The notes under the pieces were generated by a model. That model saw only the letters and a list, made by a program, of their open reading frames with translations, was not told the DNA's origin and ran no database searches. Positions 1 through 64,000 of a stretch of DNA of 64,000 nucleotides are shown here, piece after piece. The position numbers were made by a program, and so were the translations under genes. The stretch lies in NCBI GenBank assembly GCA_964016885.1, contig OZ024743.1:335544001-335608000 (forward strand), in the 5' to 3' direction. Each line of letters opens with the position of its first letter. Position 1 is the first letter of the stretch. Origin of the DNA: Eledone cirrhosa. Taxonomy: Eukaryota.

Positions 1-1072
1 GCCTCACTTGTATTTGTATTTATTTTTACTAATATTATACTATTTATTAACCATTGCCTGACTCTTTATTTTTTCAGTAGTATATTTTCAATAATTATAC
101 AATTTATTAAATAATTAATTAACTAATATAATTATTTATCCTTTAATATTATTTAACATATTATGTATATATTTTTTTAATAATACATAGCATTTTAGTA
201 TACATTGATAAATTATTTCATTTGTATTTTGTAAATATATTATTTTTTTAATAATTCTTTAGCTCTATAAGCCCTAAATATTTTTTTTAAAGTCGTGACA
301 TTTTGACTTAGTAAATATTTGTTTTTCCATTTAATAATTTGTAACTCTCCATTTTATTTTTTATTTTGCAATAACCGCCAGTTAAGTATAAATTTTCAAA
401 CTCTATGTTAAGATGGAGTTATTTATATTTAAGCATATATGACTTTCTCCCCTCTATTCAAATATGTGGTGCTTTTCCGATGATAACACTTAATCTATAT
501 TGGATTTATACTTTGCTGATATTTACTCAACATTAATTTCTTTGAATATTCTGAGTAATAATAGTAACACTTCAACCTATATTTAATCTTTATTTTGCTG
601 AGTATACTTATTCAATATTATTACCTTTGAATGGTTTGAAAAATAATAGTTTATCTGTATTACTGATTGACGCAGTCGAACTTTTTATATCCAATATGAA
701 AATTATCTTTTGGAAATGTATTTTTATATTTTAAAATTTATATTTGAACTGCACACCTGCTCTTATTAACTTTCGTAATGCTTATGATATATGTTTATTT
801 ACTAGTTTTGACATATGTCTTGCATTATACTTACCTTTCTATAGTAGCATGTTTCTTTATAACAGCATGTTAATTTTCATTTGTAATGCTATTAGCTGCT
901 CCTAATTTTATTTCATTGCATTTATATGCTCATATTTTTCATATGCTTCTTCTGCTTTTGCTATTTTTTCTTATATAAATGTTGATACTTATGCTTACTT
1001 CCTATATTATGTACCCTCCTAATGTTCTTATGACAAACTTCTGATATATTTGTGTTTCAACCTTTATTATAT

Positions 1073-1113
1073 TCTCCGATGATTTCGGCTTTGTGCTAGG
1101 ATGAAACGTAAGA
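1073..1113 (+). ncRNA. Minimal type I hammerhead ribozyme motif (variant core CCGATGA)
   Basis: TCT-CCGATGA-T-TTCGGC(tttgt)GCTAGGA-T-GAAAC-GTA-AGA; helix I TCT/AGA; follows a T-rich stretch and precedes (TA)n, like a Penelope pLTR remnant. Confidence 0.5.
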
Positions 1114-1778
1114 TGATCGTAAGTGATTAAATGTTTTACACACTATTTGATTGTCATTTATAAACTTTATATATATATATATGTGATAAAAAGAGAAGAC
1201 TGACTTCACTGGTGATTGACGTTCTTCAATAATTCAAATCTTTAGAATGAGTCGTTATTGAAATGGGTTCTAATATTAAAGAACACCAACCACCAGTTAA
1301 GTCATTCCTTCTTTTATTCAAATTTATATTACTGTACCAAGGAATTCTCTCCATGTTCTAATATATATATATATTAAGCTATATCTGTATATATACAGTG
1401 TAGGTAACTCTGACAGCGCCAAAATGTATATAAATATAAACATGTTTAATATGTGAGCGCCAATTCTATGCAAATTAATACATCCATCGATGATTTCTAC
1501 TGACATCGAATGGGTATATAAGTACATCGAATATGTATTTCTTTGTGGTTGGTTATCTTATACACGTCTTCTGAGGTCGGAAAAGCGATTAAAGGTGTGT
1601 ATCTATATATAAATATATTTTTTTCACTTTACAGGGAAATTAGTATTTTCTTGCATGTTTAGATGTCTACACACTAAAAATGTGCATACTTATACACACA
1701 TTGGTACAGTTTCGCTTATTCACTATATGTATATACAGATAAAACTTAGTCGCACACTTCGGCTCAATAGAGCACCAT

Positions 1779-1855
<77 letters not shown>
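1779..1855. repeat. (TA)n microsatellite (one of many in the window)
   Basis: Direct dinucleotide run. Confidence 0.95.
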
Positions 1856-1857
<2 letters not shown>

Positions 1858-2212
1858 GGGAGGGGAGGTATATATATTTGTGCGTGTGTGTGTGTATATA
1901 TATATGAATAAGTATATATAAATGTATGTATATATATATGAATAAGTATATATAAATATGTCTGTGTTTCTGTGTATGTATGTGTGTCTTTGTATACCTG
2001 TGCGTGTATCTGTGTGTGTGCGTATATAAATGTTTATTATATAGAAACAGGCAGACAAACAGACAGTCATGCAGGCTATTTGCTATAAATGAATGAATGA
2101 ATGAATGAATGAATAGCACTGCAGATAATATCTACTTTTTTAAAGTATAATTCAAATTAGAGACGTAAGGTAGCTAATGATGAAAGGATCGCCGTAACAA
2201 TAATTGTTTCTA

Positions 2213-2300
2213 CTTTAGCCACAAGGCCAGCAAATAACCAGTTCATTACTGGTACTTTATTTTATCGACCCCGTAAGGATGAAAGGCAAAGTCAACCTCG
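2213..2300 (-). mobile_element. Dispersed SINE fragment
   Basis: Reverse complement of the core TTTGCCTTTCATCCTTACGGGGTCGATAAAATAAAGTACCAG also seen near 25590, 31315, 58530 and 62130. Confidence 0.7.
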
Positions 2301-2391
2301 TAAAAATAATCATTTCAAATAAAATTTCAAACTGGCACCATTCCAAACTACCTCAGATTGAGAGTAAATTAATGATAAAGCAGTTATTGGA

Positions 2392-3925
2392 ATGGTACCG
2401 TGTGCAAAAGCGAGAGCACGGTGGACGGATCGGTTAAATTGCTCGGGGTCTGGTTCGGACCGGACCTCCAGATGGAGCAAAATTGGAGCGAGGTGACGAG
2501 CACGGTGGCCTCCCTCACCCAGAAATGGGCCGAGAGGAAGCTGTCCCTGAAAGGCGGGCGGAGATGGCGAATGCGTACATCGCATCCTTCATCTACTACC
2601 GCCTCACCGTCGTCCCTTGCTCCGGCCCAACTCTCACCAAAATGGAGCGCCTCCTCTTCCGCTTTTTGTGGAAGGGACGCGCTCCCATGGTCAGACGATC
2701 CATCTGCTGTCAACACCCGTTGCGTGGAGGACGGGGCATGCCATGGCTGATGATGCGCAAACATGCGCTAAGGCTGCGACATCTCTGGTGCTTCCTTGAT
2801 GGTGAACAGGTGTGGTCGCCGTTCGTCAGGCACGTTTTCCTACAGCTCGTCTCCTTGACGGAGCTGCAGTCCTGGGTCAGAAAAAAACCGAGGGATAGCG
2901 CTTGGAAACTGGAATGTCTCCAGGCGCTCACTGCCCTCTGCCAGCTGGGCACCTGTATCGGTGGAACATCCACCTCAGCGTTCTATAGAAGACTAGTGGA
3001 GGGGAGAGCGACGACGTTCTTGGAGAGATCCTGGGCGTCGAAGAAGATCAGGCGTTTGCTCTCTTCCGGAGAACTTTCAGCCCAGGGCCTATGGATAACT
3101 TCCTAAAATCACTGGCCTGGCAGTGCTACTGGGGAGCGCTGCCGGTTCGAGATAAGATCTACAGGAACGGAAGTGCCGTCAGCCGAGCCTGTCCGAGATG
3201 CGCGCTGAGCGATGAAACCGTCGTGCACGCACTCATTCAGTGCCCGAGCATTGCTGACTTGTGCAGCTATGTCGCGACAGTTGCTGTCGCGTGTAGGACT
3301 GATCCGGTTGTCGACTGAGTCCATTGTGCAGATGGTCGCGCCGTCTTCCTTCGAGGAGGTAGGGCAGGCGGTTTTCATCTGCCTGGTAGCCATGGCGAAA
3401 GAGATTGTGTGGTGGACAAGGTTAAAAGGGTTAAAGACAGACAGTTTCTTAATCGGCGAATCCCTAATTAACTTTTTCAGATTTCACTTGAAGAGGAAAA
3501 TCAGGGTGGAGAGGCAAGTGCTGCCTTCTAGCAAGTTTGTTGAAATCTGGGTGCATGTAGCGAGAATGGTCCGAGTGAACGGGACCACTCTGAATATACG
3601 TCTGTAGTTTGAGAGATGGAAAAATTGAGAGAGGGCGCTTGCCCTGGTGGTCAGGGTGGCCGTTGTGTTTTGTGTGGTTTTCGCCACGACTAACCCTCGG
3701 AGGTTTCCCCCCTATTGGGGAATTTTTCATTGTTTCAATTTTCATTTTTATTGTTTATATATATATATGTTTCTATGTCCTTTTTTTTTCTTTTCTTATA
3801 TAAATAATAAGAATATTTACACGCAAAAACCCACATCGTACCGTCCTGTACCGTCCTGTGCCGTCTGTAATGTTTTTCTTTATGTCAGCCCTTGTGGCTA
3901 ATAAAGAAATCATTATTATTATTAT
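2392..3925 (+). mobile_element. 5'-truncated, frameshifted Tx1/L1-clade LINE (ORF2 C-terminus + 3'UTR)
   Basis: ORF pieces 2400-3607 match the C-terminus of the intact ORF2s (DGSVKLLGVWFGPDLQ, CPRC..ETVVHALIQC); AATAAA then (TAT)n tail. Confidence 0.9.
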
Positions 3926-4073
3926 TTTTTATTACATCCTCTGTTTTTTTTTTACACGCTGAAATGCCCATTTGTACCGTCCTGTATTGTCCTGTACTTT
4001 CCTTAATGTCTACTTTATGTAAACCCTTGTGGTTAATAAAGAAAACATTATTATTATTATTATTGTTATTATT
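3926..4073 (+). mobile_element. Very short 3'UTR-only insertion of the Tx1 A/C family
   Basis: TTACATCCTCTG...GAAATGCCCATTTGTACCGTCC...GTGGTTAATAAAG(TAT)n near-identical to 13470-13610 and 25310-25480. Confidence 0.8.
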
Positions 4074-7000
4074 CTTTGAGTCTTAGTCATTGATGTTAGT
4101 CAACTGGAAAGTTTGTTGAGATGAATATCAAGCCACTACCTGCAGCCTCAGATATTCAGGACGTATCCGAGGGTTCTTGCTGTTCCCAGCAAGCATGCCT
4201 TTTGAAGCGTTCCAAAAAGCGTGATGAGGCCAATTTTCTTCAACCATCCCTGGAAACTTTTTGAGATAGTCCCTAGTGAGCCTCTGACAATCGGGATCAC
4301 TTTGACTTAATGGCAGTTCCAAATCCTTTTTACATTCCCACTTTAAGTCCTGGTATCGGTTAATTTTCTCCCTCTCCTTCTCTTGCACTCTCGTGTCGAA
4401 TGGGCAGGCCACATCCACAATCAGGCACGATCTTTTTTCTTTGTCCAAAACCACCAGGTCAGGTCTATTGTGTTCCAGTTTCTTGTCCGTCTGTATCCTA
4501 AAATCCCACAGCACCTTCACCTGATCGTTTTCTATCACCGCCTCTGGCTTATGCTCATACCACTTCTCAGAATGTGGTAAATTGTTTACTTTGCATAGGT
4601 GCAAGTGGATCACCCTGCCCATCACATCATGTCTCCAGCCCTTATAGTGAGTCTGGGCTAGGTGTTTACACTCGTATACAATGTGAGCCACAATCTCCTC
4701 TCTCTCTCCACATATCCTGCACATTAGGCTAGCCTCCTCCTTGTAAATGTGGTGTTTCAACCACTTCGTTTTGAGGGCCTGCTCCTGCGCAGCCATTAAC
4801 AGTCCTTCTGTAGCCTTTTTAAGGTCTCCTCTTTTCAACCAGTTCCATGTCTGTGGATCTCTAAATTCAGTTTTCTCAAAGAAGGTACTATGAAGGGATT
4901 TTTCCTGAAGGCTGCTCTTTCTCCTTGATGTTATTTCCTCCTTGGACATCCCCTGGCCTATTGTCCTCTCCTTCAGTACAGCTCTGAGCATTGGCTCCTT
5001 ACTATCAGTCACGTATTTGTGTAGGTTGCTTTTCTCCATCTGAACACAGTCCTCTATGCTGATAAACCTCTTACAGCCTCAGATCTCCTTAAGTAGAGTC
5101 TATCGACATCACTCCTCTTGTGGAACATATTTCGATAGTCAATAGCTTCCTCGTCTTCCTATCCATTTCTTTTTGTTCAGCAACATTCCATCTCAGAATT
5201 CCCGCACTGTACCTAATAATAGACACATCTCGGGAATTTACTGCACTTATGGCATTCCTACTGTTCAGATGTGACTTTAATACGCTCCTTACTCTCCGAA
5301 GGTATTCAGTTCTTATAAATTCCTTCATTTTTTTTGTTCTTGATGTCATCTGCCTCCAGAATACCCAAATACTTGTATCCTTCTTCAGAGTCAATTTCTT
5401 TTATCATCTCACCTGTTGGTATCTGGATTCCGTTACTTCTGCTCAACTTACCCTTCCTCATCACAATGACTCCACACTTACTAATACCAAATTGCATACA
5501 TATATCATTGCTGAAAATACGGACAGTGTCAACAAGCACATCCAACTCCTTCTCACTCTTCCCGAAGAGCTTAAGATCGTCCATGAAGAGGAGGTGATTG
5601 ATGGTAAGCCCTCCCTTTCCCAACCTGTATCCTGCTCTCACTTTTCGCAGTACACTGGTCAGGGGTATCAGGGAAAGGACAAACAACAGAGGGGACAGAC
5701 TATCTCCCTGGAAGATACCTCTCTTGATCTTCACGCTTCCCAAAGATTCTCCAGATGTTAACTCTGTTTCACAGGACTTCATACTTTTGCCCAACAACTG
5801 CCTGATGTTATCTGCCACCTTGAAGATCTCCAGGCTTTTGGTGATCCAAGAATGAGGCACCATGTCAAATGCCTTTTTGTAGTCTATGTATCCCATGGCA
5901 AGACCAGTGTGTCTCCTCTTGCAATTCCTCATTACCATCTTATCAATAAGTAACTGGTCCGTTGTACCACGTGACTTCTTTCGGCATCCTTTCTGTTCGT
6001 CCGGTAACAAGTTGTTTGTGTGGAGGTGATGGTAGATTTCCTCTGACATAATGCTTGTCAATAGTTTCCACATTACGGACAGACATGTGATAGGTCTATA
6101 GTTGGTAACATCATTACCCTTGATTCGGTCTTTCATTATCAGAACTGTGGTACCTTTTGTCAACCACTCTGGTACCTCACCTGACATCAAGCAGTCATTG
6201 AACATGGTTGTCAGTTTCGGGTGGAGGGATGTTATGTTTTTAATCCAATACCCCTGCACACCATCTGGGCCAGGTGATTTCCAGTTGGTTAGTTTTTTGG
6301 TCTGCCCCTTAAGAGTTTCAACTGTGATACTCAAATCAGTTTGTTGGCGTGCCTGTTCACTGATCTCCTTCTGTACTGTCTCAATCCACACTGCCTGGTC
6401 ATTATGTTTAACATCCTGCTCCCATATTCCTCTCCAGAATGTTTTAGTTTGTTCCGCCTCAGGGATCAAGTCGTTGCCTCTTTCTTTCCCTTCAAGCTGT
6501 CCAAACAGCATCTTCTGGTTGTTGTTGAACATGCGGTTCTGTCTATACTGGCTGACTCTGTTCTCGTATCGCCTGATTTTTGCACTTTTTGCTACAATGC
6601 GTTGCTTCAGTTCCTCTATGATAATATTTAGCTTTTTCCTCCTAGTTTTGTACTTTATTTCCAGTCTATTTTTAGTGTCTATGTTTTTTAGTGTCCCATT
6701 CAGTAGGGACTCAAGCTTTCCAATGTCATTTCTCATTTCCCTGATTTGACCACCCAGTCGTTTCTTCCACCAAGGCTCTGCTCTTTCTTGTCTGTTGTTT
6801 CCTCTCTCTTTTATACCAAGTAGTTTCCTCACCGTATTTGCTGTTGCTTTGAGGATATTGTTGCACTGGTGAAGGCTCTTCGCCTCAAGGTATGGGATGA
6901 CTTTGTTTACATTAGCTGTTGTTTCTTTTAACTTTTTCCTGTCTACAAATCTTAGGTTCATAGGTCTCCCACTATCATTGTTCAATTCATCTACCACTAA

Positions 7001-7630
7001 GTTTAGGATATCTACCAAATCTTGTCCTAGCCCGTCAGCATTCATCTCCTCAGTGGCCGTATCTCTGTTCCAGGTATTATTTATCTCAGCATTCAGATCA
7101 TTGTCTGTTTCGGGTGGTTCCTCCATTCTCTCGACCTCTTCACCTTCATTTCCCACTGGCTCGTTTGCCTGGCACACTCCACCCTCCATCTCCAAGCTAA
7201 TCTCCCTGCCCAGTTCCTCCAGATCCAGCTCGCTTATCCACCCATTAGTACTTATTACCCGAGCCTGCCCGGCCAGTTTTTGTTCATCTAATTTAAATGG
7301 ACCAATCTCGTTCCAGATGTTATGCATTCTTTTCCTATAGCCTTTCTCCTTGGGGTTACTCTTCAGGTAACATTGCATAACAGTTCTATTCAATTCTTTC
7401 GTCCAGTTGGTTCTGGTCCCTTTCCTTCTTCTTCTTCCTCCGACACCAGCAGTATTTGTTTGACAGCCAGGTACCTGCTGCTGAGCCAGGGAGCACCTGT
7501 TGTGTGAGAGTCTGTCACATGACATTCTAGTCTCCATTTCACCGTTATTCGAAATGTTTAGGTTCGACATTTAAACACTCTTATCGAGGATTGGCGAATG
7601 TATGGTTACATAACCACCGGTGAATTACTT

Positions 7631-7632
<2 letters not shown>
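4074..7632 (-). mobile_element. R4/Dong-clade non-LTR retrotransposon (single ORF, RT + CCHC + restriction-like endonuclease), frameshifted
   Basis: GIFQGDSLSPLLF and HLLFMDD RT motifs; CRICGEREEIVAHIVYEC, RHD, RPDLVVLD..LIVDV..EK (PD-D/ExK); (TAA)n on both flanks. Confidence 0.9.
4128..7570 (-). pseudogene. Dong/R4 RT-RLE ORF broken into pieces (5306-7570, 5089-5394, 4128-5039)
   Basis: Collinear ORF fragments in different frames. Confidence 0.85.

Positions 7633-7674
<42 letters not shown>
7633..7674. repeat. (TAT)n microsatellite between Dong and Tx1 element A
   Basis: Direct trinucleotide run. Confidence 0.95.
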
Positions 7675-7882
7675 GGCGACCTACGTAGTAAATCGTATCA
7701 TCGTGAGCTCCGCAAAGGTTTGTTATTTCCGTTTGTTAAAAATTGTCATTTATGGAAAATTTTATTGTTAACTGTTTGTAAGCGCACATACATTGTTTTC
7801 CGAAAAGGACACCCAAAAAGATTGGGGCCTTGTGCCCAAAATTTAAACTTTTATTATTACCAAAAAATTTCTTTGAAAAAAA

Positions 7883-9871
7883 ATGGCTAATTCACCTCTG
7901 CACGAAGCAGCTGAAAGCCTTCCTCACAAATTAACACCTCACACCGACACCACCATTGTAAATGTTACTACGTTTGCCAACACAAAAAAAAATATAAGCA
8001 CTAGCAATATTTTAAATTTGTCTCAGGCAGACATTCATTTCCCGCCATTACCAATGACTGCAGGTGTTAAAGCCTCCACCACCACCACCACCGCGACAAC
8101 CACCACCACCACCACCACCACCACCGCGACAACAGAAACAAAAGAAGAAAAAAATAAATTAACTCGTGATGTCGAAATGAAATCAAGCAAAATGGACTCT
8201 TCCCCAGCAAAGACGACTGACGTTACCACCACCACAACTGAAACTAAAATTAATATTAACGATAGCAACAACAACAACAATGACATTATAAAACCCCCCC
8301 TCAGTTTCACCAGAGTAGCAAAACAGTTCGAAGCATTTACGGTAACTCAGGAGGATTTAGAAAATGCCAAACAAATGGTAAAAAAAGATCGGTACAGGGT
8401 CAGCCCCCCCCCCACCTAATAAAATAGAGCATCGGCGCCTATGCACCGTGTCGTATAGAACAATAAATGTAAAATCGCGCCTAGTGGAACGGGCATCCGA
8501 GTCCCAAATCCAAAAAGCTTTGGGACATGTGTGGGCAAGAAAAACCCACATCAGACGTGGGCCAAAGTATGGAACCGTGGACGTGTTCTTTGAAACACCA
8601 GAGGAGGCTAGAGAACACTCCATGGCCCCATTAAGAAGTGACGACTTCACACTCGTCCCAAGCTATTGTGGCCAGAGACTCGTAAAGATCAGGGTGACCC
8701 ACGTTCCACCGGCCTTCGAAATTCCCTGGCTAATAGCGGCCGTCCTCGCCGGCATCGAAGCCAACACGAAAATAATAGCAATAGCAAAAGAAAAGCAGGA
8801 GAACTGGTCCGGATCTGGGATGGAGCTCCTGATCCAAGCGGACCAAAAAAGCATTGAGGAGATCCCAGAGGTAATAGACCTCACTGACGGCAGCCACCTC
8901 ACGGTAATTGTCGAGGGCAGAAGACCTAGGTGTGTCGTTTGTGGTGAAGGAACACACCTAAGGGCTTTCTGCCCTCAGGTAAAAGGTTGAGGCCACCTCT
9001 CCTACCCACCCCAGTGACACAACCATCAACACCACCAGTAGCAGAGATGGCAGCAACAACTGTAGCAGCAACAACAGAAGCAAATGTAACAGAAACAACC
9101 CCAGCAACAGTAGCAAAACCAACACCACAACCACCAACAGCAAAACCAACACCACCACCACCCAACGCTTCAGAACTAGCACCAGCGCCTACACCATCCA
9201 CCACGCCACAACCAAAACTAACGGCTGTGGAGGATTTTCCACTCCCCGGCCTATCACAACTGGAGACAGATTGTGACGACGAGGAGTGGGAAACGATATC
9301 CGGTAAAAAAAAAAGAAACCAAAAAAGAAAAAATTCTCTTCCATCCCCCTCAAAAAACAAAATACAGAGGGAAACAAATAAATTAAGAAACAAAAAAGTT
9401 AGGATAGATATGCCACCATCCACACCAGCATCACCAACCCCATCAATCCAAACACCAACACCATCACCATCATTAACCCCAACACCACCATCACCTACAC
9501 CACAAAAGTCACCAAAATGCGAAACAGAAACAAACCCACAACAAACGCAAACAAAACAAAACAACCAAAACGATACACACTACACAGCATTAAATTTGAA
9601 CAACAAGCAATTATTACACTACATCCAACACAACACCAGCATCACAGAAAAAGACTACACAACAACCCCAAAATTCACACCACCTCCACACATACAAATC
9701 ACTCGCATCACACAGAAAACGTACATGACACTAAAACAAAAATTCCCCAAAGACATCGGAGACTTCCGACAAGCACTCTCCAGGAGGATTTATAAGGAAA
9801 TCCTTCCTGAGGAGGCCACAAGCAGTGAAAAGGATGGAAAAACCGTCCTTCCCCTACGACAAGTAAGGTAA
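7883..9871 (+). pseudogene. Element A ORF1 (CCHC zinc knuckle, Pro/Thr-rich), frameshifted
   Basis: Pieces 7883-8419, 8448-8990 (CVVCGEGTHLRAFC), 8987-9871; homologous to ORF1 of element C. Confidence 0.85.
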
Positions 9872-9905
9872 GTGGTCTTTCCCATCTTTTCCACTCCTTT
9901 TCAAC

Positions 9906-12900
9906 ATGACCTCACTCAGAATAGGCAGCATAAATGCGCGTGGCTTGGGGTCGTCATGGAAGCAGGGCCACCTGCTCAACGACCTCAGGTCACTAAACAT
10001 AGATGTAGTGGCCATCAGCGAGACCAGAATCTCCGAAGCACAGGCTTTCGCACCGATCTTCGGCGGCTACGATGTGTACGCATCTCCCAGCCATCCGGGA
10101 TCGGGGGGAGGAGTTGCTGTGCTTTTTCGGAGAGGTTTGGATCTTGCCATACGAGCCATCTTCCTGGACCCAGAAGGTAAGTTGGTGGTGCTGGACGTGA
10201 CCAGCGGAGACGGGCAAGCTTTCAGGTTAGTGGCCGTCTATGCCCCGACAGGAGCAGGGCGGTCTGATTTCTTCCGGCGTCTGGAGACCTTTCTTGGAAC
10301 GTCCCGCTCTTTAGTGTTAGTGGGCGATTGGAACGGGATCTTAGATGCACGCTGGGATTGTGTGGGATAATTGGATAGGGAAGGAGGGTGCAAGAGTCTC
10401 ACCAACCTGCTCAGACGTTTTGAACTGTCTGACACGTACCGAATGGATTTCCCGAATGTACCAATGTGGACTTGGACAAATCGCATAGGGTCATCCAGAT
10501 CATATCTAGATAGAGTATTTTGTAGGGAAATAGATAGGTCTAGCATAGGCTGTCCACAATTCAAGATAGTCAGCTACACGGACCACAAATTCGTGATCTG
10601 TGTGCTTGACTTAGATAGGCTTCATAGACGAGGACCCGGCTACTGGAAGCTAAACGCGTCCTTACCAGCGCTAAGGTCCTACAGAGACCGGATTAGCGAA
10701 CTAGTTAAGCGGACGTTGACGGGGGCCATCGTCAACAACAAGTGGTGGTTTGCTCTGAAAATAGCAATTAGAATATAGTCCATTAGGTTTAGTAAGACTT
10801 TAGCAATAGAGAAAAATAGAGCAGAGGGAGAATTAGTTAGAAAATTAGATGAGGCGCTTAGCAAAGGCATCGCGACCGACGTACTTGCGGCGAAATTGGC
10901 CCTTGACCAATTCTTCAATGCAAAGCACGAAGGCTGCGTTGTCAGAGCTAGGGTGCGTGCTCTCAGACACGAGGGTACGAAAGCCGTTCAATGGGCCCGA
11001 GTGGCGGAGGCGCGTCGTGGCAACAAAGCCACGATCCGGTCTTTGGTGGACCACGACGGGCGCATGCTACTCGATCCCGGGCAAATGTGTGAAGCTTTTC
11101 AGCGACACTTCGCTCAACTGTTCGGGGGCAGTGGCGGGCCGGATCGAGGGATGGTCTTTAGAGTCTACCTCGACGGACTGCCGCGGCTTTCGGCCACTGA
11201 GGCGGAGTGTTGCGAAAAGCCGATAACAACCGCTGAAGTACGGGATGCAATGACTAGTTGCACAAGGGGTAAATCGCCTGGTTTGGATGGTCTGCCCTAT
11301 GAACTTTACGTACAAATGCCAAACCTGTTCGGAGGCCTCTTGGCGGACGTCTACTGCAACTGGCAACAGAACGGGAGAATTCCCAGCTCCGTGAGCCGAG
11401 GAGCGGTGGCGCTGCTGAGAAAGAATCCAAACAAGGGGGATAACATAGATAATTTTAGGCCCATAACTCTGCTAAACACAGAGTTCAAGATTTTGGCCAA
11501 GGTGCTAGCAAAGAGGTCGGCGCTTGTCGTTGGTGGTCTGGTGGGAGAGGCACAGACATGCGCCATTCCCGACAGATCCATCCACGACAACCTCCACCTC
11601 ATGCGATACAACGTAGAGAGGGTAGCTAGGGAACCTGGCAGGGGTGGATCTTTGATCAATTTAGATCAGTCGAAAGCTTTCGATAGGGTCGACCATCGTT
11701 ACCTAGCGGCCGTCCTGAGGGCGGCTGGCTTTGGGCCCGTCTTCAGAGGCTGGATCGCTGCCATGCACAGCGACATCTGCTCTGTGGTGAGAGTGAACGG
11801 TCACCTGTCGGAACCGTTCAACATCATGCGCTCGGTCCGCCAAGGATGTCCCCTCTCGTCCCTCTTGTACGTATTGACTCTCGAGCCATTACTGCACAAA
11901 CTGGAGACGTTGAGGGGAGTCCCGCGCGAACTAGGATGCGGAAGATCTGTGTCAGCATATGCGGACGATGTCACCGTAGTGGTGTCGAGCGCCAAACACA
12001 TCGAGGCGATCGGCACTACACTAAGAGAATACGAAGCGGTGACAGGAGCAATGATCAACCAGGAAAAGTCAGTGGGCCTGCAGCTCGGCACCTGGAGAGG
12101 CAGGTCCATGCCGTCCAACAGCGTCGTCGGGCGCTGGACAGACGGACCGGTTAAATTGCTAGGGGTCTGGTTCGGTCCAGACCTCCAGACAGACAAAAAC
12201 TGGAACGAGGTGACGAGCAGGGTGGCTTCTCTCACCCAGAAATGGGCTGAGAGGAAGCTATCCCTGAAAGGTCGAGCGGAGGTGGCTAACGCGTACATCG
12301 CGTCCGTCATCTGCTACCGCCTGACCGTCGTACCTTGTCCTAAGCCTCGCCTGACTGCGCTGGAGCGTTTGCTCTTTCGCTTTTTGTGGAAGGGACGCGC
12401 TCCGATGGTCAGGCGGTCCATCTGTTGTCAACACCCGCTACGTGGAGGGCTGGGCATGCCGTGGCTGATGATGCGCAGGCACGCGCTCAGGCTACGACAT
12501 CTCCACCTCTTCCTCGACGGTGATCAGGTGTGGTCGCCGTTTGCTAGGCGCGTGTTTCCCCAGCTCGTTTCCTTGACGGAGCTGCAGTCCTGGGTCAAGC
12601 GAAGACCGAGAGGGAGCGCCTGGAGACTGGAATGTCTTCAGGCGCTCACAGCCCTCGACCAATCGGGCAATGTGATCGGTGGAAACTCCACCTCGGCGTT
12701 CTATAGAGGATTAGTGGAGGGGAAGAGCGACGACGTACTTGGGGAAACTCTAGGCGTCGACGAAAATCAACTAGCCAATCTCTTCGGAAGAACTTTCGGG
12801 CCAGGGCCTATGGACAACTTCCAGAAATCTCTGGCCTGGCAGTGCTACCGAGGAGCCTTGCCAGTTCGGGATAAACTCTACAGGCATGGAGGTGCCGTCA

Positions 12901-13325
12901 GCCGGGCATGTCCGAGATGCGTGCAGGGCGACGAAACCGTCCTGCACGCACTCGTCCAGTGTCCGAGCATTGCTGACTTGTGGGTTTATGTCGAACACCT
13001 GCTGTCGCGTTTAGGACGGATCCGGCTATCATCTGAATCCATCGTGAGGATTGCCCCGCCCTCCTCCTTTAGCCGGGAAGGGCAGGCAGTTTTTATCTGT
13101 CTGGTGGCCATGGCGAAAGAGATAGTATGGTGGACACGTTTGAAAGGGCTGAAGACGAGCACTTACCTCTTCGGTGATGCTCTGATTGACTTTTTCTCAT
13201 TTCATTTGAAAAGGAAAATCAGAGTAGAGAGGGAAGTGCTCTCTTCCCAGCATTTTGTTGAAAGATGGGTGAGAGAAGCAAGAATGGCCCGAGTGAATGG
13301 GCCTACTCTGAGTATATATCTGTAA
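9906..13325 (+). pseudogene. Element A ORF2 (APE endonuclease-RT-CCHC) with two in-frame stops
   Basis: Stops at 10368-10370 and 10776-10778 in one frame; otherwise near-identical to 21745-25164. Confidence 0.9.
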
Positions 13326-13819
13326 ATTAAAGGTGGAAAACTGGGAGAGGGCACTTGCCTTGGTGGTCAGGGGCATTGTGGCTTTTTACTGGGCTTTCTC
13401 CACAAATGTCCCTCCGAAGTCTCCCCCCTATTGGGGAATTTATCATTGTTATTTTCATTGTTATTTTTGTTACATCCTCTGTTTTTGTTTTTTACACGCA
13501 GAAATGCCCATTTGTACCGTCCTGCATTGTCCTGCACTGTCCTTAATGTCTACTTTATGTAAACCCTTGTGGTTAATAAAGAAATCATTATTATTATTAT
13601 TATTATTATTGACGAAAGTGGATGTACGTTTTTTGAAGCTCCGTGAGTAAGCAATTTTTGAGGATTAATTGTAGAGAATTGTTTATTTTTTGTACCGCTG
13701 AAGCATTATAAGACATTAATTTGTATCCTGTGAAGGAATAACTCATAATATTTGGGCCTTTTGGCCCAAATATTTGAACTTTATTTTGAAAAAAATAATA
13801 ATTTTTTTCTCAAAAAAAC

Positions 13820-15682
13820 ATGGCGGAGCCACGCCCCCTAGAGGCGGGTCTGCTGTCGTGCAACGGCGACTTGAGCGTTGAGAGGAGAGGTGAGGCGAGG
13901 AGCGCCACCAGCACGAATGTGAGCAGCGACAGTGCCAGCACCAACGGGCCGAGCGGCGCGGAAGGTGGTAACAGCGACAACACCAACACCAACAAGCCGA
14001 ACAGCGCAGAAGGTGGTAATAGCGAGAGCACCAACAAGGCCAACAGCACAGAAGGTAACCACGACACAGGGGAGAACAACAACAGCAATAGCAGCAGCAA
14101 CACCAACAAGAACAACAACAGTGACAACACCAACAAGAACACTTTCGCTGCTGTGGCAGCGGCTAAAAGGAGACCATGCTACAGCATCGACTTAACCAAC
14201 AGAGAGGAAAAGTTGGCCCAGGCCTGGAAAATCATAAATCAAGAGCAGACCTGGGCAAACTTAACTGTCCCGGCAGAAGCCATTGAGGCAGTGGAAAAAA
14301 GAACGGTGCATTTCAGATGCATCTCAGTAGAGACAAAGAGGGCAGCGATAATCGCCCAAGCTGACATAGAAGCCGCACTGAAATACATCAGAGAGGACAC
14401 AGACTTCATAGAGAGGGGCAGGCAATACGGCACCGTTTCGGTGCTGTTCAAGTCTGAAGCCCTCGCTGTGAAGCATTCAATGACCCCTTGCAAAACCAGC
14501 AAGGTCATAATGTACCCCTCCCACATGGGAAAACGAATAGCACGTGTGCGCATTCCCAGGATTCCACCAGGACTTGATATGTGGTGGCTCCTGGGTTGCG
14601 TAATCGTGGAAGGAACGGATACAGTCCCGGTAGAGGCAACGAGAACTGCCAGGGACGACTGGTCCGGGGTTGATCTGGAGATACTGCTCCAAATCAGACC
14701 CGAAAACGTAAAAACAATCCCGGACCACATCCGCCTCCAAAACGGGAGGGTGTTGCATATAATGACTGAGGGCAAAAGGCCGCATTGTTTCCTTTGTGGG
14801 GAAACGACACACTTGCGAGCCTTCTGCCCTCAACTGCCGAAAAGCGCAAGGGGTCGAAAGATTCCACTGCTGGCGACGCCGGGACAAGGACCACCAGCAA
14901 CACCGTCAACAATGGAACCACCAAAATTGCACACCCAGGGGGGAAACGAGGAAAGCTCTCCCATTCCCCCTCCCCCCCAAAATACACACACGAACAAGAA
15001 CATAAACACTCACTCAGACACAAACACGCTCACAGCCACAGACCCCTCATCCTCCAGCAGTGAAGATGAGGGAAAACCAAAGTCCCCCAAAATACAAAAA
15101 ACAAAACACAAAAAAAAAAGAAATCCACAAAGCACAAACACCCCCACAAAAAAAAATACACACACCACCCACACAAACATTTTCCCCACAGCATCACCAA
15201 CACAACCACCAAAATCCCCCAAACGCAAACAAGCTAAACAGACACAAGAACAAATAGACACACAAACATCAGAAACTACAGACACCCCACCCACAACAAA
15301 CGCAGACACAATAGAAACAACACTAACAAAGCTATCACCACCACAATCACACGAACAAATAAAACCCGAGCAACAAAACATTAAAAACTTCGTGCTTGCC
15401 AGAAGGGCCAACAAGGAATTGATGGCCCATGTAGCACGAAGCACAAACATCGAAAAAGACGGGGAAACATTTGAAGCGAGCACATTTCGCGTACCAGATA
15501 ATTTGCTTCTGATGCGAATGTCGCTCGCTTCATACAAAGAAATTCGAAAGAGCTTTCCTCAGGATGTGGGAACCCCGAACGTAAAACCCACGTCAAGACT
15601 ATTAAAGGGGTTCCCAAAAGAAACCCCACAAACCATGGAGGTCGAACCACCCGACCTTCACAAGACCCCGGAAGGTAAGTAA
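13820..15682 (+). CDS. LINE ORF1p, 620 aa, CCHC zinc knuckle
   Basis: CFLCGETTHLRAFC knuckle, low-complexity N/S and P/T tracts, lies upstream of ORF2. Confidence 0.88.
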   Translation: MAEPRPLEAGLLSCNGDLSVERRGEARSATSTNVSSDSASTNGPSGAEGGNSDNTNTNKPNSAEGGNSESTNKANSTEGNHDTGENNNSNSSSNTNKNNNSDNTNKNTFAAVAAAKRRPCYSIDLTNREEKLAQAWKIINQEQTWANLTVPAEAIEAVEKRTVHFRCISVETKRAAIIAQADIEAALKYIREDTDFIERGRQYGTVSVLFKSEALAVKHSMTPCKTSKVIMYPSHMGKRIARVRIPRIPPGLDMWWLLGCVIVEGTDTVPVEATRTARDDWSGVDLEILLQIRPENVKTIPDHIRLQNGRVLHIMTEGKRPHCFLCGETTHLRAFCPQLPKSARGRKIPLLATPGQGPPATPSTMEPPKLHTQGGNEESSPIPPPPQNTHTNKNINTHSDTNTLTATDPSSSSSEDEGKPKSPKIQKTKHKKKRNPQSTNTPTKKNTHTTHTNIFPTASPTQPPKSPKRKQAKQTQEQIDTQTSETTDTPPTTNADTIETTLTKLSPPQSHEQIKPEQQNIKNFVLARRANKELMAHVARSTNIEKDGETFEASTFRVPDNLLLMRMSLASYKEIRKSFPQDVGTPNVKPTSRLLKGFPKETPQTMEVEPPDLHKTPEGK

Positions 15683-15711
15683 ACCTTTCCTCTCCCATTC
15701 ATCCTGCCAGC

Positions 15712-18700
15712 ATGGCCATAAGAGTAGGAAGTTTAAATGTTCGTGGCCTGGGGTCGCCCTGGAAGCAAGGTCACTTGCTCAACGACCTCAGGTCACTAGG
15801 AATGGATGTAATTGCCATCAGCGAGACCAGAATTTCCGACACACGCGCACTGGCGCCGATTTTCGACGATTATCAGATCTTTGCATCTGTTAGTCGGCCG
15901 GGAATGGGAGGTGGAGTGGCTGTGCTGTTTAGGAAATGTCTGGATCTCGAGGTAAGGTCAATCTTCCGGGATCCTGACGGAAAGTTGGTGGTCCTGGACG
16001 TGAGCAATAGCGAAGGTGGTGCCTTTAGACTGGTGGCCGTCTACGCCCCTACTGGGGCCGGTCGGCCGGACTTCTTTAGGCGCCTGGAAAACTTTCTGCT
16101 TACGTCTCGCCCTTTACTGTTAATAGGGGATTGGAATGGCATCTTAGAAGCACGCTGGGATTGTGTGGGAGTATCTGATAGGAGCGGGGGGTGCAAAAGC
16201 CTCAAGTACCTGATCAGCCAGTTTCAACTGTCTGACAGGTACCGACTAGATTTCCCTAATGCGCCAGTATGGACCTGGACCAATCGCATAGGGTCATCTA
16301 GATCGTACATAGATAGGATTTTCATTAGGAAAAGAGATAGAAATAGTGTAGGATGTCCACATTTTAAAACGGTTGCCTATTCAGATCACAAGCTTGTGAT
16401 CTGTATGGTCGACCTAGATAAGACACGTAGGTTAGGACCTAGCTACTGGAAGCTAAACATGTCGTTTCCGGCACGTAAAGCTTACAGGGACCGGGTCAAC
16501 AACTTAGTTAAGCAAAAGTTGACAGGGGGGGTTGTCAACAACAGGTGGTGGGGGGCACTCAAAAGAGAGATTAGAGCAACCTCGATAGGATTTAGCAAAG
16601 AAGTAGCAATAGAGAAAAATAGAAAGGAGGAGGGGCTGATAGCTAAGTTAGACGAGGCTATTTGTAGTGGCATTGCAACAGACGTGCTAGCGGCGAGAAT
16701 GGCACTAGACCATTTCTTCAATGCGAAACACGAAGGTTGCATTGTCAGAGCTAAGGCGCGTGCTCTGAGGAACGAGGGAACCAAAGCTGCCCGATGGGCT
16801 CGCTTTGCAGAGACGCAGCGTGGAAATAAAACCACAATTCGGTCTTTGACGGATCGAGATGGACACGAACTGAGCGATTCCAAGCGGATGTGTGAGGCCT
16901 TTCGCCAGCACTTTGCTCGATTGTTCGGGAGGATGGGTGAGTCGGAGATGGCGGCGGACTTCAGTCCCTACCTCGACGGCTTGCCACGCCTCTCGACGGC
17001 CGACGCTGAGCGCTGCGAAGAGCCGATAACATCAGCCGAAATTCAGGACGCCCTTGTCGGCTGCTCGAGTCGCAAGTCACCCGGTTTGGATGGTCTGCCC
17101 TACGAGCTTTACGTAAATATGCCAGACTTGTTCTCCGATCTCCTCGAAGCGCTCTACTGCAACTGGCAGCAGAACGGGAGCATTCCCAGTTCTGTGAGCC
17201 GTGGCGTAGTGACGCTGATAAGGAAAGACGAGAACAAGAGGGACACACTAGATAATTTCAGGCCCATAACCCTGCTCAACACAGAGTTTAAGATTTTGGC
17301 CAAGGTGTTAGCGAAAAGGTTGGCGCTTGTCGTCAAAGATTTGGTTGGGGAGGCGCAAACTTGCGCAATCCCGACCAGGTCCATACACGACAACCTCCAC
17401 CTCATGCGATACATCATAGAGAGGGTTGGGTGCAAACCTGGCTTCGGTGGGGCTCTGATCAATTTAGATCAATCGAAAGCATTCGATAGGGTCGACCATC
17501 GGTACTTGGAGGCTGTCCTCGAGGCGGCTGGCTTCGGCCCCGTCTTCAGAAGCTGGATCGCTGCAATGTACAGCGGCATCCGCTCGGTGGTCAAAGTTAA
17601 TGGCCACCTCTCGGAACCGTTTCAGATCTCTCGATCGGTCCGTCAAGGGTGCCCTCTCTCCTCACTTCTGTACGTATTGACTCTTGAGCCTCTACTGCGG
17701 AAGCTGGAGTTGTTGCAGGGCATCCCGCTCGAACCGGGACGTAGAAAGGCTGCGTCCGCTTATGCGGACGACATCACCGTGATGGTGTCGGACACCTCGG
17801 AAATCGAGGTGATCCGCACCCATTTGGAGGAATATGAAAGGTTGACGGGAGCAAAACTTAACCCGGAAAAGTCGGTGGGCTTGCAGCTCGGCACCTGGAG
17901 AGGCAAGTCCATGCCGTCCAACAGCGTCGTTGGGCGCTGGACAGACGGACCGGTAAAGTTGCTCGGGGTTTGGTTCGGACCAGACCTCCAGGTGGATAAG
18001 AATTGGGACGAGGTGACGAGCAGGATAGCCAACCTCACCCAGAAATGGGCTGAGAGAAAGCTATCACTGAAAGGGCGGGCGGAGGTGGCGAACGCGTACA
18101 TCGCGTCCGTCATCTACTACCGCCTGACCGTCGTGCCTTGCCCCCGTCCACGCCTCGCCAATTTGGAACGGCTCCTTTTCAAATTTTTGTGGAGGGGACG
18201 GGTCCCGTTGGTGAGGCGGTCCATCTGCTGCCAGCACCCTCTTCGTGGAGGGCTGGGCATGCCGTGGCTAATGATGCGCAGACATGCGCTGAGGCTGCGA
18301 CATCTCCAGATATTTTGCCTAAACGGTGAACAGGTGTGGTCGCCGTTTGTTAGACGGGCCTTTCCGCAGCTCATCTCTTTGACTGAGCTGCAGTCCTGGG
18401 TCAAGAAGAGACCGAGACTGGGCGACTGGCATCTGGAATGTTGCCAGGCGCTCACTGCACTCTGCAAGGTGGGCAATGCGGTCAGTGGAACTTCCACTCA
18501 AGATTTCTATAGAGGATTAGTGGAGGGCAAGTGCGATGACGTACTAGGAGAGGCTCTGGGCGTCAACGAAGTAGAACTGACCAGTATGTTCCGGAGGACT
18601 TTCGAGCCGGGGACGATGGATAACTTCCAGAAATCCCTCGCTTGGCAGTGCTACCGGGGGGCGCTGCCGGTTCGGGATAAACTCTACAGGCACGGAAGTG

Positions 18701-19131
18701 CTGTCAGACGAACCTGCCCGAGATGCGCGCAGAGCGACGAAACCGTTCTGCACGCACTCGTCCAGTGTCCGTGCATTGCTGACTTGTGGGGTTATGTCGA
18801 ACAGCTATTGTCGCGTGTAGAACGGATCCGGCTATCGTCCGAGTCCATAGTGAAGATTGACCCGCCGCCTTCTTTTGGTCAGGAAGGGCAGGCAATTTTC
18901 CTCTGCCTGGTGGCAGTAGCGAAAGAGGTTGCATGGTGGACCAGGTTGAAAGGACTGAAGACAGACACTTTTCTCTTCGGCCAATCCCTCATCAACTTCT
19001 TCAAGTTTCACTTGGAAAGGAAGGTGAGGGTGGAGAGAGAAGTGCTGCCCCCCAGTACATTTACTGAAAGGTGGGTGAATGTGGCGAGAATGGCCCGCGT
19101 GAGTGGGCCTACTCTGATCATGCGCCTGTAG
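15712..19131 (+). CDS. LINE ORF2p, 1139 aa, APE endonuclease + RT + C-terminal CCHC
   Basis: SLNVRGL, ISET, GDWN, SYIDR, SDH; QGCPLS, YADD; CPRC..H..C. Confidence 0.95.
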   Translation: MAIRVGSLNVRGLGSPWKQGHLLNDLRSLGMDVIAISETRISDTRALAPIFDDYQIFASVSRPGMGGGVAVLFRKCLDLEVRSIFRDPDGKLVVLDVSNSEGGAFRLVAVYAPTGAGRPDFFRRLENFLLTSRPLLLIGDWNGILEARWDCVGVSDRSGGCKSLKYLISQFQLSDRYRLDFPNAPVWTWTNRIGSSRSYIDRIFIRKRDRNSVGCPHFKTVAYSDHKLVICMVDLDKTRRLGPSYWKLNMSFPARKAYRDRVNNLVKQKLTGGVVNNRWWGALKREIRATSIGFSKEVAIEKNRKEEGLIAKLDEAICSGIATDVLAARMALDHFFNAKHEGCIVRAKARALRNEGTKAARWARFAETQRGNKTTIRSLTDRDGHELSDSKRMCEAFRQHFARLFGRMGESEMAADFSPYLDGLPRLSTADAERCEEPITSAEIQDALVGCSSRKSPGLDGLPYELYVNMPDLFSDLLEALYCNWQQNGSIPSSVSRGVVTLIRKDENKRDTLDNFRPITLLNTEFKILAKVLAKRLALVVKDLVGEAQTCAIPTRSIHDNLHLMRYIIERVGCKPGFGGALINLDQSKAFDRVDHRYLEAVLEAAGFGPVFRSWIAAMYSGIRSVVKVNGHLSEPFQISRSVRQGCPLSSLLYVLTLEPLLRKLELLQGIPLEPGRRKAASAYADDITVMVSDTSEIEVIRTHLEEYERLTGAKLNPEKSVGLQLGTWRGKSMPSNSVVGRWTDGPVKLLGVWFGPDLQVDKNWDEVTSRIANLTQKWAERKLSLKGRAEVANAYIASVIYYRLTVVPCPRPRLANLERLLFKFLWRGRVPLVRRSICCQHPLRGGLGMPWLMMRRHALRLRHLQIFCLNGEQVWSPFVRRAFPQLISLTELQSWVKKRPRLGDWHLECCQALTALCKVGNAVSGTSTQDFYRGLVEGKCDDVLGEALGVNEVELTSMFRRTFEPGTMDNFQKSLAWQCYRGALPVRDKLYRHGSAVRRTCPRCAQSDETVLHALVQCPCIADLWGYVEQLLSRVERIRLSSESIVKIDPPPSFGQEGQAIFLCLVAVAKEVAWWTRLKGLKTDTFLFGQSLINFFKFHLERKVRVEREVLPPSTFTERWVNVARMARVSGPTLIMRL

Positions 19132-19615
19132 GCTGGTGAATTCGAGAAGGAGAGGGGTGCCCTTCCCGGGTGCCCTAGGAGCGTCGGGTGGCTCAGGACT
19201 GGTGGGGTGCTTGAGTCAACCCTGGGTGGTGATCCCTCTTATTGGGGAACTTTCATTGTTGTATTTTTATTGTTATTTTGTTTTTTTGTTATTTATACTT
19301 ACTCGATCTCTATGTAAACCCCCACTGTCCCTGTCTATTGTGTTGTCCCCTATATGTCGGCCCTTGTGGCCAATAAATGAAATCATTATTATTATTATTA
19401 TTGAATGCCATGGTTGACGGAGGCTCGGCTCTGTAAGGTATAGTAATTTTTAACCGTTAAAACAATTGTAAATTGTTTAAAACTTGAACCAAATTGTTGA
19501 TAAAGACACCCTCCTCCTCGTGAGAGGGGTCTTTCTGTCCGTTATTTGGCCCTTCGGGGTTAAATAACCAGTTATTGGGGTTTTGTACCCAAAATTTCAT
19601 TTTAAACAAAAAAAC

Positions 19616-21709
19616 ATGGCTACCAAAAAGAAATTTCATACGTCACTCCCACTCATTCCGTCTTCTTCTTCCTCAATCATCACTACAGCAGAGAGAAGAT
19701 TGTCTCTCTCCCTCCCTTCTTTAAATGTGTCTCTCTCCCTCCCTTCTCTTTCGCAAGTGACGAAAGAAAAGAAAAGTCTCGTGCAAAGCGTGCAAGGTTT
19801 CTCCACGACGACGACGACAGCGACGAAACAGGTGTGCGGGAAATACGAAAACCCAGTTCATTCGTCTGACGTCAGGAATAATAGCAGTAGCAGCCGTAAT
19901 AACAACAGCAACAGTGACAATGAAAACAACAGTAGCAGCCGCAACAGCATCACCAGCAGCATAAACAACAACAGCATTAGCAGCAGCAACACCAACAACA
20001 ACCACAGCAACAGCGGCGGAGGCAGTAGTCGTAGTACCTGCAGCAACAACAAAAGTACCAGCAGCTCTGACGAAAACAACAGCAGAGAAAAACCAATCTC
20101 ATTTGCAGGTATTGCGAAAAACTTGGAAACAATCCTCATAACAAATGAGGAATTAGAGGAAGCGAAGAAGATGGTGACAAAGAACGGACACCGAGCAATC
20201 TGCAAGGCAGCGAAAAATTTTTTCGAAACCCAAGAGCACTGTACGGTCACGTACCGTACAGTAAGTACAAAATCCCGTAGGGTGGAAAGAGCCACAGAGG
20301 CCCAAATACAAAAAGCCTTGGGGTCTGTGTGGCAGCGGAAAACGCACATCACCCGAGGCAAAAAATATGCCACCGTAGACGTACTTTTTGCCACACCCCA
20401 GGAGGCAAAGGCCCAATCAGTAGTGACCCTAAGGAGCGAGGAAATGGTGTTGGTGCCCTCCTACTGTGGGCAAAAAATTGTGAGGGTCAAACTGACCCAC
20501 GTCCCCCCCGGAATGACCCCTTCTTGGCTGGCCGCGTCTGTCCTCGTCGGAATCGAGGACAAAACAACTGTACTGCAAGTACAGAAAAAAGTAAGAGAAG
20601 ATTGGTTCGGCTCCTCCATTGAGATGCTAATCCAAACCAACCAGGAGTGCATCGAAGCTATCCCGGATGTGATAGACTTCGATAACGGCACTCAACTGCC
20701 CATAAGTGTTGAGGGCAAACGCCCGAAATGCTTTCGCTGTGGATCGAAGACTCACCTCAGGGCCTTCTGCAACGAGAAGACCCTGAGAAAGGAGAAAACC
20801 CCCCTCCTTCCGAATCCGGCTCCACGGCTACCAGCAACAGGACAAGCGGCAACCAGGAACGATAGGCCCGTGGCACCCATACCCACTCCACGGAAATCAA
20901 AAACAGCAGCAGCAGTGGAAATACTAACAACAACAACAGCAATACCAAATGCAGCTGCAACAGAGACTCCAGTGCAAACATCACCAACAACAACAAGTGA
21001 AAGAGTGGAGTTGGTACCCCTCCCCGACCTCACAGAATCAGACATGGAGTGTGAGGTGGGAGAGAGATGGCAAAAGGTCGTAAGAAGGCACAAACGCAGA
21101 AGCAGCGCATCGTCGCCTTTGAAAAGGGAGGAAAGAAATGAGAAAAGGGTAAAGTCTACTGCAAAGAGACCCACAGCAGCAACAACACCAACACCATCAC
21201 CACCCACACTAGCGCCACCATCACCACCGGCGACAACCCCACCGCCAACAACACCTTCAACACCACCACCACAAGCACCAACATCGCAAACACAACAACA
21301 AAACACACACACCCAGCCACAACGACAAGAAAATAGCAGAACCACACCCCACCCCCAGAAAAACAAATGCACGGCAATAAATACACACAACAAGAAACTA
21401 ATGACTTACATAATTGAACACACAGACATTTCACAACAGGACTACATAATACCAGCACCAATCAAAACGCCAACTAACATAAGACTGCTAAAAATAGCAC
21501 AGAAACAATACACAAATATTAAAACGAAATTCCCCAACGCAGTTGGTGATTTCAGGGACCTAGGAGGAACCATCAATCGAAGAGTATACTCAGACATTCT
21601 CTTAGAAGAGCCGACGACCAGCCGAAGGGACGATTCAACGGTCCCTTCACCAGACGATCAAGTGAAAAGGGATGTAAAAACCATCCCTCCTCTACCAAAA
21701 GTACGGTAA
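19616..21709 (+). CDS. LINE ORF1p with CCHC zinc knuckle (likely start at ATG 19616)
   Basis: CFRCGSKTHLRAFC; homologous to ORF1 of A and B. Confidence 0.88.
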   Translation: MATKKKFHTSLPLIPSSSSSIITTAERRLSLSLPSLNVSLSLPSLSQVTKEKKSLVQSVQGFSTTTTTATKQVCGKYENPVHSSDVRNNSSSSRNNNSNSDNENNSSSRNSITSSINNNSISSSNTNNNHSNSGGGSSRSTCSNNKSTSSSDENNSREKPISFAGIAKNLETILITNEELEEAKKMVTKNGHRAICKAAKNFFETQEHCTVTYRTVSTKSRRVERATEAQIQKALGSVWQRKTHITRGKKYATVDVLFATPQEAKAQSVVTLRSEEMVLVPSYCGQKIVRVKLTHVPPGMTPSWLAASVLVGIEDKTTVLQVQKKVREDWFGSSIEMLIQTNQECIEAIPDVIDFDNGTQLPISVEGKRPKCFRCGSKTHLRAFCNEKTLRKEKTPLLPNPAPRLPATGQAATRNDRPVAPIPTPRKSKTAAAVEILTTTTAIPNAAATETPVQTSPTTTSERVELVPLPDLTESDMECEVGERWQKVVRRHKRRSSASSPLKREERNEKRVKSTAKRPTAATTPTPSPPTLAPPSPPATTPPPTTPSTPPPQAPTSQTQQQNTHTQPQRQENSRTTPHPQKNKCTAINTHNKKLMTYIIEHTDISQQDYIIPAPIKTPTNIRLLKIAQKQYTNIKTKFPNAVGDFRDLGGTINRRVYSDILLEEPTTSRRDDSTVPSPDDQVKRDVKTIPPLPKVR

Positions 21710-21744
21710 GTGGTCTTTCCCATCTTTTCCACTCTATTTTAAAC

Positions 21745-24700
21745 ATGACCTCACTCAGAATAGGCAGCATAAATGCGCGTGGCTTGGGGTCGTCATGGAA
21801 GCAGGGTCACCTGCTCAACGACCTCAGGTCACTAAACATAGATGTAGTGGCCATCAGCGAGACCAGAATCTCCGAAGCACGGGCCTTCGCACCGATCTTC
21901 GGCGGCTACGATGTGTACGCATCTCCCAGCCGTCCTGGATCCGGTGGAGGAGTTGCTGTACTTTTTCGGAGAGGTTTGGATCTCGCCATACGGGCCATCT
22001 TCCTGGACCCAGAGGGTAAGCTGGTGGTGCTGGACGTGACCAGCGGAGAAGGGCAAGCTTTCAGGCTAGTGGCCGTCTATGCCCCGACAGGAGCAGGGCG
22101 GCCTGATTTCTTCCGGCGTCTGGAGACCTTTCTTGGAACGTCGCGCTCTTTAGTGTTAGTGGGCGACTGGAACGGGATCTTAGATGCACGCTGGGACTGT
22201 GTGGGATTAGCGGATAGGGGTGGAGGGTGCAAGAGCCTCACCAACCTGCTCAGGCGTTTTGAACTGTCTGACAGGTACCGATTGGATTTCCCGAATGTGT
22301 CAATGTGGACTTGGACAAACCGCATAGGGTCATCCAGATCATATCTAGATAGAGTATTTTGTAGGGAAATAGATAGGTCTAGCATAGGCTGTCCACAATT
22401 CAAGATAGTCAGCTACACGGACCACAAATTCGTGACCTGTGTGCTTGACTTAGATAGGCTTCATAGACGAGGACCCGGCTACTGGAAGCTAAACGCGTCC
22501 TTACCAGCGCGCAAGGCCTACAGAGACCGGATTAGCGAACTAGTTAAGCGGGCGTTGACGGGGGCCATCGTCAACAACAAGTGGTGGTTTGCTCTGAAAA
22601 GAGCGATTAGAATAGAATCGATTAGGTTTAGTAAGGCTTTAGCAATAGAGAAAAATAGAGCAGAGGGAGAACTAGTTAGAAAATTAGACGAGGCGCTTAG
22701 CAAAGGCATTGCGACCGACGTGCTTGCGGCGAAATTGGCCCTTGACCAATTCTTCAATGCAAAGCACGAAGGCTGCGTTGTCAGAGCTAGGGTGCGTGCT
22801 CTCAGACACGAGGGGACGAAAGCCGTTCAATGGGCCCGAGTGGCGGAGGCGCGTCGTGGCAACAAAGCCACGATCCGGTCTTTGGTGGACCACGACGGGC
22901 GCATGCTACTCGATCCCGGGCAAATGTGTGAAGCTTTTCAGCGACACTTCGCTCAGCTGTTCGGGGGCAGCGGGGGGCCGGGTAGAGGGATGGACTTTAG
23001 TGTCTACCTCGACGGACTGCCGCGGCTCTCGGCCACTGAGGCGAGGTGTTGCGAAAAGCCGATAACAGCCGCTGAAGTACGGGAGGCAATGACTGGCTGC
23101 ACAAGGGGTAAATCGCCTGGTTTGGATGGTCTGCCCTATGAACTTTACGTACAGATGCCAGACTTGTTCGGAGGCCTCTTGGCGGACGTCTACTGCAACT
23201 GGCAACAGAACGGGAGAATTCCCAGTTCTGTGAGCCGAGGAGCGGTGGCACTGCTGAGAAAGGATCCGAACAAGGGGGATAACATAGAAAATTTCCGGCC
23301 CATAACTCTGCTAAACACAGAGTTTAAGATTTTGGCCAAGGTGCTAGCAAAGAGGTTGGCGCTTGTCGTTGGTGGTCTGGTGGGAGAGGCGCAGACATGC
23401 GCCATTCCCGACAGATCCATCCACGACAACCTCCACCTCATGCGATACATCGTAGAGAGGGTAGCTAGGGAACCTGGCACGGGTGGGTCCTTGATCAATT
23501 TAGATCAGTCGAAAGCTTTCGATAGGGTCGACCATCGTTACCTAGCGGCAGTCCTGAGGGCGGCTGGCTTTGGGCCCGTCTTCAGAGGCTGGATCGCTGC
23601 CATGCACAGCGACATCTGCTCTGTGGTGAGAGTGAACGGTCACCTGTCGGAACCGTTCAACATCATGCGCTCGGTCCGCCAAGGATGTCCCCTCTCGTCC
23701 CTCTTGTACGTATTGACTCTCGAGCCATTACTGCACAAACTGGAGACGTTGAGGGGGGTCCCGCGCGAACTAGGATGCGGAAGATCCGTGTCAGCATATG
23801 CGGACGATGTCACCGTAGTGGTGTCGAACGCCAAACACATCGAGGCGATCGGCACTACACTAAGAGAATACGAAGCGGTGACAGGAGCAATGATCAACCA
23901 GGAAAAGTCAGTGGGCCTGCAGCTCGGCACCTGGAGAGGCAGGTCCATGCCGTCCAACAGCGTCGTCGGGCGCTGGACGGACGGACCGGTTAAATTGCTA
24001 GGGGTCTGGTTCGGTCCGGACCTCCAGACGGACAAAAACTGGGACGAGGTGACGAGCAGGGTGGCTTCTCTCACCCAGAAATGGGCGGAGAGGAAGCTAT
24101 CCCTGAAAGGTCGAGCGGAGGTGGCTAACGCGTACATCGCGTCTGTCATCTGCTACCGCCTAACCGTCGTACCTTGTCCTAAGCCTCGCCTGACTGCGCT
24201 GGAGCGTTTGCTCTTTCGCTTTTTGTGGAAGGGACGTGCTCCGATGGTCAGGCGGTCCATCTGTTGTCAACACCCGCTACGTGGAGGGCTGGGCATGCCG
24301 TGGCTGATGATGCGCAGGCACGCGCTCAGGCTACGACATCTCCACCTCTTCCTCGACGGTGATCAGGTGTGGTCGCCGTTTGCTAGACGCGTTTTTCCCC
24401 AGCTCGTTTCCTTGACGGAGCTGCAGTCCTGGGTCAAGCGAAGACCGAGAGGGAGCGCCTGGAGACTGGAATGTCTTCAGGCGCTCACAGCCCTCGACCA
24501 ATCGGGCAATGTGATCGGTGGAAACTCCACCTCGGCGTTCTATAGAGGATTAGTGGAGGGGAAGAGCGACGACGTACTTGGGGAAACTCTAGGCGTCGAC
24601 GAAAATCAACTAGCCAATCTCTTCGGAAGAACTTTCGGGCCAGGGCCTATGGACAACTTCCAGAAATCTCTGGCCTGGCAGTGCTACCGAGGAGCCTTGC

Positions 24701-25164
24701 CAGTTCGGGATAAACTCTACAGGCATGGAGGTGCCGTCAGCCGGGCATGTCCGAGATGCGCGCAGGGCGACGAAACCGTCCTGCACGCACTCGTCCAGTG
24801 TCCGAAAATTGCTGACTTGTGGGTTTATGTCGAACACCTGCTGTCGCGTTTAGGACGGATCCGGCTATCATCTGAGTCCATCGTGAGGATTGCCCCGCCC
24901 TCCTCCTTTAGCCGGGAAGGGCAGGCAGTTTTTATCTGCCTGGTGGCCATGGCGAAAGAGATAGTATGGTGGACACGTTTGAAAGGGCTGAAGACGAGCA
25001 CTTACCTCTTCGGTGATGCTCTGATTGACTTTTTCAAATTTCATTTGAAAAGGAAAATCAGAGTAGAGAGGGAAGTGCTCTCTTCCCAGCATTTTGTTGA
25101 AAGATGGGTGAGAGAAGCAAGAATGGCCCGAGTGAATGGGCCGACTCTGAGCATATATCTGTAA
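21745..25164 (+). CDS. LINE ORF2p, 1139 aa, APE endonuclease + RT + CCHC
   Basis: SINARGL, ISET, GDWN, YLDR, TDH; QGCPLS, YADD; CPRC..H..C. Confidence 0.95.
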   Translation: MTSLRIGSINARGLGSSWKQGHLLNDLRSLNIDVVAISETRISEARAFAPIFGGYDVYASPSRPGSGGGVAVLFRRGLDLAIRAIFLDPEGKLVVLDVTSGEGQAFRLVAVYAPTGAGRPDFFRRLETFLGTSRSLVLVGDWNGILDARWDCVGLADRGGGCKSLTNLLRRFELSDRYRLDFPNVSMWTWTNRIGSSRSYLDRVFCREIDRSSIGCPQFKIVSYTDHKFVTCVLDLDRLHRRGPGYWKLNASLPARKAYRDRISELVKRALTGAIVNNKWWFALKRAIRIESIRFSKALAIEKNRAEGELVRKLDEALSKGIATDVLAAKLALDQFFNAKHEGCVVRARVRALRHEGTKAVQWARVAEARRGNKATIRSLVDHDGRMLLDPGQMCEAFQRHFAQLFGGSGGPGRGMDFSVYLDGLPRLSATEARCCEKPITAAEVREAMTGCTRGKSPGLDGLPYELYVQMPDLFGGLLADVYCNWQQNGRIPSSVSRGAVALLRKDPNKGDNIENFRPITLLNTEFKILAKVLAKRLALVVGGLVGEAQTCAIPDRSIHDNLHLMRYIVERVAREPGTGGSLINLDQSKAFDRVDHRYLAAVLRAAGFGPVFRGWIAAMHSDICSVVRVNGHLSEPFNIMRSVRQGCPLSSLLYVLTLEPLLHKLETLRGVPRELGCGRSVSAYADDVTVVVSNAKHIEAIGTTLREYEAVTGAMINQEKSVGLQLGTWRGRSMPSNSVVGRWTDGPVKLLGVWFGPDLQTDKNWDEVTSRVASLTQKWAERKLSLKGRAEVANAYIASVICYRLTVVPCPKPRLTALERLLFRFLWKGRAPMVRRSICCQHPLRGGLGMPWLMMRRHALRLRHLHLFLDGDQVWSPFARRVFPQLVSLTELQSWVKRRPRGSAWRLECLQALTALDQSGNVIGGNSTSAFYRGLVEGKSDDVLGETLGVDENQLANLFGRTFGPGPMDNFQKSLAWQCYRGALPVRDKLYRHGGAVSRACPRCAQGDETVLHALVQCPKIADLWVYVEHLLSRLGRIRLSSESIVRIAPPSSFSREGQAVFICLVAMAKEIVWWTRLKGLKTSTYLFGDALIDFFKFHLKRKIRVEREVLSSQHFVERWVREARMARVNGPTLSIYL

Positions 25165-25424
25165 ATTAAAGGTGGAAAACTGGGAGAGGGCACTTGCCTT
25201 GGTGGTCAGGGTCATTGTGGCTTTTTACTGGGCTTTCTCCACAAATGTCCCTCCGAAGTCTCCCCCCTATTGGGGAATTTTTCATTGTTATTTTCATTGT
25301 TATTTTTGTTACATCCTCTGTTTTTGTTTTTTTACACGCAGAAATGCCCATTTGTACCGTCCTGCATTGTCCTGCACTGTCCTTAATGTCTACTTTATGT
25401 AAACCCTTGTGGTTAATAAAGAAA

Positions 25425-25480
<56 letters not shown>

Positions 25481-25489
25481 ATTATATAA

Positions 25490-25710
25490 AGACGGTGGAT
25501 TTGTAGTATCGGTAGAGCGTCGGAAAATATGCCTTGCAGCATATAGTTAAATGCCTTTACGCTCTGTGTTCAAATCTTACCGAGATTACCTTTGCCTTTC
25601 ATCCTCATGCGGTCGATAAAACAAAGCACAGTTATACACTGGGGTCGATTTTATCGACTATTCCTTCCCTCCAAATTGCCGGCCTAGTGCCTAAAAAGAA
25701 ACCAATAATT
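25490..25710 (+). mobile_element. SINE (probably tRNA-derived head)
   Basis: GGTAGAGC...GTTCAAATC boxes plus the shared core TTTGCCTTTCATCC..GGTCGATAAA. Confidence 0.7.
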
Positions 25711-26257
25711 TTATGAAGTATGTATGTGTATAACGTTTGCACTTTTCTCTACATTCCGAAGCTGTTCCCACTTACATGAACTATATGCTGTATTGACAAA
25801 CGCTGTTCTTTTTTAAAACCGTTACTTCCATTTCTTTTTCTATTCCACAATACATTATTCTGTTCATCCTATCATTCAGTTTTATCCATCCATTCATCTA
25901 GCTATGAATGGATGGGTGATACACTCACTCACCAATTCGTTCATTTATTCATTCATGAATTCATTCATTCTTTCAATCATGTATTCGTTCATTCAGTCAT
26001 TCACACCTTAATCGTTTCTCATTCATTCATTCAAATATTCGTTTTCACTCTTGGTACCTAAACTCTCGCAGTCGCACATTTACATACTCAGACACATTCA
26101 AGCACACACAAACACGCATGCATATACATAAATACCCATATATAAAAATGTACATTGAAAAGTGTACATTGCATCACTCTCTCCCTCTCTCAACCTATAA
26201 ATATATATACACACATCCCTCCTTACATATGCATGTGCACACTCCTTATATAAGCAT

Positions 26258-26356
<99 letters not shown>

Positions 26357-26419
26357 AATACAGATTCAGCGAGAATCGCATTTTCAGCGGGTAGGAAAAG
26401 CGAAGCGAAACGCAAAAAC

Positions 26420-26459
<40 letters not shown>

Positions 26460-26543
26460 AAAGTTATATTTAAATTGTTGGGTTACAACTAGTAAATATT
26501 TATAACTGATATAAAAGCACTCAACAAGTATTTGGAGTATATT

Positions 26544-26919
26544 TACGATATTAAATAAATGGAAACTATATTTATAAAACCATATTTATTTCATTATATA
26601 TATTTCAGGGATATCATATTAACAATATGTTATGCCTTCCTCAGACAAAATACAATATAGACAGTTTTATAGATAAATAGATTTGACATACCGTTCAACA
26701 TCGACTTGTATTTGAGAAAGTACAACTCAACTGCCAAATCAACTTTCTCAAATACAAGTCGATGTTGAACGGTATGTCAAATCTATTTATCTATAAAACT
26801 GTCTATATTGTATTTTGTCTGAGGAAGGCATAACATATTGTTAATATGATATCCCTGAAATATATATAATGAAATAAATATGGTTTTATAAATATAGTTT
26901 CCATTTATTTAATATCGTA
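26544..26919. repeat. Palindrome with 178-bp arms and 20-bp spacer; each arm contains an HHR
   Basis: 26544-26721 is the reverse complement of 26742-26919. Confidence 0.95.
26813..26874 (+). ncRNA. Type I hammerhead ribozyme (mirror copy 26589-26650 on minus)
   Basis: TTTTGT-CTGAGGA-AGGCATAACATATT(gtt)AATATGATATCCCT-GAAA-TATATA-TA-ATGAAA. Confidence 0.72.
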
Positions 26920-27004
26920 TATATATATATATATATATTTTACTTAAGGTAACCTATGGGCTGACTGCACAAAAGCCTTGGATGTTTATACAAAATTTGA
27001 ACTA

Positions 27005-27365
27005 CAGTATATATATATACAAATTACGAAGATGTTTGGATAAATAAATTTTCAGTGGGACGAATGTAGCTTAAAACACATGATCTTGTGATTAGAAAGT
27101 GAACTTCTCATCGTAACATAACTCGGTGAGGAAAGGCATTGTCTTATGTGTTTGTGTGTTCGTATGTGTAAACTTTAACAATATATATATAGTTAAAGTT
27201 TACACATACGAACACACAAACACATAAGACAATGCCTTTCCTCACCGAGTTATATTACGATGAGAAGTTCACTTTCTAATCACAAGATCATGTGTTTTAA
27301 CCTACATTTGTCCCACTGAAATTTATTTATCCAATCATGTTCGTAATTTGTATATATATATACTG
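27005..27365. repeat. Imperfect ~360-bp palindrome centred on (TA)n
   Basis: 27005-27179 vs 27192-27365 reverse-complementary with a few mismatches. Confidence 0.9.
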
Positions 27366-28006
27366 AAATGTTTTAACTTGATCTCTGGCGAACAAAATAT
27401 TTTTTCTTTCGAAAAAAAATTTTTTTCCCTCGAAGGAAATTTTTAGGAAACTTTATATTTTTTTAGGAAAATTTATATTTTTATTTTTTATTTTTTTTTA
27501 TTTTTTAAGTCTCTTAATCTCTTCTGGTTTGTTAGGTTTATTAGGGCTTATAAGCTTTATGCACTTATTGAGGGATTTTTTAAGGTGCTTCTACGAGGTC
27601 CCAAGTCCTTTACTTTTAATGCGTAAATTATAAATTATCTCATTTTTAACCTTCAATCCCTGACTCTTAAGCCCTCTTCAAATTCTCTTAACTCCCCATA
27701 ACCCATCCCTTTTACAACTCCGACAACTAATATAAAAGAGCCCCCTTAAAATATAGACCCCAAATATACAAGCGGATCTGCTGATGTATACCATAATTTC
27801 AAACTGCTAATCTTGAGTGAAACGTTGATGGTGGGACGAAACGGCTGTCGGCAATAAACTTGTTATAATGTCTTAATAGTTCCTTTGTTCTTTTTCATTA
27901 ATATTTCTGCTCTGCTTACACGCATAGAGCTTAACTAGCTACCGTCACATATTTGGTAGGTCAGGCGTGATCATCGCGATTCACATACGACCTACCATAC
28001 ATCTTG

Positions 28007-28054
<48 letters not shown>

Positions 28055-29013
28055 TGGTAACGTTCCGTATAACCATGTCCCTTACGAGCCGAAGATCCGC
28101 TAAGGTGAAACTATTGTTCTCGAGTGGTGAACTAACTGTTGTGTAACCAATTCTACCTAACTTGTTCCATAGACTGAGTGCTCTACCATTACGGGTATTA
28201 CCTTCCAGTGTTCTACCTCTCTCTCTATATATATATATGCTGAAAATGTACAGACTTATATCCTAGATATAAATGATTAGAGTACATTTCACGTGTCAGT
28301 AATCAACATAGACTGTAGGGCTTCTCTAATACAAGCCATCAATTTATAAAAACGTAATTTGTCCAGTTTGTATAAATAATCATCATAATTTTTAATTATT
28401 AAAAAAATATTTTTAAGTAAACATGATTTAAAAGAAGTATTTTTAAGGGAACGTGACTCAACAGCTCACGGCTGGTCTACTATTATATATACACACACTG
28501 GGCGATCTAGTATTATATACACACAGAGCTACATACACAAACGTACTTCTGCACATATATTTAGATAAACACGCACACATTAACTATTTTCTAAATGCTG
28601 GTGAACATGTAAACCAATATTTACACATTCATATACGTACATGTACACATGCACGCACACATATGCATGTGAATTGATGCTTGGCATCCTACACATATAT
28701 ATCAAGTGTAAAGAAACACATATCATACAATTAGGCACAGTCATTGCTATTTGGTTAAGTGTTCTGCTTACTAACTGTGTGGTTCTGGGTTCTGTCATGC
28801 AGCGCAATACATTGAGCAAGTATATTATTACTACTATTATATATATATATATAATAGTAGTAATAATATCTATATCTATATATATATATATATATATATA
28901 TATGGATAGTTTACCGTACGGCGTTGTTTGACTCAACAAGATCTCTCCTTAGGTAACGTAAAATAAAGTGTCTTCCTCAAGGACATAACGATTCGCCCGG
29001 TCCAGGAATCGAT

Positions 29014-29132
29014 GTTTACGGCCATATCACGCTGACATCACCGGTTCTCGCCCGATTAACGAAGTTAAGTAACGTCGAGCCTAGTTAGTATTTAGATGGG
29101 TGACTGCTTGGGAAACCTAGGTCCTGTAAACA
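29014..29132 (+). rRNA. 5S rRNA-like copy (dispersed, probably pseudogene or variant)
   Basis: 119 nt GTTTACGGCCATATCACGCTG...GAAGTTAAG...GTTAGTATTTAGATGGGTGACTGCTTGGGAA...GTAAACA aligns with metazoan 5S; no oligo-T terminator follows. Confidence 0.88.
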
Positions 29133-29155
29133 TTACCTTATATATATATATATAA

Positions 29156-29240
<85 letters not shown>

Positions 29241-29369
29241 CTGAGTTTTTCGAATATTTATAATAACATTCGATTCGTTTGCAATTCTGCAAACAATATT
29301 CGAAAAACTCAGATTACATTTATTGTATTCAGCCATGTAGAGCGAAATTTTCTTTTTTATATATATATA

Positions 29370-30266
29370 AGAGGTGTGTCAGAAAAGTTCCAGGACTGAT
29401 GTCACAAAAGATTTATTTCAAACCCAAACTTCACAGATATAAGTTTTCTCCTTCAAAGTAATCTCCCTGGAGTATGTAACTGTAATCTTAGCTCTCTGCA
29501 GCGATCAAACTTTTTTCTTCATAATTTAATATACATGTCCTCTGTTTCAGGTCGTCAAGCAATGAACACAGAGTAACGAACACACTTGAAAACTTCGTCA
29601 GAAGCACTGGGAATGCTGCAGCAAGTTTATGGAGATGAGACGATGTCACACTCACGTGTTTTTGAGTGGTGCAGGAGGTTTAAAGAAGGACGCGAGGACG
29701 TGGAAGATGACCCCAGGAGCGGAAGGCCATCAACAACCAGGACTGAAGTCAACGTTGAGCGCGTCAGGCAGATGGTGCGTAGAGATCGTCGGCTGACTGT
29801 TCGACTGATGGCAAATGAGCTGGGCATGAATCAGGACAGCGTCTGGAAGATTCTCACTGAAGATTTGGACCAGCGGAAAGTCTGCGCGAAGATCGTGCCA
29901 AAACTGCTGAACGATGACCAGAAGGGTCGACGCATGCAAGTATGCCAGGACATCCTCGAGCGTCTTGAAACCGAACCCGACTTGCTAGGGACAGTCATCA
30001 CCGGTGATGAGTCATGGATCTTCAAGTACGACCCGGAGGCGACCCGTTTTGAAGACGTGGACGACATCAAAACGGCCGTGGCTACGGACCTGCGGAGGAT
30101 CCCGGAAGAATCCTTCCAGGAGTGCATGCATGCGTGGCAGAAAAAGATGGAAAAGTGTATTAGACTCCAGGGGGATTACTTTGAAGGAGAAAACTCTTAG
30201 TGTGAAGTTTGGGTTTGAAATAAATGTTTTGTGACATCAGTCCTGGAACTTTTCTGACACACCTTG
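29370..30266 (+). mobile_element. Internally deleted mariner transposon with ~100-bp TIRs, in TA context
   Basis: TIRs 29370-29473 / 30164-30266; transposase remnant SRVFEWCRRFKEG, RSGRP, VPKLL, ITGDESWIFKYDPE fused to C-terminal GDYFE. Confidence 0.92.
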
Positions 30267-30295
30267 TATATATACATATAATATATGTGGTGTGC

Positions 30296-30400
<105 letters not shown>

Positions 30401-30462
30401 TATGTGTGTGTGTCTGTGTGTTTGCGTTGTGTGTATATATATATGTATATATATATATATAT

Positions 30463-30720
30463 GACAGGTCGCTCTTGTGTGCTACTGGTAACATGTAACC
30501 CAGTACAACCTGTGTCGTGGCCGCCTTCGTCGGCGACTAAACCTGCAACCCCACCAAAAATCTGCGGCTTGGGAAGTATCCGATGATGATGACAAGTTCT
30601 CCTTTTCGGGTAGTGTTTTCGATGCTCAGAGAGTGGGATTGGTCGCGTGCATGGCCTTTCCCCACTTAAAAAACCTTCAAAGCACAGGCATTGCTTGTTC
30701 AGGATCTGCTGTAGGTTCGT
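30463..30720 (+). mobile_element. Short RTE-related non-autonomous element (diverged)
   Basis: GTGCTACTGGTAACATGTAACCCAGTACAACCTG...GGCGACTAAAC shared with 42677 and 61784. Confidence 0.6.
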
Positions 30721-30819
30721 GTGGCTGGTCCTAGCCTAAAAGTGAACCGAACTCTATAATCTGAGAAGCGATTGCAAAACTCTTAGCAGAGTTTTCAGCC
30801 ATCATATCTATATGTAATG

Positions 30820-31025
30820 GTTTCTGATTTAGGCACAAGATCAGTAATTTTGGAGGAGGGGAAAGTTGATTAAATTGACCCAGTGCATGACTGGTATTAT
30901 AGTTTATCGACCCCGTAAGAGTGAAAGGCAAAGTTACCCTCGGTGGAATATGAAATCAGAACGTAAAGAAACGTAACTCTCTGCATGGTGTTCGACGCTC
31001 TACCGATACTGCCAATCCAGCGCCC
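30820..31025 (-). mobile_element. SINE
   Basis: Reverse complement of the shared SINE core. Confidence 0.7.
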
Positions 31026-31248
31026 TTATATCTATATATAATAGTAATAAACAAAACACCTAAAACGAATGCGAAATGGTAATTCAAAGCTGTACGCGGG
31101 TGTCTCCCATTATTAACGAAACCAAGATTCTGATGAGTTGATTCCAGAGGGAGGCCTGAGTCTTAGTAAATATGGGCTAATTGATCGCGAAACGTACGTT
31201 ACATCAGAATAAACTTAATGTTGATACTTTGACACTCATTCTTACTTA

Positions 31249-31410
31249 TTGGATTTGCAGTATCGGTCGGACGCCATGCTTTGCTGTCTGAGTTCAAATC
31301 GCGCCGAGGTTAACTTTGCCTTTCATCCTTACGGGGTCGATAAAATAAAGTACCAGTTATGCACTGGGGTAATTGCTAGCCTTGTGCTAAAAGTAGAAAC
31401 ATTATTAATA
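31249..31410 (+). mobile_element. SINE
   Basis: Shared SINE core. Confidence 0.7.
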
Positions 31411-31623
31411 TTACATTCTGCTTATGAAAGAAACTGACCATAGTATAACACCAAGCGTACAATACCACGTACAATATATAAACGGATCCTTCTAAGTTCG
31501 TGAACCAACAGTAACGTAAGGTTACAATCTATTGAACTATATATATATTATTACTATCACACACACAAACACTTCTGTGTGTGTGATATGGTCTGACAAT
31601 TTGTACCATGTAATCTGCTTCGC

Positions 31624-34600
31624 AGATATATTTGTAAGCATGTGCTTTTCCTACCAACTCAGAAGTACGTTTTTGTAACTACGGATTATTATATACACTC
31701 GTTTTTCTCTTAATATCTTCAAATAACCAAAGTCTAACGCACGTATCAAATATATAAAAACGCACACAAGGGAAACAAATATGACTACTGCCCAAGAAGC
31801 CCACAACGGACGAAATTGGTGTGATAATGAAATTGACCTCTTAATAAACACATGGTTTTTTCTGTCCCAAACAGTAAACATTAACGCGTCATGTTTGAAT
31901 TAAATTGCTGAAAAAACAGCTCAAATATTTAGCACGAGGTCTGCTAAGCAGATACATTACAAACTAAAACGTAGAAGTCTCTTTCAAACTAATTCAAAAC
32001 CATTTTGAAAGACTTCGACATATTTACTCCAATGGACAAACACAACAACAACAACAACCACAATAACAACAACAACAATAACAACAACAACAACAACAGC
32101 CAGAAAATCAGGAGCCACCACCACCGCCACCACTACTTAATTCAAGCATGATAGCTGAGTTACTGAATGATAGTATCCCTCAACCACTCACTCAGCCATC
32201 ATTATCGCCATCACCATCACCACCGTCACCATCTTCTGCCACATCAACTGCTAGTAATGGACTACTGCTTTCTCTCCAACCACAGTTGTCATCATCATCA
32301 TCGTCACCACCACTGCTTTCTTCCCCCACATCACCACCACAACCATGCCATAGTCAAAAGAATTTTTTAAAAAATCTATGGAGCTGTATGCAACCCCCAC
32401 TACACATACTAATAAACCCCAAAATATGCCGCTACTCACTACGTCAGAGGCTATGCACACGTAGCGACTGTATATTTACCCATTTACCTGGTACTAGACG
32501 CACTAACACTGCCAGCCAACACCAAAGCACGCTGCCCGCACGCATAGGTCGGAGTCACAAAATCTGCCAACATTCCCAACGTGAGATGCTATGTCTGTTG
32601 ACTGACTCACCCTTCACTCATCTACCTCGGACACAACGCACGAACAGAAAAGGGGCTCCATGCCAACACACAAACCACAATAAAGCCACCCCTGCTGCAG
32701 TAATGCTGCTCCAGTTTTCTCACAAAGACACGAATACAAAAAAAAAAAAATAAATAAGTAATGGTACTCCAGTCTTTTCACAAAGACACGATTACAACAA
32801 CAACAAATACAACAACAACAAAAGTAATGCTGCTCCAGTCTTTCCACAAATACACGATTACAACAACAACCAAAGTAACGCGGCACCAGTCTTTTCACAA
32901 AGACACAATTACAACAAATACAAACAACAACAAAAGAGGGAACTGCAACCCTATCCAATGGTGTAACCACAAATCTAATCAAAAACTGCTCCCTGAACAA
33001 GAAAAAGTTTTCTTTTTTAGCCATGAACCTGGCAAAAGAGATAGAGAAAAACATTTTAGCCATCACCCAACACCATCCTTGCTGTCACTAACACAATCTC
33101 AAAACATCCCCCCTGCAACAGTTAAAACCAGCCACCACACTAGCCTCCAAATTTTTACTCAATACACAAAATGAAATATCCAATTCATTGAGGATTGGGT
33201 TGGTAACCATCCATTTCACATCCCCTTCTTCATTCTTACTGAGACCCACCTTGACAACTCCCACTTGGAGGCCGAAGTAAGAGTGAGGAATTTCACAACC
33301 ATCCGTGCGGATCGTGTTGGCAGAAGGAAGGGTGGAACTGCCATTTTCCTGCATGATTCCTTTACGGTAGATGGTAACACAACATTCTGCAATGGCTACT
33401 GTTAATCAGTCACTGTGCACAATAAAGCCAATGACCTGACATTAGTTGGGCTCCACAACCACCCATAATCTGCTTCAAAGAATGCCTCAACAGTATTAAA
33501 TGCTTTATTAAACAGTGCCATTCTAGCAACATACTTTTGATGGGAGACTTTATCTACCCTGTGTCGACTGGTTTACATGTAGTTTGAAACCAGGCACCCC
33601 AACCTCAACCACTGACAAAGAAGCTGTCGAGTCACTTCTTAACTTCATGAACGAGATTTTCTTGTCCCAACTTGTCCTTGCACCAACGAGGCATCAGAAG
33701 AACATTCTGGATCTAGTGTTTAATAACCACACTAACACTATACATAATATTACAGTGGAAAAAAACCCTTCTCTCAGACCATGGCATGGTTCTTTGTAAC
33801 CTGAGATTCCACCAGCTGAAAGCTAATCCCAGGGTACTCTTTCCAGTCCACCCATTTGATAACATTGATCTCTACAATGCCAACCGGGATGCAATTATGA
33901 ACGAACTGTCACACGTCGACTGGTCTTTTACACACGCACACACTGCCACCAACATCAAAAGATCTTGGCAGAACTTTGTAGACACTGTCACAAATATATG
34001 TACAAAACACAACCTACTAAAACCTGTGAACAAAACCAAGTGCAGTATCCCCCAAAACAGAAAAACAATTATCAGAAAAATAAAATGAACAAACAAAAAT
34101 TACTGCCAACTGCAACACACACATTCAATGACTATCACCCTGCTTGAGTCAAAAAAATATAACCTCCAGCAATGCATGATGACCATCATCAATAACCAGA
34201 GAATAGCTGAAGAGAGGTGGGCCATTGAGAAAATCAAACTCATCCCCAAAGTGTTCTTTTCATTTGCTAAAAAACACAAGGTCTCCACTGTTGGCCCTCT
34301 TGTTGATTAAAATGGCACACTCCAAGATAATGCCAAAACCATGGGCGAGATACTGCAGAAACAATACTGCTCTGTTTTCAGCAATCCTGATATGGCCGAT
34401 CTGGGCTGTACCAGTGATGTTAATCCCCAACACACTATATCAGACATAACGTTTGACGCCCCTGATGTCTTAGCGGCAATAAATGAAATTAAACTAAATT
34501 CAGCAGTAGACCCCGACAGGTCCCCTGCTTGTGTCCTGAAGGTCTGTCGACGCCAACTTGCACCTCCTCTTGCTAATCTGTGGAGGAACTCACTGGATAC

Positions 34601-36130
34601 TGGCTATATTCCTGAAAACTTTCTGTCCGAGTCCGTTGTCCCAGTCTTCAAAACAGGAAATAAGTCCCTAGCAGTGAACTACCATCCGATCTCATTCACA
34701 TCTCATATTATCAAGGTATTTGAGAGGGTGGTGAGATCACGAATAACCCCCTTTCCTGAAAGCAACGGCCTGCTGAACTCCAACCAACATGGGTTCCCTA
34801 ATGGAAGGGACTGCGTAACGCAGCTCTTGCATCACTTTGACGATGTTTTCAGAGCCTTGGGAGAGGGCTCCAACACTGATGTCATCTACCTTGATTTCAC
34901 CAATGCTTTTGACAGGGTTGATCATAATATTCTACTGAAAAAAACTACCCAATATTGGTGTCTCTGGAAGGTTACTGCAGTGGATCAAATGTTTCTTGAC
35001 AGACAGAATGCAGCATGTTGTAGTCGAAGGAGTAACCCTGCCAAAGTCAGCAGTGACGTCCCACAAGGCACTGTGTTGGGCCCACTTCTTTTCATCATAT
35101 ACATTAATGACATTACTGACATCATCAAGCACAGCAGCATAAGAATCTTCGCAGATGATTCAAAGCTCCAAAGGGTTATCAATGAGGTTATCAATGAGGT
35201 TATCAATGACTTGCCTTCAGTCAGACCTACTGGCTGTTATCCAATGGGCAGAAAAGAATAATATGCTGTTGAATGAAGATCATTTTGAATTAATCCACTT
35301 TGGAAAAAAGGATGCCCTGAAACTACCATACTCTCTTCCTTCGGATGAAACTCTAGTGGCATCCAACAACATCAGAGACCTGGGAGTAATTGTGGACAAC
35401 AACATAAGCTGGGCCACTCATATAAACAGCAAAGTTGATATGGCCCGCAGAATGTGTTCCTGGATATTCAGAACTTTCCAATCAAGAGATACCCACACTG
35501 TTATCCTCCTCTTCTCCACTTTTGCCCGACCCCACCTTGAATACTGTTGTCCACTGTGGTCTCCCCACACGTAACAAAGTATCATGAAAGTTGAAGCACC
35601 CCAAAGGTCAATTACAAAAAAGATAGATGGCATGACAGGCCTTGACTATTGGAGTTGATTAGAAAAGCTCAACCTTTATTCTCCCCAACGTCGCCGTGAG
35701 CGCTACATTATCTGTAGGATGTGGAAAATATTCCATCAGCTTTGCACAATGATCTTGGCATCACCTTCAATGTACATCGAAGGCTTGGGCCCCGTTCTAT
35801 CCGCCCGCGACAAAAATCTCACTCGCATCTCATAATAACAATACGGCACAATTATTTCACCTCAATTGGCCCTGCTCTCTTTAACATTACACCAAAACAC
35901 ATCAAAGCAGACACAGACCTCATCAAGTTCAAGAAGTCTTTGGATAAATTCCTTCAAGAAATCCCGGATAAGCCTCCCTCCCCCGGATATGCCTCCGTAA
36001 ACAATAACTCTCTGCTCGAGTGGGCCATGGTGCCCAAAACTGATTTGTAAAGACTTCGCCAGGTGGTGCTATTAAGTTAGACATGGCCTGGCCCAATACT
36101 GGCTGAAAGCTATCAAAGTTATCAAAGTTA
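31624..36130 (+). mobile_element. Decayed CR1-type LINE (ORF1 with two CCCH-like fingers; EN-RT ORF2; TATCAAAGT repeat tail)
   Basis: ETHL endonuclease motif, VPQGTVLGPLLF, FADD, RPHLEYCCPLWSP; many stops and frameshifts. Confidence 0.88.
32698..32935 (+). repeat. ~50-65-bp minisatellite in CR1 ORF1 (SNAAPVFSQRHDYNNN-like repeats)
   Basis: Four copies of AGTAATGCTGCTCCAGTCTTTTCACAAAGACACGA. Confidence 0.85.
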
Positions 36131-36319
36131 TTTATATATACATATATATATATATATATACATACATAATAATAGTTTACAGTATCGTAAAAGAGGATAG
36201 AAAGAAGATGTAAAAAGAGGTACGATACAGAATATTACATGCCAAAAGTGGATGCTTGGGTTATCAGGGTTAAATATTAGGGAACGTTAATATTTAGTTT
36301 AAACGTTAAGCAGAGCGGT

Positions 36320-36495
36320 TATAAGCAAAATAATTAATGAAAGGGTTACAAGCCGTTACAACATATCTTTATAAAGCTCTTACACATGTTTCGCCCATGA
36401 GCCCCATTGGGCGGAACATGTGGAACAGCTTTATAAAGATATGTGTTAACTATGTGTTAACGGTTTGTAACTCTTTCATGAATTATTTTGCTTAT
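36320..36495. repeat. Imperfect hairpin repeat unique to the left arm
   Basis: ATAAGCAAAATAATT...ACATGTTTCGCCCA / TGGGCGGAACATGT...AATTATTTTGCTTAT. Confidence 0.8.
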
Positions 36496-36655
36496 ATATA
36501 TATATATAATAAGGTTTGACGGACCCAGCATATTTATCAATGCCAGTACCGGTTGTATCTCACCGCACTCCATGGGCAATGTAAGATACATTACCAGAGT
36601 ATACACATAGTTATTTGCTTCAACACAACACACGTAAAACGAGTGCCTATAAGGT

Positions 36656-36765
36656 CCCGGACTCGAGTTTCTGCCGCACTAATGCAGCAGTATGGTGCAC
36701 TGCACCATCTGTCTTCATATATTATGCAACAATGCACAATCGGCTTATGCGGCTTCATCAGCGGG
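36656..36765 (-). ncRNA. Type I hammerhead ribozyme (mirror of 45075-45184)
   Basis: Reverse complement of the 45075 motif. Confidence 0.82.
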
Positions 36766-38257
36766 TATCGCCTAATCAATAACCAATCGATCGACAGAAT
36801 CCTAAGACCAGTCTATGCCGGCCATGACTGTTTGTGACGACTGACACGGTAAAGCTATTAGCAACTGGCACCCGATAGGACTCTATCTCTCAACTAGCCA
36901 CTGATTTTCAAATTTTACGTGGGGATGGGAAGCTAAAAAGAATCAATCTTTTAGATCCTGTCAGAAGCACTCAGCCAACGTGTCTCACACACAAATTATC
37001 AAGAAGTGAAAAGATGGCCATTAGAAATAGCAGTTCACATTGATATAAAATAGAATGGTAGCATTCGGTTCATGTCTCCAAGCCCCATGTATATATATAT
37101 GAGAGTTTTTAGTCTTCAAATTTATTGTTACTATATATATATGTGTGTGTGTATTGGAGCTCGTTTTGTGGTGTATGTATGACCCCTGCCTTCAGTCGTT
37201 TTTCTTGGTGTTACACTTTTTAACTTTTGTGTTGACATCTCTCTCCATTGAGTGATTTGTGATTGCCTCAAACAACTCGACTAGTACCTGCTGTATGGCA
37301 GCTACAAAACACACACATACACAGACACACGTGTATATTTATATGTGTGTGTGTGTATATAGATATATAGATTAATCCTGGGCAACGAGGGAAGAAGAAA
37401 AGGGTAATGGTTATGTCTGCTAAAATTGGAAATAAAAGGGAAAAATAGATGTAGGATTTTTAACATTAGAAAGTGACAAAACAATTGTTTATCATACCTA
37501 TACAAGTACAGCCGTTACAAATAACGGTGTCTATTGTAAAATCATATCTAATTCAATAACTTCTTGATTAAACCATCTTTTGTTTCTTTTTCTGAAATTG
37601 ATGCGAATATTACATTTGCAGAGAATGTTAATTTCACCATTTTTAATCTACAGGGAAATACGTTAATCTGACATATTTATATGAAATCCTTTCACATTTT
37701 ACCAATAAGATCGAAAAGTTAAAAAGAATAATTAGAAAATAAAATCAAATATAATAATGACATTATCATTTTGAAGGGACGGACGTCTTCAGGCCGCAGT
37801 TGCCGCCATTACTCGGTTTCTGTAGCAACAGTGGTGGGTAGGCTATTCGTACCATAACCTCTCTGGTGTACTTATCTTCCAATGCTCAACGTATGCACCA
37901 AACAATCTAGTTCCCCTCAGTCTCCATTTATTTTGTTGCTGTATCCACTCAACTATTCACAACTCAACGGCAAGCTTGAAATAACACCAAATTCCTTCTA
38001 ATATGTTTCTATTTGTTCCTAGGCTGCAATTAAAGTGCTTAATTAACCATTTAATAATTTATATCCTTGCTTAATCATTCGTTCTACCCAATGACTCAGA
38101 TTTTTAATAAAACTATTAAATCGATTAATTTATTCTTTTTTTTTTTTACTAGAAAAATATTATAGCCTATTTTGGGAAGACAAATTGATGCAAAATGCAT
38201 TAGTACAAAATGCATTTACAGTTTAGTCAAATAATTACTTGTATTATAAACATGAGT

Positions 38258-38307
<50 letters not shown>

Positions 38308-38485
38308 TAATAAAAACAATGAATAAAACAAAGAAACAGTTCCTTATATTAAAAATTCATCATTTTACGATCGTTTCTAGGATATATATGTGTGAGTTGG
38401 TATGTATATAATATAGATCTATGTAAAAAATTTACAAACTATCAGAGGAAATATACATACCTACACATATATGTGCTGTCTTCAG

Positions 38486-38547
<62 letters not shown>

Positions 38548-38650
38548 TGCAAGAGATGTCAACATGAATGGACCTGTTATTTTTATCTAAAGACATCTTT
38601 TTTCAATTACAACCCGCCAATCCCCTCAATCTATCTTATTTCTCATTCTT

Positions 38651-38686
38651 TCTTCTAATGAAGGACTAGCGTCCGAAACGTTAAGA
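38651..38686 (+). ncRNA. Minimal HHR with core mutation (CTAATGA)
   Basis: TCTT-CTAATGA-A-GGAC(tagc)GTCC-GAAAC-GTT-AAGA. Confidence 0.65.
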
Positions 38687-38901
38687 CCCTTTTCCTGTCA
38701 TTTCAAGCGTTAACCTAATATATTCCTTCCATATACTGTACCAATTGCGTTGTAATTTCTGTTTACCTATTACACACACATATATATATATGAATTCCCT
38801 TTTCTTTAAACCCATCAAACAATGACCTCCACCCATCACAATCCCCACCCTCTCCTACAACCAGAAAAGATATAAATACCACCACATTTACTAGGACAGT
38901 C

Positions 38902-38952
38902 AGCTTCCCGATGATTTCTCACGAATGAAACAGTTCTAGTCCTGTAGAAGCT
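38902..38952 (+). ncRNA. Type I HHR (variant core CCGATGA)
   Basis: AGCTTC-CCGATGA-T-TTC(tcac)GAA-T-GAAACAG(ttctagtc)CTGTA-GAAGCT. Confidence 0.72.
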
Positions 38953-39267
38953 TTTCTATATTAAAACATTGATATTCTGCCATGTATTGAGTACCTTACT
39001 TACTGTGGTTACCCCCGATTGAACCCGCAATAACTTATATATATATTACCGTACCGTCTAAATAAAATACCCTTTTTACACCAAAGCCACCTTCGTTCAC
39101 ATCTTAGGATAGATTTTATGATATATTTGTTCCTACTTAGGGTCATTGTACAGAACCGTAAATAGGAGCAAATATTTCATCTACATACAGGACGTGTCAA
39201 ATGTTACTACCATTTATTTTACTACTTATTGCTATTAAAAATAGACAGGGACTCTTGAGCCACCTTA

Positions 39268-39545
39268 GGCGCAGGTATGGCTGAGAGTTAAGGAAGTTAG
39301 CTTCGAAACCAGTTGGGTCTGGATCAATCCCATTGAGAAGCAATTTAGGCAAGTGTCTTCTGTCTTAGTTTTGGGATGACCACGTCCTTGTGAGTGGAAT
39401 TCGATTGACACAAACTACAGAAGACCGTCATATATGTATGTGTGTGTTTAATTTGTGACTGTGTTTATGCGCCGTAACTTAAAAGTTCGAAAAATATATC
39501 GATAAAATAAGTACTATACTTGAAAATATTAGTACTGGAATCGAT
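39268..39545 (+). mobile_element. SINE (mirror copy ~41680-41957 on minus)
   Basis: GGCGCAGGTATGGCTGAG tRNA-like head, GGCAAGTGTCTTC, GATAAAATAAGTAC tail. Confidence 0.6.
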
Positions 39546-39670
39546 ATGATCAAATTAGTTCATTTTTAAACATTTTTTGTACAATAATCGTCTACATGCG
39601 CTTACTGCAAAATCCCAAGCTCAATCGCATGTTTTACGCAAACAAATATTGCACTTCATCAGAAATAGCA

Positions 39671-39739
<69 letters not shown>

Positions 39740-39740
<1 letters not shown>

Positions 39741-41480
39741 TTAAATATTTTGATGTGAAACATACCAATTTTTCATTTTCAGGGTACTTGATGATGAGAT
39801 CTGAATTTGGTATTTTTTCACTTTTTCATTTATCGAAACTTATTTGGATTTTGAAGTTTGAACTTATCTACAGAGCAGGTTTGGATTTTGAAATTTAAAT
39901 TTGTCCAAGTACCACGGCCATTTGCCAATATGATTTGTTTTTATTGATTTATTATTTTAAATCGAGACAGGCAAACTGTATTATTATAATTAGTATTTTT
40001 CAATGTAGCTAACTTAGTCTTTTACAATACAAATACTTATATGTTGGTATTTGTGTTTATCATATATATTAATTTATATTAAATTGTATTACACGGCTCA
40101 GAAATACTTCTTTCTTTGAGCTATTTCATTGTAAAGGACTGTTTGAGTTTAGAACTCGTTATTCATAGTATCACGGCTCCTTCTGTCGAGCTAACGTTTA
40201 GCCCCATGAAAACGGCTGTTATTTCTAGCAGCACGACTATGAGGTAGCTAGACACTGAAAAACCATGTGCGTTAATCAGTCTTCTTAAATATTTTGAAGT
40301 GAAACATACCAATTTTTCAGGGTACTTGCTGATGAGATTTGAATTTGGTATTTTTTCACTTCAAAATCAAAATAAGTTTCGATAAATGAAAAAGTGAAAA
40401 AATACCAAATTCAGATCTCATCAGCAAGTACCCTGAAAAAATCGTATGTTTCACTTCAAAATATTTAAAACTGATTAACGCACATGGTTTTTCAGTGTCT
40501 AGCTGCCTCATACTCGTGCTGCTAGAAATAACAGCCGTTTTTATGGGGCTAAAAATTAGCTTGACAGAAGGAGCTTGAATAACGAGTTCTAAACTCAAAC
40601 AGTCCTTTACAATGAAATAGCTCAAAGAAAGAAGTATTTCTGAGCCGTGTAATACAAGTTAATATAAATTAATATATATGATAAACACAAATACCAACAT
40701 ATAACTGTTTGTATTGTAAAAGACTAAGTTAGCTACATTGAAAAATACTAATTATAATAATACAGTTTGCCTGTGTCGACTTAAAATAATAAATCAATAA
40801 AAACAAATCATATTGGCAAATGGCCGTGGAACTTGGACAAATTTAAATTTCAAAATCCAAACCTGCTCCGTAGATAAGTTTAAACTTCAAAATCCAAATA
40901 ATTTTCGATAAATGAAAAAGCGAAAAATACCAAATTCAGATCTTATCAGCAAGTACCCTAAACAATTGGTATGTTTCACTTCAAAATATTTAAGAAGACT
41001 GATTAACGCACATGGTTTTTCAGTGTCTAGCTGCCTCATACTCGTGCTGCTAGAAATAACAGCCGTTTTTATGGGGCTAAAAATTAGCTGGACAGAAGGA
41101 GCCGTGATACTATGAATAACGAGTTCTAAACTCAAACAGTCCTTTACAATGAAATAGCTCAAAGAAAGAAGTATTTCTGAGCCGTGTAATACAATTAATA
41201 TGAATTAATATATATGATACACACAAATACCAACATATAAGTGTTTGTATTGTAAAAGACTAAGTTAGCTAGATTGAAAAATACTAATTATAATAATACA
41301 GTTTGCCTGTCTCGTGGTACTTGGACAAATTTAAATTTCAAAATCCAAACCTGCTCCGTAGATAAGTTTAAACTTCAAAATCCCAATAAGTTTCGATAAA
41401 TGAAAAAGTGAAAAAATACCAAATTCAGATCTCATCAGCAAGTACCCTGAAAAATTGGTATGTTTCACTTCAAAATATCT
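39740..41480. repeat. ~0.5-kb HHR-bearing tandem repeat forming the centre of the large palindrome
   Basis: GGTACTTG(C)TGATGAG recurs at 39783 and 40321 (+) and at 40432, 40957, 41446 (-); orientation flips at ~40360. Confidence 0.9.
41316..41446 (-). ncRNA. Type I HHR with intact core and extended helix III (other copies 39783-39913 +, 40828-40957 -)
   Basis: GGTACTTG-CTGATGA-GAT...ATC-GAAAC-(~70-nt GU-rich hairpin)-GTC-CAAGTACC; 8-bp helix I; GUC cleavage triplet. Confidence 0.82.
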
Positions 41481-41484
41481 ACGA

Positions 41485-41552
<68 letters not shown>

Positions 41553-42495
41553 TGCTATTTCTGATGAAGTGCAATATTTGTTTGCGTAAAACATGCGATT
41601 GAGCTTGGGATTTTGCAGTAAGCGCATGTAGACGATTATTGTACACAAAATGTTTTAAAATGATCTAATTTGATCATATCGATTCCAGTACTAATATTTT
41701 CAAGTATAGTACTTATTTTATCGATATATTTTTCGAACTTTTAAGTTACGGCGCATAAACACAGTCACAAATTAAACACACACATACATATATGACGGTC
41801 TTCTGTAGTTTGTGTCAATCGAATTCCACTCACAAGGACGTGGTCATCCCAAAACTAAGACAGAAGACACTTGCCTAAATTGCTTCTCAATGTGATTGAT
41901 CCAAACCCAACTGGTTTCGAAGCTAACTTCCTTAACTGTCAGCCATACCTGCGCCTAAGGTGGCTCAAGAGTCCCTGTCTATTTTTAATAGCAATAAGTA
42001 GTAAAATAAATGGTAGTAACATTTGACACGTCCTGTATGTAGATGAAATATTTGCTCCTATTTACGGTTCTGTACAATGACCCTAAGTAGGAACAAATAT
42101 ATCATAAAATCTATCCTAAGATGTGAACGAAGGTGGCTTTGGTGTAAAAAGGGTATTTTATTTAGACGGTACGGTAATATATATATAAGTTATTGCGGGT
42201 TCAATCGGGGGTAACCACAGTAAGTAAGGTACTCAATACATGGCAGAATATCAATGTTTTAATATAGAAAAGCTTCTACAGGACTAGAACTGTTTCATTC
42301 GTGAGAAATCATCTTTTCTGGTTGTAGGAGAGGGTGGGGATTGTGATGGGTCGAGGTCATTGGTTGATGGGTTTAAAGAAAAGGGGATTCATATATATAT
42401 ATATGTGTGTAATAGGTAAACAGAAATAACAACACAATTGGTACAGTATATGGAAGGAATATATTAGGTTAACGCTTGAAATGACAGGAAGAGGG

Positions 42496-42531
42496 TCTTA
42501 ACGTTTCGGACGCTAATCCTTCATCAGAAGA
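42496..42531 (-). ncRNA. Minimal type I HHR with palindromic helix III
   Basis: TCTT-CTGATGA-A-GGA(ttagcg)TCC-GAAAC-GTT-AAGA. Confidence 0.78.
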
Positions 42532-42639
42532 AAGAATGAGAAATAAGATAGATTGAGGGGATTGGCGGGTTGTAATTGAAAAAAGATGTCTTTAGATAAA
42601 AATAACAGGTCCATTCATGTTGACATCTCTTGCAATATA

Positions 42640-42676
<37 letters not shown>

Positions 42677-42680
<4 letters not shown>

Positions 42681-43272
42681 CAGGTCACCAGTTGGTGCTA
42701 CTGGTAACATGTATCCCAGTACAACCTGTTTCATGGTCGGGTCGTTGGCGACTAAACTGGCAACCCCACCAAGGTTTCTTGGTGAGGAGGGTGACTTTGG
42801 ACATCCTGCAGGACTAAAAACAAAACCTGTCAAAGGGCAAAGGAGCTCTTAAGAGTCAATGGCCATCCAAAATCACCGGGAGAGATGACCCCTTAGCCTT
42901 TGTCAAGGCAGAATTCTAGGAGAAGGAAAACTCTGATATAACACCTGCAACCCTGATGGTATCCAATGATGTTGACTTGTTCTACTTTTTGGTAAATATC
43001 ATCTTGGTTAAGAGAGTGGGACTGGCTCTGTGCAATGCCTTTGCTCACTATAAAAGCTTCATGGCACAGGCATTGCTTTATGTCTGGAGATCTCTCTGCA
43101 CTTGTCACATGGTACCGTGGGCCCAGCACTGTGTGTCAATAATTGTCACAGGTGTAGTGTTTGTACCAGAGTTATCAAGTCGCTGGCTGGACTCAAAAGT
43201 CACACTCGTTCAGCGCATCGGTAGGGGTTCTCCTACATGGATATAAAGTAGTGGCCGTACTCGAAAACGAGT
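42677..43272 (+). mobile_element. ~600-bp RTE-derived non-autonomous element, right arm only
   Basis: Highly similar to 61181-61784 (-); 3' end matches the zinc-finger LINE tail at 60735-60915; sits within (TA)n. Confidence 0.75.
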
Positions 43273-43556
43273 TGGCAGCCACCATATATATATATATAGT
43301 TATAAATATTTACTCGTTGTTAACCCAACAATTTAAATATAACTTTCCATATATGTATATATATATATATATATATTTCTGAAGACAGCACATATATGTG
43401 TAGGTATGTATATTTCCTCTGATAGTTTGTAAAATTTTTACATAGATCTATATGATATACATACCAACTCACACATATATATCCTAGAAACGATCGTAAA
43501 ATGATGAATTTTTAATATAAGGAACTGTTTCTTTGTTTTATTCATTGTTTTTATTA

Positions 43557-43594
<38 letters not shown>

Positions 43595-45074
43595 ACTCAT
43601 GTTTATAATACAAGTAATTATTTGACTAAACTGTAAATGCATTTTGTACTAATGCATTTTGCATCAATTTGTCTTCCCAAAATAGGCTATAATATTTTTC
43701 TAGTAAAAATAAAAAGAATAAATTAATCGATTTAATAGTTTTATTAAAAATCTGAGTCATTGGGTAGAACGAATGATTAGGCAAGGATATAAATTATTAA
43801 ATGGTTAATGAAGCACTTTAATTGCAGCCTAGGAAGAAATAGAAACATATTAGAAGGAATTTGGTGTTATTTCAAGCTTGCCGTTGAGTTGTGAATAGTT
43901 GAGTGGATACAGCAACAAAATAAATGGAGACTGAGGGGAACTAGATTGTTTGGTGCATACGTTGAGCATTGGAAGATAAGTACACCAGAGAGGTTATGGT
44001 ACGAATAGCCTACCCACCACTGTTGCTACAGAAACCGAGTAATGGCGGCAACTGCGGCCTGAAGACGTCCGTCCCTTCAAAATGATAATGTCATTATTAT
44101 ATTTGATTTTATTTTCTAATTATTCTTTTTAACTTTTCGATCTTATTGGTAAAATGTGAAAGGATTTCATATAAATATGTCAGATTAACGTATTTCCCTG
44201 TAGATTAATAATGGTGAAATTAACAAATGTAGTATTCGCATCAATTTCAGAAAAAGAAACAAAAGATGGTTTAATCAAGAAGTTATTGAATTAGATATGA
44301 TTTTACAATAGACACCGTTATTTGTAACGGCTGTACTTGTATAGGTATGATAAACAATTGTTTTGTCACTTTCTAATGTTAAAAATCCTACATCTATTTT
44401 TCCCTTTTATTTCCAATTTTAGCAGACATAACCATTACCTTTTTTCTTCTTCCCTCGTTGCCCAGGATTAATCTATATATCTATATACACACACACATAT
44501 AAATATACACGTGTGTCTGTGTATGTGTGTGTTTTGTAGCTGCCATACAGCAGGTACTAGTCGAGTTGTTTGAGGCAATCACAAATCACTCAATGGAGAG
44601 AGATGTCAACACAAAAGTTAAAAAGTGTAACACCAAGAAAAACGACTGAAGGCAGGGGTCATACATACACCACAAAACGAGCTCCAATACACACACACAT
44701 ATATATATAGTAACAATAAATTTGAAGACTAAAAACTCTCATATATATATACATGGGGCTTGGAGACATGAACCGAATGCTACCATTCTATTTTATATCA
44801 ATGTGAACTGCTATTTCTAATGGCCATCTTTTCACTCCTTGATAATTTGTGTGTGAGACACGTTGGCTGAGTGCTTCTGACAGGATCTAAAAGATTGATT
44901 CTTTTTAGCTTCCCATCCCCACGTAAAATTTGTAAATCAGTGGCTGGTTGAGAGATAGAGTCCTATGGGTGCCAGTTGCTAATAGCTTTACCGTGTCAGT
45001 CGTCACAAACAGTCATGGCCGGCATAGACTGGTCTTAGGATTCTGTCGATCGATTGGTTATTGATTAGGCGATA

Positions 45075-45184
45075 CCCGCTGATGAAGCCGCATAAGCCGA
45101 TTGTGCATTGTTGCATAATATATGAAGACAGATGGTGCAGTGCACCATACTGCTGCATTAGTGCGGCAGAAACTCGAGTCCGGG
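45075..45184 (+). ncRNA. Type I HHR with large helix II insertion
   Basis: CCCG-CTGATGA-A-GCCGCA...TGCGGC-A-GAAAC-TCGA-GTC-CGGG; palindromic helix III ACTCGAGT; GUC triplet. Confidence 0.85.
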
Positions 45185-45394
45185 AACCTTATAGGCACTC
45201 GTTTTACTTGTGTTGTGTTGAAGCAAATAACTATGTGTATACTCTGGTAATGTATCTTACATTGCCCATGGAGTGCGGGGAGATACAACCGGTACTGGCA
45301 TTGATAAATATGCTGGGTCCGTCAACCCTTATTATTATTATTATTATTATATACTCCGTTGCTTCATTTGATATATATATATATATATATCAAA

Positions 45395-46130
45395 TGAAGC
45401 AACGGAGTAAAGGACTCGCTTTCTTCAATACACAGTCCACACGACGGATTGCCCCTAGCGTATGGCTTGGACTTTGTGATGGCTTTCCATTGAATGGAGT
45501 AGTCTATACCTGAGTCCTTGAGGGACCATACGTGTTTCGCGAGTTTCGTGGCTGATCGTTTGTCCGGGTACCTAATGGTCGACTGATGGTTCAGGAAGCG
45601 TTCCTTAAATCCGCCCTCCGTCATACCCACATTGGATTTGGCCTCCTGTGGTTGACTTGGTCGGCTGGAAGTGACCACAGCTTGATAAACTACAGCGGGT
45701 GTGTTGCATTACTGTTGAAAGGGACAAGCTTCAGGCTTTCGACAAGAGCAGCCTGGTGGGGTGCCACTCTTAGGACTGTTGGGGATGTGGGCCTTCATAT
45801 TCTTAGCGCAGGAGTACCGTAGTTTTACTCTGTGTCTGTTAAAGATGAAGCGGTATTTGTGACCTATGGGAAAGTGTGTCTCCAAGAGGGCTAAGAATGT
45901 TCTTCCTACATTAGTTTTAACGTTGAGTGAGCAGGGAGGAGAGAACCAGATAGTTCTGAAGTTGTTGACTTGTTTGCTCAAGTTACTCCGTTGTTGAAGA
46001 GGAGGGCTTTCCGGCAGTGTGCCATGATCTCCTTATATAAAACATGGACGGTAGTGTAAGTGGTAGCAAAGTCCAACGCTTTGTTTAGCAGGGTCTCTGA
46101 GATCGACGGGTAAAATCTACAATGTCGAAT
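45395..46130 (-). mobile_element. Degenerate Penelope-like element fragment (RT remnant + GIY-YIG)
   Basis: FYPSISETLLNKALDFA, IWFSPP, IFNRHRVKLRYSC, CSCRKPEACP, FKERFLNH, CGLCIEE, homologous to 53690-56092. Confidence 0.8.
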
Positions 46131-46776
46131 GCGTGAACTTCCCTTTTTTGGAGTTGAAGTTAACTCCTTCAACTCCAAAAAAACGAACAATGAACTATAA
46201 TGTCGATGCATATGAAAAGCGTCTTGGTCTTGCCATATTGGTGTATGCCGCCATAATTACGAGAGTTCATGATGGGGTGGGTGGTTCAATCATTTTTAAC
46301 GAGGAGAAAAGGGCGCAAAAGGTAGTCATACTCAATGATTAGTTGATAGCCATGTTTACATGTTTATAAATCCAATATGTATATTAACATACACATTCAG
46401 ACACCCTCCGTTAATCCTGCACTGTACCTACAGCGATATGTATTTCTCATGTATTCGGGCAACATTGCCGCAATTAATGTATATAAGGTAATTAGCTGCA
46501 GGCATAATCTCTGATAATATGCGAATTAGTACACACATTTTACAGTTATCACTACACTTAGCAGGCTTTATAAAGGCATTTGGGTGCGTATTTCTCTGAT
46601 GAGACCCTAATAAACTTTGAAGATTATTAACGACTTCGCAGTAATATGTAAATATGATATGATTGCATGTCTAAAAAGGCCATGTGTATATTTATATAAG
46701 CATTCCCGAAACATCTGTTAATACTAAGGTGTATATATATATATATATATGTACATACACACACACATACACACAC

Positions 46777-46887
<111 letters not shown>

Positions 46888-46908
46888 AATATATATATAT
46901 AATATATG

Positions 46909-46944
<36 letters not shown>

Positions 46945-47056
46945 TAAAAGAGAAAACACAGGTAAGCATTAAGAGAAGGATTTTATCCAGGTACTTACGA
47001 CGAGCTGGATCACAAAAAGCAATTTTCTGCTTCCCTAATTATATATATATATATAT

Positions 47057-50000
47057 AACTTTGATAACTTTGATAGCTTTCGGCCAGTATTGGCCCAGGC
47101 CATGTCTAACTTAATAGCACCACCTGGCGAAGTCTTTACAAATCACTTTTGGGCACCATGGCCCACTCGAGCAGAGAGTTATTGTTTACGGAGGCATATC
47201 TGGGTGTAGGAGGCTTATCCGGGATTTCTTGAAGGAATTTATCCAAAGACTTCTTGAACTTGATGAGGTCTGTTTCTGCTTTGATGTGTTTTGGTGTTAT
47301 GTTAAAGAGAGCAGGGCCAATTGAGGTGAAATAATTGTGCCGTATTGTTATTATGAGATGCGAGTGAGATTTTTGTCGCGGGCGGATAGAACGGGGCCCA
47401 AGCCTTCGATGTACATTGAAGGTGATGCCAACATCATTGTGCAAAGCTGATGGAATATTTTCCACATCCTACAGATAATGTAGCGCTCACGGCGACATTG
47501 GGGAGAATAAAGGTTGAGCTTTTCTAATCAACTCCAATATTCAAGGCCTGTCATGCCATCTATCTTTTTTGTAATTGACCTTTGGGGTGCTTCAACTTTC
47601 ATGATACTTTGTTTCGTGTGGGGAGACCACAGTGGACAACAGTATTCAAGGTGGGGTCGGGCAAAAGTGGAGAAGAGGAGGATAACAGTGTGGGTATCTC
47701 TCGATTGGAAAGTTCTGAATATCCAGGAACACATTCTGCGGGCCATATCAACTTTGCTGTTTATATGAGTGGCCCAGCTTATGTTGTTGTCCACAATTAC
47801 TCCCAGGTCTCTGATGTTGTTGGATGCCACTAGATTTTCACCTGAAGGAAGAGAGTATGGTAGTTTCAGGGCATCCTTTCAGGAAAGTGGGTTATTCGTG
47901 ATCTCACCACCCTCTCAAATACCTTGATAATATGAGATGTGAATGAGATCGGACGGTAGTTAATTGCAAGGGAGTTATTTCCCTTTTTGAAGACTGGGAC
48001 AATAGACTGGGACAGACAGTTTTCAGGAATATAGCCAGTGTCCAGTGAGTTCCTCCGCAGATTAGCAAGAGGAGTTGCAAGTTGGTGTCAACACACCTTC
48101 AGGACACAAGCAGGGAACCTGTCGGGGCCTACTGCTGAATTGTGTTTAATTTCGTTTATTGCCGCTAAGACATCAGGGGCGCCAAACGTTATGTCTGATA
48201 TAGTGTGTTGAGGATTAACATCACTGGTACAGCCCAGATCGGCCATATCAGGATTGCTGAAAACAGAGCAGTATTGTTTCTGCAGTATCTCGCCCATGGT
48301 TTTGGCATTATCTTGGAGTGTGCCATTTTAATCAACAAGAGGGCCAACAGTGGAGACCTTGTGTTTTTTAGCAAATGAAAAGAACACTTTGGGGATGAGT
48401 TTGATTTTCTCAATGGCCCACCTCTCTTCAGCTATTCTCTGGTTGTTGATGATGGTCATCATGCATTGCTGGAGGTTATATTTTTTTGACTCAATCAGGG
48501 TGATAGTCATTGAATGTGTGTGTTGCAGTTGGCAGTATTTTTTTGTTTGTTCATTTTATTTTTCTGATAATTGTTTTTCTGTTTTGGGGGATACTGCACT
48601 TGGTTTTGTTCACAGGTTTTAGTAGGTTGCTTTTTTTACATATATTTGTGACAGTGTCTACAAAGATCTGCCAAGATCTTTTGATGTTGGTGGCAGTGTG
48701 TGCGTGTGTAAAAGACCAGTCGACGTGTGACAGTTCGTTCATAATTGCATCCCAGTTGGCATTGTAGAGATCAATGTTATCAAATGGGTGGACTGGAAAG
48801 AGTACCCTGGGATTAGCTTTCGGCTGGTGGAATCTCAGGTTACAAAGAACCATGCCATGGTCTGAGAGAAGGATTTTTTTCCACTGTAATATTATGTATA
48901 GTGTTAGTGTGGTTATTAAACACTAGATCCAGAATGTTCTTCTGATGTCTCGTTGGTGCAAGGACGATTTGGGACAAGAAAAACTCATTCATGAAGTTAA
49001 GAAGTGACTCGACAGCTTCTTTGTCAGTGGTTGAGGTTGGGGTGCCTGGTTTCAAACTACATGTAGACCAATTGACACAGGGTACATAAAGTCTCCCATC
49101 AAAAGTATGTTGCTAGAATGGCACTGTTTAATAAAGCATTTAATACTGTTGAGGCATTCTTTGAAGCAGATTATGGGTGGTTGTGGAGCCCAACTAATGT
49201 CAGGTCATTGGCTTTATTGTGCACAGTGACTGATTCACAGTAGCCATTGCAGTGTGTTGTGTTACCATCTACCGTAAAGGAATCATGCAGGAAAATGGCA
49301 GTTCCACCCTTCCTTCTGCCAACACGATCCGCACGGATGGCTGTGAAATTCCTCACTCTTACTTCGGCCTCCAAGTGGGAGTTGTCAAGGTGGGTCTCAG
49401 TAAGAATGAAGAAGGGGATGTGAAATGGGTGGTTACCAACCCAATCCTCAATGAATTTGATCTTCCATTTCTGTGCATTGATGGATGGGCTGATACCTTG
49501 TGTATTGAGTAAAAATGTGGAGGCTAGTGTAGTGGCTGGTTTTAACTGTTGCAGGGGGGGCTTGTTTTGAGATTATGTGTTAGTGACAGCAAGGATGGTG
49601 TTGGGTGATGGCTAAAATGTTTTTCTCTATCTCTTTTGCCAGGTTTATGGCTAAAAACGAACACTTTTTCTTGTTCAGGGAGCAGTTTTTGATTAGATTT
49701 GTGGTTACACCATTGGATAGGGTTGCAGTTCCCTCTTTTGTTGTTGTTGTTTGTATTTGTCGTAATTGTGTCTTTGTGAAAAGACTGGTGCCGCGTTACT
49801 TTGGTTGTTGTTGTAATCGTGTATTTGTGGAAAGACTGGAGCAGCATTACTTTTGTTGTTGTTGTATTTGTTGTTGTTGTAATCGTGTCTTTGTGAAAAG
49901 ACTGAAGTACCATTACTTATTTTTTTTTTTTTTTTTGTATTCGTGTCTTTGTGAGAAAACTGGAGCAGCATTACTGCAGCAGGGGTGGCTTTATTGTGGT

Positions 50001-51052
50001 TTGTGTGTTGGCATGGAGCCCCTTTTCTGTTCGTGCGTTGTGTCCGAGGTAGATGAGTGAAGGGTGAGTCAGTCAACAGACATAGCCTCTCACGCTGGGA
50101 ATGTTGGCAGATTTTGTGACTCCGACCTATGCGTGCGGGCAGCGTGCTTTGGTGTTGGCTGGCAGTGTTAGTGCGTCTAGTACCAGGTAAATGGGTAAAT
50201 ATACAGTCGCTACGTGTGCATAGCCTCTGACGTAGTGAGTAGCGGCATATTTTGGGGTTTATTAGTATGTGTAGTGGGGGTTGCATACAGCTCCATAGAT
50301 TTTTAAAAAAATTCTTTTGACTATGGCATGGTTGTGGTGGTGATGTGGGGGAAGAAAGCAGTGGTGGTGACGATGATGATGATGACAACTGTGGTTGGAG
50401 AGAAAGCAGTAGTCCATTACTAGCAGTTGATGTGGCAGAAGATGGTGACGGTGGTGATGGTGATGGCGATAATGATGGCTGAGTGAGTGGTTGAGGGATA
50501 CTATCATTCAGTAACTCAGCTATCATGCTTGAATTAAGTAGTGGTGGCGGTGGTGGTGGCTCCTGATTTTCTGGCTGTTGTTGTTGTTGTTGTTATTGTT
50601 GTTGTTGTTATTGTGGTTGTTGTTGTTGTTGTTGTGTTTGTCCATTGGAGTAAATATGTCGAAGTCTTTCAAAATGGTTTTGAATTAGTTTGAAAGAGAC
50701 TTCTACGTTTTAGTTTGTAATGTATCTGCTTAGCAGACCTCGTGCTAAATATTTGAGCTGTTTTTTCAGCAATTTAATTCAAACATGACGCGTTAATGTT
50801 TACTGTTTGGGACAGAAAAAAACATGTGTTTATTAAGAGGTCAATTTCATTATCACACGAATTTCGTCCGTTGTGGGCTTCTTGGGCAGTAGTCATATTT
50901 GTTTCCATTGTGTGCGTTTTCAGATATTTGATACGTGCGTTAGACTTTGGTTATTTGAAGATATTAAGAGAAAAACGAGTGTATATAATAATCCGTAGTT
51001 ACAAAAACGTACTTCTGAGTTGGTAGGAAAAGCACATGCTTACAAATATATC
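47057..51052 (-). mobile_element. Mirror copy of the CR1-type LINE with ~550-bp deletion of the RT core
   Basis: Reverse complement of 31624-36130 sharing stops and frameshifts; deletion junction ~47880. Confidence 0.9.
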
Positions 51053-52202
51053 TAAGGCGGGTAAAATTCCCGAGATCCATGGACGAGTTCTCCCCAGCGG
51101 TCTCTGTCCCTCATTATCGCTGCCATGTCCTGCGTCTCCAACAGACCAGTGTCTGTCCTTAGGGCATCAACATACGTTAACCTAGTCTTCCTCTTCTTGT
51201 GTGTCAATATAGGGGCTCCCAAAGCTGCACTGAGTGCAATGTCAACTCTGGATGTCGGTGAGCATGTCCAGCTAACCCCAGTCTCCTCTGTGTCACCTTT
51301 GAGCTGACTTTTGGGATGCTCCCATACAGCTCTGAGTTTTTCATCCTCAGTGTATACTGATTAATGTTCAGAGCTATCTTCAGCATTCTCGTGTAGCACC
51401 CATCCACCATCTGAGTGAGTTTCTTGGTCAGTGTCCAAGTCTCAGACCCATTCAGCAGCACAGACTCCACTACAGCAATGAAGAGGCGGACTTTCAGATC
51501 TCTACGAAGGTCCGACTTCCACACCGATCTCAAGCTGTGGCACGCCGCCCAGGCCTTGCTCTTCCTCTCAACCACATCATCCTCCGTATTCCCAATCTTT
51601 GCTCCCAAATACAGGAAGCCCTCAACCAGTTCTAGCGGCTTCCCGCCTACATTAGTGATCCCCTCTGGCTTCTCAACATTCTCTACCAGATATTTTGTTT
51701 TAGTCTCATTAATTCTCAGCCCACACTCATCGACACAGTCTCAACCTCTCGCATCAAATCCTCTGCCTCCTCCACTGTATTTGTCACTAAAATTATGTCG
51801 TCGGCAAATTCAGCATCCGATACCCTTTTCGCCCTAACTCTCCTGCTCTGAGCCGGTGCTACAATAAAGCCAGAGTCCTGGTGTTTCTCCAGTGCAAGGC
51901 GCATACAATAGTCCACTACGATGATAAAAAGGTATGGAGCCAATGTATCTCCCTGGAGCACTCCAGCCAGTATCTCAAAGAAGTCTGTCATCCCATCAGG
52001 TGTAATGACTTGGGCTTTCGTCTTGGTGTAGAGCAGTGATATCAGGTCCACTATCCTCTTGGGGATTCCATAAGCCTGTAAGATTTTCATCAGGCAGTAA
52101 CGGTCCACAGAATCAAAGGCCTTCCTAAAGTCAATGAAAACCATGACCGCAGGAAGGCACTTTGCTCTAGCTCTCTCTAATATCCTCCTCAGCATCAGGA
52201 TG
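51052..52202 (-). mobile_element. 5'-truncated RTE-clade LINE with 12-bp TSD
   Basis: FIDFRKAFDSV, GVLQGDTLAPYLF, FADD, VESVLLNGSETW; TSD TTACAAATATAT at 51040-51051 and 52203-52214. Confidence 0.88.
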
Positions 52203-52390
52203 TTACAAATATATATAAATATATATGTTCGGGCAGATAGGCTGTAAAGCTGTGTAGCTTGCTACTGACTTGTTAGAGAGCAATAGAAACACGTTTGTTC
52301 ACTTCAACAGTCCACATACATATATAATATATATATGTATTATATATATATTTATATATTATATATATATATTTATATAATATATATATA

Positions 52391-52440
52391 TATTCCTGAT
52401 GATTTCTAAAGAATGAAACAGTTCTAGTCCTGTAGAATGT
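52391..52440 (+). ncRNA. Type I HHR, same family as 38902
   Basis: TATTC-CTGATGA-T-TTC(taaa)GAA-T-GAAACAG(ttctagtc)CTGTA-GAATG. Confidence 0.82.
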
Positions 52441-52522
52441 CATCTATATTAAAACTGTTATACTCTGCAATGTATTGAGTACCTTACTTACTGTGGTTAC
52501 CTCCGACTCAACCCGGAATAAC

Positions 52523-52564
<42 letters not shown>

Positions 52565-53689
52565 AGATCAAAAGATGGTTAAAGGAGTTCCATGTATTTT
52601 ATTATGCGCATTTCAAAAACAAACATCATCATGCAATAATATTTGTGTTTTCATCAGATAAAACAGGAGAACATGATATGAAGGCTAAAAAACACTTGTG
52701 GATAGTGCAGTTTTAAATCAACATATGAAAAGTGGTTTTAGATTGATGTGTGATATTGGGAAAAATATTTTATTTAGAGAAGGGGGTGGAAAGGATGAAA
52801 AAGGGGGAGGAGATGAGAGGGAGAGATGGGTGATAGAGAGAAAGAGATAGTTTTTATAACTGAGAGGAGATATATTGTTTTACATAGAGAGGTTGAAAAC
52901 CGTTGGAAGATAATGTATAAATTAAAAAAAATTTGAAAATTAACGAAGGGAGGATATGTGCGAGGAAAAAATATTTTATTTAGGGAGGGGGGGGGAGAAT
53001 GAAAAAAAGGGAGGAGATGAGAGTGAAGGTGGAGAGGGAGAGATGGGTGATAGAGAGAAAGAGATAGTTTTTATAACTGAGAAAAAGATATATTGTTTTA
53101 CATAGAGAGGTTGAGAACCGTTGGAAGATAATGTATAAATTAAAGGAATTTGAAAATTAACGAAGGGAATTTATGTATGAAGATAGAGAGAAAAAATAAT
53201 AATTGTGGATGAATATTCTAACGTCGAAAAAAGTGTATGTTGATAAGTATTGTGGCAATTTCAAAATTAACGAAGAGAAAAATTATTAAGGTTTGTGTGT
53301 AGAAGGATTTGAGAAAAATAATGTGAAGTTAAAGTTTGTATATTGAAGGAATTGATAATATATGCGAATAAAGAGTTAATATGTATTAAGAATGAGTTAG
53401 TTGATGGGGAGAAAAAAATAATAAATTAAGGATGAAATTGAGATTAAAAAGATTTATGATAGAGAGAAAAAATAATAATGATTGCGGATGAATATTCTAA
53501 CGTCAAAAAAACAAATGTATATGTTATGAAGGATTTTACAAGGTGAAGATAGAATGAGGGTAATGAGTAAACAAGTATTATAGAGTGTATAATGCCCTTT
53601 AAAGTAAGGTGGGAAGATGGGTATATTTTAAAGAGGTGTATGTATATGTGCCTTTGAGAAAAGATTCTAAATTGATAAAGAATTGAATA

Positions 53690-56092
53690 TTAACCGTATA
53701 CTTTGTGAAAAGTCCTATGGAATTTATGCAGGCAGATAGAAAACAAATCTGTACGTCTATTTATTATAGAATCTAGGTTAGAGATAATGGTAAATTTTTC
53801 ATTTAGGCAGAGATTACAGATTTTAGATAGAGAGCTGTTCAAGTATGAGGATGCAGAAGAAACCTTCTTCCAAAAGATGGTATATTTAATGTTTTTGTCT
53901 TTTAAGGACCATATGAGTTCTGAGAGAGCAGTGTTGGTTCTTTTAAGTTTGTATTTGAAAGATGAATGATGATTATAGAGACGAGCTTTAAAAGAGGTGG
54001 AAGTGGAGCCAAAATAGGTGAAGGAATTGGTGCTAGTTATAATTTTACATTCATAAATTAAGTTTTTATCGAGACAATGGTTGTTGAGAGGACATTTATT
54101 TTTAATGCGGCAGTTGCAATTAGAGAGATTATTAATGAGTGACCTAGTGTTATCTATAGAAGGAATTGGATTGGAGAAGTTGTTTGCGATAGGAATAATA
54201 GGAATAATAGTTTCTTGATTTAGAGTTGGATTATGAACATTTAGCGAAGTTGTGTTTGACGTTGTATTTGGGTTTACAGAAGTTAGCCTAGGGTTTACAA
54301 TGACGTCGGGAGTACTATTACTGTTATTATGAAATTCAATGTTGGAAGGAAGAGATTTAGTATTTAGTATTTTATTGTTGTGTTTAGAGATGATGTTGGA
54401 AATATTGGAGGATGTAGAATAAGAAAATTTGATGGTGTGTTTGTTAAATATTTTACTATAGATATGTGAGGGAGGGAAGCATTTATTTAAGGCACTAAAA
54501 AATAATTTAGGAATATTGTTATTAATAGAGAATGAGAAAGGAGCATTATACCAGATTATGTTTTTGTATCTAGGTCTTTTATTAAAATTATTGGAATGAT
54601 CATGATTAATTATTCTACTGTAAGTTTTTCTAGAATTTGTTTCTTTACTATATTTGATTTTATCTGGATAGCCGGCTTTAGAAAGTGCGTTATTATAGTA
54701 ATTGGCGTTAGCATCAAAGATGTTTTTATTAGAGGATATGTTAGATATTCTTTTTCCAATATTACTAACTATAGCATTCTTGATATTGGTAGGATGGTTA
54801 GATTTAAAGTTAACATAATTTAGGTTCTCATTGTTATTATGGTAAGGGTAATATAGGCCAGTGTCAAGATTAATAGATACATCCAAGAAATTAGCTAGTT
54901 TGATACTATTATCAAATTCAATTTTTAGGTTATGTTGGTTAAAGAGATTACGTATATTGTTCTTAATAATATTAAGGTTAACTATATTGCAATTTAGGAT
55001 AGTGAAGAGTCCATCGTCACGATAAATTCCACCGCGAAGTTGAGGAATTTTCCGACTCAAAGCGTTCAAAATGAAGATACCAATTAAATCAGTCAATTGG
55101 GATGAATCGGATGCTCCCATTGTGATGTCGAAGTTGTTAGAGGTATCGGCTCTGGTCCAATATTCATTGTTGAACTCTAGGATGGTTTTACGTGCGGTGA
55201 GGATGATGTGAAGTTCATCTGTGGTGATGTCAGAATATTTAAGTGCGAAAGATAGAGCATTATTGAGAAGTGAAGGCGAAATGGAGGAATAGTAGCTGGC
55301 AATATCAAATTGAATAAATTTTAGTTTGTTTTTATTATCCAATTTGTTGAACCAGCCAATCACCTCAGAAGTACCAAACCATAAATTTAGGTTCAAAGAA
55401 GAGCAATTAGAACTAACCTGTGGGATAATTCTATCCAAGATGGCTTTACTAACAACCCCCAGATCAGATTTAGAGGGGGCGATTAATCTAACAGGTAGTT
55501 CGGTGCGAAAATTGTTTTTGTGATCCTTGAGATTTATCCTCGGAGTTCTTGGGAGGAATGGTTCGGTCTTTTTTTCAATGCCAAGTTTTGACATAATCTC
55601 AGAGGCTTCAAGGTTTATGTATTCTAAATTTTCATGGTTGGTTTTACGATACTTTTTCCTAAGTTCCTTTAGGATAAGGTTGTTATAATTATCCTTGGAA
55701 ATACCATATAAGTTATTGGTTTTGTCAGAGTGGACTAAAACATTTTTTGAGGAATTTAGGTTAGAGATTGTGTTCTTGAGATTTACAAGGTGCTCTTGTC
55801 CTTTGTAAGGGTATCTCTTGAATTTAAGATTTTTTATTATTTTAGTTAATTCTTCCTCGAATTGTACTAGATTTTTGTTGGAAGGAGGATTTCGTCTAGA
55901 ATTAAAAAGATGATCGAGGAAGTTATGTTCTTTGGTATGGAAGTTCCCTTTTAGGCGCTGGTCATAGAAATAGGCTGTCCATCTAAGTCTTCTTACGAAG
56001 GAGTCAGTTTTTTCAATAAGAAGTTTGGTGAATTCAGATTTACCAGGTATAGGAATGTCTTTAGTTGAATTGGTTATGTTGTAATAATCCAT
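53690..56092 (-). CDS. Penelope-like RT + GIY-YIG endonuclease, intact ~800 aa (Hydra-clade-like motifs)
   Basis: FDIASYYSSI, ITMGASDS, YRDD; linker CNCRIKNKC (CxCx5C); LIYECKI..TYFGST; KARLYNH; CNLC. Confidence 0.92.
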   Translation of the reverse strand: MDYYNITNSTKDIPIPGKSEFTKLLIEKTDSFVRRLRWTAYFYDQRLKGNFHTKEHNFLDHLFNSRRNPPSNKNLVQFEEELTKIIKNLKFKRYPYKGQEHLVNLKNTISNLNSSKNVLVHSDKTNNLYGISKDNYNNLILKELRKKYRKTNHENLEYINLEASEIMSKLGIEKKTEPFLPRTPRINLKDHKNNFRTELPVRLIAPSKSDLGVVSKAILDRIIPQVSSNCSSLNLNLWFGTSEVIGWFNKLDNKNKLKFIQFDIASYYSSISPSLLNNALSFALKYSDITTDELHIILTARKTILEFNNEYWTRADTSNNFDITMGASDSSQLTDLIGIFILNALSRKIPQLRGGIYRDDGLFTILNCNIVNLNIIKNNIRNLFNQHNLKIEFDNSIKLANFLDVSINLDTGLYYPYHNNNENLNYVNFKSNHPTNIKNAIVSNIGKRISNISSNKNIFDANANYYNNALSKAGYPDKIKYSKETNSRKTYSRIINHDHSNNFNKRPRYKNIIWYNAPFSFSINNNIPKLFFSALNKCFPPSHIYSKIFNKHTIKFSYSTSSNISNIISKHNNKILNTKSLPSNIEFHNNSNSTPDVIVNPRLTSVNPNTTSNTTSLNVHNPTLNQETIIPIIPIANNFSNPIPSIDNTRSLINNLSNCNCRIKNKCPLNNHCLDKNLIYECKIITSTNSFTYFGSTSTSFKARLYNHHSSFKYKLKRTNTALSELIWSLKDKNIKYTIFWKKVSSASSYLNSSLSKICNLCLNEKFTIISNLDSIINRRTDLFSICLHKFHRTFHKVYG

Positions 56093-56507
56093 GTTGTAGA
56101 AGAAGAGGTGAAGGACCATCAAAGGTATCCAATATGAGAGTAAGCGCTCAACCGTTAAGGAGCAAGTTAATGTAGGAGGTGAGTTTTATTGTAGTACAAT
56201 AAAGCAATGCAGATATCGGATAAGAAGCACTCTACAGTTTGTAGGACTGGAGTATACATAATATAAGATCAAAAGATGGTTAAAGGAGTTCCATGTATTT
56301 TATTATGCGCATTTCAAAAACAAACATCATCATGCAATAATATTTGTGTTTTCATCAGATAAAACAGGAGAACATGATATGAAGGCTAAAAAACACTTGT
56401 GGATAGTGCAGATTTAAATCAACATATGAAAACTTCTGTAAACCCAAATACAACGTCAAGGCTAAAAAACACTTGTGGATAGTGCAGTTTTAAATCAACA
56501 TATGAAA

Positions 56508-57101
56508 ACTTCTGTAAACCCAAATACAACGTCAAACACAACTTCGCTAAATGTTCATAATCCAACTCTAAATCAAGAAACTATTATTCCTATTATTCCT
56601 ATCGCAAACAACTTCTCCAATCCAATTCCTTCTATAGATAACACTAGGTCACTCATTAATAATCTCTCTAATTGCAACTGCCGCATTAAAAATAAATGTC
56701 CTCTCAACAACCATTGTCTCGATAAAAACTTAATTTATGAATGTAAAATTATAACTAGCACCAATTCCTTCACCTATTTTGGCTCCACTTCCACCTCTTT
56801 TAAAGCTCGTCTCTATAATCATCATTCATCTTTCAAATACAAACTTAAAAGAACCAACACTGCTCTCTCAGAACTCATATGGTCCTTAAAAGACAAAAAC
56901 ATTAAATATACCATCTTTTGGAAGAAGGTTTCTTCTGCATCCTCATACTTGAACAGCTCTCTATCTAAAATCTGTAATCTCTGCCTAAATGAAAAATTTA
57001 CCATTATCTCTAACCTAGATTCTATAATAAATAGACGTACAGATTTGTTTTCTATCTGCCTGCATAAATTCCATAGGACTTTTCACAAAGTATACAGTTA
57101 A
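56508..57101 (+). pseudogene. GIY-YIG C-terminal portion in the inverted partial Penelope copy
   Basis: Essentially identical to the last ~197 aa of the minus-strand ORF. Confidence 0.9.
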
Positions 57102-58124
57102 TATTCAATTCTTTATCAATTTAGAATCTTTTCTCAAAGGCACATATACATACACCTCTTTAAAATATACCCATCTTCCCACCTTACTTTAAAGGGCATT
57201 ATACACTCTATAATACTTGTTTACTCATTACCCTCATTCTATCTTCACCTTGTAAAATCCTTCATAACATATACATTTGTTTTTTTGACGTTAGTATATT
57301 CATCCGCAATCATTATTAATTTTTCTCTCTATCATAAATCTTTTTAATCTCAATTTCATCCTTAATTTATTATTTTTTTCTCCCCATCAACTAACTCATT
57401 CTTAATACATATTAACTCTTTATTCGCATATATTATCAATTCCTTCAATATACAAACTTTAACTTCACATTATTTTTCTCAAATCCTTCTACACACAAAC
57501 CTTAATAATTTTTCTCTTCGTTAATTTTGAAATTGCCACAATACTTATCAACATACACTTTTTTCGACGTTAGAATATTCATCCACAATTATTATTTTTT
57601 CTCTCTATCTTCATACATAAATTCCCTTCATTAATTTTCAAATTCCTTTAATTTATACATTATCTTCCAACGGTTCTCAACCTCTCTATGAAAAACAATA
57701 TATCTTTTTCTCAGTTATAAAAACTATCTCTTTCTCTCTATCACCCATCTCTCCCTCTCCACCTTCACTCTCATCTCCTCCCCCTTTTTTCATCCCCCCC
57801 CCCCTAAATAAAATATTTTTTCCTCGCACATATCCTCCCTTCGTTAATTTTCAAATTTTTTTTAATTTATACATTATCTTCCAACGGTTTTCAACCTCTC
57901 TATGTAAAACAATATATCTCCTCTCAGTTATAAAAACTATCTCTTTCTCTCTATCACCCATCTCTCCCTCTCATCTCCTCCCCCTTTTTCATCCTTTCCA
58001 CCCCCCCTCTCTAAATAAAATATTTTTCCCAATATCACACATCAATCTAAAACCACTTTTCATATGTTGATTTAAAACTGCACTATCCACAAGTGTTTTT
58101 TAGCCTTCATATCATGTTCTCCTG

Positions 58125-58191
58125 TTTTATCTGATGAAAACACAAATATTATTGCATGATGATGTTTCTTTTTGAAATGCGCATAATAAAA
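58125..58191 (+). ncRNA. pLTR hammerhead ribozyme (copies 52597-52663 and 56298-56364 on minus)
   Basis: TTTTAT-CTGATGA-AAACACAAATATTAT..ATGATGTTT(G/C)TTTTT-GAAA-TGCGCA-TA-ATAAAA; palindromic helix III. Confidence 0.87.
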
Positions 58192-58315
58192 TACATGGAA
58201 CTCTTTTAACCATCTTTTGATCTTATATTATGTATACTCCAGTCCTACAAACTGTAGAGTGCTTCTTATCCGATATCTGCATTGCTTTATTGTACTACAA
58301 TAAAACTCACCTCCT

Positions 58316-58440
<125 letters not shown>

Positions 58441-58500
58441 ATATTATATGTATGTATATATGTATATATATATATATGTATATATATGTATATATATACA

Positions 58501-58615
58501 TTCTGAGTTCAAATCCCGCCGAGGTTAACTTTGCCTTTCATCCTTACGGGGTCGATAAAATAAAGTACCAGTAATACACTGGATAATGCTGGCCTTGTGC
58601 CAAAAGTAGAAACAA
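58501..58615 (+). mobile_element. SINE fragment
   Basis: Shared SINE core. Confidence 0.7.
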
Positions 58616-58641
58616 CATATATATATACATATATATACATA

Positions 58642-58682
<41 letters not shown>

Positions 58683-58710
58683 CATATAATATATTTATAC
58701 ATAAACATAT

Positions 58711-58832
<122 letters not shown>

Positions 58833-58874
58833 TTCAAAATATTAACAAAATAGATATTCTTGTGATCAATTATA

Positions 58875-58937
58875 TTTTATTATACATGTTTCAGAGGTAC
58901 TGAATTAAGTTTAACAGTACGTCCTCATCAGATAAAA
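58875..58937 (-). ncRNA. Type I HHR (solo pLTR-like)
   Basis: TTTTAT-CTGATGA-GGAC-GTACTG...CAGTAC-CTCT-GAAACATGTA-TA-ATAAAA. Confidence 0.68.
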
Positions 58938-59480
58938 TAGGGTGATGCATGACATACCCTGACATAGTAGATGGTTAAGATTCAGTCATGGTAGTGATTA
59001 ACATATGACAAAACTCAATAGTTATACCCTAATATTGAGAACTCATTCTTTGGTGTATTCATTGAATCTTGTTTAACTTTTAAATATATATATATGAAAT
59101 ATTTACGTTTCATGCTGGGTTCGCTAAGAGGAAATGTCAAATGCTTGTCAAACTAGTATCAAGATTCAAATTAGCTTTCCTCATTCATACTCGGCGTCAT
59201 TTTCTATATAAATATAACCATTTATTTCTGGTAGTGTTAAACGGAAACTGATAAAGAATAACTATCTACATCTTTATACACACAGCTATGTGCCTGCATA
59301 TTACGTGTATGTGTGTATAATTGTATAAGAATATACACATACATATATATGTGCATATCTATATATATATATATGTGCGTGTGTGTGGGATGTTTGCTTG
59401 TTTATATGTATGTATAGTTACAATCATTGGAGTATCATCGTCTTCACACAAATCATCCTTTATTAATTTATCCCTAATAT

Positions 59481-59481
<1 letters not shown>

Positions 59482-59564
<83 letters not shown>

Positions 59565-59586
59565 TTTCTCGCTCTCTCTCACTCTG
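59482..59586. repeat. (CT)n microsatellite
   Basis: Direct run. Confidence 0.95.
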
Positions 59587-60214
59587 TAATGACAGGCCAG
59601 ATTAATCAAGTTCGTTCCTCCCTCAGATCTGCCGAGACATTCTCCGCGTCTAAGGGAACCTGCAGATCAGTAGATAATTGTTTTCAATATCGAAAAATAG
59701 CTGTGTTAATTTGGCGCCAGAATAATTTGTATGTTTTATAATATAGAGTTAACTAAAAGCATCTAATGGCAGGAATTGGAATAATTAATTAAAATAGTAC
59801 TGATATACGTAAAATGAAAGATACAGAGTGCTGTACTGAAAAAGGAGAAAATATTAGTTAAATACAATTTTCTTCTAAGGTGGAAAATGAAGGAACGAAT
59901 CTGCGTCGGTTTCGGCGATGAGTAGTCTGGTTGGTCGATTAACGTAACGTTTTTCTCTTAAAATCAACGTGTAAGTGGTTGAGTATTCAGCAGGCACGTT
60001 GTACTCTTTACGTAATTCTCAGGGAGATTCTGAGTGTCACAGTGTGAGTAACAAGGCTGACCCTTTGAATTACTGGTACAGTTCATCCGATGAGCATTCA
60101 TATAGTTTCCGACTATCCAATTTTAATGACAAGGGCCGAGCTGAGGCTATGTGTGACAGCTCACACCTATGCAGGTTTAGCTGGCCTCCTCCAAGGTATA
60201 TCTCGTTGGAGGTG

Positions 60215-60395
60215 TCTTGGGCAATTTAATGATAGGGACCACAGTCCTAGCATCTCATTTCTACAGCTGAGTAAACTGGAGCAACGTGAAATAAAGTGTC
60301 TTGCTCAAAGAAGCAACACATCACCCGGTCCGAGAATTGAACTCACAACCTTTCGATTGCAAGCCCAATGCTCTAACCACTAATCCATGCACCTT
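60215..60395 (-). mobile_element. SINE (tRNA-like head on minus)
   Basis: Reverse complement reads TAGTGGTTAGAGCATTGGGCTTG...GAGTTCAATTCTCGG...TTGAGCAAGACAC. Confidence 0.65.
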
Positions 60396-60734
60396 CAGAG
60401 CTGAGGCTATGGTAAAGAAAAAATTGCCCAAGATGCCAGGCAGTACGATCAAACCTGGGACCAAATGATTGTAAAGCGAACTGATTGACCATGCGTTCAC
60501 AGGTGGTGGAGGAGATAAAATATGTAATAGTAATTGTTAAAGGTTCCAAAAGATGTGAGGGATAATTTCAAGAAATGAAGTACTTGGTGAATGTAGGACA
60601 ACTAAGGACATATAATTTAATCTGTTAGATATCGTCAACACTACTGATTACTAGAGAGATATTTACAAAACGATTTATGTATAATTTGGACAGAAAATTT
60701 TGCATAATTAAACACACACACATACATACATACA

Positions 60735-61105
60735 TGGTGGCTGCCAACTCATTTTCGAGTACGGCCACTACTTTATATCCATGCATGAGAACCCCTAACG
60801 ATGCGCTGAACCAGTGTGGCTTTTTAGTCCAGCCAGCGACTTGAAAACTCTGGTACAAACACTACACTTGTGACAATTATTGACACCTAGTGCTGGGCCC
60901 ATAGCACCATGTGACCCAAGGTGTCGTGTAAGATCACTACTCGACCTGCATACCCTTCCACAAACATCACATGTCGTCGTCTGATGAACACTTATAGCTC
61001 CACAGGTGCCTGCTACCCTGTTCTTGTGCACTCTCAGGTGACTCTTTAGACCTGCCATGCTCAGACAAACCCTATTACAGATTTCAAATGTCAGGTCAGG
61101 CCGAC
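60735..61105 (-). mobile_element. 3' end of an RTE-like LINE encoding C2H2-type zinc fingers
   Basis: ICNRVCLSMAGLKSHLRVH, CDVCGRVCRSSSDLTRHLGSH, CSVCTRVFKSLAGLKSH. Confidence 0.65.
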
Positions 61106-61123
61106 ATATGTATGTATGTACGT

Positions 61124-61154
<31 letters not shown>

Positions 61155-61180
61155 CATACATACATACATACATGCATACA

Positions 61181-61784
61181 TGGTGGCTGCCAACTCGTTT
61201 TCGAGTACGGCACTACTTTATATCCATGTAGGACAACCCCTACCGATGCGCTGAACGAGCGTGACTTTTTAGTCCAGCCAGCGACTTGAAAACTCTGGTG
61301 CAAACACTACACTTGTGACAATTATTGACCCATAGTGCTGGGCCCATGGTACCAAGTGATGACAAGTGCAGAGAGATCTCCAGATATAAAGCAATGCCTG
61401 TGCCGTGAAGCTTTCATAGTGAGCAAAGGCACTGCACAAAGCCAGTCCCACTCTCTTAAACAAGATGATATTTACCAAAAAGAACAAGTCAACATCATTG
61501 GATACCATTAGAGTTGCAGGTGTTATATCAGAGTTTGCCTTCTCCTAAAATTCTGCCCTGACAAAGGCTAAGGGTCATCTCTCCCGGTGATTTTGGATGC
61601 CATTGACTCTTAAGAGCTCCTTTGCCCTTTGACAGGTTTTTTTTTTTAGTCCTGCAGGATGTCCAAAGTCACCCTCCTCTCCAAGAAACCTTGGTGGGGT
61701 TGCCAGTTTAGTCGCCAACGACCCGACCATGGGACAGGTTGTACTGGGATACATGTTACCAGTAGCACCAACTGGTGACCTGAC
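61181..61784 (-). mobile_element. ~600-bp RTE-derived non-autonomous element
   Basis: Copy of 42677-43272 within (TACA)n. Confidence 0.75.
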
Positions 61785-62027
61785 ATACATATATACATAC
61801 ATACATACACGCACAAAGCGCTAAAGGATATTTTATAAAGTGAATGAGCTGACTGCAATATTGGGAAACAAATAAAAGGCTGATGTACTCAACGCTTAAC
61901 GGACAAAAATCTTAGGTAAAGAAAAAAATCAAGAACAAGAAAAAAAAGGAAAAAAAAGAAGAAAAAGACAAAACAGAAAAAAAAAAAAAATGAAGAAAAA
62001 GAAAAAAAGAATTAATTGGGTCACGAA

Positions 62028-62250
62028 AAGCGGTGGATTGGCAGTATCGGTAGATGGTCGGACGCCATGCTTTGCAGCATCGAGTTACGGCCCTATATGA
62101 TCTGAGTTCAAATCCCGGCGAGGTTAACTTTGCCTATTATCCTTACGGGCTCGATAAAATAAAGTACCAGTCAAATACTGGGGTCGCTTTAATCGACTTT
62201 CCCCGCCCCCCACATTTGCTGGCCTTGTGCCTATATAAGAAACCATTATT
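62028..62250 (+). mobile_element. SINE
   Basis: Same family as 25490 and 31249. Confidence 0.7.
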
Positions 62251-62344
62251 TGTGATACGACAGTACTTCTCTCGACAGACACAAGACTTAGTAACTATTG
62301 AGTCGTCAAGTATAGAATTTATAGTGAGGCTTATGGTCAATTGT

Positions 62345-62832
62345 TTATTAAGATGGTAGAAAAGCCAGGAATCACCATAAAATCCCTGATCAGCAAAACC
62401 TACCCTTTTAAGAAAACCCACTGTACTAATAGGAAATGTATCATATGTAAAGTAAACCCCCGGATAAACTGTAAAAGTAAAACTAGAAACGTAGTCTATA
62501 GCATAAGATGTACAGAGGGTACTTGCAGAAACATGACAACAACATACATAGGCGAGACAGCTCGTAGCATAGGTGAAAGGATAGACCAACACTGGGGGGA
62601 ACTAAAAGGACGAAAAAACGGGCCAGTACTATACGAACATGCCAGACAACAACACGACGGTAACATAGACAACATAGAAATTAGAATAATATCTAAACAT
62701 AGAAATGACCCAGCAGATAGGCAAATCAGAGAGGCCAGTGAAATAGAACTTAGAAGGCCAAGGCTAAACAGAAAGAATGAATGGAATAACAACAACACCC
62801 AAACAAACAACACTGACCTAAGAGAAGTATAA
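62345..62832 (+). pseudogene. 5'-truncated Penelope-like GIY-YIG endonuclease (Cys-rich linker, Naiad/Neptune-like)
   Basis: CTNRKCIIC; NVVYSIRC..C..YIGETARSIGERIDQH..LYEH; RQIREA; LNRK. Confidence 0.85.
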
Positions 62833-63093
62833 ATAAATAAATAGATAAATAAATAAATAAATACATACACATGCACAATAACAACAAACACATATAAACA
62901 CACATTAGTAAAGATAGAATACATTAACCAATACACAGTCACCCAATCACGAACACACATGAAACAAAACAGTATGCACACACGTAAACGCATGCGCAAA
63001 GAAGACAAAATAAAATAAACAAATAAATAAATATATAAACAGACTAAATAAAGATGGCGTAGAAAATACAATGTAACGGGAAGAAACAATAGC

Positions 63094-63135
63094 ACCACTG
63101 ACGATGTTGCAGATGTGCAACGAAAGAACTTTGAT
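63094..63135 (+). ncRNA. Minimal HHR in the 3' pLTR of the truncated PLE
   Basis: ACCA-CTGACGA-T-GTTGCA(gatg)TGCAAC-GAAAG-AA-CTT-TGAT. Confidence 0.65.
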
Positions 63136-63586
63136 AAACTATATATATATGATTGTATCTATATTGTATCTGTATTATTTTTGACCGCTGGTCAGTCAAT
63201 GGCAACATTGAGGACCGAATAAATTAGATTACCGATATAAAAGACACAGAAGCGAAAAGCGAAAACCAACCAAACAGTGAAGTGTGTTCTGTTATTAATT
63301 CTGGCAATATTACACAAATATGACCCTCCCCAAGTATAACAATATATATATTTGAAAAGAGGAAAAGAATGACTTCACTTCTAGTTCTAAACAATTTGAT
63401 TTAATTTTATAATATAATATTACGAGTTGGTAGATCTAGTAAGTTGTTTGTTAACTTCGGTGGGAAGATGTTTCAAGATTCCTGGTTGACTTTCATGGAA
63501 AACTTTCTCGTATTCGTCGGCGGCGATTGTCAATCTGAGATCAGGTTGTGTTGTGATGTTTGTGTGGGTGTATAGAGAGAGATTTG

Positions 63587-63758
<172 letters not shown>

Positions 63759-64000
63759 TATATATTACATTCACACAAACAAACACACATAACAAAAGAG
63801 ACAGGTTTTGTTTCCGATTCATTTTCAGTATCTTTTCTTGTCAGGAAATTCGGTTTTCCAACGTTTTATGAAATATGAACTTATTAATCAGGTCCTTTTG
63901 TGTAGAGAAATTACTTTCTGTAACAACTCGTTCATACCTGCTCCAGGAACGGATCTCCGTCTGTTGTGAAGATGTGTGCTCCATTTGTTCGATAAATATA

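Follow-up and report, generated by a model that had tools for sequence, protein, structure and literature searches.

In the Tx1 clade of teleosts, Kibi is specific for the microsatellite (TC)n and Koshi for (TTC)n, and crocodilian Tx1 families occupy (TTCC)n and (TTTC)n, according to the sections cited here (PMC4494074, PMC3812793). One of these sources, in the section cited, ascribes Tx1 target specificity to the endonuclease and counts an element as target-specific when one sequence type occurs in more than 20% of its flanks (PMC4494074). Dong, a member of the R4 clade described from insects, molluscs and cnidarians, is specific for (TAA)n (PMC7998251, PMC3812793), and a single U2 site is shared as target by Keno and Utopia, with tandem insertions of SINEU-3 and Utopia also on record (PMC4640811, PMC4494074), each again as given in the sections cited. 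In Octopus vulgaris, L1-Tx1 elements (13 families, 421 insertions) and Dong-R4 elements (5 families, 1129 insertions) have been annotated as recently active or expanded; the cited portions of these annotations give no target preference (PMC13282606, PMC8967140), and the cited portion of PMC3747384 holds nothing further on targets. We found no ATT-targeting Tx1 in the literature covered, which excludes Repbase Reports, subscription papers and the supplement of PMC4494074, where more targets are listed.

Here, we describe a chain of six LINEs in one short ATT repeat, located in a window of 64,000 nucleotides of Eledone cirrhosa DNA (the whole stretch analysed). The names Tx1, Dong and SINE are putative and follow from the anatomy of the elements. 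The features of the chain, in window coordinates, are as follows.

2423..3911, + strand: E1, a 5'-truncated L1/Tx1-type LINE (end of ORF2 plus 3' UTR)
3912..3926, + strand: (ATT)5 junction tract, found in the paralogue too
3927..4046, + strand: E1b, a 3' end of 120 nt from the E3/E5 lineage, 93-94% identical to the E3 and E5 3' ends
4047..4073, + strand: (ATT)6-GTT-(ATT)2 tract with one G interruption, E1b tail plus D 3' flank
4074..7631, - strand: D, a Dong/R4-type LINE, probably full-length, with RT, CCHC knuckle and PD-D..K motif
7632..7674, + strand: (TAT)14 tract separating the D 5' end from the E3 5' end
7675..13586, + strand: E3, a full-length L1/Tx1-type LINE with both ORFs frameshifted
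13587..13610, + strand: (ATT)8 junction tract
13611..19384, + strand: E4, an intact L1/Tx1-type LINE (ORF1 620 aa, ORF2 1139 aa)
19385..19402, + strand: (ATT)6 junction tract
19403..25426, + strand: E5, an intact L1/Tx1-type LINE (ORF1 697 aa, ORF2 1139 aa)
25427..25485, + strand: (ATT)17 with a short imperfect continuation, comprising the E5 tail and what is left of the original tract on the right
25486..25712, + strand: SINE-like element forming the right flank, which is the same in the paralogous empty site

The chain is real. An earlier note on this DNA had placed six LINEs on one (TTA/TAA)n target, and all six tracts are present (3912-3926, 4047-4073, 7632-7674, 13587-13610, 19385-19402 and 25427-25477), but the left end of the chain, which lies at about 2423 rather than at 2392 as proposed, has no ATT tract. 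Its statement that no other DNA separates the elements holds throughout the chain, where the junctions consist of (ATT)n alone. The Tx1-type copies are indeed co-oriented, all five pieces lying on the + strand; D, of Dong/R4 type and on the - strand, is not related to them. Each element in the window belongs to a different family from its neighbours.

As in Kibi and Koshi, the Tx1-type elements of the window are two-ORF APE-type LINEs of the L1 group with a strong microsatellite preference. Unlike Kibi and Koshi, they have (ATT)n as target and no pyrimidine repeat, they live in an invertebrate-type host, and they comprise at least four families with thousands of full-length copies. They work like Kibi and Koshi and are neither. 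D shares with Dong its RT, its restriction-like nuclease motif and (TAA)n, read in its own sense, on both sides in the window, and is probably an ordinary member of that group, whereas the remaining five pieces rely on an APE nuclease and on the other strand. The combination of an APE-type Tx1 with an RLE element on one target resembles Keno and Utopia, and tandems that arise when elements insert one after another around a target that has been duplicated resemble SINEU-3 and Utopia; here, in contrast, the target is a microsatellite, the orientations are opposite, and the chains reach tens of kilobases. Microsatellite-targeting Tx1 elements and TAA-targeting Dong elements are thus known, and what is likely to be new is (ATT)n as the target of an APE-type LINE.

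E3, E4 and E5 encode an APE endonuclease, an RT and a zinc finger, and Exo_endo_phos, RVT_1 and zf-RVT were matched in E4 and E5 by Pfam. The best PDB match of E5 ORF2 is human L1 ORF2p (E 2.7e-53; R2 follows at 1.8e-21). In the alignment to the L1 endonuclease the catalytic N, E, Y, D, N and D are conserved, and the DH motif was read in translation. E4 and E5 have intact ORFs with the complete set of APE catalytic residues. Upstream of ORF2, ORF1 of E4 (620 aa) and of E5 (697 aa) carries a C-x2-C-x4-H-x4-C knuckle, and neither matched any Pfam family; an ORF1 with a CCHC knuckle is found in Tx1-type elements. By the domains of ORF2 and the presence of a separate ORF1, E4 and E5 are assigned to the L1 group (L1/Tx1), and the L1/Tx1-type elements likely belong to the Tx1 clade; no named Tx1 reference was present among 44 homologues or in the 10 clusters examined. 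The frameshifted ORF of D shows, in translation, an RT, a CCHC knuckle and a PD-D..K restriction-like nuclease motif, with no N-terminal zinc finger seen; its best PDB match is R2 (E 1.8e-27), and this domain content places it probably in the R4/Dong clade.

At the protein level E4 and E5 are 75% identical in ORF2 and 28% in ORF1. From 9824 in E3 and 21661 in E5 onward (ORF2 and 3' UTR), these two elements are 97% identical, against only about 50-60% in the 5' UTR and ORF1. Further copies with an E3 start likewise run on into E5-type ORF2, which points to a family-level swap of ORF1 or to fast ORF1 divergence. Copy numbers were obtained genome-wide as exact matches of end motifs: 1628 for the E5 5' 24-mer, 2308 for the E3 5' 21-mer, 324 for the E4 5' 22-mer, 6537 for the 3' end motif shared by E3 and E5, 1632 for the E1 3' 23-mer and 3859 for the D 3' 24-mer. 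Both ORFs are kept in 21 of 60 E5 copies examined. E5-like DNA appeared in 13 sequencing runs (10 organisms, 9 studies) with a word share of at least 0.44, and reads of the three such runs examined matched the 5' part of E5; no RNA run was among those listed.

ATT targeting was examined across the genome. ATTATTATT directly precedes 1585 of the 1628 full-length E5 starts in a single phase, against a background of 30 in 116,000 strand-positions (2.6e-4) for ATTATTATT in untargeted DNA. An in-phase ATT run also lies ahead of 89/90 E5, 30/30 E4 and 30/30 E3 sampled starts (149/150 together), a sample drawn from the top of the list of sites, which lies almost entirely on contig C1 (mostly in its first part) and includes a few duplicated loci. 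Far above the published 20% share of flanks, ATT accounts for 1585 of 1628 and 149 of 150 full-length flanks and for 9 of 22 truncated ones. The tabulation of 5' flanks therefore gave what the earlier note expected, a TTA-type repeat in fixed orientation, and the mostly random 5' flanks that it had named as contrary evidence were not seen: nearly all full-length starts are in phase with (ATT)n, and there is an empty site in a paralogue. Its (TTA)n-specific lineage is borne out strictly by full-length starts, but truncated copies are looser.

The truncated sample began with 60 3'-end loci, of which 29 exceeded the 1.5 kb examined and 9 were rearranged and dropped. Among the 22 left, 9 junctions have an ATT run of at least 8 (background 0.6%), 1 has it on the opposite strand and 12 have none; in the E1 family, seven of nine junctions are without an ATT run of at least 8. 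(CTT)n was seen only left of an ATT run or at 2 of the 22 truncated junctions. On the 3' side, ATT follows all Tx1 ends.

Beyond the tract, the neighbours of the 150 full-length starts are varied (55 Tx1 3' ends, 14 SINE ends, 37 antisense and 1 sense RLE LINEs, and 43 others), which indicates that the tracts pre-exist insertion. The genome has 67,123 left edges of generic ATT tracts of the sampled type; among 30 of these, representing one edge type only, we found 5 Tx1 tails, 2 RLE ends, 18 SINE ends and 5 others. LINE neighbours are enriched at starts (93/150 vs 7/30 generic, Fisher p = 1e-4), as are Tx1 neighbours alone (p = 0.036). Weighting by tract length, as estimated from the 30 tracts, predicts 24% Tx1, 22% RLE and 47% SINE neighbours, whereas 37%, 25% and 9% were observed at full-length starts, so that tract length accounts for the chains only partly.

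An inverted paralogue of the locus lies within 10 kb to the left of the window; the region around the window is rich in inverted duplications. The paralogue consists of E1, a 15-nt tract, E1b, one (ATT)19 tract and then, directly, the SINE; it is without D, E3, E4 and E5, and both flanks of the chain match it with nothing missing. It thus offers a natural before-and-after view of a single locus. The paralogous arms differ by 2.55% over E1, while E4 differs from its nearest dispersed copy by 4 substitutions (0.07%) and E5 by 0.45%; from these divergences, E4 and E5 are judged to be much younger than the inverted duplication and to have inserted after it, into an existing tract. E1, present in both arms, is older than the duplication. 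D differs by 3.5% from the nearest of its 27 matches and E3 by 1.9% from the nearest of 38, and their absence from the paralogue could reflect either deletion there or gain here. With intact ORFs and a young age in both cases, E4 and E5 fit the earlier note's proposal of them as candidate active elements.

Concerning the renewal of the target, E4 and E5 differ. In E4 (37 copies) the median tract is 19 nt on the 3' side and 23 nt on the 5' side, and there is no net tail, whereas in E5 (47 copies) the medians are 46 nt and 24 nt and a net tail is added; a 3' tract of E5 made purely by target duplication was rejected, because its 3' tracts are longer than the 5' ones. Directly after the 3' end of one E4 copy (L283) there is an interrupted 18-nt duplication, the only exact informative target-site duplication among the 37 copies, and a second (L279) matches by eye at 13 of 15 nt. 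E4-to-E4 junctions measure 15 or 18 nt, and in an array of 10 E4 copies each of the 9 internal junctions has a length of 15 nt. Informative E5 duplications were seen in 3 of 47 copies (24, 39 and 59 nt), all abutting a same-family copy, and these three may be tandem duplications. Because E4 insertions leave no net tail, most of the renewal probably comes from a target-site duplication of 15-18 nt, with T/A steps marking its limits on either strand. The proposal that the element's own 3' tail regenerates the target accordingly fits the net tail of E5 but not E4, and duplication is the likelier main source.

The 10-copy E4 array, on C1, comprises two clades, of which the younger branches from within the dispersed copies; this rejects the origin of the array from one amplified insertion. 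Its neighbours share private variants, which rejects ten independent insertions, and the array needs no fewer than two insertions as well as local duplication. Among six small E4 tandems, three are mutual nearest relatives (0, 1 and 9 differences) and three are not. E5 tandems are mixed, with 11 pairs differing by 0.27-1.27% (all-pairs median 1.06%). Elsewhere in the genome, arrays of a single family probably expand through recombination between tracts as well. This route does not apply to the chain in the window, because its neighbours differ in family.

The same tracts are used by other elements. Dong-type 3' ends lie antisense in them, and a Tx1 tail adjoins 13 of 30; read by eye, 29 of the 30 sampled 3' ends have the (TAA)n orientation, and one (L330) is opposite. 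A second RLE family is also antisense in the same tracts. For the SINE, 40 tail contexts were inspected: ATT follows 32, AAT 1 and neither 7. The final 22 nt of E1 are matched at 18 positions by one variant of the SINE. Because of this match and of the ATT after its tails, the SINE is likely mobilized by Tx1-type elements.

Taken together, we consider it quite probable that the stack was built stepwise by (ATT)n-targeting L1/Tx1-type LINEs, with target duplication, and by an opposite-strand Dong/R4-type LINE. Several L1/Tx1-type families would target (ATT)n in fixed strand and phase, and the Dong/R4-type LINE would use the same repeat from the other strand. The APE endonuclease would nick at a T/A step in the strand carrying (AAT)n, after which target-primed reverse transcription would begin at the 3' end of the element, aided by read-through AUU repeats. 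Slippage would lengthen the tract by about 20 nt in the case of E5, with no such gain for E4, and joining of the second strand would follow at a T/A step lying 15-18 nt from the nick. Every insertion would leave two tracts where there had been one, and the long fresh tracts beside earlier LINEs would be reused, giving mixed head-to-tail chains. What weighs against strict ATT targeting is that no ATT run of at least 8 is present at 13 of the 22 truncated junctions free of rearrangement, and that the left junction of E1 has none.

These looser junctions bear on a different account, in which base pairing selects the site: a nuclease with a loose T/A preference nicks widely, only nicks in (AAT)n prime well, since the read-through RNA has an (AUU)n end, and a 5' AUU leader sets the phase. 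It would explain why 97% of full-length starts but 41% of truncated ones are flanked by ATT, why truncated junctions show short microhomology, and why a strong polyadenylation-like AATAAA sits just before the end, yet poly(A) is not inserted. However, the constant 15/18-nt junctions fit two placed nicks, two E4 copies with an interruption starting the 3' flank (L279 and u9) suggest that the 3' tract is target and not RNA, and the published attribution of Tx1 specificity to the endonuclease, in the section cited, also points the other way (PMC4494074); we therefore regard this account as improbable.

Two further explanations are less probable still. Recombination, deletion or mis-assembly between ATT tracts, and not insertion on site, could have put the chain together. 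Tandem duplication through tracts is real, as seen in near-identical same-family neighbours (L270/L271, 0 differences; L296/L297, 1; u1/u2, 0) and in a repeated unit of E5 plus a Dong fragment, and inverted duplications abound in the region. But no element of the window copies its neighbour, the flanks match the paralogue without loss, and mixed chains comparable to this one are present elsewhere in the genome, which makes such an assembly very unlikely. It is hardly credible, finally, that the tracts are products of elements that carry (ATT)n at both RNA ends and insert at random, even though 25 of the 30 sampled generic ATT tracts are retroelement ends and ATT follows every Tx1 3' end. The empty site already has its tract, which largely refutes this idea, 107 of 150 full-length starts abut a LINE or SINE end through the tract, some copies carry compound microsatellite flanks, and the duplication in L283 is interrupted. 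Stepwise insertion into pre-existing (ATT)n thus remains our preferred reading.

More tentatively, and with somewhat less than an even chance of being right as a whole, an APE-type LINE lineage may have evolved a nuclease that cuts both (ATT)n strands at T/A steps 15-18 nt apart within a self-feeding niche, in which Dong and a SINE that borrows the Tx1 machinery take part and most genomic (ATT)n is made, while families swap 5' UTR and ORF1 on a shared ORF2. If true, the stepwise model would add a new microsatellite target for APE-type LINEs. The young and intact E4 and E5, with so simple a target, would make the gain of specificity by an APE nuclease directly testable, and microsatellites and LINE chains could feed each other.

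The locus L224, which covers the 10 kb directly to the left of the window, carries in inverted orientation a duplicate of about 8 kb that corresponds to window positions 2321-4076 and 25290-31625, and the pre-insertion state of the chain of LINE pieces is kept in this inverted duplication. The end of the duplication at 31625 is also the left end of a 19.4-kb palindrome (window 31624-51053), whose arms are 96-98% identical and whose centre is triplicated. Two near-perfect small palindromes were found at window 26538-26925 and 27005-27365, and a larger palindrome at window 52552-58236 has 1.7-kb arms (99%) and a 2.2-kb spacer. A weak GIY-YIG match in Pfam (E 0.0036; window 56466-57101) suggests that this last palindrome may hold a Penelope-like element, and an 831-aa frame on the minus strand (window 53690-56185) gave no match in a Pfam search. 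Further coding pieces in the window include:

29577-30200, fragment of a mariner-type transposase HTH
34311-35261, RT ORF inside the 19.4-kb palindrome

Full-length copies of E4, the intact L1/Tx1-type element of the chain, stand head to tail in an array of 10 on contig C1 (L211-L217; 423.36-423.42 Mb), where all internal tracts are exactly 15 nt and the younger copies are on the 5' side.

An abundant SINE has (ATT)n flanks in Tx1 orientation (window 25486-25712; L024, L194, L195, L207-L209). Its 3' end resembles that of Tx1, and the SINE is likely to be a partner of Tx1-type elements. A second short repeat with an (ATT)n end accounts for 8 of 30 generic tracts but for only 2 of 150 Tx1 neighbours; its loci are:

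L183, L186, L190, L192, L193, L197, L204 and L210, short repeat with (ATT)n at its end

Another family with a restriction-like endonuclease, the second of this Dong-like kind, lies antisense in the same (ATT)n tracts (L037, L075, L084).

Because additional distinct LINE-like 5' ends start directly after (ATT)n (L043, L155, L156, L164, L178, L278, L285), (ATT)n would be a target common to more than four families.

What the first reader, a model, noticed from the sequence alone, without database searches (positions are those of the whole stretch)
31624..51052. ~19-kb palindrome whose turn-around point lies inside the HHR repeat
Seen: two ~9-10 kb arms in mirror order share inactivating CR1 mutations and unique spacer DNA, so the duplication postdates LINE decay. 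The flip at ~40357-40360 falls inside an HHR, through ACTT microhomology with a short asymmetric spacer. This geometry matches the 376-bp HHR palindrome at 26544 and resembles the inverted junction of the Penelope at 56432. Inference: HHR/Penelope-mediated template switching or endonuclease nicking may create inverted duplications at scales from 0.2 to 10 kb and copy flanking host DNA.
Basis: partly seen in the sequence, partly recalled or inferred. Interest (0 to 1): 0.75.

Follow-up and report, generated by a model that had tools for sequence, protein, structure and literature searches.

The report
Double fold-back scar through a retrozyme
In this genome assembly the 19-kb mirror repeat is half of a double mirror duplication of about 16 kb of ordinary chromosome DNA, likely made when both ends of one chromosome break folded back and copied themselves, and it turns around inside a likely then-young ribozyme-bearing jumping element whose unfinished insertion may have caused the break.

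Summary
The palindrome is in the assembly as described, with the flip inside a type I hammerhead (4-nt ACTT overlap, 30-nt spacer). It is half of a three-junction rearrangement. A second inverted duplication (8 kb) abuts its left edge, giving X-P-S-P'-Q'-Q-Y. The P'/Q' joint is spanned by short-read contigs; the central flip is not (inconclusive test). The right arm is the original.

The claimed geometric match fails. The 376-bp palindrome, the Penelope-like element and 30 of 30 inverted family loci are head-to-head insertions, and 0 of 37 other loci duplicate host flank. This centre is tail-to-tail, 3'-truncated and unique in 3 Gb.

Best reading: host repair of one break by reciprocal fold-backs (0.8), a known class. 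The retrozyme units share almost no mutations across the arms, so the fold-back is about as old as the insertion. Unfinished retrozyme integration as trigger therefore stays at about even odds (0.4 overall). Mis-assembly is about 0.1. Unchecked scan notes report smaller look-alikes elsewhere in this genome.

The parts
31624..40361 (+). Left arm Q' (derived copy): LINE cut about 100 bp into its 5' end, two-copy spacer DNA, (TA)n, one retrozyme unit plus 84 nt
   Evidence: family LINE copies continue 5' into the sequence found right of the RTE-like insert, not into the left flank
40358..51053 (-). Right arm Q (original): 118 nt plus two retrozyme units, (TA)n, spacer DNA with two later inserts, LINE
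40358..40395 (.). Junction J3: fold-back, ACTT (40358-61) and AAGT (40392-95) around a 30-nt spacer, inside a hammerhead that it truncates
   Evidence: the junction 25-mer occurs once in 3 Gb; not spanned by reads, inconclusive
39738..41487 (.). Tandem ~538-bp type I hammerhead repeat (retrozyme-like), tail-to-tail, 5' ends on (TA)n, 3' end missing; only the unit at 41438(-) keeps an intact motif
31624..31625 (.). Junction J2: end of Q joined to start of P through 2 shared nt (CT), which are also the last 2 nt of the RTE-like element beside Q
   Evidence: spanned with 0 differences by 118-nt contigs in X4 and X5
2322..31625 (-). P': inverted copy of P (G000:C4:335534028-335542030, left of the window), later expanded by a ~21-kb LINE cluster (4073-25290) and a 376-bp palindrome
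   Evidence: 116 of 6224 sites differ = 1.86%
2311..2330 (.). Junction J1: second (reciprocal) fold-back, 4.3-kb spacer S; 8-nt ATTTCAAA inverted match to the end of P
   Evidence: a repeat spans the original P|S boundary in about 40 other copies, so P-S is native and P' is cut; junction letters; not tested by reads
51054..52202 (-). 5'-truncated RTE-like LINE with a 12-nt target duplication (ATATATTTGTAA) in the 5' end of the Q LINE; older than the duplication
   Evidence: 32 of 1145 private substitutions = 2.8%
26475..26918 (.). 376-bp head-to-head hammerhead palindrome; an insertion present in P' only; not part of the mechanism
52552..58318 (-). Penelope-like element with a head-to-head inverted 5'-truncated copy and an 82-nt one-sided tail; neighbour only
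   Evidence: GIY-YIG hit below the Pfam cut-off (E 0.0036); RT not detected by Pfam or PDB

Best explanation
The 19-kb palindrome is half of a three-junction rearrangement X-P-S-P'-Q'-Q-Y, likely made in one event when both ends of a chromosome break folded back on short inverted matches, copied 8-9 kb of their own flank, and were then joined to each other through a 2-nt overlap. Shown in the assembly: the layout, which copies are original, and the three junction sequences; shown in short reads: J2. Inferred steps: (1) a break, with loss of unknown DNA between 2321 and the retrozyme's 3' end; (2) the right end's 3' strand snapped back on ACTT over a 30-nt loop and copied Q; (3) the left end snapped back near an 8-nt match over a 4.3-kb loop and copied P; (4) the two new 3' ends (CT and AG) annealed, or the equivalent outcome came from replication and fusion of sister ends; (5) the arms then gathered their own mutations and insertions, and were probably partly re-homogenised by arm-to-arm conversion. 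Host repair, not the ribozyme and not the element's usual inversion step, made the U-turn. The trigger is open: about half of this confidence goes to the retrozyme's own unfinished integration, half to an ordinary break that happened to hit it.
For: Second inverted duplication ends within 2 nt of the first, with similar divergence, 1.86% and 1.63%. Native versus novel joints are polarised by repeats that cross them. J2 is spanned in X4 and X5; both arm alleles are present at about 1:1 (10.6/7.6 and 6.7/6.6). No N gap in 264 kb. J3 has a 4-nt stem and 30-nt loop, like yeast fold-backs (stems from 4 bp, median loop 35.5 nt in repair-proficient strains; PMC7467729 passages) and human inverted duplications with a normal-copy spacer (PMC3907307 abstract). 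Reciprocal fold-backs from one break are described in cancer genomes (23 cases; PMC12807874 passages). The family's own inversions have the opposite polarity and never included host flank.
Against: J3 was not spanned by any contig or read in 4 runs and J1 was not tested. No single-copy depth baseline was obtained, so 1:1 arm alleles alone do not separate paralogs from alleles. Arm divergence is patchy (0.8-3.6% outside CpG; chi-square p about 3e-4 in both P and Q), which needs gene conversion under this model but comes naturally from two haplotypes. The arms carry unequal numbers of retrozyme units (1+84 nt against 2+118 nt), needing one more unit loss or gain. The break at exactly the RTE 3' end is unexplained.
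Confidence: 0.8

Rival explanations
1. Sub-case of the best explanation: the break came from the retrozyme's own Penelope-driven integration. The 5' end was joined, second-strand synthesis stopped inside the element, and the gap became a double-strand break whose ends folded back.
For: The element keeps its 5' junction on (TA)n and lacks its 3' end anywhere in 264 kb. Units are star-like: 9 private sites in the left unit, 5 and 10 in the right units, 0 shared left+R1, 1 shared left+R2, so the fold-back is at least about 65% as old as the insertion (95% bound). Strict hammerhead motifs are sparse, 28 in 1 Mb sampled. Human L1 gives 3'-truncated inserts and fold-backs this way (10.1101/2024.12.14.628481 passages). 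A Penelope protein cuts both target strands in vitro (PMC11167929 part 1 of 4).
Against: 0 of 37 other family loci show it. J1 has no TA target or element remnant. A break inside any element gives the same 3' truncation half the time. The coincidence was picked after the fact. One event only.
Confidence: 0.4
2. Sub-case of the best explanation: an ordinary break or stalled fork (fold-back priming, microhomology template switching) in a repeat-dense region; the retrozyme is a bystander.
For: Two of three junctions have no hammerhead; J2 lands on another retroelement's end, showing how easily breakpoints meet element features here. The six hammerhead-type elements I listed cover 13% of this window. 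The region also holds a 16.5-kb tandem duplication and borders a satellite block.
Against: Does not predict that the duplication and the insertion are nearly the same age.
Confidence: 0.4
3. Assembly artefact: two haplotypes, or a direct tandem duplication around the real J2, were joined in mirror order through the tandem repeat.
For: J3 unconfirmed by reads; patchy 1.6-1.9% divergence and insertion differences resemble alleles; arm alleles about 1:1.
Against: J2 is a real end-to-start joint, so P and Q are rearranged in any case. It needs two separate false U-turns, each at a short inverted match, and loss of the second S copy; S 1200-2330 is single in the assembly. A fold-back read artefact would give identical arms. 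In one search the locus-private stretches away from J3 were also uncovered and X5 and X6 laid nothing.
Confidence: 0.1
4. One reading: the Penelope inversion step itself, scaled up, copied host DNA; or the whole is a giant foldback transposon.
For: A hammerhead repeat lies at the centre; Penelope ends can frame captured host DNA (PMC3846280 passages).
Against: Opposite polarity; the arms do not end in element ends, TA targets or a target duplication; spacer DNA is two-copy only; in 1 Mb sampled all 6 inverted structures with arms of about 0.6-2.5 kb looked repeat-internal.
Confidence: 0.03

Closest known systems
Fold-back inverted duplications (human germline, PMC3907307, abstract read; yeast, PMC7467729, passages read)
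   Same: Normal-copy spacer between arms, short inverted match at the spacer edge (4-nt stem, 30-nt loop), a second junction that stabilises the product.
   Different: Interstitial and kb-scale; both break ends folded back and were joined to each other; old, apparently inherited, in an animal genome.
Reciprocal foldbacks from breakage-replication/fusion (PMC12807874, passages read)
   Same: Two facing fold-back junctions at one break, each joining adjacent parallel breakpoints less than 20 kb apart.
   Different: Described in cancers and experimental clones; here the two duplicated arms are rejoined locally into one linear chromosome.
L1-induced inverted duplications, foldbacks and 3'-truncated inserts (10.1101/2024.12.14.628481, passages read)
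   Same: A 3'-truncated retroelement with an intact 5' junction at a fold-back, deletion on its 3' side, microhomology of a few nt.
   Different: A non-autonomous hammerhead repeat of Penelope type, not L1; causation is not shown here.
Penelope-like insertions with inverted 5'-truncated copy and tail (PMC8557442, PMC3846280 passages; PMC11167929 part 1 of 4)
   Same: Describes the repeat family, the 376-bp palindrome and the element at 52552-58318: TA targets, two fixed 3' ends, head-to-head inversion.
   Different: The 19-kb centre is tail-to-tail, lacks both fixed 3' ends and duplicates host DNA; tails here are 82 nt against the 30-40 nt quoted.
Metazoan non-LTR retrozymes (PMC7229834 passages; 10.64898/2026.07.22.740005 part 1 of 5)
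   Same: Tandem, non-coding repeats, each with a type I hammerhead.
   Different: Unit about 538 bp (quoted range 150-450 bp); helix III is 2 bp with a 63-nt loop; no RNA evidence here.

Membership tests
Fold-back inverted duplication | Inverted copy separated by a normal-copy spacer | tested here: met
   30-nt spacer at J3, 4.3-kb spacer at J1 in the assembly
Fold-back inverted duplication | Short inverted match at the spacer boundary | tested here: met
   ACTT/AAGT at J3; ATTTCAAA near J1
Fold-back inverted duplication | Turn-around junction present in real molecules | tested here: inconclusive
   J3 spanned in 0 of 4 runs, test underpowered; J2 spanned in X4 and X5; J1 not tested
Reciprocal foldbacks (breakage-replication/fusion) | Two facing fold-backs at reciprocal ends, breakpoints within 20 kb of each other in each pair | tested here: met
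   J1 and J3 with native and novel joints polarised; the size of the lost DNA between them is unknown
Reciprocal foldbacks (breakage-replication/fusion) | Origin by replication of sister ends rather than snap-back synthesis | not testable with these tools
   Both routes give the same product
Penelope-like insertion architecture (for the 19-kb centre) | Inverted copy adjacent at the 5' end (head-to-head) | tested here: not met
   Centre is tail-to-tail; 19 of 26 and then 13 of 13 (11 new) family loci are head-to-head
Penelope-like insertion architecture (for the 19-kb centre) | Fixed 3' ends with one-sided tail on TA targets | tested here: not met
   Family ends at unit positions 350 and 432; this locus ends at 84 and 118
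Non-LTR retrozyme (for the central repeat) | Type I hammerhead with conserved core and helices | tested here: met
   Core kept with a free N7 position; 8-bp helix I, closing pair G-C to A-U in 6 of 25 copies (likely one inherited change); 97% of cells paired; helix III only 2 bp
Non-LTR retrozyme (for the central repeat) | Tandem non-coding units of a few hundred bp, dispersed in the genome | tested here: met
   About 538-bp tandem units, slightly above the quoted range; 202 exact core motifs genome-wide; no stop-free frame above 121 codons over the repeat
Non-LTR retrozyme (for the central repeat) | Self-cleavage and linear or circular RNA | not testable with these tools
   No RNA run among those listed (a DNA search)
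Foldback DNA transposon | Multi-copy element with terminal repeats and a target duplication | tested here: not met
   Spacer DNA occurs only in the two arms; outer ends are a rearrangement joint and a LINE end
   Only a Pfam RVT_1 hit; RTE-like for the other insert is likewise a label recalled from motifs

The most novel reading that the evidence does not exclude
An aborted integration of a non-autonomous Penelope-type retrozyme left a double-strand break in the germ line whose two ends both folded back, duplicating about 16 kb of host DNA in one step: Penelope-type elements as triggers of inherited multi-kb inverted duplications, parallel to L1 in human cancers.
Probability: 0.4. Interest if true: 0.6.

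Novelty: new member of a known kind. Interest (0 to 1): 0.35.

Why it matters
As it stands this is one well-preserved, apparently inherited example of reciprocal fold-backs, a pattern known mainly from cancer genomes and yeast, with all three junctions readable. No protein-coding host gene was seen in the part inside the window. If the retrozyme's integration caused it, Penelope-type elements, which are abundant in many invertebrates, would be a source of large palindromes and local duplications, testable by a genome-wide count of 3'-truncated elements at palindrome centres. Four paper searches (listings and the passages cited only, no supplements) showed no report of that for Penelope-type elements; that is a limited search.

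Tried and rejected
Rfam scan: no hammerhead family hit; only 5S rRNA passed a gathering score, so the motif was tested by alignment instead. Reads on J3 at 98% likeness: nothing spanned it; X5 and X6 laid nothing and X4 only high-depth family pieces; counted as inconclusive, and the strict threshold may have cost power. RAD runs X7-X9 barely cover the unique stretches. I first read the SINE at 2199-2300 as cut by J1 with a templated insert; rejected, because 7 of 19 distinct copies do not continue into the usual SINE sequence after the same base and this one has its own target duplication. RTE insertion as part of the same event: disfavoured, it is 2.8% diverged against about 0.8-1.8% per arm. 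Ribozyme cut as breakpoint: rejected, 48 nt or more away. A search for repeats crossing the X|P boundary found none, so X-P being native rests on parsimony. Insertion of a circular inverted dimer: rejected because J2 is the novel joint and Q-Y is native. Pfam and PDB did not detect the RT of the 831-codon frame. In the flank test two of 37 loci had one flank under 400 bp (L029, L108), and L110-L112 are copies of one insertion; one locus (L021) had a distant 110-bp 85% inverted match, read as a dispersed repeat.
Full report
Setting. The window is G000:C4:335544001-335608000 of a 3.0-Gb, repeat-rich eukaryotic assembly. Negative coordinates below continue the window leftwards; -9972 is C4:335534028.

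The observation. Self-comparison gives nested inverted matches 31624-34762/51053-47876, 35307-36146/47879-47040, 36506-38533/45335-43331 and 38504-40355/42676-40923. About 7.8 kb align; 109 of 6667 scored sites differ (1.63%). The arms differ by a 548-bp deletion on the right, inserts of about 360 bp (left) and about 1.7 kb (right) at one TA run, and a 682-bp right insert. The stretch 37100-38250 has only these two full copies. The LINE in the arms shares 137 differences from a nearby family copy, against 35 and 25 arm-specific ones, so the duplication came after most of its decay. At the centre the + strand unit ends in ACTT (40358-40361), then 30 single-copy bases and AAGT begin the mirror. 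The junction 25-mer occurs once in the genome.

The central repeat. It is a dispersed family of about 538-bp tandem units (202 exact core motifs). Rfam did not detect it. An alignment of 25 copies shows a type I hammerhead: core with a variable N7, 8-bp helix I whose closing pair switches G-C to A-U in 6 copies (probably one inherited change), 3-bp helix II, and a 2-bp helix III with a 63-nt loop. This fits non-LTR retrozymes (PMC7229834 passages), proposed to derive from Penelope-like elements (10.64898/2026.07.22.740005, part 1 of 5). The flip cuts through one motif, at unit positions 84 and 118; the predicted cut site is near 166.

Polarity. Of 26 other distinct loci, 19 have an inversion, all head-to-head with fixed 3' ends at unit positions 350 or 432, mostly on TA runs, and 7 are uninverted (one of the 19, L029, also abuts a second fragment). 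Exact motif-pair patterns with 30-400 nt gaps found 13 head-to-head loci (11 new) and 1 tail-to-tail locus, this one. None of the 37 other loci has inverted host flanks (35 had at least 400 bp on both sides). Head-to-head is the published Penelope layout (PMC8557442 and PMC3846280 passages). The 376-bp palindrome and the element at 52552-58318 are head-to-head too. The first is a young insertion (0 of 159 sites differ between halves) found in only one copy of a duplicated segment. In five arbitrary 200-kb blocks, 6 inverted structures had arms of about 0.6-2.5 kb; all looked repeat-internal (Penelope-like pieces judged by eye from frames and TA ends, and one head-to-head hammerhead-core array), none copied multi-kb host DNA, and strict hammerhead motifs numbered 28.

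The larger structure. The DNA left of 31625 is itself an inverted copy of -9972..-1970 (116 of 6224 sites differ, 1.86%). The order is X-P-S-P'-Q'-Q-RTE-Y with no N gap in 264 kb. Family copies of the arm LINE continue 5' into the sequence found right of the RTE-like insert (6 of the 7 other family loci whose upstream was printed). That insert has a 12-nt target duplication. So Q is original and Q' is cut at J2. A repeat crosses the P|S boundary in about 40 other copies, so P-S is native and P' is cut at J1 (2321/2322). J2 shares CT between the start of P and the end of Q plus the last two bases of the RTE. The retrozyme's 3' remainder is absent from the 264 kb, so DNA was lost between S and Q.

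Reads. Contigs of 118 nt span J2 without differences in X4 and X5 (depth 17.2, 16.1; one sample). Both arm alleles appear in one bubble at 10.6/7.6 and 6.7/6.6, with neighbouring shared contigs at about 17-19 and 12. J3 was spanned in none of X4, X5, X6, X9. That test is weak: locus-private stretches away from J3 were also uncovered, two runs laid nothing, and one search shows private alleles inside high-copy repeats dropped from these contigs. No single-copy depth baseline was obtained and J1 was not tested. Mis-assembly stays at about 0.1.

Timing. Arm divergence is patchy, 0.8-3.6% outside CpG (chi-square p about 3e-4 for P and for Q); I infer arm-to-arm conversion, though alleles would look similar. 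The RTE has 32 private changes in 1145 sites (2.8%) and is probably older. The retrozyme units are star-like: 9, 5 and 10 private sites, none shared between the left unit and the first right unit, one shared with the second. Had the fold-back come long after the insertion, these would share mutations; the 95% bound puts the duplication at 0.64-0.68 or more of the insertion's age.

Mechanism. Both ends of one break likely folded back, one over 30 nt on a 4-nt match and one over 4.3 kb near an 8-nt match, copied 8-9 kb, and were joined through CT/AG; replication and fusion of sister ends would give the same product. This matches yeast and human fold-backs (PMC7467729 passages; PMC3907307 abstract) and reciprocal foldbacks in cancer genomes (PMC12807874 passages). 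The trigger is open. Incomplete second-strand synthesis of L1 gives 3'-truncated inserts at rearrangements (10.1101/2024.12.14.628481 passages), and a Penelope protein cuts both strands in vitro (PMC11167929 part 1 of 4). With the near-equal ages, that route gets 0.4, an ordinary break 0.4; these odds are judgement, not computed.

Earlier scan notes. None lay near this place or matched the unit's sequence. Unchecked notes on this genome describe head-to-head Penelope stumps, a 33.5-kb palindrome on a hairpin repeat, and two smaller cases of flank folded back beside a hammerhead element. I did not test them.

Verdict. Interest 0.35.

Noticed in passing
window 52552-58318 and family loci L008-L036: The Penelope-like element and the hammerhead repeat family both have two fixed 3' ends exactly 82 nt apart (58236/58318; unit 350/432), although self-BLAST shows no sequence similarity between them. 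Published tails are 30-40 nt. It may point to a shared mobilising enzyme type.
   Followed up: partly
window 51053/51054 and 31624: Junction J2 falls within 2 nt of the 3' end of an older RTE-like insertion, in a TA-rich spot of the LINE 5' end where another family copy (L063) also changes flank. Unexplained.
   Followed up: partly
window 4073-25290: About 21 kb of tandemly stacked LINEs sit in a (TAA)n run of P' only; the matching site in P is the bare microsatellite, which suggests repeated targeting of this run.
   Followed up: no
G000:C4:335606467-335639047 (starts at window 62467): A 16.5-kb direct tandem duplication at 96-99% identity, followed by a 78-bp satellite array of at least 70 kb.
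   Followed up: no
window 29014-29132: A single 5S rRNA-like copy (80 bits) followed by a TA run, inside P'.
   Followed up: no
G000:C3:200075266-200084594 (L167-L168): Head-to-head tandem array of about 470-510-bp units, each with a hammerhead-like core and a TA run; another retrozyme-like family.
   Followed up: no
L110, L111, L112 (G000:C4:320.0-320.4 Mb): Three copies of one retrozyme insertion with the same flanks, one inverted: a local segmental duplication.
   Followed up: no
window 27005-27365 and its copy near -5498..-4798: A 360-bp palindromic element without a hammerhead core; the P copy has an extra internal repeat.
   Followed up: no
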